Shown: positions 1 to 64,000 of the stretch, piece by piece
Position numbering within the stretch: the first letter of the stretch is position 1
Layout: every line of letters starts with the position of its first letter
NCBI GenBank assembly: GCA_905178155.1
Contig: CAJINV010000025.1
Span: 102,453 to 166,452 of the forward strand
Reading direction: 5' to 3'
DNA from: Amoebophrya sp. A120
Taxonomy: Eukaryota > Protista > Dinoflagellata
DNA length: 64,000 nucleotides
Program-made: the position numbers and the translations under genes
Notes under the pieces: model-generated
What the model saw: the letters and a program-made list of their open reading frames with translations, nothing else
The model's database searches: none
Told to the model about the DNA's origin: nothing

Positions 1-3000
1 TCTTGTTTAGAGTTTCTCTCGGTTGAGGTTTCTCCTATTTGAGGTCTCTCCTGGTTGAGGTTTTTCCTGTTTAGAGTTTCTCTCGGTTGAGGTTTCTCCT
101 ATTTGAGGTCTCTCCTGGTTGAGGTTTTTCCTGTTTAAGCTTTCTCCTGGCTGCGGTTTCTCCTGGTTGAGGTTTCTCCTTGCTGGGGTTTCTCCTGGTT
201 GAGGTTTCTCCCGGTTGAGGTTTCTTCTGGTTGGGGTTTCTCGTGGTTGGCGTTTCCCCTATTTGATGTTTCTCCTGGTTGAGGTTTCTCCTATTTGATT
301 TTTCTCCTGGGTGGAGTTTCTCCTGGTGGAGGTTTCTGCTGGTTGGGGTTTCCCCTGGTTGAGGTTTCTCCTGGTTGAGGTTTCTCCTGGTTAAGGTTTC
401 TCCCGGTTGGGGTTTCTCCTGGTTGCGGTTTTTCCTGGTTGGGGTTTCTCCTGGTTGAGGTTTCTCATATTTGGGGCGTCTCCTGGTTGGGGTTTCTCCT
501 TGTTGGGGTTTCTCCTGGTTGAGGTTTCTCCTGGTTGAGGTTTCCCCCTATTTGAGCTTTCTCCTGGTTGAGGTTTCTCTCTTTGGGGTTTCTCCTGCTT
601 GAGGTTTCTCCTAGCTGAGGTTTCTCATATTTGGGTCTTCTCCTGGTTGAGGTTTCTCCTGGTTGAGGTTTCTCCTGGTTGGGGTTTTTCCTGGTTGGGG
701 TTTCTCCTGTTTGAGGTTTCTCCTGGTTGAGGTTTCTCCTCTTTGGGGTTTCTCCTGGTTCAGGTTTCTCCTGGTTGGAGTTTCTCCTGGTTGAGGTTTC
801 TAATCCTGCTCGTTGGGGTTTCTCCTATTTGAGGTCTCTCCTGGTTAAAGTTTCTCCTGGTTGGGGTTTCTCCTGGTTAAGGTTTCCCCTGGTTGGAGTT
901 TCTCCTGGTTGAGGTTTCTCCTCTTTGAGGTTTCTCCTCTTTGAGGTTTCTCCTGGTTAAGGTTTCTCCTGGTTGGGATTTCTCCTGGTTGAGGTTTCTC
1001 CTGGTTGGGGTTTCTCCTGGTTGAGGTTTCTCTTCTTTGGCATTTCTCCTGGTTGCGGTTTCTCCTGGTTGGGGTTTCTCCTGGTTGGGGTTTCTCCTGG
1101 TTGAGGTTTCTCCTGTTTGAGGTCTCTCCTGGTTGAGGTTTCTCCTCTTTGGGGTTTCTCCTGGTTGGGGTTTCTCCTGCTTGAGGTTTCTCCTGGTTGG
1201 GGTTTCTCCTGGTTGAGGTTTCTCCTGGTTGGGGTTTCTCCTGGTTGGGGTTTCTCCTGGTTGAGGTTTCTCCTGGTTGGGGTTTCTCCTGGTTGGGGTT
1301 TCTCCTGGTTGAGGTTTCTCCTGGTTGGGGTTTCTCCTGGTTGGGGTTTCTCCTGGTTGAGGTTTCTCCTGGTTGGGGTTTCTCCTGGTTGGGGTTTCTC
1401 CTGGTTGAGGTTTCTCCTGGTTGGGGTTTCTCCTGGTTGGGGTTTCTCCTGGTTGAGGTTTCTCCTGGTTGGGGTTTCTCCTGGTTGGGGTTTCTCCTGG
1501 TTGAGGTTTCTCCTGGTTGGGGTTTCTCCTGGTTGAGGTTTCTCCTGGTTGGGGTTTCTCCTGGTTGGGGTTTCTCCTGGTTGAGGTTTCTCCTGGTTGG
1601 GGTTTCTCCTGGTTGGGGTTTCTCCTGGTTGAGGTTTCTCCTGGTTGAGGTTTCTCCTGGTTGGGGTTTCTCCTGGTTGAGGTTTCTCCTGGTTGGGGTT
1701 TCTCCTGGTTGGGGTTTCTCCTGGTTGAGGTTTCTCCTGGTTGGGGTTTCTCCTGGTTGGGGTTTCTCCTGGTTGAGGTTTCTCCTGGTTGGGGTTTCTC
1801 CTGGTTGGGGTTTCTCCTGGTTGAGGTTTCTCCTGGTTGGGGTTTCTCCTGGTTGGGGTTTCTCCTGGTTGAGGTTTCTCCTGGTTGGGGTTTCTCCTGG
1901 TTGGGGTTTCTCCTGGTTGAGGTTTCTCCTGGTTGGGGTTTCTCCTGGTTGGGGTTTCTCCTGGTTGAGGTTTCTCCTGGTTGGGGTTTCTCCTGGTTGG
2001 GGTTTCTCCTGGTTGAGGTTTCTCCTGGTTGGGGTTTCTCCTGGTTGGGGTTTCTCCTGGTTGAGGTTTCTCCTGGTTGGGGTTTCTCCTGGTTGGGGTT
2101 TCTCCTGGTTGAGGTTTCTCCTGGTTGGGGTTTCTCCTGGTTGGGGTTTCTCCTGGTTGAGGTTTCTCCTGGTTGGGGTTTCTCCTGGTTGGGGTTTCTC
2201 CTGGTTGAGGTTTCTCCTGGTTGGGGTTTCTCCTGGTTGGGGTTTCTCCTGGTTGAGGTTTCTCCTGGTTGAGGTTTCTCCTGGTTGGGGTTTCTCCTGG
2301 TTGAGGTTTCTCCTGGTTGGGGTTTCTCCTGGTTGGGGTTTCTCCTGGTTGGGGTTTCTCCTGGTTGGGGTTTCTCCTGGTTGGGGTTTCTCCTGGTTGG
2401 GGTTTCTCCTGGTTGGGGTTTCTCCTGGTTGGGGTTTCTCCTGGTTGGGGTTTCTCCTGGTTGGGGTTTCTCCTGGTTGAGGTTTCTCCTGGTTGGGGTT
2501 TCTCCTGGTTGGGGTTTCTCCTGGTTGAGGTTTCTCCTGGTTGGGGTTTCTCCTGGTTGGGGTTTCTCCTGGTTGGGGTTTCTCCTGGTTGAGGTTCCTC
2601 CTATTTGAGGCCTCTCCTGGTTGAGGTCTCTCTCCCCTGGTTGGGGTTTCTCCTGGTTAAGGTTTCTCCTGGTTGGGGTTTCTCCTGGTTGGGGTTTCTT
2701 CTGGTTGAGGTTTCTCCTGGTTGAGGTTTCTCGTGGTTGGGGTGTCTCCTGGTTGAGGTTTCTCCTGGTTGGAGTTTCTCCTGGTTGAGGTTTCTCCTGG
2801 TTGGGGTTTCTCCTGGTTGAGGTTTCTCATATTTGGGGTTTCTCCTGGTTGAGGTTTCTCCTGGTTGCGGTTTCTCCTTGTTGGAGTTTCTCCTGGTTGA
2901 GGTTTTTCCTGGTTGAGGTTTCTCCTCTTTGAGGTTCGTCCTCTTTGGGGTTTCTCCTGTTTGAGGTTTCTCCTGGTTGAGGTTTCTCCTGGTTGAGGTT

Positions 3001-4080
3001 TCTCCTGGTTGAGGTTTCTCCTATTTGGTGTTTCCCCTGGTTGAGGTTTCTCCTGGTTGAGGTTTCTCCTGGTTAAGGTTTCTCCTGGTTCAGGTTTCTC
3101 CTGGTTGGGGTTTGGGATTTCTCCTGGTTGGGGTCTCTCCTGGGTGAGGTTTCTCCTGGTTGAGGTTTCTCCTATTTGAGGCCCCTCCTGGTTGAGGTTT
3201 CTCCTCCTTGGGGTTTCTCCTGGTTGGGGTTTCTCCTGGTTAAGGTTTCTCCTGGTTGGAGTTTCTCCTGGTTGAGGTTTCTCCTGGTTGGGGTTTCTCC
3301 TATTTGGGGTTTTTCCTGGTTGAGGTTTCTCCTCTTTGGGGTTTCTCCTGATTGAGGTTTCTCCTGGTTGAGGTTTCTCCTGGTTGGAGTTTCCCCGGGT
3401 TGAGGTTTCTCCTGTTTGGAGTTTCTCCTGGTTGAGGTTTTTGCTATTTGAGGCTTCTCCTGGTTGGGGTTTCTCCTATTTGAGCTGTCTCCTGGTTGAG
3501 GTTTCTCCTGGTTGAGGTTTCTCCTGGTTGGGGTTTCTCCTGGTCGAGGTTTCTCCCGGCTAGAGTTTCTCCTGGTTGGGGTTTCTCCTGGTTGAGGTTT
3601 CTCCTATTTGATGTCTCTCCTGGTTGAGGTTTCTCCTATTTGGTGTTTTTCCTGGTTGAGGTTTCTCCTGGTGAAGGTTTCTCCTGGTTGGGGTTTCTCC
3701 TGGTTGAGGTTTCTCCTATTTGGGGGCTCTCCTGGTTGAGGTCTCCCCTGGTTGAGGTTTCTCCTGGTTGAGGTTTCTCCTGTTTGGGGTTTCTCCTTGC
3801 TGAGGTTTCTCCTCTTTGGGGTTTCTCCTGGTTGGGGCTTCTCCTGGTTGAGGTTTCTCCTGGTTGGGGTTTCTCCTGGTTGGGGTTTCTCCTTTTTTGG
3901 GGTTTCTCCTGGTTGGGGTTCCTCCTGATTGAGGTTTCTCCTGGTTGGGCATTCTCCTGGCTGGGGTTTCTCCTCTTTAGGTTTTCTCCTGATTGGAGTT
4001 TCTCCTGGTCGAAGCCGCCCGCCCCTGTTTGAGGTTTCTCCTGGTTGAAGCTTCTCCTGGCTGAGGTTTCTCCTGGTTGT
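1..4080. repeat. 16-bp tandem satellite (TTTCTCCTGGTTGRGG)n, homogeneous core ~1190-2590, diverged flanks; runs off window start
   Basis: Unit read directly; core mostly follows a GGGG,GGGG,GAGG variant order (48-bp period); decays into unique sequence near 4080. Confidence 0.97.
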
Positions 4081-5470
4081 GGTTCCTCTGCTTGGGATTC
4101 TTCTTTGTCGGGGCCCCTGCTTTCGGTTTTATGTTTGCCAGCGCCCCGAAGGTGCGTGGTGCGCCTATTGTTTTGGTTTTGCGCCTCCGCACCTGTCTGC
4201 GGCGCCGGTGGTTCCCGGTGGCGACGCGGCAGGCCGAGGTCGTGGCGGCGCGTTTGTACCGCTGCAGCCTGCGGCCCGCCTGCGTGGGCCGTTGTTAAGC
4301 TCTGCGCCTCGGGGCGCGGCGCCTTATTTTGTCCGGCACATATTGCGAGGCCGGCGGCAGTGGTTTTGGGCGGGGTTGCCGTCGCAGCGCTGCGCGGGCG
4401 GCGTTTTTTGCTGTAGCAAACGGGGCGGCTCTCAGATGCCCACTGACTCGCCCGCCCTACCGTTTGTGGGTGTTCTTCAGGCACCGCTCCCATTGTTGTC
4501 CTGCAAAAGAAAGCTGCCTGATGCCCCTGGCCCCTCTCTGCCTTGAGGGCTCGTCATTTCTTTCGGCGGCGTGTTTGTGTGCTCCGACAGCCTCCTGCCT
4601 GGCTGATGGTTTTCCGACACCCTCCGGCCCGGAGGAGTTTTTTTGTTTTCGCTGCTTCCAATGCGAATGCGGGGGTGTGTGAGAGAGTTTCTTTGATGTT
4701 GGAGGTTTGCCTGAATTGTATTTCTTGTCATTTTTCTTGTCTAAGAAGCTTGCGCTACATTGTATTTCTTGCCCTTGTAGTTTTTTGCCCATGTGCCAGA
4801 GCCAAGGAGACCTGTTTTTTACCTTGGAAAGGTCCTGTGTCTCGGTTTTTTCTTCGGGAGACTGTTTTGCGCCAGTATTGCTTGCGCAGTGCACCCCCGA
4901 GCGGACCAGATTGTTTTTTTTTTCAGTGGCCTGCGCAACATATCCTCCCCGTGGAACCGAAAGCAAGCGTAGCCTATAGGCCGGCCTTTCTACAGTTGGA
5001 CTTAGAAGTAGATATGGAAGACTAGACAGGTTCAAGCCCTATAGCAGTAAGCTCTTTTTGTTTTTTGCCATGTATCAGAGGGCTTTACTATCTTCATAAG
5101 ATGGGTGCTGGCACTTATCCGTTTGTCTGCACTTGGTTGGCCCCCCTGCTAAAAATCTCTTTGCATTTACTTACCACCATGTCCCCCGCCTTTTGTCTTC
5201 GTTGTGTCTGTGTACGATATGCATGTCTTGCTTCATCTGCCTTCCACAGTGTTGTGCGCTTTGTTTGATTAGTTTCGACCTTGAACTACAGCGAAAAGAA
5301 AGCATAACGCTCTGAAGCGAAGTCATTTTTTTCGTCACAGACCGCCTCTAAATTCGCTTTGGATTGTAATTGTTCGGCGACACATCGCTTGTCGTACCGG
5401 AGAAGCTTTTTTTTCCTTAGAATCTACTGTCTGGGCATTGTGCCGCCAGTAAAAGAAACAAGCAAATAAA

Positions 5471-5737
5471 ATGGCCCGCGGCGCCGCGTCGTCATCAACT
5501 TCGAAAGGGAAGAACAAGAGCAGCGGATCTGTACTGCAGACTGCGATGAAAAGCGCGAAGATGATCGTCGGCACCGCCATGAAGTCAATGGGCGGAAAGA
5601 AGGTGGTCGTCGCAAAAGCCATGAAATCCAGCACGAAGTCCATGAAAGCTGCTGTGGAGAAGAATGTGGGCGGTCGTCCGGGAACGAGGTGGAGTAAGCG
5701 GTTGAAGGACCTCGGGAACTGTGCAGGAAAAACTTGA
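5471..5737 (+). CDS. small Lys-rich basic protein with AMKS repeats
   Basis: ATG-to-stop ORF of 88 aa; TAMKSAK/TAMKSM/KAMKSS repeats; no recognisable domain. Confidence 0.45.
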   Translation: MARGAASSSTSKGKNKSSGSVLQTAMKSAKMIVGTAMKSMGGKKVVVAKAMKSSTKSMKAAVEKNVGGRPGTRWSKRLKDLGNCAGKT

Positions 5738-6680
5738 GCCCGACACCGCGAGCGCTTGTGCTACAGTGCCGCTTAGCAGTTTAGTGCTTGCTTTTTGGAA
5801 CAAGTCAAAATCTACGTCAAGCACTTGCACTGAAATCCGATCCGTGACAAACGTGAAAAAAAAATCGCGTTACTCCAGGAACTTCTTCGGCCTCCTCCTC
5901 TTTTTGCCAGGATGTAGTCCTCGCAATCAGTGCGGCGCGCCTCATGCGGTCGCGTCGTACCTTACGCAACAGCGTGACACAGCTGCAAAGAGCCGACAAA
6001 AAAACGCGCCGCTGCCTACTTAATGCCTGCAAGGCCGTGGCAAAGCCACTGCTAAGGCCAGCGCCGCATCGGTCGCAGGCATTTCAAAGTCAGCGCGCCA
6101 GGGCGTCCGTTCGCCTTGTGTAAGTACACGGAGGGCTGCGCACTCCAGTAGAGCGGAGCTCTTAGATGAGAATCAATCTCGGCTCTGAGCAACTGAAACA
6201 AGTTGTTAGATGAGAATCTCGATGGAGTTACCATGAACAGCTACAGATCAGTCAAGGAACATCAGTGTTGCAACGAAAGACTGCTTGTTCATTGCGGCTG
6301 AGGCTGTGCACTGGGTTCACGGTCAGCACACTGTGCTCCCCAATCAGGTCCTGGATGGTTCTTTGCGCTTCCCTTGCAGCTGCTGCAAAAGAAAACGGGT
6401 GGACGTGATAGCATGTGGATCAACATTTTTTACAACTTGTGCGCAAAATACAACAAACCGCCTCGATGTACTGTGGTTCAAGAACTATGATCTCTACTTA
6501 GACAAAGCGCTGCCGCACAATCGCTGGCGTCACGGGCTCAGGTTGTAATTTTCAATACATATTCAAAAACCGGCGGCAAGCGATAAAAAAGCCCTGAAGA
6601 AATGGCGGGATTCGTACAAACGCGAGAAGGAGCTGCACGAAGAAGCAGCTGCACGCAGAGGAGAAGATCCGGTTTTCGAC

Positions 6681-7343
6681 GTGCCGGTGCTGAACCTCGA
6701 CGACAATGACGATCAAGAAGATGATGACGACGACGATGAACAGGGCGATGAAGAGGACGACGAGGTGGAGGAGGATGACGGCGAGGGTGAGTACGAGGAG
6801 GAGGAGGATGACAGCGAGGGGGAGGAGGATGACAGCGAGGGGGAGGAGGATGACAGCGAGGGGGAGTACGAGTACGAAGAGGAAGAAGATGAAGATGAAG
6901 ATGAAGAACAGGCAGAGGAGAATGCAGCGGTCCCCTGCCAATCCGCAAACACCATCAAACAGCAGCCGCTACAACTCCCTCTGACCACAAGCAACGTGTC
7001 GAAGTCGATGACGTACGTAGCGCAGCGGGTCAGCATGCCAGAAGTGATCCTAGCCTTCGTGTGCGGTGCAATGTTCGCGTTCGTGGTGCTGGCGTACGTC
7101 GTGAACCACCTGATCTGCGCGGGCGTCGTCGAGCTGAAGGTGTACGATGTGCCGATCGGCGGGACTACCACCACGAGTACAACTACTTCCACGTCTTCCA
7201 CAAGCACCTTTCCTCCGACCACCCAGGTCCCGACTTCCAGTTCCTCTTCCACTACTCCCCGCACCACCTCGCGCACCGGCACCCTCAACGAGGACGACCA
7301 GCGGGCCGCATATCGAGATGAAAAATCGCTTTATCCCACATGA
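6681..7343 (+). CDS. acidic-repeat membrane protein, 5' end unresolved
   Basis: D/E tract with 21-bp DDSEGEE repeats, hydrophobic VILAFVCGAMFAFVVLAYVV segment, Thr/Ser tail; frame is open upstream with no ATG found. Confidence 0.55.
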   Translation: MPVLNLDDNDDQEDDDDDDEQGDEEDDEVEEDDGEGEYEEEEDDSEGEEDDSEGEEDDSEGEYEYEEEEDEDEDEEQAEENAAVPCQSANTIKQQPLQLPLTTSNVSKSMTYVAQRVSMPEVILAFVCGAMFAFVVLAYVVNHLICAGVVELKVYDVPIGGTTTTSTTTSTSSTSTFPPTTQVPTSSSSSTTPRTTSRTGTLNEDDQRAAYRDEKSLYPT

Positions 7344-8890
7344 CGCCCAGAGGAAATTTTTGCTGTGTGAGAATGAAATTGATATACACAGATGATCGGC
7401 ATCAAGCTGTGCTGTTGAGTCATCGCTTTCAACGTGACTTGTGCTCAATTGTCGTGTGGTGCAAATTTTCATGTCCCTGCGGTAGGGTGGGATGGGGAGC
7501 AGATTGTTCACTTTGATACAAACGACTACTTCTACGGGGGAAGAGTGCCGGGCACGTTCAAGCTGTAATCACGACAGCACGCAGGTCGTGGATACGGGTA
7601 GGTCGATGTGACGGGAGGAAACGGGCGATGAGGTTCTACATATGATCCACAAAAAAACAACAGTGCGGCAATTACAACTGCTTGGCAGTACTCTTCCTTG
7701 CTGCAATGGAATAGGCATCTGTGAGTCAGGCTTTCTTTCTCAGAAAATTGAGTTTCTCTACATGTTTTCAAAGCAGAAGTAAGGTTAGAAGTAGCAAGAG
7801 AGGTAAGTAAGTACTTCCTTCTCTTCTACTTATTTTACAGCCGCAAGAACAAGGTGGCTCTGGCTGCTTATATTCTTGGTCAGCTTATCTCTCCTTCGGA
7901 AAGCAAAAATGATACGAAACAGTTTCAATTGATGAACATCCACTAATTCATGATATTTCGGAGCACACAAGAACATAGTTTCGCTCTATTATACACAACC
8001 CGAACGCACATGTCACAAAATGCATTTCTTTTTTTGGGTACCTCACTTTTAATCAGACACTTGAACGTCTTTGAACAGCAACAGAAGCGCGATAAAAACA
8101 GTCGGAAATTGTACACATGAGGATGACATAGACATTAACATTTAAAGTTGTGAACCTGTACAAAATTGATTTTTTTGTAACTGTACACCGACCATCAACA
8201 TCACATGGCTCCTATCGAGAGCAAAAAAAGCTGTCTTGCGGCGCATCTGCAAACCGTGTATGCCGGTGTTGGGTCATCTCGCCATGGGAGATGGAGCAGC
8301 GTCTTGTCATTCTTCAATGTTGCGTGATCACTATCGGTTATTTCCGTCGTCGATTACGATTAGTGGCAGTGTCTTGAGTCGGTCCTCTTTTGTTCATGTG
8401 TTTTTCCCCCCACAAGGGAAGGTCAAACTTGGCGTAGCTGGAGGTTTGAGTTGGGCGCAGACGAGCTTAGAAGTGTTACTCAATTCCGCTTTTACCTTCA
8501 CAAAGAAAAATTCAAAATACGAAAAACTGCGGTAAAAGTTTTTTTCGGCGGCACAATCAAGAAGGAGCTAGGGGTCAAACACGCACAGCTGTTCTTCTCA
8601 TAGCATACCCTGTCCCACCATCTAGAATTGAATCATTCAAGACTCCGACTACCTCACCTTCTACCAACTGCTTACTTCACCCTTGTAGCACGAAGCAAAC
8701 CCGCGAGTTGCATTTTAGTTCTACGACTTCCACCTCTTCATTTACGTTTGATCGTCGTGTCCCAGCCAAGCCTACTTCGTTTTCAAAACGACTTCAGTGG
8801 ACAGAAGCTTGAAATCAAAACACTGAAACAATTCAAGCTAAGAACTAGTTCCAGTAGCATCTTCTTCCTTGACAAGCAGAATCAACACTC

Positions 8891-9283
8891 ATGGGAGCCA
8901 ACCAATCCGCACCTGCGCCCGTGAACAAGGGGGGGCGCCCGGTGAAAAGCAATGAGCAGGAGATGCAGGAGTTGCTAGACCAGAGGCCGCAGCGGACTCT
9001 GGCTCGGTTGCCGAACGGCGACTTGCAAGAGGTGGACGCGAACGCTCTGCTGGAGTGGTTTGTCAAGAAGGAGGAGCTGGAAAAAACGCACAAGAAGCGC
9101 GAGGACGAGCGGGCCAGAAAGCAGGCGCAAAGAGACGCGCTCCAGCAGGGAGACGCGGAATCTGCGAAGGAGCATGACAAGAAGCTGCTCGTGCTGCTGT
9201 TCCTCTCGTTGTGCATCAATTTGGGGTTCATCAAGTACCTCTTTGTGTCCGGCACCTCCCACGCGAATCTGTTTGAGTTCTAA
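8891..9283 (+). CDS. hypothetical tail-anchored protein
   Basis: MGANQS start (possible myristoylation), charged helical middle, C-terminal hydrophobic stretch. Confidence 0.6.
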   Translation: MGANQSAPAPVNKGGRPVKSNEQEMQELLDQRPQRTLARLPNGDLQEVDANALLEWFVKKEELEKTHKKREDERARKQAQRDALQQGDAESAKEHDKKLLVLLFLSLCINLGFIKYLFVSGTSHANLFEF

Positions 9284-10364
9284 CCTCGTCGACAAGCAGG
9301 GCTTAGTTCCTGAATACCGGTGCTGCAACCAGAGCTGGCGGTCTGTCGCACGGTGCGATGAAATAGATGCTGGTCAACATGTTGCCGGGACGAGTAGCGG
9401 TGAGCATCTCTTGTGTATAGAAAACTGATGATTGAACAGCACGAATAGATACTTCTTACAGAATTTGCAAACTACATCTTCTCTTCTGTAGTGCGAGGCT
9501 GCTGGTGAAAGGTAGCGCTCGCATTAAAATCGTTAATGAATGTACAACGTTTCCATTTGAGATCGCCAATGAGCATACAATTGTTTCTTCTCTATCTGAT
9601 TTTTTGTTTCAATTTTTCCATAGTGCATAAAACGGTGATCGATGTTACACGAGAAGACATAGAGACATAGGTTTTTTCACTGTGGCGGTTGGTGGGGCAG
9701 AACGCCTTGTGTATGGAAAAGTGTAGACTACCACCATCACAATATGTTTATGTTTGCCGCACTTCCGTGTCGCAAGAGCGTGGCCAGGTGGTGAGTAGAC
9801 TGTCGGCCAAGTGTTGTTGTCTCTTTCTACATTGAATGGTTCCTATCAAGAGCAAACACGAAAGTTGCTCAGTGCGCAGGGGTAAAAACTTAAACTTCTT
9901 TAAGCACAGATTGCGGTCGCGTCATTTTGCGCTGTAACCGTCGATGTTAATGTGAAATGTGTTCCCGTCGACCTCGATGTCATATCCACAGTGTCGACTT
10001 GCTGCTTTCTCGTGGCAGAGCGCCGCGTTGTTGACGCACAATAATTGTTGACAGTGAGAAGTCGCTTGGATTTGAAAATTGACAGTCGCTTCGATTTGAA
10101 AATGAAGAAGGAACTACCGTTGCCGAAACGTAGTGCAGATCCTGGATCAACAACTGTAAAAGACAATTTTGAGCTAGAGACCATGGCCGAGGTTCCCCCA
10201 ATGCACTTATTGTAGTTTTCCTTGCTGGTGGTCACCAGCAACACTTCCACCTGCGCAGAAGTAGGTCTGCGGTATTGTAATAGTGCGAACTTCAATTTGT
10301 GACGAGGATCAAGATCGTGGTTGCCGTGGTCGTATCAATCTGTTTTCCTCTCTTCTGACTTCTG

Positions 10365-11042
10365 ATGAGTGAACACGAGGACGAGCCGCGGTCGGGGCCT
10401 TCAGCTCCAGGACAGGACCACAGGCAGGAAAGGCAGGACCTCCTGGCGCCCAGCAGTGCCTCCGAGGACCCGGCAAGTAGTACATCTGCGGCACCTGCTC
10501 CCGGTGAACGTCAGGAAAATAACGCTGGTGCGGACAATTCTTCACTCGGGGCTCCTGTAGCTGGTACCGGCACTGGAGAACAATCTACGTCGGAGGTCAC
10601 ATCTTTACAACGAGATGAAAATAATGCCACAGCTTCACCTGCTGGTGACACATCACCGCCCTTTCCTGTCCACGAAGCGCAACAAGCACTAGAGAAGACA
10701 GGAGATCTACTGGCCAGAACAAAAGCATCCCCAGCCCACCTCGCGGAGAATTATGCCGCAATAATGAAATGGCACCTGAAACGGTCGGAAGAAAATCTGC
10801 GAGGGGAATTCAACGAAAAGTACGTGACGAAGGACGACTGGATTATTTTCCAAGACGAGCTGACTGTCATCGGGGGCGAGGTCGAACGACATAAGGGCGC
10901 GCTCGAGAAGCAGCTCGACTTGTTTCTGAGCTCCCGCAAAGCATCGGAAAAACTGAGCAAGACAGTGCAATGGCGTATCCTCGAGAAAATCCGTTTTGCG
11001 ATCGTTTTTGCGCAGTCGGCAATACGATCCTTGGTTGCATGA
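10365..11042 (+). CDS. hypothetical protein, possibly exon 1 of a gene continuing at ~11219
   Basis: 225-aa ATG ORF; a phase-0 GT (11034) to AG (11218) join is possible but unproven. Confidence 0.55.
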   Translation: MSEHEDEPRSGPSAPGQDHRQERQDLLAPSSASEDPASSTSAAPAPGERQENNAGADNSSLGAPVAGTGTGEQSTSEVTSLQRDENNATASPAGDTSPPFPVHEAQQALEKTGDLLARTKASPAHLAENYAAIMKWHLKRSEENLRGEFNEKYVTKDDWIIFQDELTVIGGEVERHKGALEKQLDLFLSSRKASEKLSKTVQWRILEKIRFAIVFAQSAIRSLVA

Positions 11043-11173
11043 GATCATGTATAGACAATAATCCCTGTTGTACTGTATTTGCAGGAGGCCAGGCTGTGCT
11101 GGAGTTTCATAACCTTGATTTTTTCCAGAAACGAAGTAGTCAACGTGCATTCTCACCACGTTCGTGAATTTCT

Positions 11174-12709
11174 TTGCCCGAAGATTGTAGTTCTGCGAGA
11201 AATTTTGATATTCTAAAGGCCGAAACAGATTTTCTCGCCAGATGCCTGCTCAAGCACTTTAAGGAGGTCATCAAGAGGGTTCCTGACAGCAACGTCGGGC
11301 TGATGGACCCGTACCAGCCCTCCAGCCCACCGCGCACTACGCCGTCTGCTAGCCCGGAGGACGACGGCGAAGAGGGGAATGACACCACGATAGCAAATCC
11401 AGAACAGCTGCAACTGGAGGAACTTCGCGCGGGAGCGTCGGGAAGCAGTTTGCCGATTTCCTCCCAGCTGGTCGATCCCGTCGAAGGTCACGGAAAAAAT
11501 GGCAGCGACCGCACCGACGACCGCAAAGCAGAAAAGGAGTCGGACGAGGGTCGCTCGGGAAATAACTCAAAGAAATCAGCATCGAACATTGTAGCTTCTA
11601 CACTAGCGCCACACGACGACCACCCATCCGGGGCGGCCGCGCCAACAACGAAGTTTCTTCCATTGCGCGACGCGGCCTTGGAAGGTGTTGACAGTGGAGT
11701 CCCCCCCGCGCCGGCAGAGCAGCATGACCGTCGTCCGCCGGATCGGCAAACGGGATCCTCTACAACGGCGACTACATCACCCGACGACTCGCTCCTGCCG
11801 GCGGGAAGCCCTTCAACTGGGGGGCGCACGTCGAAAAGCTCCGTCTCTAGCACCGGCAACTACCCGTCCCCCCGGGTACTATCTGGGACGACCACCCAGG
11901 GGCCGAATGGGCAAAGTGCCCACACCAGCGCCGATAAGGAAGCTTTTTCCGACTTTGCGAACCCAAGTACAACTGGTGTGCGGACCACAACTTTTCCGGT
12001 CGATCACCGAAAGGATTTGGAGAACCTGGAGAAAGCGCGAGCGAGCATGAAAGGCGGTCTGGTAGCAGCAGCCGGGACGATCCCAGAAAAGGACATGGGC
12101 GACGGCAATGAAACAGGTGGCAGCACTGCAGATGCTGATCATGCTTTCTACAACTTTGTTCGCAAGGAGGCTGCGCTGTTCTGCCGACCAGCCCTGTGCA
12201 CACTCGTGTTGCTCTTGCTGTACCATCTCTTCGTGGTCCGACCACCGTCTTCCTGCTCGGCCGATTCGCCACTCCCCACGTCCGCTAGAGCAAAGTTCTT
12301 GACGAGCGCGGGGAATTTCCCAAACGAAGTCCTCGATCCGCTGGACGAGCAGATGGTTTTGGACCTTCAGATTTTGGAAGCCCTCGCGCCGTTGCTCAAC
12401 CGTACAGCAGCGCTACATGTGATGAACGTGAACAAAATGTCCACCAACGCGACCAGAAACGGAATTGAGGGTCGTGACCAGAAGCTCGCAGAAGCTGTTC
12501 TACCTCTTCTGTCGCAAGAACGCCAGGAGCTCATCAGCGGCTTCGTGCGTCAGTTTGAATTTCTAGTCAACATTTTGTGGAAGAAAAACATCATCGCACC
12601 AGCCGAAATTGCAGAACTCGAAACCATCGAAAATTTTTCGGCCGAGTTGGACAAGCTGCGAAAACGAAATCGGGCTGCGTTCCAAACGCGCTGCCGACTA
12701 GTTCCATGA
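11174..12709 (+). CDS. hypothetical low-complexity protein with one predicted TM segment
   Basis: 511-codon open frame, S/T/P/G-rich linker, ALCTLVLLLLYHLFVV segment. Confidence 0.65.
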   Translation: MPEDCSSARNFDILKAETDFLARCLLKHFKEVIKRVPDSNVGLMDPYQPSSPPRTTPSASPEDDGEEGNDTTIANPEQLQLEELRAGASGSSLPISSQLVDPVEGHGKNGSDRTDDRKAEKESDEGRSGNNSKKSASNIVASTLAPHDDHPSGAAAPTTKFLPLRDAALEGVDSGVPPAPAEQHDRRPPDRQTGSSTTATTSPDDSLLPAGSPSTGGRTSKSSVSSTGNYPSPRVLSGTTTQGPNGQSAHTSADKEAFSDFANPSTTGVRTTTFPVDHRKDLENLEKARASMKGGLVAAAGTIPEKDMGDGNETGGSTADADHAFYNFVRKEAALFCRPALCTLVLLLLYHLFVVRPPSSCSADSPLPTSARAKFLTSAGNFPNEVLDPLDEQMVLDLQILEALAPLLNRTAALHVMNVNKMSTNATRNGIEGRDQKLAEAVLPLLSQERQELISGFVRQFEFLVNILWKKNIIAPAEIAELETIENFSAELDKLRKRNRAAFQTRCRLVP

Positions 12710-12779
12710 CTTTTCATTCAATGTCGTCGTGTGCCATCATGTTGTATGATCCTCTCATTTTTGATAGTGATAAGTAGAT

Positions 12780-13193
12780 TTGAAGTTCTTGATCAAGTTT
12801 GTCATGCGCTTGTTAGGGTGTGTGACATTTTTTTGGAAAGTTCGGTGGCAAAATGGAACACCAGCGTTTTTGTTTGGATACTATGCCGGCAAGGCGGCAA
12901 GAGCGTTCTTGCCACTGAAGATCCTCTTGAGAAAGAAGGGCATCATAACGGAAGAGGAGGACGCGGCCGCAAACAACGCGCTTGATAGCGGCTCTCGGGC
13001 TCCTTTCAAGGACGGGTGGCGGAAGCAGGACCAGAACGGTAGTTCGGGAGATGTTCTTGCACGGGGTGGTGCAGCGTCATCTTCCACGGAAAACGAAAAC
13101 AGTAGCGGAACTTCTTCTACTGCTGCAACCTCAGCTACCGATGAAATCGCAACGAGATCCGAAAAAAGTTTTGAAAGCGTTTTCGACCTTTGA
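12780..13193 (+). CDS. hypothetical ORF or exon
   Basis: 137-codon frame, composition like neighbouring genes; start uncertain. Confidence 0.35.
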   Translation: MKFLIKFVMRLLGCVTFFWKVRWQNGTPAFLFGYYAGKAARAFLPLKILLRKKGIITEEEDAAANNALDSGSRAPFKDGWRKQDQNGSSGDVLARGGAASSSTENENSSGTSSTAATSATDEIATRSEKSFESVFDL

Positions 13194-14857
13194 AAGCCAA
13201 AACTTGGAACAATGCGTACAACTAATTTGATGGTTTGAAGATGATTCAGATCGTTCTTCTTAGCCAGGTCCTCTTAGTGACCGTGCTTGAGCAAGGCTCT
13301 GCCGCGAGGCTAGCGAAAACTCTAGAATAAATTTTGCGAAAAATTATATATCCAGTATTCGTTCTTTTCAAGCCAATCGCCTTGCTGAAAACAAACGTTC
13401 TCCGTCTTGCACATAAATGTTGCGTGATGCTCGTATTGTAATTGCTTTATCGCGAGCTTTTCAACAACGCCCCTGAGGAAGGCTACGGGATGCAATACCG
13501 CACGGCGACTCAACGTCGTTGGCCCAAGCGTTTGTTGTTGTTCGTTCTGTCTTGCGTTTAGTCAACTACCCCAGGATGTCGAGAGTTGGCAAAATCCAGA
13601 ACTCAAATCAGCCTGTGTTGAAGTGCATCTCAGCCAAAGAACTTCATCTCAGTGTACGCTTATAATGTTGCGCACACTAATGTGCTCGATACTTCACAAT
13701 GTACGCGGCCATGGGAGCGAGAGAAGCTTAGTACCCCGCAAAGCAAATCAAGTATAAAAGTGCTCTACTCGTCCCATACAATATCCATTTTCATTTGACG
13801 ACCCTCTCTTTGCGGATTGGTTCTTTTCTGCAGAGGTTTAGATGCCAAGAACAACCGCTCTAGCACGTAAAATCAAAATAGGATAGTAAATAACGGACGG
13901 AGCTCGGAAATTATGAAATATAGGATGAAGGAGACGAGGACGGGTTTACACAGCCAGAGCCATTACCTCTAAGATGCGTCTCCGAGCGTTGGCTTACCGA
14001 TTGGGCAATCCTTGGAAGCTTTTCGCCTCAAAATGAGTTTTTCTTTTTGCTGCGTCGCCAGCTGCTCCCTGCAACGTCTGCCCCATCCTTGTGCGCTACG
14101 ATAGTCAGGTTTTCTGTACAGTGAGAGTGGCCGCGGCTATAGTCTTTCCCACTGACATTTTGGTTTTGGAAATAACGAAACGCAAACCAAAAGGCGGTGG
14201 AAAGGCTGTTGCTTCCGCAGACATTTGGTACTACACCTTACTTCACTTTTCTTTTCATCGTGTAAACGCAATTCCAGATGTAGAAGATGGTGCGGTCGGC
14301 TGATTTTTTTTTTGTGTCTTGAATTATCTCGAACTCGAGGGGTATGTTTTTCTTCGGTTATTTTTGCCTTTGGAGTCGTTGCTGCCGTTTTGTTTTTCGC
14401 CAGATAGACTGTCTTTGAATTTTCGTGCGTGCGAGTACGAGTGTTTTGTAATTGATGTATTTCTGTATGCGACGGGGTTGTCGTAGAATGTAGGGTCAGT
14501 CGTCACAACAAAAAAACAGGTTCTTGGGTCGTGCGTGAACGAGACTACGTCGATAGATTTTCAACTTCATCCTCTTGTCAGATCGCTTGTGCAGCTGAAG
14601 CCGACAAACGAAAGAAGCTACTTGCGATACAACATCAGGAATCATTCTTCCTCCTGTTGCCGTTGGCAGAAACGAGGTGAGACCAAGTCTGTGCCCTTGC
14701 CCATTGTACTAGGTCCTTCATCTTTTCTTCCGGCAAGGTACTTGAAGTTTTCTCGACTAAAAGCACCTATTCCGGGCTTGGTCATCATCCCAGCGGATCA
14801 AAGAATATCAAACTCTCATCTTCAACACCCTCGAATCAAGAAAAAGACAACAGAATC

Positions 14858-17127
14858 ATGATGGACGGACCAGCAGATGATGGAGACAAAGAACACGAGC
14901 CCATTCAGGGCCCGGATTCCTCCACGGGCCCCATGAAGGACGGCCCGAGCCCCGATGACTTGGTAGAGACGCGAGAGCCAGGTACCAGCAAAGATGCACC
15001 AGCTTCAGCTTTATTCCGTCGTCCAAGAGAGCGTCCAAGAGAGCAGTCAGGGTTATTCCGTCGTCCAAGAGAGCAGCAGCACGACAGCAAGTCCTCCTAC
15101 GGCTCTGCCGGGAGCGCTGGACACCCGGACGGGGGGGCAGATTTAGTAAACGTAGCTACAGCGCCCGCGTCCTCCTCCATCAGCGAGCCGAAGAACCCGA
15201 ACGGGATGACTACCTCGACGGCGGTCAAGATTGCGAGCTCCATGACCACCGCGGCCGATGCCGGACTTGGTTCTCGGACTACAGGGACATCAAAACAAGA
15301 CCACGTGTCCGCACCTCCCCCCGCCCAGGATCCTGCGCCAACATCCGTGATCGCTCCTGCCGCAGCTTCCGCGTCAACTCTCGTCTCCTCGTCTTCCTCC
15401 GCACCTGACGCGGGCGCGGACCAACATCGCGGTGACGGGACTACTTCTCTGACGAAAAAGTTGCTGACCCTGATCTCTGAAGGCTATGCATTGCAAATAT
15501 GTCGGGCTCTGGATTTGTCATGCAAATTTGATGGCAGGCCATATTTATCTGTTTCTGTATAAGCACAACGAAATGCGGTTGAGCAACTTGCGCTTCTTTG
15601 TCGTACGGGAAACCAGGTTGGTGTCATGCGTTCTACGAATATGTGAATCTGCAATGAGCCACCCAGAATTTGTAATGCTGCTATGCCGTACAAGAGGCTA
15701 CTCTGCCATGCAAATGCAAGCTTCAACAACATAACTTTCCAGACCCAGACATGTTTGCAATACATATCCCCGTGCTCAACGAGGAGGAGCAACACGCGCT
15801 GGCACGAACGATCTCCGGCAAGATCGGTGCTGAAGAACCGGTGGGTTCACTCACCGAGGAGTTGAGGGAGCGGTGGAAGATGATGAATGCGTCCACCGCA
15901 AGAGGTGTGGCGGCTAATAAGGCCAAACTCCAGCAGGACGACTCCCCCGATGGACAGGTCGACGCGGTAGAATTTACGGAGCAACAACTTCTGCGCAGCA
16001 ACCAGGGGGGCCGCAAACTTGTTATGCAAGTGAGAAATCATCAATCGTAGTTGTGCCGACTTCGACTTCCTCTCTACCCCACCCGATTTCTGTATAATTC
16101 TTGTTGAAAGTAGACTAAGTATTTCGCAAAGAAACTACTGTACGCATAATTGATGAGGGTGTCAACGGTCATCTACCAACTGCCTGTGCCATCGGTGGGT
16201 CCATGCAGGTTTTTGCGGATGGGGTAAAGATAAAGTAGAGTTCAGTTGGCAACACAGTTTTTCCTCGGAATACTGAGAATCAACAAAGGAGTGCTCGGTG
16301 TTCAATTGCAGGCCACGGTTGGCGAAGGTGTGCTGGAGGATCAGATCTTCGACGCACTTGTGGGAACGCTGAAAAGTTCAGTCCAAGAGTGCCGCCAAAA
16401 GGGTGACGCAATGAAAGACGAACTGGAGAAAATGCAGGAAGCCCTCGATGATGCCCGCCAACAGAATGAGGAACGGCGCCAACAGGATGAGGAACAACGC
16501 CAACAGAATGAGGAACGTCTGAAAATTCAGGAAGAGAAAACCCGCGACCTAGAAGCGGGGAAAAAAAACACCGACAGGCAACTCAAAAACACCGAGAGGC
16601 AGCTTAAGGGGCTACAAGATGCGAAGAGGCAGGACCAGGAAAGAATCGCGCAGCTTGAGCAGGCGAAGGCTCATCAAGACAAGCGGACGGCCGCGCTTGA
16701 ACTTGCCGAGCAGCGGCGCACGGCGTTCGAGCACGCGCAGTACCAGCTCGGCGAGATTGCCAGCATGCTGGAGATTTTCTTCAAGGATCCGGAGTGGCAC
16801 GCGTGGGACGAAACCGTCGAGGACGCGGAAATTTTGCGGGAAATTAAAAGGGTCTTAGACGAAGTGCTTTCCAAGTGGAGCTTCGAGCAACATACGGTGG
16901 TGCGGGAGTTGGACAGACTGTGGCGAAAGATCCGGAAGCCGAGTAATCACTGGCGCATCGTCATGTGCTCCGAGGTGTTCGAACAGTGTTTGCTCGCGTA
17001 CGCGGTACATGTGGAAGCAGTCCGGGCGGCTAAGGGGGTGCTCAAACCGGAAACGAAAGGCGTGCTCCAAGTGGTTTTATCAACTGCAGAGATGTCTGTG
17101 CCGGGATCATTTCAATCATGTTTGTGA
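14858..17127 (+). CDS. hypothetical coiled-coil protein, 3 exons (introner ~15484-15770; GT-AG intron 16030-16245)
   Basis: Element+5 nt removal gives ..LISEG-VLNEEEQHALA..; CAA|GTGAGA..TTCAG|TTG joins in phase to the 16246 coiled-coil frame. Confidence 0.6.
15485..15766. mobile_element. introner family A, aged; target duplication decayed (aaggc/tcccc)
   Basis: tatgcattgcaaatatgtc...gacatgtttgcaatacata inverted ends. Confidence 0.8.
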
Positions 17128-17391
17128 AGATGCGCCTGTGCCTGACCATGGATCTTGAGACCCAACCTCGATGGCAATCTCGTATACCCAACCTCGATGG
17201 CAATCTCGTATACCCGACAGATTTTTGTACTATTGCTGCCACCGAGACCTAGGGGGCGAGGACTAAGTATTTGTATTTCGCATCACAACTTTGCTCATGA
17301 TTAAATTCCCGGACCCAGATCTATTTGCAATGCATAAGTACTTACTTCGTGGCGTAAGTGGCAAAAGGAGGTCGAGGAGTACGAGGAATCT

Positions 17392-18640
17392 TTGAAGAAC
17401 CCGGTGGAAACGGGACCAGCACCGGAAGTCGAGGAGCCGAATTTTTTTGCCTTGCATCGTCGGCAGCTGAACGAACTGCCCGGAGATGATGCGGCCCCCG
17501 ACGCAAGCAAGAATTCGCAGCTGCAAGTAGAACAGCCGCCAACGCACCATGCAGCACCGGCGCTAGAACAACCACCAGCCACGTTGGGGCCAAAGAAATC
17601 TTCTGTCAATGCCGCGAGGCAGCGCGATGTCCTCGAACGGGGCGGCAAAACCTCTTCCGCTGAGCAGCAGAACAAGAAGCCCGCGACCTCCTTGTTTAGT
17701 AAGCCACACAAACTTTTTTCCGCTCTCTGGTGCTCCAGGGCTGTTTGCAGGAGGAACCTCGTACTAATTCATTTTTGTCATGCAACTGATAAAACCACAT
17801 CATGCACGTCATTGACATTGTAGTCTGAGCGCAGCTGCACCACGCGCATATCAAAACTATTCCTGTAGAACTGCACTATTCAGTGTGACATTCCTTCTGC
17901 ACACAGACTTTGGTCGGAGACCGGACCGTTTGTTGTTGATAACGAAGCCGGCAAGTCGCGTCGCCGCTGGCCCGAGTACAACCGGAGCATCCGGATCTTC
18001 AAGCAGCTCTGGGGGAAATAGCAAACTGGGCAACAACTACACCAGTGCGAAGGAACCAGTGTCGGCGAAGGTGGGATCGATGCCTTTGCGGCACAAGCCA
18101 CTGCACGAGCCGAAGTACAAGCGAGAGCCGTTCTTTGCGAAGATTTTTGATAAAGCGACTACCTCCTCCTTTGCGCAGAACCGTCCGGCGTGGGCGTTGA
18201 AGCACGTCGGGGCGAGCGGCAAGAGCAACGCGCCGGCGGGCGAGTCCGGGGCGTCGAGCTCGTCCTCTTCCACCTCCAGGTTGGCCCAGAACAAGTCGGG
18301 ACGCGAAGCCTCGACGGGGCGAAGCGGGGCCGCATTAGAAGAGCCATCGGCCCTTCTTGGACCACGACCGGGGGGCAGTAGTAGTAGCAGTAGCACTGGT
18401 AACACATCTGCTTCCGGCTCCGCCCGGGTCGGGCGCGAAGCGAGAAGTCAAGCAGCGGTCGCGCCGGGCGCCGCGGGGCAACTATACGATCCGCTCACCG
18501 GGAGGCGTGTGGGCGTTTCGACGAAGGCGCCCCGTAGCTGCTCAGCGAAGAACAGGAAACCGCGGGTGGACCTAGTGGCGCCCTGTGATATGAAGCGAGT
18601 GGAGGAGCGGGCCGCGGAGAAAGCCCTACAACAGAAGTGA
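17392..18640 (+). CDS. hypothetical low-complexity protein; two frames (17392-17823, 17885-18640), probably one spliced gene
   Basis: Two GC-rich open frames on +; junctions not resolved. Confidence 0.4.
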
Positions 18641-19913
18641 CCGCTTTCTGTTCATTCACCTAAGGGGAGGACTTAGTCTCGAAGAAGTTGATATTGAAAG
18701 GAAGGCGCGGCTCGAGATCAGGTAAAAGTGAAGTTTTTGTCTTGCAAGCTAAAAAGAAGCGAGTGCGTGTGCGAGACATTGACAGACTGGTCAGAAGTGG
18801 TGCTATTTCTTGATTGATTGAAATCCGAAATAAAATTGAAAAAACAAAACAGTTTCCGTGCAGTATCCAAGGCATCGAAGGCTTGATTCGCAGTGGGGGG
18901 ACCATGAGTGAAGTTCTCTTGACGTCTCTTTCCGATGGTAATTTTACGAAGTTGAGATTCTACGTGCGCAGGGCATGTCATGCCGACGTGTAAAAAATTA
19001 ACAGTGTTTTTGAATTGGAATTCTACAACGTGTGAACTCTACTTGACAGTACAGCTACACGATTCGGCGTTTTCACCTGTTTACAGTTATCTGACAACAA
19101 ATAAAAGTACCAAGAAAACCACACTGACTGACTTTGATTGGTTTTTTGGCGATACAGCTATAAACTAAAAGCAAGAAAAAAAACACAAAACCAAATCATG
19201 ACGAATACCATACAAAGAAGACTCACGATCATAATCAAGATGAAGGGCACTAGAGCAAAAGAGACTGCGAAAAATCTAGAATCATACGATCCGCAACATT
19301 CAAATTTTATCTAATTTTGGTTTTCAGCCTTCTGTCCAATCGTTCTTACATCGCTTTTTTGACTCGCAGCAACGCGAAGCGCCTCGTGTGCGAGCAGTTT
19401 TTTTTTTGCGACTGAAAGGCTCAGTTCGAACAAGCTTTGTGCATCAGTCTCGTGTTCGACTCGCTTATCGGCTTCTCAGTGGTGCTCGTGCACATGAGAG
19501 AGAGATGATTCAAGCCGAACAACTTCACCAGGAGGCAACACGAGAAGAATGATGCTGCCGCGACGAGTGGACAAGGATGTAGCGCTTTCTGCTGAAGCCA
19601 GAATGCTCCAGAATGAGCATTCTGGTTTGCGGATATCAAGTGGTAGAAGAGTCTCTGGATATATCTGGATCTGCAATCCTTCTAGCGCTTTCTTCTGAGA
19701 CCAGAATGGGCATTCTGAGCGCGAGCCTGAATGCTTTTGATTAACAGTAGCGCTTGCTTTGATTCTGATTAGCAGGTGGAGCTTATATAATCGTCGCACC
19801 TTCCATCCTCGTCGTGGTCGTCCTCGCGTAAATACTTACTTGGAAAATTGTCCGGAAAGGATTGTCTTGTCTTCTTCTTGTCCGCGTGAAAAGCGTCGAC
19901 AACACGCTGACCA

Positions 19914-20749
19914 TATGGATTGCAAATATCCCTGGATGTCTCGAAGGATGGAACTTGCGATGCGTCCTGTGGATCTTCTCACAAAAATCTGTCTTGCGCG
20001 ATCACCAAAAGTCGTCCTTTTCTGACCACCATGCGAGGGAGTTCTTTCTCATGCAGGAAGGGCATGATACTACTTAGACACCTCCCAGAATCTGTCATAC
20101 TCGTTGTGGTGAGCATGCACCCTCGGGCACTTCGAGTTTGGTCTATGTCTCTTTATGTGAGCACCTATCAGTCAGCTACATCTCCTGCATGTAGACCCAT
20201 GCTTTTGTAGTTCCTGACTGCTAGGACCCCGTGTGGCTGTAGTCCTTGCCTTTTTTCTGTCCTGTTTTTAGTGGTTCTTTTACCACTTGCGCGCTTGCCT
20301 GCCTCATACTGCCCCGTTCGTTGCACTTCGCCTCGTCACAGATCACACGGAAGTCCTCGTCGATATTTTTAGTCTTACTTTTTTAGCCCCCAATGTACGT
20401 TCCTTCTACTCTCTGTTCGTATACTCTCTGCTCGTTGTCTCTCTATTCTTATTCTAATACTTTTCACTGCTTTATATTTGCATTTTGGAAGTGCGTCTGT
20501 GTTATATACATTAGAAGTGCGTTGGTGCGCCTTGCTTTTCTCCTGTGCACCATCAGAAGTGCACTGAATCGCGAGCGTATGCTATGCTATGCACTTTATG
20601 TCTTTAGGCCTAAGTGCCACCGGGACGTCCAGCCCGTAGCTCCTCGATGTCATGCTAGGTCCTGCATTCCAGACCTTATGAGGCATCGAAATTCTGCATG
20701 ACAAGTTTGGACTCTTCCAGGCATCCAGGGATTATATTTGCAATGGATA
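19914..20749. mobile_element. introner family A-like, TSD gacca/gacca, carrying a nested 549-bp insertion
   Basis: tatggattgcaaatatccctggatg...catccagggattatatttgcaatggata. Confidence 0.85.
20099..20647. mobile_element. unclassified insertion nested in introner, flanked by tgtcat direct repeat
   Basis: tgtcat at 20093-20098 and 20648-20653; family-A internal sequence resumes afterwards. Confidence 0.55.
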
Positions 20750-20797
20750 GACCATGCAGTACTGCGGGCTCTCCGGGAATTGGCCGAAAAAGACTGA

Positions 20798-21059
20798 TAT
20801 CAATTGTAAAAATATCTGGGTCTGGAAGGTTGGACCTTGTGATGCCAACTTTGGACTCTAAAAAAATCTGTATTGCATGACCAGCAGGAGGAGGCTAGTT
20901 TGTGCTACGCAGGGAGGGCATTTGTCATGCGGAGTAGGCATCAGGAAGCCCTCTAAAAATCTGCGATGCTAGGTTATGCATTACAGACATCCTGGGTGAT
21001 GCAAAATATGCATGACAAACCCGGAAACGTTCCAGACCCAGACATTTTTGCATTTGATA
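20798..21059. mobile_element. introner family A, TSD actga
   Basis: TIRs, perfect 5-bp duplication, frame restored. Confidence 0.92.
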
Positions 21060-21103
21060 ACTGAAAAAGACGGCGATTGGGCGACTGAAAACGACGGCAA
21101 TTG

Positions 21104-21382
21104 TATCCTGAGTAAAAACGTCCCCACACCAGAGTTGTAATGCAGATTTGCAAAGACAGGAAGACTTGTAATGCGCATCCCCATGACAGCCATCTCCAAT
21201 CGTGTTTTGGAATTTGTGATGCTGTGAACAGGATGAGCAGATGAATCTGTGACGCGGCTGCACTTGCTAACCTGCACTACACTGCAGAGTGCAACTTGTC
21301 ATGCGTGACTCACAAAACTCCTGGGTTTGTGTTGCAAAATCCCCACCCTGACTCTGGTGTGGGTACGTTTTTACTCAGGATA
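21104..21382. mobile_element. introner family B (aaaaacgtccccac), TSD aattg
   Basis: tatcctgagtaaaaacgt...acgtttttactcaggata. Confidence 0.92.
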
Positions 21383-21403
21383 AATTGGCATAGTACGCTG
21401 ACG

Positions 21404-21681
21404 TATGGATTGCAAAAGTGTCTGGGTCTAAAAGAGTGGAGCTTGTAATGCTGTCTGCGGATAATCATACTTCTAAAAGTAAAAATCTTTGTGTTGCATG
21501 AGCTGCAAGAGGAGACAGTTCTTGGCACGCGGAGAGGGCATTTCTCATGCGTAATTAGCATCAAGAAGCTGTAAAAAAATTATCTGTGATGCTAGCACTA
21601 GCATCACAGACCTCACGGGTCATACCAAATGTGCATGACAAGCCCCGACTCTTCCAGACCCACACACTTTTGCAGTTGATA
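21404..21681. mobile_element. introner family A, TSD tgacg
   Basis: TIRs, perfect duplication. Confidence 0.92.
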
Positions 21682-22132
21682 TGACGGGGAAGGGAGGCGC
21701 GAATTGGTGGTGGAACTGGAAAAAAGAACTCGACGAAGAAGCCCCGGTCCTACCGAAGGACTGGTTTTTCATCCCAAACAGCTGGGGATTCAACACCGCC
21801 AACGTTGCGGAGGGGGATGTGACAAAACCCGGGTTTAACTACGAAGCCGCCGGGTAACGAGCTCGTCCAGGTCGCTCCCCTGTGGATGGGCTGGAACGAG
21901 CCCGACATGTACGGCTTTTGCGTGAGCAACCCGGATGTCAAGCGGCAGTGGAAGGAGGATTGGGTACCCCCTGCAGAAGGCCAACCCCCTACGCAAGTCA
22001 ACTGCAAGGCTCCTTCCGGCCTCGGGTGGTGGAATGAGGATTTAGTAAACGACCCAACCTCGTACATGGCAGCGTGGAAACAAAACCTCAATGCTGCGAA
22101 AAACCTCGGGTACCAAACCACCTCCCCCATGA

Positions 22133-22456
22133 TATCGCGAGGAAAAAATTCCCCTCCCCATATTGAAAAGGTATGTTCCTAAAAATTTGTGATGCTGATT
22201 TGTGACCACGAATCCCGTCTCTCTTGCAAGACGGCAAATTGAAAGAATCCGCCGCCTTATGGCGGCGGTTTGTAATGCTGTTTCACCAACATGGCAGGCC
22301 TCTGCTATGCTAAGCGCCTACAACAAAACACGCCTACGCAGGCTGAGGCTTTGCCTGTAGTGCCTCACTGCAAGAAGACAGGGCTGATTTGTGTACGCAA
22401 TCCAGCAACAGAAGTTTCCGTTTCAATATGGGGAGGGGGGAGTTTTCACTTTGATA
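22133..22456. mobile_element. introner family D (aaaaatccccctccccatat), TSD catga
   Basis: TIRs, perfect duplication. Confidence 0.9.
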
Positions 22457-22786
22457 CATGATGGCGCTCCCTCTGGCTCGAGGCAAGAACGAGGGGGAGG
22501 CGCCGGGAATCGACGACAAACCAACTGGGCTACTTTGGGTGGTTGGGCCCGTTCTTGGACGCAGCGTGCAGCGCGGACTGGGATGCGTGCCCGGATTACA
22601 TCAACTTTCACTTCTACATATATGGGCTGCAACGCGGACACGAGCGGCTTGGAAGGGCGCATGGAGGACGTGAAGTTGCTGATGGAAAAGTACCCGACCA
22701 GCAAAGGGGCGATGCTCACCGAAACGGGAACTTTGCGTCTTCCTACGGACCCAAATAAACACAGCACTTGCGACGAAAAAACCCTG

Positions 22787-22825
22787 ATCGCCGGTATGGA
22801 AGCGATCTTCAAGGTGCTCAACGAT
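22787..22825 (+). repeat. array repeat copy 1 (GH128 exon sequence atcgccggtatggaagcgatcttcaaggtgctcaacgat)
   Basis: Core identical at 24174, 26440 and 28031. Confidence 0.95.
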
Positions 22826-22835
22826 TCCAAGGTGC

Positions 22836-22972
22836 TTCTCATGCAGGATAGACATGAAAGAGACCTCACAGACTCTGTCATGCTAGGTCTCGCATTCCAG
22901 ACCTCAAGGGTCATGGAAAACCTGCATGACAACTTCACACTCTTCCAGACCCAGACATTTTGGCATTTCATA
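22836..22972. mobile_element. right half of a family A introner (start of cargo 1)
   Basis: Right TIR ttccagacccagacattttggcatttcata present, left TIR absent. Confidence 0.8.
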
Positions 22973-23284
22973 GGTGACCGATGTGGGCGACATGAAGACG
23001 CTGACCGTGCCCGGGTACACCCGCGAGGCGGCGGCCAGGGAGGCGAAGCAGATCGCGAGCGCGCACCGGGTATGCACTGCAAAAGTATCGCACTCGTAGT
23101 AATTGCGTTTATGCATTACAAATCTCTTTCTCAAGGTGAACCAGCATTACAAATTTAAGTAATTTAATTTGTAATGCTGGGCTAGTTTGTAATGCAATTT
23201 ATACTAGTACGATCACGATGCTTTTGCATTGCATACCGGGGCGGTAGCTCCTGGAGTCAGTCGATCGCGAATATGAAGAAGTAA
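22973..23284 (+). pseudogene. 3' fragment of a diverged UBE2Q-like copy (cargo 1)
   Basis: VTDVGDMKTLTVPGYTREAAAREAKQIASAHRG..SQSIANMKK* matches 30613-30753; downstream DNA to 24173 matches ~30755-31450 with indels. Confidence 0.9.
23071..23235. mobile_element. introner short family S (tgcaaaagtatcgYactcgta), TSD ccggg; empty site at 30705-30709
   Basis: Filled/empty comparison between paralogous copies. Confidence 0.95.
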
Positions 23285-23700
23285 AAAACGCGGTTCGACA
23301 AGAACCTCTCGATTTGAAGGTCGTATTGAAAATGAAACAGCAACAGTCACGAATTCAAGTGACAAGAGCATCAGAAATTACTCCTCCACCACCTAAAAAA
23401 GCAACATTTCGTTTTATCTTTACGTTTACCACTCCAAGAGCAGCAAATAGCAAGCAGAAGCAAGAGCAGCAAGCTAGCAGCTCCAGAAATGACGCAACGA
23501 CTCAATCGAAACTAGTGAAAACTGGTTTATTATATAAGATTTCCACATCGACAAATCACTTCCTCTCTGCTCACGTGTAGAGACAATTGACAACAAGCTT
23601 AAGTAACTCCCATTTGTTGAAAACGTTTACATCACAGCACTGTTCTACTTAACAAACCCCCTTCGAGCAGCAGGTAGGATGAACAAAACCAACTGTTACT

Positions 23701-23953
23701 TATGGATTGCAAAAATGTCTGGGTCGGGAAGGTTGGAACTTGTAATGCTAGCTTTCCATACCTAGAAAATCTGTATTGCATAACCAACAAAAGTCGCAGC
23801 CTCTTTTGTCATGCAAAAACGCAGTTTCTCATGCGGATTGCCTATGAGAAAGCGTTTTGGGAAGTTGTCATGCCGGACTGCATTCGGAAGTGTCTTCATC
23901 ATGCACATTTTAGCATCACAAATTTCCAGACCCAGACATTTTTACATTTGATA
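23701..23953. mobile_element. family A element in non-coding DNA, TSD ttact; empty site at 31221-31225
   Basis: Filled/empty comparison. Confidence 0.93.
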
Positions 23954-24173
23954 TTACTCTGATCGCAGCGACTCACTCCCTATTCTCAAACTCAATCTTA
24001 TCCGCAATAAAGCAGGCAGATTTCGGTTTTCTACTGTGGATGAAAACCATCTTCACACAGTTTCACTTCCCGGATTATACTAGTATTCGAAGTAGATGTC
24101 TGACTTTGAACGGCCCAGTCTCGCCCCAGACTGGCTCTACAACTACTTCGTCGGCTGGTAAGGCGCAAAAAAA

Positions 24174-24215
24174 ATCGCCGGTATGGAAGCGATCTTCAAG
24201 GTGCTCAACGATCCG
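24174..24215 (+). repeat. array repeat copy 2
   Basis: 42-bp match. Confidence 0.95.
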
Positions 24216-24427
24216 GAGGTGGAGCAGAAGAGGCTGAGGAGGAGAAACCGGCAGGATCCTGCGTACCAGCAAGTCCAATTGGACGACCCGACGGTGATTG
24301 GGAGACCGGAGTTTGATGATATACTGTAAAGGAAGGGCGCCAACATCTTCCTCTTCAATTTGAAGGAGCCACGAGTCAAGAACAACACGACGACAAACGA
24401 CATGATCATCTGAAGAGGTGAAATACG

Positions 24428-24715
24428 TATCCTAAGGAAAAACGTCCCCATCCCAGAGTCAAGTTGGTAGATCTGCAACACAAATCTCCAAGTTTTGGGA
24501 TTTGTGCATGACAAGTTTCCATCTGCAGTGTAGTGGTGGTCAGTAAGGAAAGCCGCATGAGAGAGCCATTTTCTCATCCTGTTGACAGCATTACAAATGC
24601 CCAAAATAAACGGTTGGGAACAATGCCTCTCATGGAGATCCGCATTACAGATCGATTCCTGTCATTGCACATTTGCATTTACAACTCTGGCGTCGGGACG
24701 TTTTTACATAGGATG
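24428..24715. mobile_element. family B element in cargo 2, duplication decayed
   Basis: tatcctaaggaaaaacgtccc...gggacgtttttacataggatg. Confidence 0.8.
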
Positions 24716-25522
24716 CGTCGTCTACCGGTATTTATCCTCCTTGGCAAGGCTGGGCGAGGAGTACGATTTATTTCTGTAGCGCCGGGCAAAATAGAGTCTG
24801 TTTTTTTTCGAAGAAGATCAGAAAGTGCCCCCTCTGGCAAGTTGCGGAAGGTGCATCAAGGGTCTATCAGTAGATAAAAAGCCGCTTCTGCGCTGTGGAA
24901 GTATGCCAGCTGTACTTACACAGAAGCCGAATGATCGTCCGCGCGCTTATGAATACGAGAGTCACGCTCACGTTCCGAGGGCGCACTATACGATTTTTTT
25001 TTTTTTGTGCTAGTTTTTGCTTTAGCTTGAGTTGGTTTCTGATTTTGCTTTTGTCTTTTGTTCGCTGTGCGCTTTGCACAAATAAGGGCGAGAGACGCGA
25101 AAAAATAGCAGCAGGGGCAGAGTGATGGTTTCGTGAAAAACGACAGAGTTGTTGAGTGAAACTTATCTGAAAAACGTAGCTTAACCCAGCAGGTTTCCTC
25201 GATGACAAAAAGTTGATCCAGTGCTTCGTCAATCGTCGGCCATATAACTCGATGCCCAACTTCGACAGTAGATATTGTGCAACAGTATTGTCATGCTCAT
25301 GGTGTTGAGTAGCGCTACTTAGTATCTTATGCGTCCACGCCGATCACTGCATTGGTAGTTCTCCTCCCCTTTAGTAAATTTTTTTTGTACTACTCTAACT
25401 TCCTCGAGAGAAAATTGATTCTTTGTTCTAGTGAATACTTCACTCTAGAAGTTTTGCTGTTACTTATTCGAAAGATGAGGAAACGACTCTGACCCAGATC
25501 CACGACGATCAGATCTGCCGAC

Positions 25523-26439
25523 ATGTTCCGCGCCCTATTAGAACAAGTCAAAACCGCCGGGCGAGTGTGGCTGCGCCGAGGACCACCTGGCAGTGGTCTT
25601 TCGGATTCCGACTCCGAGTCGCTGTCTTCGGAAAGCGACGTCCATATCGACGAAGCCCTCGTCGTCGCACGGTGGGAGAGGGTAGGAAACCACGCGATGA
25701 AGCGAATGCGGCGCGAGCGGGTCAGCGTTCCGTCTCTGGAAGTCATCGAGGGCTGGGCAACACTCGCCGTGCGGCTTTTGAGGAGAAGCCTGATTTTGGG
25801 CGAAGATGAGAATGAAGAAGCGAAAAGTGTGGCACTTGATGCAAAAGACCGATCTGTGGTGCTTCAGCACCCAATTCACTTCAGGGACGCTACGGGTGAG
25901 CTGCTTGTGCAAGGTAACTACGCTGAAATTAGCACGTAAAAGTAATCTGGATGCTGGCCGTTTATTTGGTATGCGCAATTCTACTGCAAATTTTACAACA
26001 TCGACATTTATTTCAATTTATAGACAAAACGTAGTCGTGTTGATCGGATCACTTAACAGAAATTTCAACTTTTGAGGTTGCGGACCGGCAAACGCGTCTC
26101 CTGAGGAGTACCGAAACGAATTCCTCTACCGAGCTAAACACGCTTCGTCGCAGCCAGTGCCACAAGAGTGCTACGACATGCTGAAGAGCCCGGACCACAG
26201 CCCGTTGCCGCACGTGGATACCGACACGACAGTCCCGAATAACACGGGCGCTTTGCTTCGATATCGGGTGGTTTGCCGATTCCCGGTGCACGCACGAGGG
26301 GGACCCAACCAGCAAGCGCGCGAGCGCATCAAGGCAGACGCAAAACTGCTAAGTGCGCCAATCGACGCCCGCATCTCTTCAATCGCCGTTATGCAGGGGG
26401 ACCGCTTCACCGATCACAACGTACAGCAGGGGGCCCGGC
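25523..26439 (+). pseudogene. 5' part of an unknown gene in cargo 2, cut off by array repeat 3
   Basis: ATG ORF 25523-25939 plus a second open frame from ~26157 running into the repeat. Confidence 0.5.
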
Positions 26440-26482
26440 GATCGCCGGTATGGAAGCGATCTTCAAGGTGCTCAACGATCCG
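26440..26482 (+). repeat. array repeat copy 3
   Basis: 43-bp match. Confidence 0.95.
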
Positions 26483-27166
26483 TGTTACCGAACGATAGAA
26501 CACAGACGAGGTCCGTATTGAAGTTCAGTTTTCATTTGTTGAGATTCCCAAAAGACTGTTCGTTTTTCATGAGAAGTGTTCAGCTTCGAATTCGTTTCGC
26601 GCATGAGAAATCATGTTTCTCGTTCTTCTTTCTCATCGTGGAAAAAACAATTCTCGCTTCACAAAAAACAAAAACAGAATTTGATTTTTCTTTGCGATTC
26701 AGTGCGGAGTCACACCAGTATAAAAATAAAAAAAGAGTAAAAAAATTGAGGTATACTTACTTCAATTTTGTGGAAAATGTGTGACATTCTTGAACTCTTA
26801 CTTTTTGCTATATGGAATTTTTTTGATCGTGTGCTATTGCAAATCTTGTACAAGTTTGTTGGCTGATAGGCTGTTATGGTGAAGAGAGACTGTTCATGGT
26901 ATGAACCTGCTCTGACTGGCTTTCGATCGTGCTAGAAATCGTTTTTATGAATTCATGAACTTTGTGTACAGGAGTTTGGTCTTGAGTCACAGAGCTTTTA
27001 CTTTTATGTGTTTACTTTTCTATGATTGCAATCATGACTGTTGTGTGAAAGTTTCAATATTTTATTGTACAATTGGCCGGCAAAGACTTGTGCATAATTT
27101 CGTTCTTTTACTTTGAACTTAATTACGAAAAAACTAAATCTGTGATGCTAATTTTGCAAAATTTTT

Positions 27167-27808
27167 TTACTCTACATATGCTATCTGAATTTCGTTTGTT
27201 GACATTGCCCGCTCTAGTAATGACTCAGACTTACTTTTGGTGAGTTCGTCCGAGTAATTGAGATGCGAAGGGCAATGTAGTAGGTAGTCGACATGTCGTT
27301 CTTGCAGTGCCTCGCGCAAAACTGCCATTTCTAGCTGCAGGCGTTTCGAGCCGAGGTTGATATTGCATGCACGAGTGTGATCAATGATCGACCCGCAGTC
27401 CGTAACTAGGACCAGCGGGATGTTACGACCAAGGATCTTACTTAGAATGTTTTTGATACTAAACGCGCGGTCGACGACTTGCACAAGCATGACAGTCTCT
27501 GCCTGCAAGGTCGAAGTGCAAACGCGCCTAATGCGCTTACTACTAGGGTGGATCAGATTCGCTTTGATGGTCTCAGTGCGAATCTGTGTGTCCCGGTGGA
27601 TTTTAGGTAACACCCCGGGCTTGTGCTTTTTCAAAAAGTTTGGCATATGGGCGAACCAAATACATGACCCACCTTGCGTTTTGCACCCCTCCAGATTGTT
27701 CAGCGAGGCATCGCAAAATGCGACGATGCACAAGTTGGACAAATCCAGAGGCACAAGGCGCCACACTAGCGAAGATGTATTTTTCAAATTGCGAATAATC
27801 TTATTTAG
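27167..27808 (-). mobile_element. Ty1/copia pol fragment (RNase H), 5'-truncated, in cargo 3
   Basis: AFCDAS, RRVCTSTLQAE, VTDCGS, KRLQLEMAVLRE, NYSDELTK match the copia RNase HI motif order. Confidence 0.88.
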
Positions 27809-28030
27809 CTAGCGACCTGCACGCTTCCCCCCACGCAGGCTCCGCAGCCGGTGTCCTTGATGCACGTGGTCGGATTCAGCTGCGGGTGAGACAAGAACGC
27901 CTCGTACTGCAGGATGGAGAAGAAGGTGGTGGCCATCAGGGCGTCGTAGGTCAGCCCCGCGGCGTCCGGAGATGCGCCGCCATAGAAGGATGGGACTACT
28001 TTGCTGTTGCTGGCATTACTGGTGGTCGGT

Positions 28031-28064
28031 TATGGAAGCGATCTTCAAGGTGCTCAACGATCCG
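28031..28064 (+). repeat. array repeat copy 4; GH128 frame resumes
   Basis: 34-bp match followed by QYFVNGMRTVQYVSWF. Confidence 0.95.
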
Positions 28065-29738
28065 CAGTACTTTGTGAATGGCATGCGCACGGTGCAGTAT
28101 GTGTCCTGGTTCAACTACGACAACACCGGTGGAAGCTTCGACCTGCGGCTGATCGAGGACACCGGGGGCAACGTGCGGCCGCTCGGAAAGCGGTACGCGG
28201 AATTGTGCGAAGAACACCGCGGTGGGCTACCTGCCGGCCGGTGAGTTTTTTTTTTCTTGGTTTGTTTTCGTTTTTACGCGAATGCAAGTACGAGTTGTAC
28301 CGCAATACGTCGAGCAGGGAGGAAGATACGAGTAGACGAAGTCAAGTACACTATTAGCTTTTTTTTCAAACATGCGTCTCGCGCTTTCACTATTCGGGTT
28401 CGGAACGTATCTAGTATCATTTTAGCGCAAGAAGAGACGCGCCGTTTTAGAGTTTTTGTTTTGAAGATTTTTGCAGAGTGAGCTCGCGAAGATGCGAGAG
28501 CTACTATTCAGTTCCGGTTTTTTTAACAAGTATTTTGCACTTTTGAAAAACATTAAGCGGATGTTTATTTTTTTTTACTTCACATCACATTCAGATTCAC
28601 ATCACATTTTTTGAGTACTAAGCGACTTTTTGTTTTTTCATTCTTTCTTTCATGTTGTGCCGAGCCTTGCCCGAAGTAATCTGTAGCATCGTTGTTCCGC
28701 TTGAATGCCTATAACATTCTGATTTTCCGATAAGGTGATGGTAGAGATAAGAACCAGTACACCTACCGTATTGACCGTTTCACCTGATACTCTTTCCAAT
28801 CATCTGAATTGCCCCTTTCTATTTTTCCGCTAGATTTCCTTCTAGAGTTTGAATTTCGCGCCCCCCCCGCACTTCGAACAATGCTGTTTCGCTGGCCACA
28901 AAATTTTCGCCCCAACATCAGCAACAAGAAAACGCCCCCGTAAAACAAGAAAACAAATAATTTCAGCATCCCATGCTTGTTCACATCAGTAAAAGCAAGT
29001 GGATTATGCGGTTCGTGATTTGATGTTCGTGGAAAGAAAAGAAACCGAAAGTGATTTGTTTGGAACGAAGTTCCTCTTCGGACTGCTACTGGAACAAATG
29101 GATGTCAAAAACGTCACAAAATGGGCCGTGGGATGAGGACGATGAAATCTTCGCACCAGAATCATTAAAGATCTTCATCTTGTTGTTTAGGTTATCCGAA
29201 ATATCGATGCGAAGAACTACGAACACCGTAGCTGACACGCTTCAAGTTGTCAGCAAATATATGCTTAGCAAGTTAGTTCCTTTCAACTACAAAAGAAGAT
29301 CATCCAAATGGGCAATCAAAACTTCCATCTTCTTAGGCCGGTATACGCCAAGGGTAGTGGTTGTTCGCAAGCTCCAGCACTTTCGATTGGGTCGTATTGG
29401 AGACTGCGTAGTTAAGTTTCTTCTCTTGCTCTGATTTTCTCGGATGTTAAAAAGGAGATCTACAACAAACAGCGATGAATTCGGACTAGTAGGCATTTGT
29501 GTTTCTTTTACACTTCCGTTTGCTCGTTTACAATTGTACCGAAGAACGTGGTCTCATCCATATCTCCTCTGCCTAGTTTCGTGGTCTCAATCACACGAAA
29601 AGTTGACTGAGCAGAAGTTGGGCGCTAGGTCGTGTAAAAAGTAGTAGATCTATCACTTCTAGAAAGGTTTTCAAGGAAGTCGTTTGTCAACATCCCTCTG
29701 GTCATCTTCTTTTAAGAAACACCAACCCCAAGTAAACA

Positions 29739-30753
29739 ATGGCGAGCAAGCGCGGGGCATCCAAGGATCACGCGACGACCACCGAGTCGGAGGCAGTGGT
29801 GCCGGTTAAGAAGCAAAAGACGAACGACACCGCCGATGGTGCGCCGGCGAAGGAGGAACAGTCCACAGCCCTCGCCCCCAAGAGGGTCTTCGATCTGCCC
29901 TGGTGGGGCCGCATCAACACCGACAACAAGCCGCAGAAGTTTGTGTCGCGCATGATGGGGGAGGCGAAGAAGATCTTCATCCTGAAGGAGCATGACCCGG
30001 AGCAGAAGATGCTGATATTCGACGAACCCGTGTTGCCCGACCTGTCCCGGTGGACGTTTCTCTACAAAACCGAGTCGATCGACAAAGACAGCAAACTGCA
30101 CAAGCAGCTGAAGTCGCACAACCTCGCTGGGGTCCGGTTTGAGATCAATGTGCCGGACGAGTTTCCGATGATGCCCCCCAACCTGCGCGTCGTCCACCCG
30201 AAGCTGTCCGGCAGCTATGTGTTCTCTGGCGGCGCGATCTGCTTCGAGGCGTTGACCCCGAAGGGCTGGGTGATCACCATGACGCTGGCCTCGCTGGCCG
30301 TGGCGGTGGTGGCCTTGCTGGCGGACTCGGACCTGCCCGTATCAAATGCAAATATGTCTGGGTCTGGAAGAGCTGGAACTTGTGATGCAAACTCTGGAAC
30401 ACACAAAAACTTGTGTTGCATGAGCGCCAAAAGCTGTCCATTTCTTGGTACGCAAGTAGGAAGTTTCTCATGCGGGACAGGCATCATGAGGCGTGCTCAA
30501 GACCTGTGATGCTTTTGCCTGCATCAGACGCCATTTGCGTGATCCGAAATATGCATGACAAATCTCGCAATCTTCCAGACCCAGACGTTTTTACATTTGA
30601 TACCCCGCGCAAGTGACCGATGTGGGCGACATGAAGACGCTGACCGTGCCCGGGTACACCCGCGAGGCTGCGGCCAGGGAGGCAAAACAAATCGCGAGCG
30701 CGCACCGGGGCGGCAGTTCGTGGAGTCAGTCGATCGCGAATATGAAGAAGTAA
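29739..30753 (+). CDS. ubiquitin-conjugating enzyme E2, UBE2Q-like; 2 exons
   Basis: VPDEFPMMPPNLRVVHPKLSGSYVFSGGAICFEALTPKGW; spliced tail GYTREAA..HRGGSSW resembles the UBE2Q C-terminus. Confidence 0.88.
30340..30602. mobile_element. introner family A, TSD gcccg/ccccg
   Basis: TIRs; removal gives LPAQVTD. Confidence 0.92.
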
Positions 30754-32577
30754 AAAACGCGGTTCGACTTCGACCACCTCTCGATTGAGACGATTGGGGG
30801 ATGTGCTTCCCACAACTTACGAGAAGTAGTTGTACCTAGCATCCTCGTCCTACTTATGGTCGTATTGAAAATGAAACAGTAACAGCCAGTAATTCAAGTT
30901 ACTCCTCCTCCACCTAAAAAAGCAAGATTTCGTTTTATCATATACCACTCCAAGAGCAGCAAATACAAATAGCAAGCAGAAGCACAAGCAAGAGCAGCAA
31001 GCTAGCAGCTGCAGAAATAACGCAACGACTCAATCGAAACTAGTGAAAACTGGTTTATTATATAAGATTTCCACATCGACAAATCACTTCCTCTCTGCTC
31101 ACCAAGAGAGACAATTGACAACAAGCTTAAGTAACTCCCATTGATTTGAAAACGTTTACATCACGGCACTGTTCTCCTTAACCCACCCCCTTCAGGCAGC
31201 AGGATGAACAAAACCAACTGTTACTATGATCGCAGCGACTCACTCGTCTCTATTCTCAAACTCAATCTTATTCGCAATAAAGCAGCCAGATTTAGATTTT
31301 CTACTGTGGATGAAAACCATCTTCACACAGTTTCACTTCCCGGATTTTACTAGTATTCGAAGTAGATGTCATCTGACTTTGCAAGGCCCAGTCTCGCCCT
31401 AGACTGGCTCTACAAGAACTACTTCGTCGACTGTTGAGGCGGAAAAAAAAACGGGATGAAACGCTGTGCCAAAAAAGCAAAATAAAACAAAAACTACCGA
31501 GATTTTTTTGGAAATAAATCACCCCCATCAAAAGCCGTCGTTGGAGGTTTTTCCGGGAAAATGAAAGTCTGCGATGCGAAAAGACAAAAAACGACTTAAT
31601 TTTAACGCGCAATATTCATTATCGTATTACCTCTTCCAAAGTGAAAATGATCGTGTGATGAAAAGCTTGGTTATTTTCTTCAGCGAAGCCACGCAATTCG
31701 TGTACAGAACAGAGCCTATGGATGTTCCAGCGGTCTTTTGTGTGTCGATCTGTTTGCAGTGATGGAAAAATCTCGTGGTCGCCCTGGAGCTGCAGGTGCG
31801 TGGCTTCAGTTTCGAGTCCGAGTTGGTGGGCAGATATACGCCCATCGCTCGATCCTTCCAAGTCCAAAAAACTTACGATGGTGTCTTCAGGCCTCATCTG
31901 GGTGGAATGATAAAAAAATCTTGAGAGTACTAGATCATCAACTCAGTGTGCTGCGCACGGAATCTTCAATGCCATCAAGCAGGATTTGTTGACGGGGCCG
32001 TTTTAGATGATCCCTACAGTGTTTCTATGGTGCCTGCTTGAGACGCTGCTAAAAGAACGGAGGATGAAGATCATGTGGTTTGATTCAAAAATAAGAATTG
32101 CAGGAGCAGGCCATCATGGTAAAAAGAAGTACCGCATTTCCTTATCCTTTTCCTTTGTTGTGTTGCGAAGCGATCGCTTTTTTTTACGACGAAAATCAAT
32201 ACAATTTTCTCGTTGAAGATTCCATCAGTTCCATTTCCAAGCGCTCTCCTCTTTCCTATCCAGGCGACAGTGACACCATCACTATATGAACAAACTACGA
32301 TCTGGGTAGTCGTAGTTCTTGCAGTCTAGGTCGGCAGATGTCCTCGTGTAGTGCGTAGGCCAGCAGGAAATTGGTTTAGCTCCATGCCCATTCTTTAGTA
32401 AGCTTCTTGCTAGATGACACAAGGTCGAAGGCGCCCGAACAAGCTCCCCGCCCGCTACCACAGAAATCGTTGAGTAACTGGTATTATTGAAGAGAGAACC
32501 TCGTCATGATCCTTGCTTAATAGTGCGAGACGTGGTAAGTAGAAAAGCTGCTGAGTGCTGACACAAGAAAACTAAAA

Positions 32578-35273
32578 ATGGACTTCGACTACGATTCTGA
32601 CAACCCCTCTTCCGGGGAGGAGGACAAGCAGGCCGGAAAAAAATCTACTGCGAGTAGGAGTCCGGGGGCGGGTAAGAAATCTCTACCCTCGTCGCCGAAG
32701 CGAGTATCGTCGCCGCAGCATCAAAACCAACCTGCAAAGCCGAACAGCAGCACGGCGGCAGCGTCCTCTGCAGTTCCCGGGCAGCTGCCGACAGCGGCAT
32801 CGTCAACAGCATCTTCGTCTTCACTCGCAGTAGCAAGAGTTGCGATCGCTTCGACAGGTTCTTCAGGCTTAGGAACTACAACTAGTACATCATCAGCGGT
32901 CCCCACGACTACAACAGCAGCCCTTCGCCTGGAGGATATCCCAGAAATCACGAAGCAGCGCTTCCTCACGTCCCGCTCGCGGATAGACAGCACGGCCAAG
33001 TCCTCGCTTCCAACGTTCGTCTGCCTCCTGTGCGGCGCCACGTTTTCCAAACGGTCGCAGCTGGAAAACCACCTCTATTTCGAGGCGCACAGTAAGGAAT
33101 TGCGGGAATTTGCCGTCGCCGCGAGCAACGCCAAAGCGGCCCGGGGAAAGCAAGAAAATAAGCTAAGGCAAGGGTACATGCAGAGCATCGGCAGCACCCA
33201 GTTGTCCTCCGCAGCAAACAAGACGTCGGCGCCGACGAAAATAAATCGCAGTAGGAGCCGGAGCCGCAGTCCAGGGAATAAAGAGAAAGGCACTAGTGGA
33301 GCAGGTACTAAGGCTATTCAGTCCGAGGCCGCGGACATCATTAAACAAAATTTCGAGCATATGGAAGCGTCAGGATTGAAATCGTCAAAGTTGAAATAGT
33401 TTGTGATGCATAAAGCGCAGCCCACAAAGTGCCTGTCTTGCAGACTAGGCAAGGGAGGCAGATTGTAAGCCTGTTCTTCAGGGGTAGCAATAGAGCTCCT
33501 GAAGTAGCATGACAAAAGGCGTCTTCCTTACCCAAACAGCATTACAAACTGGATTTCGGCTCTACCCAAATTTGTCATGCGCCACTTGAAAACTAGGCGG
33601 CAACTGGTATTCATTTTATGCATGGCAAATCGTTTCAGCTTTGTCGATTTCAATCCTGACACCCCCATAGAGCAGGAACGGCAGCGCATCGAGAACGAGA
33701 AGCGGAAAAAGGAGAAGGCGAAGATCGATTTTTCGCTTGAGGCGGTGCTCGGCGGCAACATGAACATTCACGCACCGAAGAAGCCGGTGAAAACTTATGA
33801 ACTGCAAAAGTATCGTACTCGTATAAATGCATTACAAATTATTGCCTCCGCGTGAGAAATGAAATTTGTAGTGCGGATTTACGATAAGAAAAAAATTTGT
33901 AATGCAAGACTTGCATTTATACGAGTGCGATACTTTTGCAGTGGATAAAACCACTTTGAATGTGAAGGAGGTGGCGAGCCGGGACGAGTTTGGTATGATT
34001 GCGCAGACCGAGGCACAGAAAAAAGCGTTCGAGATATCCCGTATAAAAACATCCCCGCCCCAGAGTTGCCATGCAATTCTGCATGCCAAAAAAGTTTCTC
34101 ATGCGGAGCCCTATGAGAAGCATTTTCTATTCGTGTCTTGAAATTTGTGATGCTACAATCAGAACGCTATGCTAGATCTGTGATGCTACTGAAGTAGCTA
34201 AACAGGATTACACTACGAGGACAAACTTGTCATGCCCAACAACCAAAGCTGGCTGATTTGTCTAGCAGATTTCCTATCTTGGCTCTGGTGCGCGGACGTT
34301 TTTACACAGGATAGCAGAAGCGGCTGGAATTCGAAAAAGAGATGATTTCCGCCGAGACGCTGCACAAAAACGACAAGGAGGCGGGGTTGCTGGATCCGGA
34401 CATCTATCCAGTGCAAAAGTATCGTACTCGTATTGCAGTTATGCATTACAAATCTTTTTGTCAAGGTAAATCCGCATCACAAACTTCGTTTCTCATGCCG
34501 AGAAAATTTGTAATGCATTTATACGAGTGCGATACTTTTGCAGTGCATAACATCAAGCAGAAAATCATACGCCAGATGCAGCTCTCCTTCGTGGGCTCAA
34601 ACGTGATGAAGCTGCCGAAGAAAGAAGCGCGGTTATCGAAAGGAAAAATCCCCCTCCCCATATCAAAACGAAATTCCTGATGCTGGATTTGTGTGCACAA
34701 ATCCGAGCTGTCTTGCTTGAGAGCACTGCAGGCCCATTATACCAAGTGTGAGTAGAGAGGTTTTGGCCTAGGCGCTTAGCATGGAAAACATCCGCGCTGT
34801 AGGCCCAACAGCATGACAAACCGCCTGCGCAATCCGGCGGCTGTCTGCGGAGTTGCTTTCTTGCAAGACGGACGCGATTTGTGGCCACAAATCAGCATCA
34901 CAAATTTCCAAAAGTATACCTTTTCAGTATGAGGGAGGTGGATTTTTCCTTTTGATAGCGGTGCATTCTCTGCCGCGAGAAGTTTGCGAATTACGAGCTC
35001 GCGGAGAAACACTGTCTCGAAAAACACGACGAGGAATTTTCGAAAAAGTACCTGGCGAGATGGCAGGAGTTCATCCAAACGTGGTGCGTGGAGAAAAAGA
35101 ACAGAATTCTCGGCAAGGAGGAGGTGGAGGAGCGGAACACGCAGTGCCCGGTCTGTCGGATTCACTTCGGCAACCTGGACAAGCACTTGGGGAATGAGGT
35201 ATGGCTGAAGAAGGACCACGCACACACGCGCGTCTTCTTCGCGGGGTTTAAACATGAGGAGGAGGATGATTGA
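32578..35273 (+). CDS. C2H2 zinc-finger protein, 6 exons (3' end may extend)
   Basis: CLLCGATFSKRSQLENHLYFEAH; spliced CILCREKFANYELAEKHCLEKH; CPVC..H; five introners remove in frame. Confidence 0.8.
33360..33669. mobile_element. introner family C (gtcaggattgaaatcg), TSD gagca
   Basis: ~37-bp TIRs, perfect duplication. Confidence 0.92.
33796..33947. mobile_element. introner family S, TSD aaact/aaacc
   Basis: TIRs, frame restored. Confidence 0.9.
34035..34313. mobile_element. introner family B, TSD cgaga/gcaga
   Basis: TIRs, frame restored. Confidence 0.88.
34405..34549. mobile_element. introner family S, TSD acatc
   Basis: TIRs, perfect duplication. Confidence 0.92.
34634..34957. mobile_element. 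introner family D, TSD gcggt
   Basis: TIRs, perfect duplication; restores zinc finger. Confidence 0.92.
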
Positions 35274-35908
35274 TAATCAAAGTGCTAGAACTTCTGATGC
35301 TGTCATGCCGTACAAGGGGCTGGTGCTCTCTGATGCGGGCTTCAGCAACACAAGTTTCCTGACCCAGACATCGAGTAATGAAGTGTGGACGTCGCGTAAG
35401 TAAGTATACCCTCAGGACGAGCTCCACCCTTGTAAGTATTGTCTAGTCAAATTATTGATGCTGCAACCACGACGACCCTTCAATTTTTTCTCGTGAAAAA
35501 AACTGATCCACCAACATAGTAAAATATGGCCCACAGCCGGTACAACTTCTACCCAGTGTACTTGTATCTATATAAAGTTTCGCTTTCATCTAATTGATGC
35601 CGTGTTCTGGCCGTCTGCTCGGATGATCCTAGATCAGTGCTTCCTCCGAGAAAAAAAAAATTTGTTCCAATCGTAGCTCCACCTATGTCGTATTTTTTTT
35701 TCGGTTTGAGTTTATTCAGTGTCCCATCGTCGTTGCAGTCGATAAACTGATCGTTTCTTTTTTTCGGTATCATCCTCGTTTCACACGACAGCTATTTGCT
35801 TATTTGTCGCCGTTACTACTTCTACCTGGTGAAATCTTGAATATTGAATCAAGATGGTCTAATTTGCTGTTTCGCGCAACAATTGGCAGCATCATCCACA
35901 GGACCAGC

Positions 35909-38878
35909 ATGCAGCGGCTGCGAGTTCGCCGCGTAGGGGGCCAGTTCGTGTCTTCGTACTCCACTTCCAGGGAAGTAGTAGTACAACAACTCCGACCACG
36001 TGGCTCTTGTGGCCTGAGCGAAAATGAAAATATAGTAGCGAAAGGACCACCAACTCCAACAACACTGCGCCCACGATTTTATTTCCTCTCGCGCCGCCCT
36101 CTCCACACCATCGCGGTTGGGTCCTGCAAAGGGGGGGTGGGAAAAAGTTCGATTGCGCTCAATCTCGCCTTCCAACTCGCCGTATGAATTGCAAAAGTGT
36201 CTGGGTCTGGAAGGATGTAACCTGTGATGCGCATTTCAGAACACAGAAAAATCTCTCATGCATAGGTAGCAAAAGGAAAAGCTGCCCAGTTTCTGTCACC
36301 AAACTGGGGGATTTGTCATGCGAATTTGGCATTGCGGAAGCTTCTCGAAACCTGTGATGCTAGAGCTTCCATGCCAGACCTTCTGCGTCATGCAGAAATA
36401 GCATGGCTTTGACTCTTCCAGACCCCGACATTTTTACATTTGATACGCCGGGAAAAAAAACAAGAAGGTGGCTCTCTGCGACCTCGACGTCTACGGACCC
36501 AGTTTGCCGTTTCAAGTCCCGAGGAACCGGATCCACGAGAAGCATTTTAATATTTTCGGGCCGGAGAAGAGCGAGGCACCAAGTCCATCGGAGAAGGACA
36601 AGAATGCGCTTCGTCCCCAGGTGGACTTCGATCCCAAAACGCAGCTGATAAAGCCCGTGGAAGTTTTCTGCGATGAAGGAGACTACAACGCCGACATTGA
36701 TAGGCGACCGGGCGCACCATCCAGGACAAGAAACACAGTGCAAACCATGTCGCTCGGGTGGCTGAGGCCGGATGAGCACGCCGCGCTTCGGGGGCCCATG
36801 GCTTCGGGAATCGTGCAACAGATGCTCAAAAACGTGGATTGGCGCCCAGACCTGGATATCCTGTGCAAAAGGATCGTACTCGTATTGCAATCATGCATTA
36901 CAAATCTTTTTCTTGAGGTATTTTCTTGAGGTAAATCCGCATTACAAATTTTTTCGATTATGCTGAGGAAATAATGCATTTGTACGAGTGCGATACTTTT
37001 TCAGTTCATACTGGATTACTTGGTGCTGGATTTGCCGCCCGGGACGGGGGACATCCACTTTTATTGATTGGAAAATTTTTGTTGCACACAGAATCCACAT
37101 CCAGCACTTTTTCTTTAAACTTCACGATTTCCAGCATTATTGTTTCGCTGCAACCTATCACGACCTGAGGCAACTTTCTTGGGCTTTTTCTGTCGCATTT
37201 TATTGCAACACTCCATCCATTTATACCTGGCAGGTGTTTCTTGGACAGAGCACCATCCAAGAAGCTGAAGTATTCGTACCTACAATTGTTCTAGTTTTAT
37301 GTGCAGTGCAAAATTTTTTTCCACCATGATTTCTGAACCGTTGCACAGCAGATCCGGGTAGACTACTGTGTCATGATAACCACGCCGCAGCTGCTTTCGC
37401 TCGTCGACGTGGAGAAGGGCATCAAGATGTTTCACGAAGTGGGAATACCGACCGCAATACTGGTGGAAAACTTCTCTTTTTTCACTTGCGAAAACTGCGG
37501 CCACGATAACCAAATGTTCCTGACATATCCAGGGCAAAACGCGCAGAAAATGGCAACAGATTTCGGGCTGCCGCATTTTCTACAGCTCCCCTGGGAACCC
37601 GAACTGACGCGGCCACACTCGATTTATGTTTTGGACCGCGAGGATGTTGAACAAGAGCACGATCTTCACCCGCACCGTACTAGCGGACGAGATCATGATC
37701 CGTCGGAGGTGGATCTTCACGCACTTCCGTTGGAAGGAGCCAGGGAACGTCAGCCAAAGACCACGACCCGCAGCACGAGATCTAGTACGAGCACCATATT
37801 ACCTCTTGCAAGTAGCACCGGTGTATCTGTACGCGCAGTGAAGATGCGGGAACAGTTGGCGAAGCTGGCAGAGTGTGTGGAGACTCTCTGTTGTACTACG
37901 TCTTCTACTTCTACTTCTGGTGCTCCTGCGCCAAGGAACAATAGCACAGTGGGACCACAAGCGGGCCTAATGGCAGACGGGTACGAACTGACGTTTCCGA
38001 AAGATGAAAACGGAGCTGGCGCAGCCTCAGCCGACCGCGTATCTCTCGTGGTGCAAATCCTGAAAGACGGAACTTTTCTCGGCAAAATTCCCGCGAGGAA
38101 GCTGCGGCTAAGCTGCAGATCCGCGGTCATGTATGCTGAGCAAAAACGTCCCCACCCCAGAGTTGTCATGCAAATCCGCATGCCAAGAAAGTTGCTCATG
38201 CTGAGCCCCATGGGAAGTATTTTCTAGTCGTGTTTTGGAATTTGTGATGCTAGAATAAGCATGATAAGCTAGATCTGTGATGCTGCTGAAATAGCAAAAC
38301 AGGACTAAACTACGAGAACAAACTTGTCATGCGAAACCGCCGAAGCTGGTTGATTTGTCTAGCAGCTTTCCCATCTTGACTCTGGTGTGGGGACGTTTTT
38401 ACTCCGGATATCATGTATGATGAATTCACGGGGGAAAAGCTGTTCAAAGAGGACGACATACCACTCGACGTGTACCCAAAAAAAATCGAGCCGGCCGGTC
38501 GGCTATCAAATGCAAAAGTGTCTGGGTCTGGAAGGATGCAACTTGTAATGCTATTTTCGGATTCTAAAAAAAATCTGTGTTGCATGACAGGCAATAGGAG
38601 TCCAGTTTTTGCCACGTGGAGAGGGCATTTCTCATGCAGGACCACATGCATCAAGAAGCACTCAGAAAATCTGTGATGCTAGGGCATACGTCACAGCCGT
38701 CATGGGTCATGTCAGGCGTGCATGACAAATCTTCCAATCTTCCAGAACCAGACACTTTTGCATTTGATATCGGTACGCGGTGTCGGTCACGTGGAGTGAC
38801 AAGCACAGCAGCCTCTTTCCGTGGAAAAAGATCTTGCCGCTGATGGAGGAGCAGGAACATCAAGGAAAGAGCCAGTAA
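35909..38878 (+). CDS. HCF101: HCF101-like Fe-S cluster carrier P-loop NTPase (Mrp/NBP35 domain + DUF971), 6 exons
   Basis: SCKGGVGKS, DLDVYGPSLP, LRGPMASG, LDYLVLDLPPGTGDIH, VMITTPQ, VENFS..CENC; C-terminal RLSCRSAVMYDEFTGEKL..IEPAGRYAVSVTWSD. Confidence 0.88.
36183..36445. mobile_element. introner family A, TSD cgccg
   Basis: TIRs, perfect duplication. Confidence 0.93.
36857..37010. mobile_element. introner family S, TSD ctgga
   Basis: TIRs, perfect duplication. Confidence 0.93.
37062..37331. other. degenerate non-canonical intron (old introner)
   Basis: Interrupts GDIH-L-TVAQQ; residual inverted repeat tggaaaatttttgttgcaca / tgtgcagtgcaaaattttttcca; no GT-AG at the junction. Confidence 0.7.
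38132..38410. mobile_element. introner family B, TSD tcatg
   Basis: TIRs, perfect duplication. Confidence 0.93.
38504..38769. mobile_element. introner family A, TSD tcggc/tcggt
   Basis: TIRs; restores GRYAV. Confidence 0.92.
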
Positions 38879-39733
38879 ATCTGTATTGCGTTATTTGCGC
38901 AGCATAATTGCACGAAAGACCACGGCGCTTTTTCTGCCACTGATCATGTTCCATCCTGTGCTGCGCGCGTGCCGAGAGCTATGCGGAAAAGTACAACTCA
39001 AATGCAAAACAAAGATGTGATAATTCTGCAACCTTTGAAGAACAAAAACTGCACTGCTATGAAGTAGAACACTGCACTGCAACTGCTATGAAGAACATAA
39101 AACTGCACTGCACTGCTTCTGCAAGGCTATGAAGAAGAATGATCACATGCTGTGGTCCTTGTTGTTCTGCGGCGAAAAACAAGACATGACTGATAGCACC
39201 ACCTTCACCATCTAAGGCAGCTCTGATCAGCTCTGTACTGCGGATCAGCTTTTTTTGTCAACATTTGGAACGATCACATTGGCACTCTGCGTCGAGCGGA
39301 CTTGTTTTTTGCGCTTCTTCAATTAGAATGTTGACAGTGATAGCATTCCTGGAGCTGGTACCAGATCGAGGTTCGAGTGCCGCTTCCGAACCGGCAGCTA
39401 GTACAAAACAAAGTCGCCACTGCTGATGGACAAGGGGTGGTCCGAACAGGATTATTTACTGTAGATCTGCAGTTTTCGTTTTGCTTTTGTCTAGAGCTGA
39501 TCTCCCGCTTCACAGATGAAGATCATATTCACGGCATGCACAGAACACTTCCGGACTCTGTCTCTGTCAACCGATAGGCCCCTCTGACACATGGTACAAC
39601 AGAAGATCAGAAGTCGTGCAGCTCTCTCCATTCACAATCATTCGCATCCCGTGCTAGTGTGCATCTGCGAGCTGTCGCATAGTCTTAGTCATGTAGTGTT
39701 AGACCAAAAAGAAAATACAAATATCGTAGAATT

Positions 39734-41744
39734 ATGGTAATGCTGTCCGTGTTGAGCCCACCGGAGGCCGGTGGTGGGGGCGCAGAAGCAGATCCGGGAG
39801 TTGCAGCAGCTTCGAGCGTCGCGCCACAGCTTCCTTTTTCGCTACACGACACAGATGCTGTCGCTGCAGCTGCGGCAACAGGCTCCTTGTCAACATCTGC
39901 TACGACCACGACCCCAAGTGCAGCTCGGCCTCGAGGACACGAGCCGCGCGTGGATTTCTTTTCCCTGCAAAGAGATTTTCTTCTCGCTTACGGCGATAGC
40001 GTGGAGAGTCTCATTCAACACGGCGTTTTTTTCCTTCCGGGCGGGACCACGAGCACGGACGGGGTACGAGAGCAGTTCATTTACTCCCTCGCCGAGCTGT
40101 TTGGCATCTACAGGCGACTGGTCGTGCAGGAGCACCAGGAGGTGGAAAGGATCGGCACCAGCAGACCTTTCCCCACGACCCTCTCCTGCACCAGCGAGAC
40201 CACAGCGAAGGTCGCAGTCTTCTTACTGAAGGCGGTCCGGTGTTTGCAGTTAGTGGTGGAAATGCGGCACCCGGGCGTGAAAACTTGCTTCGTCCTAGAG
40301 CTACTGAAAATCTTTGCGAAATTTTACCTGTGGAGGCAGCAGAGACGTTCTTTCAATGCTTGTCCCATGCTTATTGACGAGTCCGTCGAGGCGACTGCCG
40401 CGGCTGTGGAAGCCGCAGCACTTAATACCGGCGCAACGTATCCACTGCAAATATGATGTCTGCGTCCGGAACTTGTGATGCTAATAAAGATGTGCGAATG
40501 GCATCACGGGGCCGTGCGTGACAAGTTTCTGAGCGAATACGTCTTGCATAAACTGCATGACAGACCGCATTTTTGCATGACACAAAAGACGCAGCATATA
40601 ATTGAGGCATCACGCATTACTCTACAGCTTTATTTTTCTCTTCTAACTGACAAACTGAAACTCTCCAGACCCAGACATGTTTGCAATGTATACATCAACC
40701 GCACCAACACCAGTAATCACAGATGAAGACGGATACGAGACGGTGTTTCACGAGCACAAGGGCAAGCACTCCGGTATCGTGCTGCGCGGGCACGTGCGGA
40801 AGCAGGTGTTTAGTTATCCTGGACATGATGCGACTGCGAGCGGAAAAATGGGAGAAACGGACTCACTGAACGAGGACCAAAGCGACGTCGTCAACGACGA
40901 GAATATTAAAGGAAACAATTTAGTGGTGCCAGGAAGACTCCTCGTAGCACCATCATTCCCACGAACAAGACCGCCCGCCAGAATCCTGCTCGGCGAGTGG
41001 CTTTACCATCTTCGGCCGTTGCTCGTGTTGTTTCTGCAGCACAGATATCCTGTGCAAAAGTATCTGATACTCGTATTGCAATCATGCATTACAAATCTTT
41101 TTCTCAAGGTAAATCCGCATTACAAATTTTATTTCTCAACACGCTGAGGAAATTTGTAATGCATTTATATATACGAGTAGGATTCTTTTGCAGTTCATAA
41201 CAGAATGGCGAGGTGGAGCACGACCAGGGTCGTCTCCGTGAAGAACAGAGATGCTGGTGTTGGCAATCAACATATTGGCGGAAATCAACATCATCATGCT
41301 GGCGCAGCACAACCACACCCCGATCATGGGACCGCCTGTTCCAACTCCTGGCCCGCCTGGTGGGCGGCGGTGCTGGTCGACTTGCTTTCCATTCAACTCC
41401 AGTGGCAAAACCAAAACACAACATCGAACAACACAACAGCGGCACCTTCTTGGGAAGGAAGTGCCGCAGATCATCATGATCGGCAGGAGTACGGAAAAAA
41501 TAAACACACGACGACATCTTCATCACAGGAACATCAAATAATCAACCTGCAGCAACTCGAGCTCAAGCGGCGACGGAGTTTGCTCCTCTACGCTTTAATT
41601 CGGTCTCCGTTCTTCGAAAAGTTTTTCCCGGCGGAGAGACTGCAGAAAATGTGGGAACGGATCCCAGTGGTGGGGAAACATTTTAATTTGGTACAACTGT
41701 TGCTACTGTGGCGCCCCTATTATTTCTACACGAGTGGAACGTGA
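39734..41744 (+). CDS. PEX16: peroxisomal biogenesis factor 16, 3 exons
   Basis: VESL..FFLPG, GEWLYHLRPL, WPAWWAAVLVDLLS, ELKRRRSLLLYALIRSPFFEKF, IPVVG..YYFYTS match Pex16 blocks. Confidence 0.88.
40439..40692. mobile_element. aged introner family A, TSD caacg/catca
   Basis: Diverged TIRs, frame restored. Confidence 0.82.
41046..41199. mobile_element. introner family S, TSD acaga
   Basis: TIRs, perfect duplication. Confidence 0.92.
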
Positions 41745-42639
41745 AGGTCAAGTTGTGTACGAACAAGATGATTTGTGCCAGGGGTAGAATCGTCGTGAGT
41801 ACTTAGAATACTCACGAAGCCCCTCCTGCGCACTTACTTGACGTCAGAAGTCTTATAGATGACGCTGCATTTATTTTTGCACTTTGCATGCCCATGCGCA
41901 TTCAAATTCAAACGACCGTGTGAGATCATTTGCCATCGCAGAAGCGCCTTGCTTTCTTTGCTCTCGTTGTTCCTCTTTACTTGGCCAGGCAGGTTACGCA
42001 CATGCGCATGCTTTTCAGCCAGACAGTGATGTCCATCGACAGCAATCCGAGGAACGTGTTCAGTGTTCTTCGTGGATCCTGTCATGATCGTCGAACAGGG
42101 CTCGGCATTAAGCTGTGTGTGAAATTTCGTTGTTCGTCGCATTTCTCGTCGCAGTGATTAAGTATTATTTAAAAAAGAAATGCAGTTGCAGAGGGATTCT
42201 GCTTCTGCCTCTGCACTTTCTAATATGAAAATAATCCACCTCTACTGCAGTTGACAGCAGGTGTTCGCTGTTCCAACAGTCAGGCAAAAATGTAGGTACA
42301 ACATCTCTGTGCGAGTGCGAAAAATGGCGTTGAGTCGCGAGAGGAGAGAGCACACTTCAAAAAAAGTGCTCTTCGTTCTTGTTCAGTAAGGAGAGAAGAG
42401 GGTATTGGCCTGTTGTACTATCAAGCTTGCACACCAAGATTCGTTGCAAAATTCCGATGGGTCGCTCGTTGTAGCGGTACAACGACCAGCGCATGCGCAA
42501 CTGAGAGACCTAGGCACAGCAAAAGGCAGAAGTCACCAAAATATCGACTTGCTTGTTGCAGCCTTCACCCTGTTGGATGAGTTAGAGCTGTATATGAAAT
42601 AAAATTTTGCCGTACAAACATTTTCAAAAGGAAGAAAAG

Positions 42640-45600
42640 ATGGGCAACACGACTTCTACTGCCCCGGGTTCAACAGCACCGGCTGCTTCGCCCCGTGTAT
42701 GCAATGCAAATATGTCTGGGTCTGGAAATTTGTGATGCTCAGCATGACGTATCGTGAGGAGGCCACAAGTGCTGGCTCAGCATGACAAGTTTCGGAGCTT
42801 CTACGTGTTGCCTATTCTGCATGGCAAACTGCGTTTCTGCATGAGAGAACAAAAGCGGGGCGCTTGGGTAAGGTGCATGACAGATTTCAGAGTCATGCCA
42901 GACAAGCATGACAAACATGCACTCCTCCAGACCGAGACATCTTTTCAGTTCATACCGTGACGTCGTGGACCACGACATTCTTCCCCCTGTATAGATTGCA
43001 AAAGTGTCTGGGTCTGGAAAGTTGGAACTTGTGATGCTCTTTTTGGACTCTAAAAAAATCTGTATTGCATGATCAGCAAGAGGAGTCTAGTTTGTGCTAC
43101 GCGGGGAGGGCGTTTGTCATGCGGAATAGGCATCAGGAAGCCCTCTAAAAATCTGTGATGCTAGTAGGCCATGCATTACAGACAGCCTGGGTCATGCAAA
43201 ATATGCATGACAAATCCGGCAACATTCCAGACCCAGACACTTTTGCATTTGATCCTCTGCTCCCCAGGACCAATCGGTCGCGCAGCAGATTCTTTCCTTC
43301 CTGTCCCCCTTTGACTTTGATGAGGACGACGCCGCCGCCGCTACGCAGCCTACCACCACGGCCTTCCAGCAGCGGCGCGAGGCGAACCGCCGCGCGCGAC
43401 AAACCATATGAATTGCAAATATGTCTGGGTCTGGAAGGTGGTAACTTGTCATGGTAAATCTGAAGCATGCAAAAATCTGTCTTGCATGAGTGCCAAAAGC
43501 TGTCCACTTTCGACCAAGTTGGGAGGGAGTTCCTCATGCAGGATAGGGATGGCAGAGACCTCGCAGAGCCTGTCATGCTAAGTCCCGCATTGCAGACCTC
43601 ATGGGTCATGGAAAATCTGCATGACAAGTCTACACTCTTCCAGACCCAGACATTTTTGCATTTGACAAACCAGCGAGGGGCGCCACCGGCGGGCGCAGAT
43701 GCTGCTGTTATCGCAGGTGAACGACTTCCGCGACATATTACAGTGAAAAATGCCCCCACCGGCCCCCAAAGTTGCAAAAATTTGTGATGCGAAGTTTCCA
43801 AATGAAAACTTTTTGCCATGCATGAAAGGAGTACGAATGAATCTTTCTGATGCAGAGTCTAGGCGTGTATCGCATCGCTTGCATGACAAGCGCCACTCTT
43901 GCTGGTGGGGTCTTTTGCAATACAGATTTTTGCTATTCACGCTTGGAAACCTGTGATGCCGATAGATGCAAGAGGGCAAATGTTTCATTTGGAAAGGTTT
44001 GCAATACAAATGCTCCCAAGTTCGGGAGTGGGGGCATTTTTCACTGTAATGCGACATGCTGACGGATGAGCAACTGGTGGCGATTTCGAACGGCTATCAA
44101 ATGCAAAAATGTCTGCGTCTACAAGATTGCGAGATTTGTCATGTTTGTCTGGCATGACCAAAAAGCTTGTGATGCGTGTCCAAGAAGAGCCCCTTTTGCT
44201 TGTCATGCAAAAACGCAGTTTGTCATGCGAAAAGCGCAACACAAAGAAGCGCAGATATTTCCCATGCTTGCCTGTGCATTACAGAGCATTCACTATTCCC
44301 AACGCAGCATTACAAGTTTCCAGACCCAGACATTTTTGCAGTTGATAACGGCGAGTTTGCGACGACCGGGCGAACGACGACGGCCCCTGCCGCTCCTTTG
44401 GGGGAACAAGAGGACGAAGCTGGAGATGAGGCCGCCACTGTTGGAGAAGATGATGGCGGCGGCGACGAGGGCAACTCAACCACCGCCGACGTTGCGGGCG
44501 AACCCACGGCGACGACAACGAGCATCGGGGCACCAAGGACCTCCTCGCCACCTGGAGCTGCAGTTAACGAAGACCCGGCGGAAGCGAGGACGCAGGGTAG
44601 ACGTGATTCTCAATGCCCACGACACGAGGAACTTTATCGAGACCCGGGCGGGCAAGAAGATGCTGAAATAAGAGGTGCAGTGGGAAGATCATCATCCTCT
44701 GCTACCTTCAGTACCGCCGCCGCAGCAGGAGGGGGAGCTGCCGCTGCGTCCACTTCTTCCCCGCCCACGCGGACCAGGAGTGAAGACGGCACTCCTGCAG
44801 CAGCGTCTACTAGCGACGGCGCGGATCATCCTGCAAGAAATCAGTCCGGTTCAGCTGCAAGCTCCACGGGTGGTGCCGTTTCTGCAACCTCCGGTGCAGC
44901 TTCAGCTCCTTCGGCTGCCGCGTCGTCAGGACGACCAAGTACATCTGTAACATCCACCTCAGCGGTGGAACAAGCGTCATCCAGTTCGTCTTCTACAAGA
45001 ATGGAGGAAAACGCAGCGGGCGAAGATCAACCTAGTGTAACTCTGCCAGTAGAGGAGCAAGGCGCCCGGGGGAGCGGGGAGATATTTAGTACAAGTCAAC
45101 ACAGTGCTGTTCCGCTTCCGGGGACGACGACCAGGAGCGATGACGCAGCAACTGGAGGAGGTGTCCTCAATAATACCAGGACTAGCTCTACAGCGTCCTC
45201 GTCGACCTCCAATATTACAAGAAGCCAGCAACAAGCCTCCGTCGGCTCGCGGCGGCGGCTTCTCTCCGAGCGGCTTTTGGACGCGACGAAGGTCCAGGCA
45301 CCGAAGATGGAGAAACTCGCGGTGGAAGTGAACCAAGTGCACCTACGGCCAGACTCACTCAGGCTGAAAGACGGGATTCGGACTATTCCTGCGCAGGACC
45401 ACGTCTTTCACCCCGGCGCGGCAGACCGGACCCTGTCGTTTCGCTTCGATTGCAGTTCCGAAACCGGGTGCACGGCTTTGGTTTTCTATCCGGTCGAGCT
45501 TGGAGGTGGGGAAGGCGTGGAAGAGGTACTTAGACAATAAACCAAAATCAGGTGTCGTTTGTGACAGAAACAAGAAATAAGTGCCTTTTACTTTATCAGC

Positions 45601-47945
45601 TACAGTGTCTTGTGTTGTGCTGCTCGTATACTTAGAAGAAGTGTCGCGGAGTTTGACGGGTGTATTTCATTATAGCTTTGCTCTCTCGAGAATGTTATTT
45701 CAGTGCGTATCTGAATCTGGAACTGGGCCACCAACTTCAGTCGATTGACCACAACATGCTCGCCATTTCTGTGGAGTGAAGTGCGCGGACACGACGTTCT
45801 TTCTATCCCTCGAAAATATGCATATAGTCGATCTTCTTCCATATCCTTCGTGATCAAGGTACCAAAAGTCGGTCCTGCAAACGGCGGCTCGTCTTGGTCT
45901 TCCACCACATCCTCGAAAATAAACGATGGTCTTGCCTTATCCACTGCATCAAATATTGGGCCTGGCTGTTCTCTGGAAGGTTGCGACTTGTGATGCTGCT
46001 TTAGGTTTATTTGGATTCCGAAAAAATATGTATTGCCGGAGCCACCAGAGTAGGACTCCAGTTTTTGCTCAGCGCAGACGCCATTTCTCATGCTGGCTAA
46101 GCATTAAAACCAAAGGGCGAAAATCTATGCCAGATCACAGACATCCTGACTCATGTAATAAAGGGTGCATGACATCAGACCTTCCGTTCTTCCAGACCCA
46201 GACATATTTGCCTTTGATACGGCTGCGCCAGCTTTTCCTACACGGGGCCCCGGGGTTGCGACATCCCTGCTACCGTGTTGCTGGCCGGCATGTTCTTGAA
46301 GCCACTACAACCGCTGAAGTCTCCTGCAAAGATCTCCTGCCCCGGCGTCCGAGATGAATCTTCGCAGCCTCTGGACGTGCTCGTCGTCCTCCTGCCGGGG
46401 TTCTTATACGAAGAGGAAGAAGATGAATCTACTTCGGTAGTTGATTTACTACACGACTCAGCCGATCAAGCAGAACATCCGGCCACAACAGCTGCAAAAC
46501 AGGAGTTCAGTAAAAACTTCATCCTGCCATGTAGTCGCGGAGGCACCGTCGGCCTGCCGGTGCACCTCCGGGGCGCGGTGGACCACGGCCAGGGCAGCAA
46601 TAGTGACAGCACGAGGTGGACCTCCCCGTCGAGGACATTTTTAGAGACAACAACCCAAATGACTCTCGTTCCCTCCTCTTCTACTTCCTGGCACCCGGTT
46701 GAGAAGTTCCAATTGCAGAGGACCTGCTTGAACGACGAGAAGAATCTGCGTTGGCCCGACCTGCTGCTCAGCCGACCACGGGATTTCTTGTGTGCCGCAG
46801 TAGAAGAAGACCGATGGGCAGGACGACCAGGAGGAGCTCCAAGCGGCCCTTCGTTTATCAAGAATAATAAAACCACCTCCACATCAACTTCTAGTTCTAG
46901 TAGAGCTGTCCACCTCCTGTCCGCGGCGCAACGCACCAAGCCCGTATGAAATGCAAAAATGTCTGGGTCTGGAGAAGTGGAACTTGTGATGCTGTGTTTG
47001 GATTCCAAAGAAATCTGTATTGCATGAGCAGCAAAGGGAATACAATTCTTGCTACGCGGAGTGGGCATTTGTCATGCGAAGCAGGCATCAACAAGCCCTC
47101 AAGAAATCCGTGATGCTAGGGCATGCATCACAGGCATTATGGCTCATGCAAAACGTGCATGACAGGTCTCAGAATCTTCCAGACCCAGACATTTTTGCAA
47201 TTCATAACCCGCCTTTTTCTACGAATCCACCTTCTTCCGCATATTCGTCTCAACCATTGAAGACACGACGGCGGAAAAGAACGGAATGAAGAACACAAGT
47301 GGTTTCTTATCCAAATTGAAACACACAGTGAAGACGCAGAAGCTCCACGTTGGAACGGAGGCGTACTCCCTCCGGGATCTCTATGGGGCGCCGGAACTCC
47401 CACAGGAAGAAGGCGCCGGTCCGACGAGTAGCTCTTTCCAGGCGATAATTGCCGGCGCAGCTGCCGACGAAAGAACATCATCAAGGGCTGCACCTACTTT
47501 AGCTGGATCTTCTTCATCCGCCGATGAAGAACAGATGTTGCAGAACAACAACGGAGGTGGTCCTGGTCCGGCTCTCGAAGATAATCGACCCTCGTCGCCT
47601 TCCGCAGTAGTACCCGCTGGCGTAGCTGTATCGTCGTCAAAAGGTAGTTCACTTCCTGCAGAACCACTGATTAACCATACTTCTTCCACCGCGGAAACAA
47701 TGGAAGATTTCGAGGCCAGCGCCCAACAAGCCTGCATCATCTGCCTCTCGGACCGGCGGAACGTCGTCGTTTTACCCTGCCGGCACATGTGCCTCTGCGA
47801 GCACTGCGCAAAGAAGTTGAGCCAGGTGCGCAGCACTAGCAATGGCGGGCGTCCGCAAAGCAGTATTAAGTGCCCCCTGTGTCGGGAGAAAGTCAGCAGC
47901 TTTCTCGCGGTCGTGTGTGAAGAGGCGAAGTCGGTGCGTTGTTGA
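42640..47945 (+). CDS. MGRN1/RNF157/LOG2-type RING E3 ubiquitin ligase; exon structure 45526-46223 unresolved
   Basis: MGNTTS myristoylation-type start; NQVHLRPDSLRL, LSFRFD; VKTQKLHVGTEAYSLRDLYG; CIICLSDRRNVVVLPCRHMCLCEHCA..CPLCR. Confidence 0.82.
42698..42954. mobile_element. introner family A, TSD ccgtg
   Basis: TIRs, perfect duplication. Confidence 0.92.
42990..43254. mobile_element. introner family A, TSD ccctg/ctctg, right end TC
   Basis: TIRs, frame restored. Confidence 0.88.
43407..43667. mobile_element. introner family A, TSD aacca, right end CA
   Basis: TIRs, perfect duplication. Confidence 0.9.
43736..44051. mobile_element. introner family E (tattacagtgaaaaatgcccc), TSD cgaca
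   Basis: TIRs, perfect duplication. Confidence 0.92.
44095..44347. mobile_element. introner family A, TSD acggc
   Basis: TIRs, perfect duplication. Confidence 0.92.
45947..46219. mobile_element. family A element with decayed left TIR
   Basis: Clear right TIR; left boundary approximate. Confidence 0.65.
46945..47206. mobile_element. introner family A, TSD gcccg/acccg
   Basis: TIRs, frame restored into RING exon. Confidence 0.92.
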
Positions 47946-49812
47946 AATCAATGCCGAGACACTTGTTTGCGAGATTTTTTTTCTGAATACTGTTTCAAAT
48001 TGGCTGCATTTGAGTGTGACAACTTTTTTCCGATCCGTGAAGAAATCACCAGCATCAAGAACTACTTATTTTGCCACTCACTGTGCTGAACAGCCTTTTG
48101 CGAGCACCAGAATCTTCAACAACACTCGCCGGAGCGCTTTGTAGAAGTATAGTAGCAAAAGCACAGAACAATTGAAAATTTTGCAGGCCGCGAGGTGTGA
48201 AGAATGCAAGAGGAACGCGCGGCTCCGCTCCAATCTTCCGAAATTAAGTACACTGTATCTAGACGAAGCGCAATCGCCAGGTCTTGTTCCAAGGCGGGCA
48301 TCGATGCTGAAAGCCGAATCAGTGTGTTGCAAGTTCTTGCCTATTTATTTAGAATTTGTCGCTTGTCCTCTCGTGGTCGACATTTATAATCTCGGTCTTC
48401 GTTCACGTTCGTTGTCTCCAAGTAGTATTTGTAGTCGTGCCTACCACTAAAACTAATACCACAAAAAATCCACATCATTGTCATTGTCGTTGTTCGATGA
48501 AGCTAACAAAATTGGTCGGTTCGTTCATCCACTCTGGTTCATCCTGCCATCGGTGGTAGTACTAAGTACCAAGTATGCCTTTCGAATAAAGCGGTAGAAG
48601 AGCTGGCTCTCGGTCTTCGTGCACACGAAAAAACTTTTCTACAAGACCTTCGTGCACCCAATTCCTGCTTCGTGCGTGTTTTCGGTCATCAAGCGAGCTT
48701 CCCGCCCAGTAACTGTCGCGCATGCAGTCGTACATGATGAGCAGTGGCAAGCTGCCAGGACGTATTAGGTCTAATAACTACAGCTAGACGTAGTTTGGAG
48801 TAGCTTGGCATCCAAACTAAAGTCATGTGTCTTTTATCCTTGTGCCTGTCGACGTACTCCCTTTTTTGAATCGCGACGATTAATACCAGGACCCAACCAT
48901 GATTATTTCGGAACCTCCCATGTTGTTAACCTAGAGTACCACCCATTACGACTGCATGTACACTAAATCAGATTCGCACTTTAGAAATCTTCGGGTACTA
49001 GCGACTTCTTCATTAGCCGCCTCGTTTTCATCATCCCATTCTTAAGCTACCCATGATTTCAGCTTCTAAAATAAGTCCTCCACAACTAACACGACCTTGC
49101 CCACACAAAAAGTACAATCTATCACCACGCGGCCCGGCAATGACGACATGCCGATGTTGACGCAGCTCCGGTTATAGTCAGTTATCCCAGTAGAAAAGCT
49201 AATATCGTAGTACCTAGAAGTGGTGTCTCCTTACAACCACCCCCCTCTTTTAGACAGATTTCTTGAGCTGGTAATTTAGATCCGACGCCGCCTGAGCTGG
49301 AAGTGCTGTAGCTTCCTGTACTTCATCTCGTTTCAACACCGCGGGAAGCCCTGAGCAACTACATGCAGCACCAACGAACAACCAACGTCGAACACGTAAA
49401 ATGGAGGAGCCGCTCGAAACGTCAGCACAGTTGGACGAAACGGACCTATACTTCTCGTAGTACCGTTGGTTCTTTTAAGCTCCTGCTGTCCTCGTTGTGC
49501 TTTCGGGACAAATTATTTTGCAGTAGTACTTCTTCTCGGGAGTTCGAGTTCGTTGCAGTTGGGCAGCAGGAAGCAAGGAGGAGCACTAGGAACAGGACAA
49601 CTCCGAGGCGTGAAGGTACCGCAGATCTTTGCGAGGCGGTTTTAAGTAGGTGCTGATCGAACTTACGGATCTCCCCAGCGGAACACAGCACCACTACTTA
49701 CATCTCAGCATAGGAGGAACATCCTCGATTCCGGGACCGACATCGCAAGCAGATTGGTAGGCGGGGGGAGGAACACTACAGTACTTACTATCCGCCACGA
49801 CCTTGTCCGAAG

Positions 49813-52158
49813 ATGTTGTTCAACAGCAAAAACGATCGTCGGATGAACGACGAGTGGGGCTTCCGTGTATGCACTGCAAATATGTCTTGGTCTGGATTTG
49901 TCATGCGAGAATAGAAGGGCAACAAAATCTGTAATGCATGAATGCGATCATTGGCCACTTGAATCGCCATTGCTATATCGTGCTGGAAGGCGGTCTCCTG
50001 TCATGCGAAATACGGCAGATTCGGATTCCGCAAGAAGGACCTAACATGCAAGACTCAGCATGGCAAATTGTGTGCTTTGATCCAGATTTAGACACATTTG
50101 CATTTGATACCGCAAGCACTTCGACCACCGCGACCAACAAATGAAAGCGCACGAACTCAACGCGGGCATGTTCTCTGCGGACGGACACCACAACCCGGTG
50201 ATCCAGCGCTCGGGGACCGGGCGCAACGCGGAGCTCCGCGGGCAGTACCAGGTACAGGCCAACGCGATGCAGGCCCGGCTGATGGACAAACTGGCGGACA
50301 GACGGGCCGAGATGCACCGGATACCGTATGGAGTTCTCAAATGTTACATTCTCAACTGTTACATGAATTTGTATATGCAAGACTGGCAAAAGTGAAAGGA
50401 GGAAGATTGCGCCCTTTGCATTACAAGTTTGGCGCAGATTTAGATGCTGTCTAGCCCACCTTCCGCAATTTGTCTTGCGAAGCAGCTCGATCATCTGCCG
50501 GCTTAAGGAACTTTTGCATGACAAATTCATGTAACAGTTGAGAAGGTAACGTTTGAGAACGCCATATACCGCAGGTAAACCCTTCCGCCGTCGAAAAGAT
50601 GCGGGTGCTGCACACCCTCGGGATCTATCACTACATGAACAGCTTCGGGTTGTGCTGCTGCTTGTGCTACTTTTCGCCCTTCACCTGCATGATGGGCATG
50701 CTGGTCCGGCAGATCAACCAGTATGAGGATTTTGACGTGATCAAGCACCGGGTCCGGTCCGCGCTGCTCTTTTCGAAGATCGTGCTTGTTGTGTGCGTAT
50801 CCCGTGCAAAAGTATCGTACTCGTAGTATTTGCAATCATGCATTACAAACCTTTTTCTTAAGGTAAATCCGCATTACAAATTTTATTTCTCATGCTGAGG
50901 AAGTTTGTCATGCACATGCTCATGCATTTACACGAGTGCGATACTTTTGCAGTTCATAGTGCGTGTTCGGCATGCTGCCCACGGGGGTCTTTGTTTGTCT
51001 CGCCGCCATCGGCCTGTGGACGGACCGGGGCAACTTCGCGACGAACGTCACCCTGTGGTGGTGGGACGGCCCGATGAAGGGCGCCGGCTTTTCGAGCGAA
51101 AACTCCTGGTTTGTCGCTTTCGCGCTTTTTTCGTTTCTCTCGTTCCTGGTGGCGATCTACGCCGTATACGTTGCTGCGGGCATACACACGAACCTAAAAT
51201 GGCTGTCCGAAAACATAGACCTGCTCCAGGCCGCGGAGGAGATGGCGCCTTGGTTCATATCAAATGCAAAAATGTCTGGGTCTGGAAGAACGCAACTTGT
51301 CATGCTAAATCTGGAATCCAAAAAAGTCTGTATTGCATGAGCAGCAAAGGGAGTGTAATCTTTCCTACGCGGAGAGGGCATTTGTCATGCGGAATAGGCA
51401 CCAAGAAGCCTTCAAAAAATCTGTGATGCTAGGGCATGCATCACAGACATCAGGGCTCAGGCACGACGTGCATGACAAATCTCAGAATCATCCAGACCCA
51501 GACATTTTTGCAATCCATAGTTCATGGGCGACGACTACTGGGGCGACGACCCCACGGGGATCTACGCTTATGACCCCTGGACGGGGCCCCCGAGAGACTC
51601 GAAGGACGATCCCTGGGCGGCGCACCACGTACGCATTGCAAATATCGATGTCTGGGTGGAGTCTGGAATAAACTTGTTTTCTTGCTAGTGTGTGAGGACA
51701 CCTGCATAATTTTTATACAGACTGGCTGCTTGTTGTACGGCATAACAACAGCATGCGAAGTTGTTTTCCTCAGCTGCTTGCGGATTCATTTTCATTGTCG
51801 TTCGCATGTAGCATTACAAACTCAGTATCATAGCACAAAACTGACCAATCGTATTTATGGTTATGCATCACAAATCCTTGTTGTCCTCGAAGTTCCGCAT
51901 CACAAATCCGCACTCAGACAACATATTTGCAATGCATACCACGAGCTGGATGATCACGATGACCACGAGTGGGGTGTCGACGTCACAGCGGATATAAACG
52001 CGGCCGTTCGACAGGCGCAAGAGGAGCACAACTTTCGTGGCGACGAAAAATTGGAAATAAAGATGCGCGTTAGGGAAGACTGGATAGAAGCGAAAGGAGG
52101 TAAGGATTTAACACCGACTTGGTTGGACGACTGCTTACTGTTTACTTTAGTTAGTTAA
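49813..52158 (+). CDS. unknown multi-pass membrane protein, 6 exons
   Basis: Five introners remove in frame; Cys-rich LCCCLCYFSPF and hydrophobic segments; acidic/Trp-rich tail. Confidence 0.75.
49868..50109. mobile_element. introner family A-like, TSD ccgtg/ccgca
   Basis: TIRs, frame restored. Confidence 0.85.
50327..50566. mobile_element. introner family F (tatggagttctcaaatgttac, ~45-bp TIR), TSD taccg
   Basis: TIRs, perfect duplication. Confidence 0.92.
50798..50958. mobile_element. introner family S, TSD gtgcg
   Basis: TIRs, perfect duplication. Confidence 0.92.
51258..51519. mobile_element. introner family A, TSD gttca
   Basis: TIRs, perfect duplication. Confidence 0.93.
51630..51938. 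mobile_element. aged introner family A-like, TSD ccacg
   Basis: tacgcattgcaaatat...atatttgcaatgcata. Confidence 0.88.
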
Positions 52159-52379
52159 ACTACTTTTTATCGTCAGCGCCAGCAACGTCCTCTAAAAGAG
52201 TAAAAGTGGACTAACATTATTTCAACCAAAACACTCGTCGGAGGTCCGAGTTATCGAGCGTCTAGCGCAGACCTTTTGCTGCGGTAGGGTTCAAAGTGGA
52301 CTCCTCACCGCCTTCGCTGATTTCGGTTTTTCGTGAGGAACGCGAGACAAAAGCAGCATTTTAACAGCACGCGTTGAGC

Positions 52380-54632
52380 ATGTTCAGTGTAAGTGCAAAA
52401 ACTACGAACAATTTTGTTATCGCAGGCGCCTCCTATGTGGATAATTTTCGTGACGAAGCGAAAGGTCAGCTGGCCGCCGGTGGCGGTTTTAGCGGCACCG
52501 GTGGTAAATTTGAGGGTATCATGGAGAAGGGCCGGGGCAAAAACGCCGCGATGCAGGAAAAAGGCCAGTTTGCGAGGGGTAAGAACTACGCGGGACAGGA
52601 GAAGTATGGGAGTGTCAGAATTGAAATCGACAAAGTTGAAATAACTTGTAATGCATAAAATCGATACCAGTTGGAAGCCCAATTTCTAAGCGGTGCATGA
52701 GAAATTTCGGCACCGTCTAAATCCAGTTTGTCATGCTGTTTCGGGACAAAAGGCGTCTCTTGTCATGCTACTTTAGCAGCTCTATCACAGACCCCAAACA
52801 GGCTGCCAGTCGGCCTCACTTGCCATCCCTGCAAGAGAGGCACTTCATGCCTTACAGTTCATGCATGAGAAATTATTTCAACTTTGTCGATTTCAATCCT
52901 GACACTTCCATAAGAAGGGCGCGGACGCTCGGGCGAAGCAAAGCCAGATGAACAAAGAGATGGCGCTATCCTCTGCAAAAACGTGCCCACCCCAGAGTCA
53001 AGTTGGGAATCTAGCAACACAAATCTCGAAGTTTTAGGAGCTGTGCATGACAAGTTTTCCTCTTTCGTCTAGTGCTGGTTGGCATTGGAATCCGCATGAG
53101 GAAGCCATTGTCTCATCTCGTTTACAGCATTACAAAGTCCAAAACGCGAAGATTGGAAATGCCTCTCATGGAACTGCGCAATACAAATGTTCCTATCATA
53201 TTAATCATTGTGCCTTTGCATGGCAACTCTGTGGTGGGGACGTTTTTGCACAGGATAGGCGCCCGCGGGCGGCAAGCAGGCCGCTATGAAGGCGCAGAGC
53301 CAGGAGGGCTTAGCAAAGGGCAAGGCGATGCAGGACGTGGCCAGAACGGAGGGCGGGGGCCGCAACAAAGCCATGAACCAACAGATGGACAAACAGAACG
53401 CAATACGCAACGCAAATAAAAATTGGAAGCTCTGTAGGTCAGGAAGTGAAGCTCGTTTGTCATGTAGTTAGGTGAACAAGCACACGCAGCACACCGATAT
53501 GCTCCTGGATTGCACACAGAAGCATCACAGATTTTGCAAAAGCTTCGTACCTGATGCCTATTCCGCAGTATGAGAAGTAGGTCGATCTTTGTAGCGAGAA
53601 GACGAACTACGCAAGAACTACTTATTCTTGGCGTCCAGGTTGTGACTACATCACAGATTTTCATCCTTCGATCCAGAGGACGTAGCATGAATAAGCTGCA
53701 GGAGTTCTTCGCTTCGTTCTTCCAGACCCTCAGGCAACAACATATTTTCGATGCATACACAAAGGGCAAGCAGAAGGCGGGGCAGAAAGAGCAGGCGGCG
53801 CAATATCGAAATGAAAAATCCCCCTCCCCATATCAAAACGGAAATTTGTGATGCTGATTTGTGGTCACAAATCATCTTTGTCTTGTAGATAGGATCATGG
53901 GAGCCATTTGACGCATTCCAGAGCAAGTCTGTCATGCGCTTTCGACTACTGCAAGCCTGTTTGTCATGCGCAATTGCTAGCTTTCTGCATATCCAAACAG
54001 GCTGAGAAAATGCCGCCAAGCACTTTCTGCAAGACAGATCTGATTTGTGTACGCAAATCCAGCATCAGAAACTTCGTTTCGATATGAAGAGGGGGGATTT
54101 TTCCTCTCAATACGCAAGGGAAATACGCCGAAAACAACGCCTACAACGAGAACCTGGGCTGGGACAAAGCCGGAGGCTTGGATATGGGCAGCGGGGTATC
54201 CTATGTAAAAACGTCCCCACCCCAGAGCTGTTATGCGAATGCACAATGAGGACAGGAGTATCTGTAATGCGCATCTCCATGAGAGGCATTTCCAATCGTG
54301 TTTCGGCACTTGTATTTGTAATGCTGTAAACAGCATGAGAAATAAATGTCTTTCTCATGCGACTTCTCTTGCTAACCAGCACAACGCTGCAGATGGAAAC
54401 TTGTAATGCACAACTCCAAAAACTTGGGGATTTGTGTTGCAGACTTACCAACTTGACTATGGGGTGGGGACGTTTTTGCTCAGCATACGGGGCCTGGGCC
54501 GCCGGCGTAGACAGTACCATGGCCCAGCGGGGCGTCGATAAAGGTGCCTACGGAGATCCGCAGAGGGCCGCGCTGTGGGGCAAGGCACAGCCTGCTTACT
54601 ACGGGAAGTCGCAGTTTTCCGACGGATACTGA
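52380..54632 (+). CDS. hydrophilic G/K/Q/A-rich protein with ~14-aa repeats, 6 exons
   Basis: Five introners remove in frame to TGA 54630-54632; start codon uncertain. Confidence 0.72.
52605..52912. mobile_element. introner family C (opposite orientation to 33360), TSD agaag
   Basis: TIRs, perfect duplication. Confidence 0.92.
52967..53257. mobile_element. introner family B, TSD ggcgc
   Basis: TIRs, perfect duplication. Confidence 0.92.
53404..53757. mobile_element. aged introner, TSD cgcaa/cacaa
   Basis: Weak TIRs, frame restored (NAKGKQK). Confidence 0.72.
53804..54112. mobile_element. introner family D, TSD cgcaa
   Basis: TIRs, perfect duplication. Confidence 0.92.
54197..54487. mobile_element. 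introner family B (opposite orientation to 38132), TSD cgggg
   Basis: TIRs, perfect duplication. Confidence 0.92.
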
Positions 54633-55736
54633 TCGGAGTAAAAGACAGGTGGTGTCTCTGGTCCATAATGGCACCTTTTGACGAAGATGATGAACAGTAC
54701 GCTTTTTACTGCACACAGAACAGGAAAGCTACCATATTTATTCACACGATGCGAAACAGAGTGGTATAAATCCAAAAATAACTACCGCCCAGGAGTGCCT
54801 GCTCCTGCCCTCAGAGTAAGTACTTACTTACCCGGCCTTGAAGATTTATATGTCGGCCGGCCTGTGCTTTTTGTTCAATAAGGGCTGCATGATGCGCGAA
54901 CATTTCTACAACGAAGGAGCGAGGCTACGCGGCAGCTTCCAAGCTTTGTTTTTGCGCGTGTTCTCCTACTGAAGATAACTACACTTCTCGTGCGGTCACT
55001 TTCGACGAGGATGTTCTAAGTTACTACTCGGTTCAGTAATCTGCCCGAAGTTCTTTCTTGGATCCTCGCCTGAAGCTGTATGAACAAAAAAGCTCTGGTG
55101 AAAAAGTACAACTAGAACTACACGTGCAAAATAACGCAAGGCTTTATTTTCCTTCTTCGGTTGGAGGTTGTGTTAGTTTTGTTTCTGACCTTCAGGATCA
55201 AAGCCAAAGGGTCTGTTTGATGCGATAAGTTTTCTGCAGCTCGTCCATTCTTGCTTCTGAAGGGTTTTGCTGGATAATTTTTCCCTTTGATAGAGCACAA
55301 CTTCGATCCGTGGCTGGCTTTGATTTCTGTGTTGCTAAAGCTGACTTCTTTTTCCGTTTTCCGTTCCGTCCTCCTTGTCGTCAGAGATCCTGCAGAAGTG
55401 CCTTGTGAATTTTGATTGTTCCTCTTGCGTCGCGCTCGCGAGTAGACCCCCGACGGTTATAGTTACAACCAGAGCTGCAGGAGCGCTAGTTGTCGGCTAA
55501 CATTGCGTTTTTGTAGCGGTGGACAGCGCAAAAATGGCAATCAAAAGTTAATAAAGGATGGCTCCCACTTCGGTCCGGTCGTTTTTCTTTACAGATGGAA
55601 TAGTGACCGTAACTGTGACTGTATTGCTGTCGCTCAGCTTCTTGTAGCTGGTCCAGGTCCACCGCACAGAGAATCTGGTCTTCGCGCCCGCAAAGGTGGC
55701 GCTGCAGGCACTGCTGCTTCTGCAGCGAAGAGCAAC

Positions 55737-58700
55737 ATGATGAAGACAGCGGGCGAGAAGAAGCAGCAGCAGCAGGCCTACCGCATCTACTTCCTTCGCC
55801 ATGCGGAGAGCGCCAATAATGCGCGGGCGGAGGGCGAGACAAGGAACTGCGACCCCGGACTGACGGCTCTGGGAGAGCAGCAGCAGGAGGCCCTCGCCCG
55901 CGCTTTGCTGCAGAATAATGTAGAAGTCAGATCTGGCAGTGGCAGTGGTGCCGTGAAGGAGCAGTCGACGGGTTTGTTCCCCTTCTCCCGCATTCTCGTG
56001 TCGCCCATGACGCGGACGCTCCGGACCTATCAAATGCAAATATGTCTGGGTCTGATAGAAGTTTGCTGCAACTTGTGATGCGGATTCTAGAATAGGCAGA
56101 AAGAAAGACTTGTATTGCAGGGGGGCCAAAAGCTGCCCGTTTCTTGCTACTTACGCACATAGAGACTTTCTCATGCAGGACAGGCATCTTCAGGAAGCCT
56201 GCGCAAAACCTGTAATGCTTCTGCATGTTGCACTAGAGAGAGAGACCAGTTATCTGTGACCGAAAAGATGCATGACAAACTCCTGAACCTGCAGCACCCA
56301 TCCAGCCCCAGACATTTTTGCAATGCATAGAACCGCGAGCAGCCTGATCCGCCACACTGTCGAACACGCAGGCGGGCCTGAAGAACCCTATGACGTTAAT
56401 AATTTCCATTTCCTTTCCCGAGAAGGCAGTATAGTATAGTAACAATAGGCGTGGGCCTGCGGGCCTAAATTCCGGTGGGTTGGTCGGTCGGTTGGTTGGT
56501 TTTGGACAGACGACATGTGACCGAACCCGCTGCATTGTGTTTTGTGTTTTTCTGAGATTCATCCACTACTACTGTTGAAACTACCTACCTACCCACCTAC
56601 CTGGCGTCCTTTCCTATGCATTGTAGTACCGTGATCGCACCGACCCACCTACCTACCTATCCCTTTCCACCCAGAGACAGCTGGTCACGCCTACCGGCCT
56701 ACCCACCCACCAGCCTGGTTGGTGGGTGGGGCGAGGGAGCGTGCGCTGCCTATTGGCCACGCCTACCGACCTACCCACCCACCTCGCTGGTGGGTGGGTG
56801 GGGCCGGCGAGGGAGTGCGCGCTGCCTATTGGCCACACCTACCGACCTACCCACCCACCTTGCTGGTGGGTGGGTGGGGCCGGCGAGGGAGTGCGCGCTG
56901 CCTATTGGCCACACCTACCGACCTACCCACCCACCTTGCTGGTGGGTGGGTGGGGCCGGCGAGGGAGTGCGCGCTGCCTATTGGCCACACCTACCGAAGC
57001 TGAAGATGAAGACACTGATCAGCATGACAATGATGGGGGGGGGGGGGGCCTCGCGGCCGTGTCTCTAATTCCTCGCGCTAGTCCCTGGCCCTAATCCCTA
57101 TCTCTATAGAGTGATTATCTCTAATAATTCCCGATCTCCCGCTCTCCCTTTCATCTTTCTTATCCTGAATATCTCTAGATATCTATATCTGATCCCTGTC
57201 GCCCGGATCCTCGGCTCCGAGGATCCCTGCTTTCGGCCGACGCGAAAACAGGGATCCTGAGCTCCGAGGATCCCTGTTTTCGGCTGACGCGAAAACAGGG
57301 ATCCAACCGCCACCATCAGGTCGGAGGATCCCTGTTGTTGTGGGCGCGAAAACAGGGATCCTCGTGCGTGATGTTTAGGACAGACAGATTCTCGGTGGGT
57401 ATGACTCTAAGTGTTTATGCGTGACAAACTTCATCTTCATTACGCGGCTTTTTATGCATGACAAAATCAAACAAGAAGCATACTCATGCATGACAAATTC
57501 AACCACGCGTGACGCTTGCGCATGACAGATTCAATATTGTCTGTGGAGATCACGCACAGTAATAGAAATGTCGGCAGAGGTCTTGCTTGGGATATTGTCG
57601 GCGCCGGGCCTCGACGACGCGCCCGAGCGCTTCGTTGATTGTGTCCGCGTTTCGAATATCGAAGCAGGCGGACTTCGCGTCGATCGCAATCTGCGGATTC
57701 AAACGGAGATACACGCAGAGCCGCCACCCAAAGTACGCGTCTAGGATCATCCGCTCCCAGTAGTCCAAATCCCACGACACCTCCTCGGGCTCGTATTGCA
57801 GCCCGAGCTTTTTCAGTTCCTCCTTCTTCATGAACTCCCTAATGCTGGCCGCCCCAAGTTTTGTTTTTGTTGCGATTCCGCACTGTGTTATGCAACGCAA
57901 AAATATCGCGCTCGTGGCTGTGGAAACGCAAGCGCGAAGAGGAAGAAAGGGCACGTGAGAAGGCATAGGGGGACGCCGGCCTTGTCACGTGTTTCTTTTC
58001 TCCAAGCTTGCCAGCCGCCCTGCGGAATATTTTTGCATGGCGTACGCATGTCCGCATGCAGTTGGTACAAATAATCCACGCGCACACCCTTATGGCTGTT
58101 AACCAGCCAGACAGCCGGACCGGGGGAGCCTTCGCCGGGGTCTTTTTTACTTTTGTTTCCACTGGGGTCGAGGAGCACGCGCTCGGGGACGCAAACGTGC
58201 GTCCCTGAATCGTTTACGCAGTAGTTCGGATAGACGTACGTCCTGCATTTCTTGTCGTTGCATCTCCGCAAGACAATTTCGAAGTTCTCCACACCGCGCG
58301 CGCCCCATGCTTCTACTTTTACTGCCTTGTCCCGCACGTGCGTGGCGCCTCCACACAAGGGGCACACGACGCCTCCCTCCTCGGGTTCTTTCTTTGGCCG
58401 CCCGCGCCGCCGCGTCCTTCCCGCCTCTTGTTCCATTTTTTTTGCGAATTTACTTGACCGCGCACTCGACCACGAAAGACCTCTACGAAATTCTTACAAA
58501 ATAAGGCGGAGCTGCTGAATTCTGACTATAGGAACTGCTGGGGTCGCTGCTGTTTGAAAAAAATACTTTTTTGGTTGCTGGCGTTATTCTGGTAGAAAGG
58601 GAAATGGGTGGGTGGATTGGAATTGATCTCAGCCTCCGCGCGGGGAATTTTGGTGTGGGTAGCTAGGCTTCGTGGGGACGCCTTTTTTCTCGTGTAGCTC

Positions 58701-60724
58701 GTAATGCTGCAGCGGTAGTGCGAGTAGCGCAGTGTCGCTTTTCGTTGTTGGAAGAAAACTGCGATGCGGGTGAGCGTAACGCGGGCTTTTTATCTCGATC
58801 TTTTTTTCGAAGATTTCTTCTCGCCCATTGATGGCGTGTAGATGCTGAGGCGTTCTTCCTTTTTTGCGCGATGTAAGTGCAGGCCCTTCTTTACGAGCAC
58901 TACTTCTACCTACCCCGGCTACCTACCTGCCTACCTACTTTCCCACCGACCCTCCTACCTCTCCTTTCCTTCCGCGCCTCCCCGCGGCTGGTGTTCTGGT
59001 TGCAAACCTGTGGGCATGGCTGTAGACCTGCCGCGCGGGGGCAATTTTTTTTGCTGACCCGACCGGCCGGAGGGGTCGGTAGTGACCCGGACCGCCCTAC
59101 CAGCCAGACTCGCGCTGGCGCAGCGTCTCGATGGGCGTACCTTCTAAACCGCCACCCCGGCCCGGCGGCCCGGTTAGGAAGTGCGCAGCTAGCTGTGCGG
59201 ACTTTGCACCACAGAACGAGTCCAGGTAGACTCGTTCCTGTGCGGCCTTTATCAGCATTACAAACTGCGTTTCGGGTGCACTTTGGAATGCGGATTTTAG
59301 AACACAGAACGAGTTCAGGTGGACTCGTTCCTGTGCGGCCTCTAGCAGCATTACAAACTGCGTTTCGGGTGCGCTTTGTGATGCGGATTTTTGGAGCACA
59401 GAACGAGTCCAGGTGGACTCGTTCCTTTCCATTTCCTTTCCCGAGAAGGCAGTATAGTATAGTAAGTAAGTATCCACCGTCTGGAGGTGTCTGCAGTGTC
59501 TGTTGTGCAGCTCATGGTGCGGCAGTAATCACTACTTCTGCACCGTACTATATTGACTCAAAAACTCTGTTCCTGTTGGCATTGGCTGTTGGCTACAAAT
59601 TGAAAAAGTGAGCATGAAAAGATTTTTGCTGGACGTGGACCTGGAAATGGAATCTGTTCAACCTCATACATCCCCGCTGGCACCGACGACCGTGGAGCCG
59701 CTATTGTGCGAAGAGGGTGGTATATGAGAGTGCACAACTACTCGTCTTGCTCCCTCTCATTTGTATTTTTGCATGAACAGCAATACAAATGACACCACCG
59801 CACCTGGAGCCTCTGCATGGCAAATTCAACATGGGCCTAGTGTAGTACTGTTTGGGCTTCCGGAATCTGTCATGCAAACAGCGCCAAAAGGCAGCAGCTG
59901 GATTTGGCGTTTTGCATGACAAAGGAAAGGAAGGGGTAGTAGTTGTGTACTTTCATAGGGCATTTTCGAGGGTGACCGCAGCCTCTCCGCGGCGGAGCGG
60001 CAGATGCAGTTCGAGAACGAGGGGGGTGTAGTCGGCGGCAGTGCGGCTAGTACAACCGTCAAACGTGGGCTCAGCAAGGAGGAAATGGTAAATGTCGTGT
60101 TTGGGGAGACTGTATCACAAGAAGAAGTGTTAACGTTAAACGGAATTTGTGATGCACTAATGCATCACAAAACGTGCCCAAGTTTGTCATGCATAACATG
60201 CATACCAGGCAAAAATTATCATGCATTTTTGCAATCTATGAAAACCGTTAACGTTAGCACTTTTTTGTTTGACAGACTGCTCCCGCCTCTTCGTCTTGGT
60301 CTTGGAATCCACTGCTGAATCACGCCTTTCTCGCGGAGCACATGTGGATATGACAGCGCACAACTCGCCCTCATTTGTATAGCATGAATGGCAATACAAG
60401 CATCAGCAAGAGTGCCGGTTTTGCATGACAAATTTGCACTGGAGTGTAGTGCTATTTGGGCTGCCAGAACTTGTCATGCAAACAGTGCCAAGAGGCAAAG
60501 GGTGGGTTGGGTATTTTGCATGACAAATGAGGGGGAGGGGGAGTTGTGCACTGTCATAGTGGAGTCGCACTGGCATCACCTTGCTGACCGCACCAGACGC
60601 CGCACGACTGTCGGTCCGCTTTTACCGGAATGAATTCGACGACGCGTCTGGTACAGGAATAAAAACTAGCGATGATGCCGACGGGCCGCCTGGGTGGTGG
60701 GTTGGAGGCCGCGAGAGCCCGGAC
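55737..60724 (+). CDS. histidine phosphatase / phosphoglycerate mutase-like protein; C-terminal part missing in this assembly
   Basis: IYFLRHAESANN, DPGLTALGEQQ, VSPMTRTLRTA, LCEEGGIF, GLSKEEM, GWWVGGRES after splicing five introners; no second-His (xHG) motif found. Confidence 0.78.
56028..56329. mobile_element. introner family A, TSD ggacc/gaacc
   Basis: TIRs; restores RTLRTA. Confidence 0.9.
56403..56442 (+). repeat. 40-bp direct repeat, copy 1 (copy 2 at 59426-59465)
   Basis: tttccatttcctttcccgagaaggcagtatagtatagtaa identical at both sites. Confidence 0.95.
56685..56997. repeat. 76-bp minisatellite, ~4 copies, each with an internal hairpin
   Basis: cctattggcc at 56749, 56825, 56901, 56977; acccacccacc-loop-ggtgggtgggt. 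Confidence 0.92.
57219..57364. repeat. three hairpin units ggatccctg...aaaacagggatcc
   Basis: Read directly. Confidence 0.85.
57550..58436 (-). pseudogene. frameshifted ORF with AT-hook and Cys cluster resembling the CxC5 domain of KDZ transposons
   Basis: RRRGRPKK; CPLC..RCNDKKCRTYVYPNY..VNSH; second frame ends ..MILDAYFGWRL; resemblance judged by eye only. Confidence 0.45.
59208..59425. repeat. 93-94 bp tandem repeat (~2.3 copies) with gaacgagtcc..ggactcgttc palindrome
   Basis: acagaacgag at 59211, 59304, 59398. Confidence 0.88.
59723..59957. mobile_element. introner family H (tatgaSagYgcacaact), TSD tggta/gggca
   Basis: TIRs; restores EEGGIFEG. Confidence 0.85.
60113..60274. mobile_element. 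introner family G (gtgttaacgttaa), TSD gactg
   Basis: TIRs, perfect duplication. Confidence 0.88.
60349..60558. mobile_element. introner family H, TSD gtgga
   Basis: TIRs, perfect duplication. Confidence 0.92.
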
Positions 60725-60981
60725 TATGAATTGCAAATATGTCTGGGTCTGGAAGAATACAAACCTGTGATGCGCATTTCGGAACACAGAAAAATCTGTC
60801 ATGCATAGGTTGCACAAGCTGCCCACTTTCTGTCACCAAAGTGAGGGATTTGTCATGCGGATTCGGCATTGCGGAAGCTTCTCGAAACCTGTGATGCTAG
60901 AGCTTCCATGCCAGACCTTCTATGTCATGCAAAAACAGCATGACTCTTCCAGACCAGACCCAGACATTTTTACATTTGATA
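60725..60981. mobile_element. intact family A element with non-matching flanks (cggac/tacca); probable chimera
   Basis: Very similar to 36183-36445 yet no TSD; flanks belong to different genes. Confidence 0.8.
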
Positions 60982-61520
60982 TACCACCATTGCCAGCAAC
61001 TCCACACGTTGTTCACGAGGCCGTCTTTGCCTTCCGCCACCGCTATCCAAAGTTTGACGCGCTCTACTTCCTCTTCCGGGCTGCTGCTTCGCGCATCCTC
61101 ACCTTACCCGGTTTTCTGTGCCTTCCAGACGTTGAGGCGCTCCATTGTCACCGATGTCGAAACCGCCAGTCGCGGCGGGAAAAACCGGCCGCTGGAAAGC
61201 TGGGAAGAGGTGGAAAAGCACCACCTGAAAATTCCCACGCTGGACAACTACAAGCGGCCGAAAAACGCCCCGCTGCCGACGGAACTGACGAGAGCCGATT
61301 ACCATCAGTTCATGCGGGGAAAGCCGCGTCGGTGGCAGCAGCAAACGGTTTGTCCGGCGGTAGGCGCGGCGTTGATCTGCTTCACGTTTTGCGAGATGGC
61401 CTACGCCATGTTCAAACTGAAACCGGACGACTTCGATTGGATCGAGGAGGAGAGAGCACGCGCCAGAGCCGCCCGAGAGCGGATCGACCTCGAATTGCGG
61501 AGGCGCGAAAAGGAATCGAA
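60982..61520 (+). CDS. partial mitochondrial-type membrane protein, Coa3-like; both ends unresolved
   Basis: S/R/L-rich presequence-like start, TM AVGAALICFTFCEMAYAMF followed by KLKPDDF; N at 61521. Confidence 0.45.
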
Positions 61521-61588
61521 NGTTCTAACGCCCAGGTATTGGCAGAGGCTAAATCTGTTCTAACGCCGACCCGCCAGGAGTTAAATGG

Positions 61589-61619
<31 letters not shown>

Positions 61620-61620
<1 letters not shown>

Positions 61621-61733
61621 GCATGACAGAAAAAAACGTCTCTTGGGCAATGTGCATGACAGATTTAGGAGTCATGCCAGACAAGCATGACAAACATGCA
61701 TTCTTCCAGACCCAGACATTTTTACAGTTGATA
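61620..61733. mobile_element. right half of family A element following a (TAC)n run
   Basis: Right TIR only. Confidence 0.7.
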
Positions 61734-62668
61734 GTGGAAAGATACGTGTCATAATATGCTTGATTTTTGCGGATCATAATGTGGGTGTAGGTGTTTCCTC
61801 GGTTGCATGAAGTTTTTTTTGCCCAGCTGAAGTGGTATCTAGTACACGAACTACTTTGCGGCTTCTGCTATGCGTGAACAGTTTCGACACGAGAGATAGA
61901 TCGCGGCCAGTTACTTTTGCAAAGATGACACGTTCATCTCTTTTTGTTTCATATTTTACCCGAGCTGTTTGACCGAGCGTTGCTGGTCACGCATGGCAAA
62001 TTTCTTGACGGTATTATATCTACGATCTTAACGGATGCTCATGCATCACAGATTTTGCTCGTGTGTTGATACAACTAGAACTTAGTACAAGGTTAGCAAC
62101 GTCACAACTTCGAGACCGAAATGAATTTGCATTGCGTACGGGACATCAAATGAATGACAACAACTGGTTTTAGACTCTGAGCAATAAAACAACAATGCTT
62201 CAGGTTTGCTGAAAAAGTTGCTGAACGTACAAGAAACCGAGGACCACAATATGGCAAAAGCAAAAAACAGCTCTCCACGACCAGACTAGTAGAAGCAAGT
62301 AGGTTCAAAAACCGTCGACGTCGTATCTTTCCGTTGCATGTAGTTGATCCACTATTTCCTCGTGCAGAAGTTGCACAGCGCTCCTGAATCTGCTTTGCAA
62401 GCGGGCGATCATGGATCTATTAAGGACATGCGCTGTGTGTTTGTCGTGCGGAACAGATCATGCATTTTTCAGGATGACGTGTCACGAAGGAAAAGGTCGT
62501 GGGAAGAGAGATGAAACTCGCCATTCACGTTCTACTCTGTTAAGCCGTCTGGTGGCTGGGCTCTTGAAATTTCCATACACGAAACCGTTTTTCTCACCGG
62601 TGGCGCCTGTTTGAGCTGCCTGCAGATAGACGACCAAGGCCGCGTGGGTGTGGATTTTCTGAACTACC

Positions 62669-62979
62669 TATTAAAGTGAAAAATGCTCCCACCCCAGAAC
62701 TTGGCAGCGTTTGCATTGCAAACTTTTCTAGTGGAAACATTCCCCGCCTTGCCTATATCAGCATCACAAATTTCCCATGCTGAATAGCTCAAAACTGTGT
62801 TGCAAAGGAGCTCAACAGCAGGCGGATCTATTATGCAAAAGATACCTTGCGCGCGTAGATCTAGATTCTGCATCAGAAAGGCTCGCAGTCCTTTCTTGCA
62901 AGACAAAAAGCTTTCATTTGGAAACTTTGCATGAGAAACTTTTGCAAGTTCTGGGGTAGGGGCATTTTTCATTGTAATA
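62669..62979. mobile_element. family E element, TSD ctacc; host gene not resolved
   Basis: TIRs, perfect duplication. Confidence 0.9.
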
Positions 62980-63694
62980 CTACCAGCTTCTACCGCCAGA
63001 CCTCCGCACGGGCCACAAGGTCAGCGGTCTGCAGATGAGTCAGTGGGCGCCAACATGTTGAGAGCCAACGGAAAGACGAACGGGTGTTGGTGATGTAGAT
63101 GCCGCATGTTGACGTCAAGAGTGGCGGTTCGGCGTGGTAGGCTCTCCACCTGAAATAAAATGTGAGAACGTAGAATAAAAATGTTGACATCGTTGTTTTT
63201 GACTACCAAACCTTACCCGAACAGGAACTGTGTTGCAAAATTTGCTTACTTCGGACGGTTCTCCAAAACGACGAAAGCACGGCACTGCGAAACGACTGTC
63301 GGGGGAGGATTCCTTGCTTTAAGAACTGGCACGACGCTATGTTGGCTGTTGCTCGTCGTGTTCGATCCCGCTGATACTTAAGTGTTCCGTCTCCGCCGTT
63401 GTAAAGTAGTTTAATCTGATGTAAGAGCAAGAAGAAGGAAGAAGGACGGCTAGCGTGCCAGGAGTCGTGCGAGTGAAACCTGGTTTGTTGTGTGGTATCA
63501 TCTTCAGCTTGATGCATCTCTTTGCCATGAGCGAGGGCGTAGTCTGCGTCAACGTGGGGTCGTCATCATCAAGCAGGCTGGACGCAGTTTCGTTTCCGTA
63601 GTGATGCTGAAACGAACACGAACTAGTTCTATACGTAGCGAAAAATCCGCAGCAAACTAGTACCTCTATTTTTGGTTGATTAATTCCTTCTAAT

Positions 63695-63992
63695 ATGGTC
63701 TCGTCTTGCGCTTGCCCCGCACCCGCGGCCGCCTTGCCAAGCGCAGAAGGTGCAAATCCTAATTCCGCTTCGGCATCATCCCGCTCGCCGCAACACGGCG
63801 GCAACAGCACGGCTTCCCTGTGCAACTCGACTCCGCAGCACGAGGACGCCTTTTCCCTCGAACTTGAAAACGAAAACCCGATCGAGAACTCGGCCCGCCC
63901 GCGGAAGCTTTCGGACAAGAAAAAAGCGTGCCTGGTCGAGGGAAACCAATTGCAGAAGTTTCTCGCGGACATTCTGACTGCGAAACAAGGCA
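63695..63992 (+). CDS. first exon of an unknown gene; family H-like end (tatgacag) begins at 63993
   Basis: ATG ORF ending where an element terminus starts at the window edge. Confidence 0.55.
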
Positions 63993-64000
63993 TATGACAG

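What the first reader, a model, noticed from the sequence alone, without database searches (positions are those of the whole stretch)
15480..59962. Fixed splice register: intron = element + 5 nt, probably 1 nt before and 4 nt after the TA ends, independent of duplication sequence
Seen: the frame is restored by removing element+5 nt even when the duplication has decayed (aaggc/tcccc at 15485, aaccc/catcc at 56389, caacg/catca at 40439). Two sites constrain the cut. At 38504 the conserved GRYAV needs base 5 from the right copy. At 37062 any cut before base 4 gives TGA and a cut at 4 gives the expected Leu. With this register, 41 hand-counted introns start GT 17, AT 14, CT 8, TT 2, while 3' dinucleotides are arbitrary (AG at 34035 and 41046). 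Inference: the element supplies +2T/+3A of a donor, and the acceptor is measured from the TIR stem rather than read as AG.
Basis: inference. Interest (0 to 1): 0.8.

Follow-up and report, generated by a model that had tools for sequence, protein, structure and literature searches.

The report
Transposon introns cut at one register
In the marine parasite Amoebophrya, small transposon copies inside genes are missing from transcript assemblies together with exactly five extra bases, every readable cut fits one position (one base before the element, four after it) without the usual GT-AG signals, and they are likely removed by an altered spliceosome that reads only a U-A at the start and counts bases at the end.

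Summary
The register is confirmed; the mechanism is inferred. The window is Amoebophrya sp. A120, and the inserts are its published TAT…ATA introner elements (PMC7789003), whose splice position that paper calls variable and unknown. I curated 46 elements with 5-bp target duplications. Transcript contigs (one sample) lack element+5 nt at 16 of 35 elements in the stretches laid, including a 3,285-nt one. Eight junctions with mismatched duplications all allow a cut after base 4, and only that cut fits all eight (p=0.002; 0.022 for any common cut). In 191 oriented elements (46 here, 145 from a metagenome) +2T and +3A never change, while their hairpin partners change 14 times, so the donor signal is strand-specific. 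3' ends take any dinucleotide. That the acceptor is measured from the stem is not shown: one natural insertion and dispensable terminal pairs point rather to an A at -7, which has 2 exceptions. One contig boundary (36453) does not fit. The scan has noted this rule before on other pieces of this genome. It is a new variant of a known kind that makes an open splicing question testable.

The parts
37061..37335 (+). Intron in register (element 37062-37331, copies ACTTT/TCTGA); fixes the cut at exactly 4; 1-nt insertion between deep stem and 3' end
   Evidence: record 4: piece restarts at 37336, 434 nt removed = 159+275; DNA-type contig of X5 runs through it unspliced; P0001 has Leu
40438..40696 (+). 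Intron (element 40439-40692, CAACG/CATCA); cut 3 or 4
   Evidence: record 5: piece ends 40436, 418 nt removed = 259+159; X5 contig unspliced
59722..59961 (+). Intron (element 59723-59957, TGGTA/GGGCA); cut 4 or later
   Evidence: 59721>59962, skips 240, both 2, 4 of 4 runs
56388..59672 (+). 3,285-nt intron (element 56389-59668, AACCC/CATCC); cut 3-5; a 257-nt element carrying a 3,023-nt passenger
   Evidence: 56386>59672 in 4 of 4 runs
45937..46223 (+). Intron (element 45938-46219, TGCCT/CGGCT); cut 3-5
   Evidence: skips 287, both 2, 3 of 4 runs
46944..47210 (+). Intron (element 46945-47206); cut 1-5
   Evidence: skips 267, 4 of 4 runs
56027..56333 (+). Intron (element 56028-56329); cut 2-5
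   Evidence: skips 307, 4 of 4 runs
60112..60278 (+). Intron (element 60113-60274, perfect duplication, 3' end ACA)
   Evidence: skips 167
60348..60562 (+). Intron (element 60349-60558, perfect duplication)
   Evidence: skips 215
30339..30606 (+). Intron (element 30340-30602) in a ubiquitin-conjugating-enzyme-like gene; cut 1 or later
   Evidence: record 1 ends at 30335; Pfam UQ_con
33359..34961 (+). Five introns: elements 33360-33669, 33796-33947, 34035-34313 (ends AG), 34405-34549, 34634-34957
   Evidence: record 3: 1,235 nt removed = sum of element+5; one 486-aa frame
36182..36449 (+). Intron (element 36183-36445, perfect duplication); X1 contig piece restarts at 36453, not at the expected 36446: unexplained
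   Evidence: record 4; P0001 follows element+5; alternatives
36856..37014 (+). Intron (element 36857-37010)
   Evidence: record 4, by sum with 37062
38131..38773 (+). Two introns: elements 38132-38410 and 38504-38769 (TCGGC/TCGGT; cut at most 4 by protein)
   Evidence: P0001 has Tyr here, inside Pfam GBBH-like_N; RNA junction at 38504 not displayed
41045..41203 (+). Intron (element 41046-41199; ends AG)
   Evidence: record 5, piece restarts at 41200
15484..15770 (+). Predicted intron (element 15485-15766, AAGGC/TCCCC, 4 mismatches)
19913..22460 (+). Five predicted introns: elements 19914-20749, 20798-21059, 21104-21382, 21404-21681, 22133-22456
   Evidence: perfect duplications; four lie in one stop-free frame; no RNA laid
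23070..24719 (+). Three elements in duplicated gene or UTR fragments: 23071-23235, 23701-23953, 24428-24715; splicing not tested
42697..44351 (+). Five predicted introns: 42698-42954, 42990-43254, 43407-43667, 43736-44051, 44095-44347
   Evidence: one stop-free frame across all five; junctions not displayed
49867..51942 (+). Five predicted introns: 49868-50109 (CCGTG/CCGCA, would fix cut exactly), 50327-50566, 50798-50958, 51258-51519, 51630-51938
   Evidence: frame; no joint listed
52604..54491 (+). Five predicted introns: 52605-52912, 52967-53257, 53404-53757, 53804-54112, 54197-54487
   Evidence: frame; no joint listed
7310..7522 (+).
62668..62983 (+).
57885..58045 (-). Nested element (57889-58044) interrupting the minus-strand ORF of the passenger; removing element+5 gives one 241-aa frame
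   Evidence: no RNA cover

Best explanation
These are Amoebophrya A120 TAT…ATA introner elements that are missing from transcript contigs together with exactly five extra bases, with one cut position fitting all readable junctions (intron = last base of the left 5-bp duplication + element + first four bases of the right copy), and they are likely excised by a modified major spliceosome. Shown: the length rule, the register, invariant +2T/+3A on the donor side only, free +1 and free 3' dinucleotide, both element orientations present. Inferred: the elements are non-autonomous DNA transposons; the terminal inverted repeats bring the ends together in place of the usual end-definition factors; U+2 and A+3 are read as in an ordinary donor; the G+1/G-1 and A-2/branch-A contacts are both relaxed; and the 3' cut is counted from a fixed point at the end of the 3' inverted repeat, most likely the A at -7 acting as branch nucleotide. 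Because both ends are the same inverted repeat, any insertion in either orientation at any 5-mer restores the mRNA exactly.
For: RNA: (16 elements at element+5; 8 informative junctions intersect only at cut 4). Model at cut 4 equals annotated protein P0001 letter for letter. +2/+3 changes 0 of 191 against 14 at the paired positions -5/-6 (p=6e-5); the rest of the TIR diverges symmetrically, 285 against 275. Farhat Table S4: all 9 commonest A120 non-canonical classes are NT-NN and all 9 A25 classes TT-NN. Phase 0 excess in this register: 23/4/15 here, 78/36/31 in loci. Donor stays at the terminal NTA when the deep stem is shifted (L037, L134, weakly oriented L085 and L141) or duplicated without TAT (56389). 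-7A kept in 189 of 191; at 37062 the cut stays 7 nt after it despite a 1-nt stem shift. In yeast, U+2 pairs with U6 A51 while G+1 pairs with G-1 and A-2 with the branch A (10.1101/212811, passages), so losing G+1 and AG together while keeping U+2 is coherent. U2, U4, U5, U6 and 83 of 89 proteins reported in A120.
Against: No lariat or spliceosome evidence was obtainable. -7A is G in L138 (clearly oriented, conserved enzyme gene) and C in L124; its excess conservation over -5/-6 is not significant (p=0.06). U1 was not detected in A120. +2 to +4 are predicted paired (mean probability 0.72-0.77) and would have to be opened. One contig boundary (36453) fits neither register nor length as displayed. 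RNA is contigs of one sample labelled RNA by guess; contigs drop minor isoforms. The lower bound (cut at least 4) and the upper bound each rest on two RNA junctions. One weakly oriented locus (L139, margin 0.6) would carry changes at +2 and +3 if its orientation call is right.
Confidence: 0.42

Rival explanations
1. Same register and same spliceosomal donor reading, but the 3' cut is set by the geometry of the TIR hairpin itself, with the branch point elsewhere or variable.
For: Hairpin predicted in the 44 short elements; -7A has two exceptions; spacer indels seen four times on the donor side and once on the acceptor side; Euglena offers a genetically tested precedent for stem-measured ends (PMC12501133).
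Against: The two outermost pairs are broken 14 times on the 3' side without loss of frame; at 37062 the deep stem is shifted by one base and the cut is not.
Confidence: 0.27
2. A non-spliceosomal or Euglena-like activity recognises the hairpin and excises it at fixed offsets, releasing linear or circular introns.
For: No G+1 or AG requirement; U1 undetected; euglenid introns with stems at fixed offsets are excised as circles by unknown machinery (PMC11282704 section 6).
Against: The only strand-specific invariant bases are U+2 and A+3, which are canonical donor positions; phase 0 excess; nearly complete spliceosome and 35% GT-AG introns in the same genome; no CAG/CTG motif.
Confidence: 0.15
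3. Only the net length (element+5) is fixed; the cut slides within the duplication from intron to intron or molecule to molecule, as the 2021 paper drew it.
For: 29 of 46 sites cannot be resolved; only one RNA junction fixes the cut exactly; the 36453 boundary; contigs hide minor isoforms; PMC7789003 Fig. 3 and Fig. S23 legends report variable positions.
Confidence: 0.1
4. The introns are read by a minor (U12-type) spliceosome or a derivative, which tolerates varied end dinucleotides and picks the 3' end by distance.
For: 5 of 46 introns start RTATCCT and 11 of 46 NTATCC in this register (read), like the U12 donor consensus (recalled, not from a call).
Against: The main family starts TATCAA/TATGCA/TATGAA; +6 and +7 are not conserved; U11, U12, U4atac, U6atac not found in A120.
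Confidence: 0.04

Closest known systems
Introner elements / non-canonical introns of Amoebophrya sp. A120 (Farhat et al. 2021, PMC7789003; read: abstract, sections 10-12, 16, 32, 36, supplement passages incl. Table S4 rows; figures not seen)
   Same: Same organism (P0001), TAT-starting inverted repeats with an A-run, short direct repeats, hairpin, RNA-supported non-GT-AG introns.
   Different: The paper reports direct repeats of 3-5 nt, splice sites variable relative to the hairpin, borders unknown and no clear dinucleotide signature. Here: a 5-nt duplication, one register (N-TAT…ATA-NNNN), a strand-specific +2T/+3A signal.
TIR/TSD introners of Micromonas, Aureococcus, Symbiodinium, Polarella (PMC9860276 and 10.1101/2020.10.14.339549, passages read)
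   Same: Insertion plus splicing is length-neutral; part of a donor can come from the last TSD base plus the first element base (Polarella class 12, 5-nt TSD); both orientations in some classes; phase bias.
   Different: In the passages read those recruit G-starting donors and AG acceptors, which limits usable target sites. Here neither G+1 nor AG is needed.
Euglena nonconventional introns (5'-N3CDG…CH'GN5-6|R; PMC12501133, abstract and passages; PMC11282704 section 6)
   Same: No conserved end dinucleotides; terminal stem at a fixed, unequal distance from the two cuts; direct repeats hide the register; 3' spacer tolerates +1.
   Different: Different motif and offsets (1 and 4 against 3 and 5-6); in Euglena the key motif is needed on both arms, here the two invariant bases matter on the donor arm only; euglenid introns leave as circles, product here unknown.
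Fritillaria borealis non-GT/AG introns (PMC13326754 passages; PMC11282704 section 6)
   Same: Transposon-derived non-canonical introns in bulk, handled by an altered major spliceosome.
   Different: Fritillaria keeps preferred ends (AG-AC, AG-AT) and an intact U1; A120 has free 3' ends and no detected U1.

Membership tests
Amoebophrya A120 introner elements | Inverted repeat starting TAT, then less conserved bases and a run of A | tested here: met
   (five family consensi)
Amoebophrya A120 introner elements | Direct repeat of 3-5 nt at the borders | tested here: met
   5 nt; 29 of 46 perfect in window, 167 of 202 in loci, where the finder itself required 3-4 matches
Amoebophrya A120 introner elements | Removed from RNA without GT-AG | tested here: met
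   none of 46 is GT-AG in register
Amoebophrya A120 introner elements | Host organism | tested here: met
   100% identical protein named Amoebophrya sp. A120 by its source; model equals it
TIR/TSD introners (MITE-derived) | TIR, fixed-length TSD, dispersed copies, length-neutral splicing | tested here: met
TIR/TSD introners (MITE-derived) | Canonical-type donor (G+1) and AG acceptor carried or recruited | tested here: not met
   GT 18 of 46 and 45 of 145; AG 2 of 46 and 12 of 145
TIR/TSD introners (MITE-derived) | Cognate autonomous transposase | tested here: inconclusive
   ORFs of the 3.3-kb element: no Pfam hit above cut-off, no homologue; no genome to search
U2-type spliceosomal intron | U at +2, purine at +3 | tested here: met
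   191 of 191 oriented elements
U2-type spliceosomal intron | G at +1 and terminal AG | tested here: not met
U2-type spliceosomal intron | Branch-point adenosine | tested here: inconclusive
   -7A in 189 of 191, p=0.06 against neighbours
U2-type spliceosomal intron | Lariat intermediate and snRNP dependence | not testable with these tools
   only contigs mapped; raw runs X9, X10 laid 14 and 1 reads
Euglenid nonconventional intron | CAG/CTG (CDG/CH'G) motif at +4 and -8 | tested here: not met
   logos
Euglenid nonconventional intron | Terminal stem at fixed offsets from both cuts | tested here: met
Euglenid nonconventional intron | Purine at first base of downstream exon | tested here: inconclusive
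   32 of 46 and 89 of 146 against 54% purine in coding sequence; confounded by phase 0 excess
Euglenid nonconventional intron | Excision as full-length circles | not testable with these tools
   no reads
U12-type intron | Extended RTATCCT donor (consensus recalled) | tested here: not met
   5 of 46

The most novel reading that the evidence does not exclude
Amoebophrya A120 runs a spliceosome that has dropped both G+1 and the terminal AG and splices tens of thousands of introns by the code N-U-A … A-(N6), read from transposon ends. Any copy of these transposons, in either orientation, at any site and up to kilobases long, then becomes a perfect intron. Its strain A25 relative keeps the same +2U/+3A core in unrelated elements.
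Probability: 0.4. Interest if true: 0.82.

Novelty: new variant of a known kind. Interest (0 to 1): 0.6.

Why it matters
About 65% of A120 introns were published as non-canonical with no readable splice signal and unknown borders. One register turns that into a defined code: donor N-U-A, free 3' dinucleotide, fixed distance from the element end. It allows correct re-annotation of junctions, names the exact bases to mutate or to look for in lariats, and bears on whether the spliceosome's G+1/AG docking can be given up wholesale. It would also explain why these transposons can fill coding exons without target-site limits.

Tried and rejected
Including DNA-type run X5 crowded the true joints out of the joint table, so evidence comes from piece coordinates. 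No joint was listed for the ten elements of the genes at 49.8-52.1 kb and 52.3-54.6 kb, so the exact site 49868 is untested; this blank says nothing on expression. No annotated protein was found for the 15485 gene (lengths 114-364 only). The idea that the 3.3-kb element is an autonomous (KDZ-like, recalled motif resemblance) transposon found no support; the Atlas gave no answer. A strictly invariant -7A was rejected (L138, L124). A C-rich/A-poor last exon base seen in the window was not repeated in the loci, where G is commonest. Fewer mismatches at duplication position 5 in the loci (1 of 27, p=0.019) were not seen in the window (6 of 33; pooled p=0.067). The apparent element 60725-60981 with no duplication was dropped before counting because RNA contigs show its two flanks belong to different loci. 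Frame tests alone cannot separate +2, +5 and +8. Rows dropped in the loci: 247 calls, 239 after merging duplicates, 202 after a strand-symmetric TIR filter, 145 with an orientation margin of at least 3. The finder recovered only 35 of the 46 curated window elements, missing decayed ones. Huff et al. 2016 could not be fetched.
Full report
What the window is. A eukaryotic, gene-dense stretch whose genes are interrupted by 145-335-nt elements (two longer: 836 and 3,280 nt) with inverted ends TAT…ATA. A protein search with one exon returned a single, 100% identical protein that its source names Amoebophrya sp. A120. The elements match the introner elements of Farhat et al. 2021 (PMC7789003, sections read). 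[quoted passage not shown]

Catalogue. The duplication is 5 nt: 85% of positions match against 24-37% for other lengths; 29 of 46 are perfect. Removing element+5 gives long open frames across all introns of each gene; +3, +4, +6, +7 break them, but +2 and +8 do not, so frame alone fixes only the remainder mod 3. The 5' counts differ slightly: GT 17, AT 13, CT 7, TT 5.

RNA test of length. Two lays covered 35 of the 46 elements. In one search (four contig sets of one sample, RNA by the tool's guess) all 7 listed joints skip exactly element+5: 287, 267, 307, 3,285, 240, 167, 215 nt. In one search three X1 contigs lack 1,235, 434 and 418 nt, the exact sums for 5, 2 and 2 elements. DNA-type contigs of X5 run unspliced through 37062 and 40439, so the gap is not a DNA polymorphism there; one search had no DNA control. 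Decayed duplications (2-3 mismatches) are removed at the same length. The other 19 elements were not bridged or not displayed.

RNA test of register. Allowed cuts (bases kept from the left copy): 30340 1-5, 46945 1-5, 56028 2-5, 45938 3-5, 56389 3-5, 59723 4 or more, 40439 3-4, 37062 exactly 4. The only common value is 4. The gene model at cut 4 equals the annotated protein P0001 letter for letter, including Leu at 37062 and Tyr at 38504; the annotation is probably RNA-guided and so not independent. Against: the X1 piece after the 36183 element starts at 36453, whereas 8 other displayed boundaries at elements fit the left-shifted prediction and this one should be 36446. In-frame readings are an acceptor 3 nt further or a 3-nt shift of both cuts; an alignment quirk is also possible, and P0001 follows the rule there. 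Unresolved.

What is read. A metagenome scan with an internal TIR motif gave 161 loci of the same families (none shares over 30% of its 31-mers with the window). After filtering, 145 elements were oriented with a coding model (leave-one-gene-out check: 32 of 35 right at this margin). With the window's 46: +2T and +3A never change (0 of 191), while their pairing partners -5A and -6T change 8 and 6 times (14 of 14 on the 3' side, p=6e-5; 13 of 13 without one element in a gene fragment). The rest of the TIR diverges equally on both sides (285 against 275, about 7% per base). A transposase would act on both ends alike, so this asymmetry points to a splicing signal (inference). One barely oriented locus (L139) and one end without partner (L082) could be exceptions. 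+1 is free (45 G, 44 A, 29 T, 27 C) and all 16 3' dinucleotides occur (AG 12 of 145). Farhat's Table S4 agrees without saying so: all nine commonest A120 classes have T second, and all nine A25 classes are TT-NN, where the repeats start TTA. Both internal orientations occur in four families; the largest family could not be scored. Phase 0 is in excess in this register (101/40/46 pooled).

How the 3' end is set. Not by AG. The outer two pairs are dispensable. At 37062 an extra base lies between deep stem and end, and the cut stays 7 nt after the terminal A. -7A is the best kept terminal 3' base (189 of 191) but is G in L138, a clearly oriented enzyme gene, and C in L124; its excess over -5/-6 has p=0.06. 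The donor also follows the terminal NTA rather than the deep stem: shifts of +3, -1 and two weaker cases in loci, and at 56389 a second copy of the inner TIR without TAT is ignored.

Mechanism. Shown: length, register, donor asymmetry, free ends. Inferred: a modified major spliceosome. In yeast U+2 pairs with U6 A51, G+1 with G-1, and A-2 with the branch A (10.1101/212811), so keeping U+2 while losing G+1 and AG together needs one kind of change, at 3' site docking. If branching occurs and both orientations work, the branch base should lie in the TIR, and -7A is the best candidate. I put about 0.88 on the register, 0.42 on this full mechanism, 0.27 on a hairpin ruler, 0.15 on non-spliceosomal excision.

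Known and new. The element class is published. Works like: TIR/TSD introners (length-neutral, donor part-built from the TSD) and Euglena nonconventional introns (stem at fixed offsets, PMC12501133). It is a member of neither the GT/AG-recruiting introners nor the euglenid class by their motifs. Searches for a printed register (and passages of PMC12130899, PMC11282704, PMC12005148) found none; subscription papers and the unseen supplement figures could hold one. Earlier notes of this scan on other pieces of this genome reach the same register, and one proposes the -7A; I had both readings from my own calls before seeing them (notes) and do not count them as support.

Verdict. Observation confirmed; interpretation partly supported; new variant of a known kind; interest 0.6.

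Noticed in passing
window 60725-60981: Element with unrelated flanks and no duplication. RNA contigs stop matching at 60724 (4 of 4 runs; loose end listed for 2) and others enter at 60982 from foreign sequence (4 of 4): the window joins two loci across similar element copies (misassembly or recombination). The histidine-phosphatase-like gene starting at 55737 continues elsewhere.
   Followed up: partly
window 56403-59465: A 3,023-nt passenger bounded by a perfect 40-nt direct repeat (56403-56442 = 59426-59465) sits in a 257-nt element; it has tandem hairpin repeats and a minus-strand 241-aa ORF (58436-57553, basic N-terminus, Cys cluster) with its own nested TAT…ATA element. No family or homologue found; its end at 56441-56475 occurs in other transcript contigs.
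   Followed up: partly
window about 45525-45858: Probable canonical GT-AG intron with AGGTAC repeated at both ends, in the same RING-finger gene as seven non-canonical introns; exon restart at 45857 seen in contigs, donor inferred.
   Followed up: partly
window 36453: Transcript contig boundary 7 nt past the expected one after the 36183 element; possible alternative acceptor 3 nt downstream.
   Followed up: partly
window 22771-24212, 26440-26479, 28031-28061: Duplicated fragments: copies (84-96%) of the 3' end and UTR of the 29739 gene, two of them with elements (23071, 23701) absent from the parent copy, so later insertions; and a 31-40-nt exon piece repeated four times.
   Followed up: partly
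window 1-4100: About 235 copies of a 16-nt T-rich tandem repeat at the window start.
   Followed up: no
elements throughout: A short internal motif (CATGACAAA/CATCACAAA/CATTACAAA and reverse) recurs many times inside all families; possible transposase or RNA-protein binding site. Seen by eye, not counted.
   Followed up: no
pooled elements, intron -16/-17: The U-tract of the 3' TIR deviates less (0 and 1) than the matching A-tract at the donor side (3 and 5) in 177 elements; post hoc, each p above 0.2.
   Followed up: partly
window 61521-61733: An N at 61521, a TAC microsatellite and an orphan right half of an element: probable assembly gap.
   Followed up: no
L001-L161: The same element families fill genes in one public metagenome assembly (contig prefix JACKZZ01), with mostly perfect duplications.
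   Followed up: yes

Follow-up and report, generated by a model that had tools for sequence, protein, structure and literature searches.

Direct repeats that flank unrelated DNA are left by several processes of quite different origin. In the NHEJ/MMEJ model of new introns in Daphnia, Drosophila and Aspergillus, DNA fragments are captured at staggered double-strand breaks, and the insert, single and short, comes to lie in an exon between direct repeats of a few bp of the target, with short junction microhomology and an AG|GT in the repeat that could in principle permit splicing (PMC3020277). In Arabidopsis, transposed non-transposon genes are flanked by direct repeats longer than 30 bp that occur once at the empty target; the movement is DNA-based, the fragments keep introns and flanks, the parent site is often a tandem array, the donor is not always retained, and the repeats are often imperfect or chimeric, the proposed mechanism being a circle plus homology (PMC2869330). 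A bacterial counterpart, insertion with long target duplication, was described in Helicobacter (Nobusato et al. 2000, as cited in PMC2869330). Experimentally, adjacent single-strand breaks yield duplications of the stretch between them (Schiml et al. 2016, as cited in PMC8153287; paired nickases, PMC11081867), while replicative template switching (FoSTeS/MMBIR, multi-invasion SDSA, polymerase-theta templated insertions) joins chains of segments from nearby and distant loci but leaves donors intact, and polymerase-theta inserts are normally tens of bp. Finally, long target duplications are made by site-specific non-LTR elements of the CRE/SLACS type, which carry RT and endonuclease genes and have one defined target sequence and one defined element, and repeat-cargo-repeat architectures are familiar from prokaryotic integron cassette arrays and CRISPR spacer acquisition, which rely on a conserved repeat or recombination site plus a linked integrase or Cas1.

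Here, we describe an array of three kb-sized inserts stacked at one exonic point of a GH128-like gene of Amoebophrya sp. A120, in a 64,000-nt window (contig CAJINV010000025.1, positions 102,453 to 166,452; all window coordinates below are counted from its first letter). A sequence-only reading had proposed that the cargos are separated by copies of the target of about 40 bp, and this observation is confirmed, with the cargo coordinates as given there. An exact 31-nt core occurs four times on the + strand, at 22795, 24182, 26449 and 28031, whereas 0 of 100 shuffles gave any match, and with up to 3 mismatches the core is found nowhere else in the 115.5-Mb genome. The four copies are identical over 115 compared nt. 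Collapse of the array restores the gene: in an uninterrupted GH128 homologue, P0007 (312 aa, PF11790, E 5e-16), the upstream piece aligns to residues 176-248 and the downstream piece to residues 239-297, so that the two outer copies cover the same residues and the repeat is a true target duplication. The host gene nevertheless carries a frameshift, confirmed in reads, and is a pseudogene. The features of the array, and of the other loci discussed below, are collected in the table, in which R denotes the target repeat and C2, C4, C5 and C25 denote sequences of this genome.

Table. Features of the array and coordinates of five further long-repeat inserts
Feature	Coordinates	Strand	Description	Supporting observations
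GH128-like host gene, upstream part	21681-22825	+	Exons interrupted by introner-type elements; +1 frameshift in the ATATAT run near 22620-22630	Weak PF11790 hit on the first exon; pieces align to P0007 in two different frames; annotated protein P0010 starts in the wrong frame
R1	22787-22825	+	Target copy 1, 39 nt, continuous with the upstream exon	Aligns to P0007 residues 236-248
Cargo 1	22826-24173	+	11-nt filler resembling an internal stretch of R (22826-22836); half an introner (to 22972); last exon of an E2-like paralogue (22974-23070 and 23235-23287); downstream DNA; two introner insertions absent from the paralogue (23071-23234, 23701-23953); ends in an A8 run	7.1% substitutions plus indels against window 30603-31452; no second copy of E2 exon 1 in the genome
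R2	24174-24215	+	Target copy 2, 42 nt	Run X3 contig 24047-24203 crosses cargo 1 to R2
Cargo 2	24216-26440	+	3' end of a gene (to 24329); family-B element (24428-24714); spacer; 5' part of the next gene with its intron; last 66 nt (26375-26440) unique in the genome, beginning with a 12/13 match to the start of R	Block 25669-26374 about 99% identical to C25:79-81 kb, the rest 88-92% identical; 4-nt microhomology TCCG at R2 to cargo 2
R3	26441-26482	+	Target copy 3, 42 nt, or 43 with the preceding G	Run X3 contig 26453-27324 crosses R3 to cargo 3
Cargo 3	26483-28030	+	Patchwork of three pieces, A, B and C-D	No microhomology at R3 to A; 4 nt, CGGT, at D to R4
Cargo 3, piece A	26483-26714		First 232 nt, from its terminus, of a dispersed repeat	99.6-100% identical to a copy on C2
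Cargo 3, piece B	26715-27812		Unique in the genome; 206-aa minus-strand ORF (27167-27787), possibly the C-terminal part of a copia-type pol	
Cargo 3, piece C-D	27813-28030	-	Gene fragment	C 97% identical to C4:7414136-7414281; D unique
R4 and downstream gene end	28031-28244	+	R4 (28031-28064, 34 nt, then native sequence) and the last 70 codons of the GH128-like gene up to the TGA stop	Aligns to P0007 residues 239-297
Second event in the window	56403-59465	+	Perfect 40-bp direct repeat (56403-56442 and 59426-59465) flanking a 2983-bp patchwork insert	Insert starts exactly at the terminus of a hAT-like element family whose normal target duplication is 8 bp
C4 array	C4:7412265..		Three copies of 34-52 nt	
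C4 insert	C4:10304561..		34-bp repeat	
C2 insert	C2:1162954..		39-bp repeat with 2 mismatches	
C5 array	C5:8585279..		47-61-nt unit four to five times, including cargo-less tandem copies	

The cargos are mosaics of 2-4 sources. Cargo 1 is a diverged copy of the 3' part of the neighbouring E2-like gene plus its downstream DNA, and cargo 2 spans the junction of two adjoining genes of a tandem family 40-45 kb upstream; their homologues lie 7.5 kb and 45 kb away on the same contig. For cargo 3, a label of copia RNase H had been proposed from the sequence, but this has only weak support, in that the ORF returned no Pfam or PDB match and only an Atlas lead to RVT_2 clusters. As the sequence-only reading had stated, the cargos share no termini, keep introns and intergenic DNA, and lack an integrase; no RT, integrase or endonuclease domain was found in or beside them.

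Sequencing reads support the architecture, although the order of the cargos rests on the assembly alone. DNA run X1 covers every bin at single-copy depth, with unique cargo contigs at 21-34x against 25-28x for the flanks, and its contigs end at 22815 and start at 28035, exactly where a k=31 graph must branch. Contigs built from reads stop or start exactly 30 nt inside the repeat. In run X3, from another study and probably RNA, three junctions (cargo 1 to R2, R3 to cargo 3 and cargo 3 to R4) are crossed by exactly 30 nt; the records examined did not include R1 to cargo 1, R2 to cargo 2 or cargo 2 to R3.

The site is not special, as we verified five more long-repeat inserts (repeats of 34-61 bp) in this genome, two of which are also stacked. 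The repeats of the different loci are unrelated in sequence and share no motif, hairpin or fold. Stacking thus occurs in 3 of the 6 loci, a frequency that chance re-hitting cannot give. Some cargo edges fall exactly on repeat-family termini, namely a hAT-like end in the second event of the window and an end like that of piece A in two loci, as is expected if pre-existing DNA ends or linear extrachromosomal DNA are used. The repeat edges are also asymmetric: in the GH128 array, right edges fall at repeat positions 39, 42 and 42 and left edges at 1, 0 and 6-9, and in the C4 array right edges are 31 and 34 and left edges 1 and -18. Right edges are therefore nearly fixed and left edges variable, although this asymmetry rests on only five junction pairs. 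Additionally, junctions have 0-4 nt of microhomology, comprising, besides those in the table, 1 nt at cargo 1 to R2, and two junction-adjacent stretches, the 11-nt filler and the start of the 66-nt tail, resemble the repeat itself, albeit with only weak significance (p about 0.02 each).

The earlier interpretation, repeated site-specific capture of genomic fragments with a long target duplication each time, is only partly supported. The inserts are real insertions of kb-sized genomic fragments into one exonic point, each with a long duplication of the target, but site-specificity is not supported, since other loci carry the same architecture with unrelated repeats and no shared motif or fold; the site is therefore not recognised by sequence. 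Three independent hits on one 40-bp target by a non-specific process are in turn implausible, so that stacking is more likely intrinsic to one repair episode or a self-promoting lesion. Of the two mechanisms that had been suggested, CRE/SLACS-type retrotransposition failed its tests: the cargos keep introns, there is no poly(A), the A8 at the end of cargo 1 being genomic in the paralogue, and no RT or endonuclease is present. The other, staggered-break repair, is the one favoured by the junctions. The accompanying statement that no described eukaryotic system matches is too strong, given the partial precedents (PMC3020277, PMC2869330).

We therefore favour, with a probability of about 0.45, a reading in which the array is the scar of error-prone repair of a chromosome break rather than the product of a site-specific capture system. 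In this view, the exon was opened by two nearby strand breaks (or an equivalent blocked end), so that the two ends overlapped by about 40 nt. Instead of re-annealing, the left 3' end, which ends at or near ...GATCCG, would have paired by 0-4 nt of microhomology with another DNA, whether a free fragment, excised transposon or retro-element DNA, or a nearby or homologous chromosome stretch, and would have been extended over 1-2 kb, sometimes switching template on the way. The extended end would then have come off and paired near the tip of the other end's tail, and filling in of that tail would have re-created the 40-nt overlap; when the new end again failed to be sealed at the same point, the cycle would have repeated. 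Such a process would give alternating repeats and cargos with identical repeats, nearly fixed right edges and variable left edges. The target duplication, its perfection, the patchwork cargos, the short microhomologies and the recurrence of the architecture in this genome are direct results of the analysis, whereas the overlapping-end lesion, the iterative single episode and the nature of the templates are inferences, with no direct evidence for a two-nick lesion or for a single episode. Because the repeats are identical while cargo 1 differs from its only homologue by 7% plus indels and most of cargo 2 by 8-12%, the repeats are young and were probably made together, and the proximity of the homologues of cargos 1 and 2 is as in local template use. 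However, the scarcity of donors counts against this reading. Although the repeats look recent, cargo 1 is only 93% identical to its only homologue, the left part of cargo 2 is 88-92% identical, and B, D and the 66-nt tail have no other copy at all, while the single-copy depth over the cargos indicates that donors are not hidden by assembly collapse. A copy-and-paste template-switch event should leave donors, and the templates must therefore have been lost, excised, extrachromosomal, or from a diverged homologue or strain, none of which we could show.

The alternatives appear less likely. Serial acquisition by a dedicated enzyme (an integrase, casposase-like enzyme or LINE-type endonuclease/RT) that makes cuts staggered by 30-70 nt, inserts arbitrary DNA or RNA copies one cargo per event, and prefers existing repeats as targets so that arrays grow, would account for one nearly fixed and one variable edge, as with a first nick plus a loosely placed second nick, for cargo sizes in a narrow range of 0.3-3 kb, and for the recurrence and frequent stacking; the species also has non-LTR and LTR elements (PMC12130899). 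This reading is nonetheless unlikely, given the lack of a shared motif or fold, of any candidate enzyme domain in or beside the cargos and of poly(A), and the retention of introns and spacers; moreover, the C4 array cannot be built by growth at one end only, and an integrase does not explain the cargo-less tandem copies in the C5 array. While serial capture by a site-specific enzyme is thus not supported, a dedicated sequence-independent pathway is not excluded. Somewhat less likely still is circle integration, in which pieces excised from tandem gene arrays by intrachromosomal recombination re-insert by short-homology recombination or at a staggered break, leaving the shared stretch on both sides, as in the Arabidopsis model (PMC2869330). 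Cargo 2 does span the junction of two units of a tandem family, its tail carries the 12/13 match to the start of R, and donors are absent as expected after excision, but recombination with an imperfect match would give hybrid rather than perfect repeats, cargos 1 and 3 show no R-like stretch, no remnant of an E2 paralogue lacking its 3' end exists, and neither the fixed right edge nor the cargo-less tandem copies are explained.

Doubtful, too, is the idea that the repeats are functional, with repeat-bounded inserts removed from RNA as unconventional introns, or from DNA, so that selection keeps the repeats perfect while the cargos drift. In its favour, R contains CAAG|GT, so that any repeat-to-repeat interval is a GT...AG unit whose removal restores the frame, the repeats are perfect although the cargos are diverged, and more than 60% of introns in this species are non-canonical and often bounded by short direct repeats (PMC7789003). 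However, no selection should act on a frameshifted host gene, the public annotation reads from R1 straight into cargo 1, run X3 contains unspliced cargo/repeat junctions, two RNA runs from 2026 have no reads on the exons, and the C2 locus has a decayed repeat (37/39); splicing-out of the array is thus unsupported. An assembly or topology artefact, with mis-ordered or gap-filled cargos or separate R-plus-cargo molecules beside an intact gene, is similarly improbable. The published assembly keeps Illumina ALLPATHS-LG scaffolds with GapCloser, ordered on Nanopore contigs (PMC7789003), a k=31 graph cannot order paths through a 34-43-nt repeat, three of the six junctions were not among the records examined, and some assembly letters in cargo 2 (25693, 25810-25817, 26223) are not seen in run X1. 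Yet junction k-mers exist in reads of two studies and stop exactly as the assembly predicts, R occurs nowhere else, the same architecture is seen at several loci, and cargo depth equal to that of the flanks excludes alternative alleles in a haploid culture.

Set against the described systems, the array shares with fragment capture at staggered breaks (PMC3020277) an unrelated exonic insert between target repeats, short microhomology and an AG|GT within the repeat, but its repeats are 34-43 bp (up to 61 bp at the other loci) and its inserts are kb-sized patchworks stacked three deep, with no splicing shown. With the transposed Arabidopsis genes (PMC2869330) it shares DNA-based movement, fragments that keep introns and flanks, a repeat that occurs once at the empty target, a parent site that is often a tandem array and a donor that is not always retained, but stacking with interspersed target copies is not described there, and a circle plus homology does not predict a fixed edge. 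Adjacent single-strand breaks explain a duplication whose length equals the overlap of the two ends (tens of bp), as well as cargo-less tandem copies as in the C5 locus; however, those duplications are experimental, form no arrays and mostly lack kb-sized cargo, and paired nicks at this locus would need a natural source. With replicative template switching, the array has in common chains of segments from nearby and distant loci, 0-4 nt microhomology, short flank-derived fillers and a return upstream of the departure point that duplicates the flank, but most cargo here has no near-identical donor. With CRE/SLACS-type elements it shares the long target duplication, whereas its cargos are unrelated, keep their introns and have no RT, and the targets are unrelated. 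The resemblance to integron and CRISPR arrays lies in the visual architecture and, for CRISPR, in a repeat duplication that arises from staggered integration; here, each locus has its own repeat, a copy of the local target, and no linked enzyme.

An identical 31-nt core occurs exactly four times in the window, always on the + strand and never in 100 shuffles, and a search of the 115.5-Mb genome allowing up to three mismatches found it nowhere else, which rules out the possibility, named beforehand as one that would undo the observation, that the 40-mer is simply a dispersed repeat. The sequence-only reading had described four copies of this core at one exonic site of a GH128 gene, with kb-sized cargos between them, and that observation holds. 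Its inference, repeated site-specific capture of genomic fragments with a long target duplication each time, is only partly supported, in that the long duplications of the target are real while specificity for the site is not borne out by comparison with other loci. The extended copies (R1 to R4) and the other features discussed here are collected in the table below.

Positions of the repeat copies, cargo landmarks and related loci (window coordinates unless a contig, C, or a fetched locus, L, is named)
Feature	Position	Description
Tandem array	1-4000	16-bp unit (GGTTTCTCCTGGTTGA-like), filling the first 4 kb of the window
Frame change in the GH128-like exon	22610-22640	ATATAT run, change near 22625; the homologue reads ...HFYVMGC... 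across it
R1	22787-22825 (+)	39 nt
R2	24174-24215 (+)	42 nt
Near-identical block of cargo 2	25669-26374	about 99% identical to C25:79-81 kb (L016), a paralogue 45 kb upstream; 88-92% elsewhere
R3	26441-26482 (+)	42 nt, or 43 with the preceding G
Stretch with four variant letters in run X3	27865-27912	letters match the C4 paralogue (C4:7414136-7414281)
R4	28031-28064 (+)	34 nt, running on into native sequence
Homologue of cargo 1	30603-31452	3' part of the neighbouring E2-like gene and downstream DNA
Second event in the window	56403/59426	perfect 40-bp direct repeat flanking a 2983-bp patchwork insert
hAT-like non-autonomous family	56443-56997 and L039-L042	about 1.9 kb, roughly 80-bp terminal inverted repeats, internal ~200-bp tandem repeats, 8-bp target duplications
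Adjacent ORFs in the 56-kb insert	57553-58436 (-)	182 and 138 aa, possibly two exons of one gene
Stacked array on C4	C4:7412265-7415496 (L027), positions 159-2777	three copies of a 34-52-nt stretch separating 1.0- and 1.5-kb inserts; right edges 31 and 34, left edges 1 and -18
Single insert on C4	C4:10304561..	34-bp repeat around 1416 bp
Single insert on C2	C2:1162954..	39-bp repeat with two mismatches around 1358 bp
Array on C5	C5:8585279-8588367 (L034), positions 1547-2737	47-61-nt unit four to five times, two inserts (633 and 313 bp) and directly tandem, cargo-less copies; a single N lies 42 nt upstream, at 1505
The related single inserts of about 1.4 kb on C2 and C4	L026 1462-2897 and L029 1443-2926	follow a 39-bp repeat (2 mismatches) and a 34-bp repeat, respectively
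Dna2 homologue	C7:3116568-3118045	present in this genome

A library-wide search with the 70 codons downstream of the array identified homologues, one of which, P0007 (312 aa), carries the GH128 catalytic core (PF11790, E 5e-16). The piece ending in R1 aligns to P0007 residues 176-248 and the piece starting in R4 to residues 239-297, with R1 and R4 themselves falling on residues 236/239-248; both repeats cover the same ten residues, so the ancestral exon was continuous and the repeat is a duplication of a sequence present once in the uninterrupted target. The exons of the window, searched one by one, give only a weak PF11790 hit (E 0.028), and the GH128 assignment therefore rests mainly on the homologue. 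The gene is probably dead, and probably a recent pseudogene, because the upstream exon needs a frame change in the ATATAT run to follow the homologue and both DNA and RNA contigs agree with the assembly at that point. The public annotation (P0010, 164 aa) starts in the wrong frame and reads from R1 straight into cargo 1.

Support from sequencing reads was assessed in several runs. Run X1 behaves as genomic DNA, with introner bins at 10^3-10^4 times the unique depth; it covers all 30 bins, and unique cargo contigs lie at 21-34x against 25-28x for the flanking exons, so the cargos are single-copy and are not alternative alleles. X1 contigs end at 22815 and start at 28035, exactly where a k=31 graph must branch if the repeat has several contexts. 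Run X3, from another study, is most likely RNA rather than a second DNA sample, because its introner bins are only 4-50 times the unique depth, and its gap over cargo 2 is therefore not evidence of a polymorphism. X3 contigs cross three of the six junctions, cargo 1/R2 (24047-24203), R3/cargo 3 (26453-27324) and cargo 3/R4 (27822-28060), each stopping exactly 30 nt into the repeat, and the order of the cargos rests on the assembly alone, which was built from Illumina scaffolds ordered on Nanopore contigs (PMC7789003). The X3 contig that crosses from cargo 3 into R4 carries the four letters of the C4 paralogue where X1 matches the assembly, which could reflect a chimeric contig, a variant, or conversion. 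Two 2026 RNA runs have no reads on the exons.

The three cargos share nothing but dispersed repeats and have no terminal inverted repeats. Cargo 1 is a copy of the 3' part of the neighbouring E2-like gene and about 0.9 kb of DNA downstream of it, from which it differs by 7.1% substitutions, several indels and two extra introner insertions. Transitions and transversions are balanced (25 against 28), which led us to reject RIP-like or deaminase-like mutation. No second copy of E2 exon 1 exists in the genome, nor does an E2 paralogue lacking its 3' end, and thus no scar of a cut-and-paste event was found. Cargo 2 spans the 3' end of one gene, the spacer and the 5' part of the next gene, with an intron, of a tandem family 40-45 kb upstream. 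Its identity to the closest unit is mosaic, which looks like gene conversion or a mosaic origin; at 25693, 25810-25817 and 26223, however, run X1 shows only the paralogue's letters at double depth, so that the assembly letters there are unsupported by that run. The last 66 nt of cargo 2 match nothing else in the genome. Cargo 3 comprises three pieces: A, 232 nt from the terminus of a dispersed repeat and 99.6-100% identical to a copy on C2; B, 1098 nt, unique in the genome and holding a 206-aa ORF that, on weak evidence, may be the C-terminal part of a copia-type pol; and C-D, a 218-nt gene fragment in which C is 97% identical to a copy on C4 and D is unique. Donor searches for each cargo and sub-piece thus returned mostly diverged homologues or none, near-identical copies being confined to piece A and block 25669-26374, and because cargo depth is single-copy, donors hidden by assembly collapse are rejected. 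In contrast to the cargos, the 115 nt of repeat that can be compared show no difference, although at even 4.5% divergence about five differences would be expected.

The junctions show little or no microhomology. R2/cargo 2 shares TCCG, cargo 3/R4 shares CGGT, cargo 1/R2 shares one A and R3/cargo 3 shares nothing. Between R1 and the introner half of cargo 1 lie 11 nt that are absent from other copies of that introner and match an internal stretch of R in 10 of 11 positions, and the unique tail of cargo 2 begins with a 12/13 match to the start of R; each match has p about 0.02 against shuffles, so these flank-like stretches are suggestive only. The right edges of the repeats are nearly constant (positions 39, 42, 42), while the left edges vary (1, 0, 6-9).

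The GH128 site is not special. A scan of the window for exact direct repeats with unrelated flanks found a second case, at 56403/59426, whose insert starts exactly at the terminus of a hAT-like family; as intact copies of that family make 8-bp duplications, the family was rejected as the source of the long ones. The first of the two adjacent ORFs in this insert has an AT-hook-like GRPKK and cysteine pairs, but neither has a Pfam match. Four more loci were found among those fetched as homologues of cargo 3, and because of this route the overall frequency, which rests on 171 kb, is biased; the unbiased figure is two sites in 64 kb. In the stacked array on C4, the three repeat copies contain the 5' UTR and start codon of a minus-strand gene; one cargo is that gene's body, ending in an AAATAAATAAATAAA tail, and the other holds the 'A-like' repeat (the dispersed repeat that supplies piece A) joined to a fragment of the same gene family as piece C-D of cargo 3. 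The C2 insert and the second C4 insert (in L026 and L029), which are related, both start at the same terminus of the 'A-like' repeat (TGTG(A/T)CTCC...), right after the repeat copy, but end at non-homologous points. In cargo 3 the same terminus lies 450 bp from the possible copia-type pol end, in the same orientation, so the repeat may be an LTR, although Pfam gave no support. The cargos of these loci likewise have only 74-93% homologues elsewhere. The repeats of the six loci are unrelated, sharing no motif on inspection and no fold or attC-like hairpin, and Pfam searches of all cargo ORFs and of the ORFs of the 56-kb, C2 and C4 inserts returned no mobility domains, including transposase, RT or integrase.

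The targets are unrelated in sequence, and three independent hits on one 40-bp stretch, together with stacking at half of the loci, cannot be chance; stacking must belong to the process. The picture that fits best, to which we assign a probability of about 0.45, is repair of a break whose ends overlap by tens of nucleotides. In this view, one end is extended on, or joined to, other DNA, returns by microhomology near the tip of the other end's tail, and filling in of that tail re-creates the overlap, with the cycle repeating when sealing fails at the same point. Such a process would account for the identical repeats, a fixed departure edge and a variable return edge, patchwork cargos, short microhomology, flank-like fillers and cargo-less tandem copies, while cargo edges on transposon or repeat termini suggest that pre-existing DNA ends or linear extrachromosomal DNA take part. 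The duplication and its perfection, the mosaic cargos, the junctions and the recurrence of the architecture are read directly from the sequence, whereas the overlapping-end lesion, its repeated cycles and the nature of the templates are inferred. The main weakness is the lack of donors, which a recent copy-and-paste event should leave; either the templates were excised or extrachromosomal, or they came from a diverged homologue or strain (the homologues of cargos 1 and 2 lie only 7.5 and 45 kb away), or the events are old and the repeats are kept alike. Simple loss of the flap nuclease Dna2 was rejected as a cause at the gene-presence level, as a homologue is present.

Other readings appear less likely. 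A dedicated long-stagger integrase, or non-LTR retrotransposition in trans of the CRE/SLACS-like or L1-like kind, would explain the fixed edge and the narrow cargo sizes, yet it remains unlikely in the absence of any motif, any enzyme domain in or beside the cargos, poly(A) or intron loss: the cargos keep introners, an intron and spacers, the only A-run, at the end of cargo 1, is encoded in the genomic paralogue, and repeat sequences and edges differ between loci. Circle integration as proposed for Arabidopsis transposed genes (PMC2869330), which we regard as somewhat more doubtful still, fits the tandem-array origin of cargo 2 and the missing donors, but does not fit perfect repeats or the edge pattern. 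That the repeats are functional is likewise improbable: R contains CAAG|GT, so any repeat-to-repeat interval is a GT...AG unit whose removal would restore the frame, but the host gene is frameshifted, the annotation reads through, and unspliced junctions are present in X3, although a k=31 contig cannot show the collapsed form and the two 2026 RNA runs are without reads on the exons. An assembly or topology artefact, the least likely of these readings, is disfavoured by the read k-mers and depths, though only long reads can exclude it. The evidence also does not exclude, although we consider it unlikely, that Amoebophrya A120 has a dedicated, sequence-independent DNA-insertion pathway, either a new class of long-duplication mobile DNA or a host capture system, that places 0.3-3 kb DNA pieces into the chromosome with 30-70 bp anchored target duplications and preferentially re-uses an existing repeat. 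Such a pathway would build cassette-like arrays genome-wide and could be a major source of this lineage's gene fragments and unconventional introns.

Amoebophrya genomes are known for invasive, largely unexplained intron-like elements; more than 60% of introns are non-canonical, many bounded by short direct repeats (PMC7789003), and some introner families move by unknown mechanisms (PMC12130899). Two papers on this species' introners describe 3-5-nt repeats and diverse transposon-derived introners, not the present architecture, and a recurrent scar of kb-sized inserts bounded by perfect 30-60 bp target copies, often stacked, points to a mutational process that has not been described for this species in the papers searched. 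That process moves gene fragments, breaks genes, and could seed new introns, because any repeat containing AG|GT makes the insert spliceable. If it is a break-repair signature, it gives a readable natural record of how a dinoflagellate repairs breaks; if an enzyme is behind it, it would be a new kind of eukaryotic DNA capture.

Among known systems, replicative template switching (MMBIR/FoSTeS) inserts copies whose donors remain in the genome at near identity, which is not the case for most of the cargo here, and cut-and-paste transposons or introners carry terminal inverted repeats and a family-typical short target duplication, whereas the cargos here have no terminal inverted repeats and the local hAT-like family makes 8-bp duplications. 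Integron and CRISPR-type arrays use the same repeat or recombination site throughout, with a structured site and a linked integrase or Cas1, whereas each array here repeats its own local target, without a shared hairpin and without an integrase domain in the cargos. Capture of fragments at staggered breaks with flanking direct repeats is an accepted model for new introns (PMC3020277), and the heterogeneous inserts, the junctions and the lack of target specificity across the six loci accord with it. Adjacent nicks are known to give duplications of the stretch between them (Schiml et al. 2016, cited in PMC8153287), and long flanking repeats around DNA-transposed genes are described in Arabidopsis (PMC2869330). 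New with respect to these precedents are the length and perfection of the repeats, the kb-sized patchwork cargos, the stacking with an anchored edge, and the recurrence across one genome.
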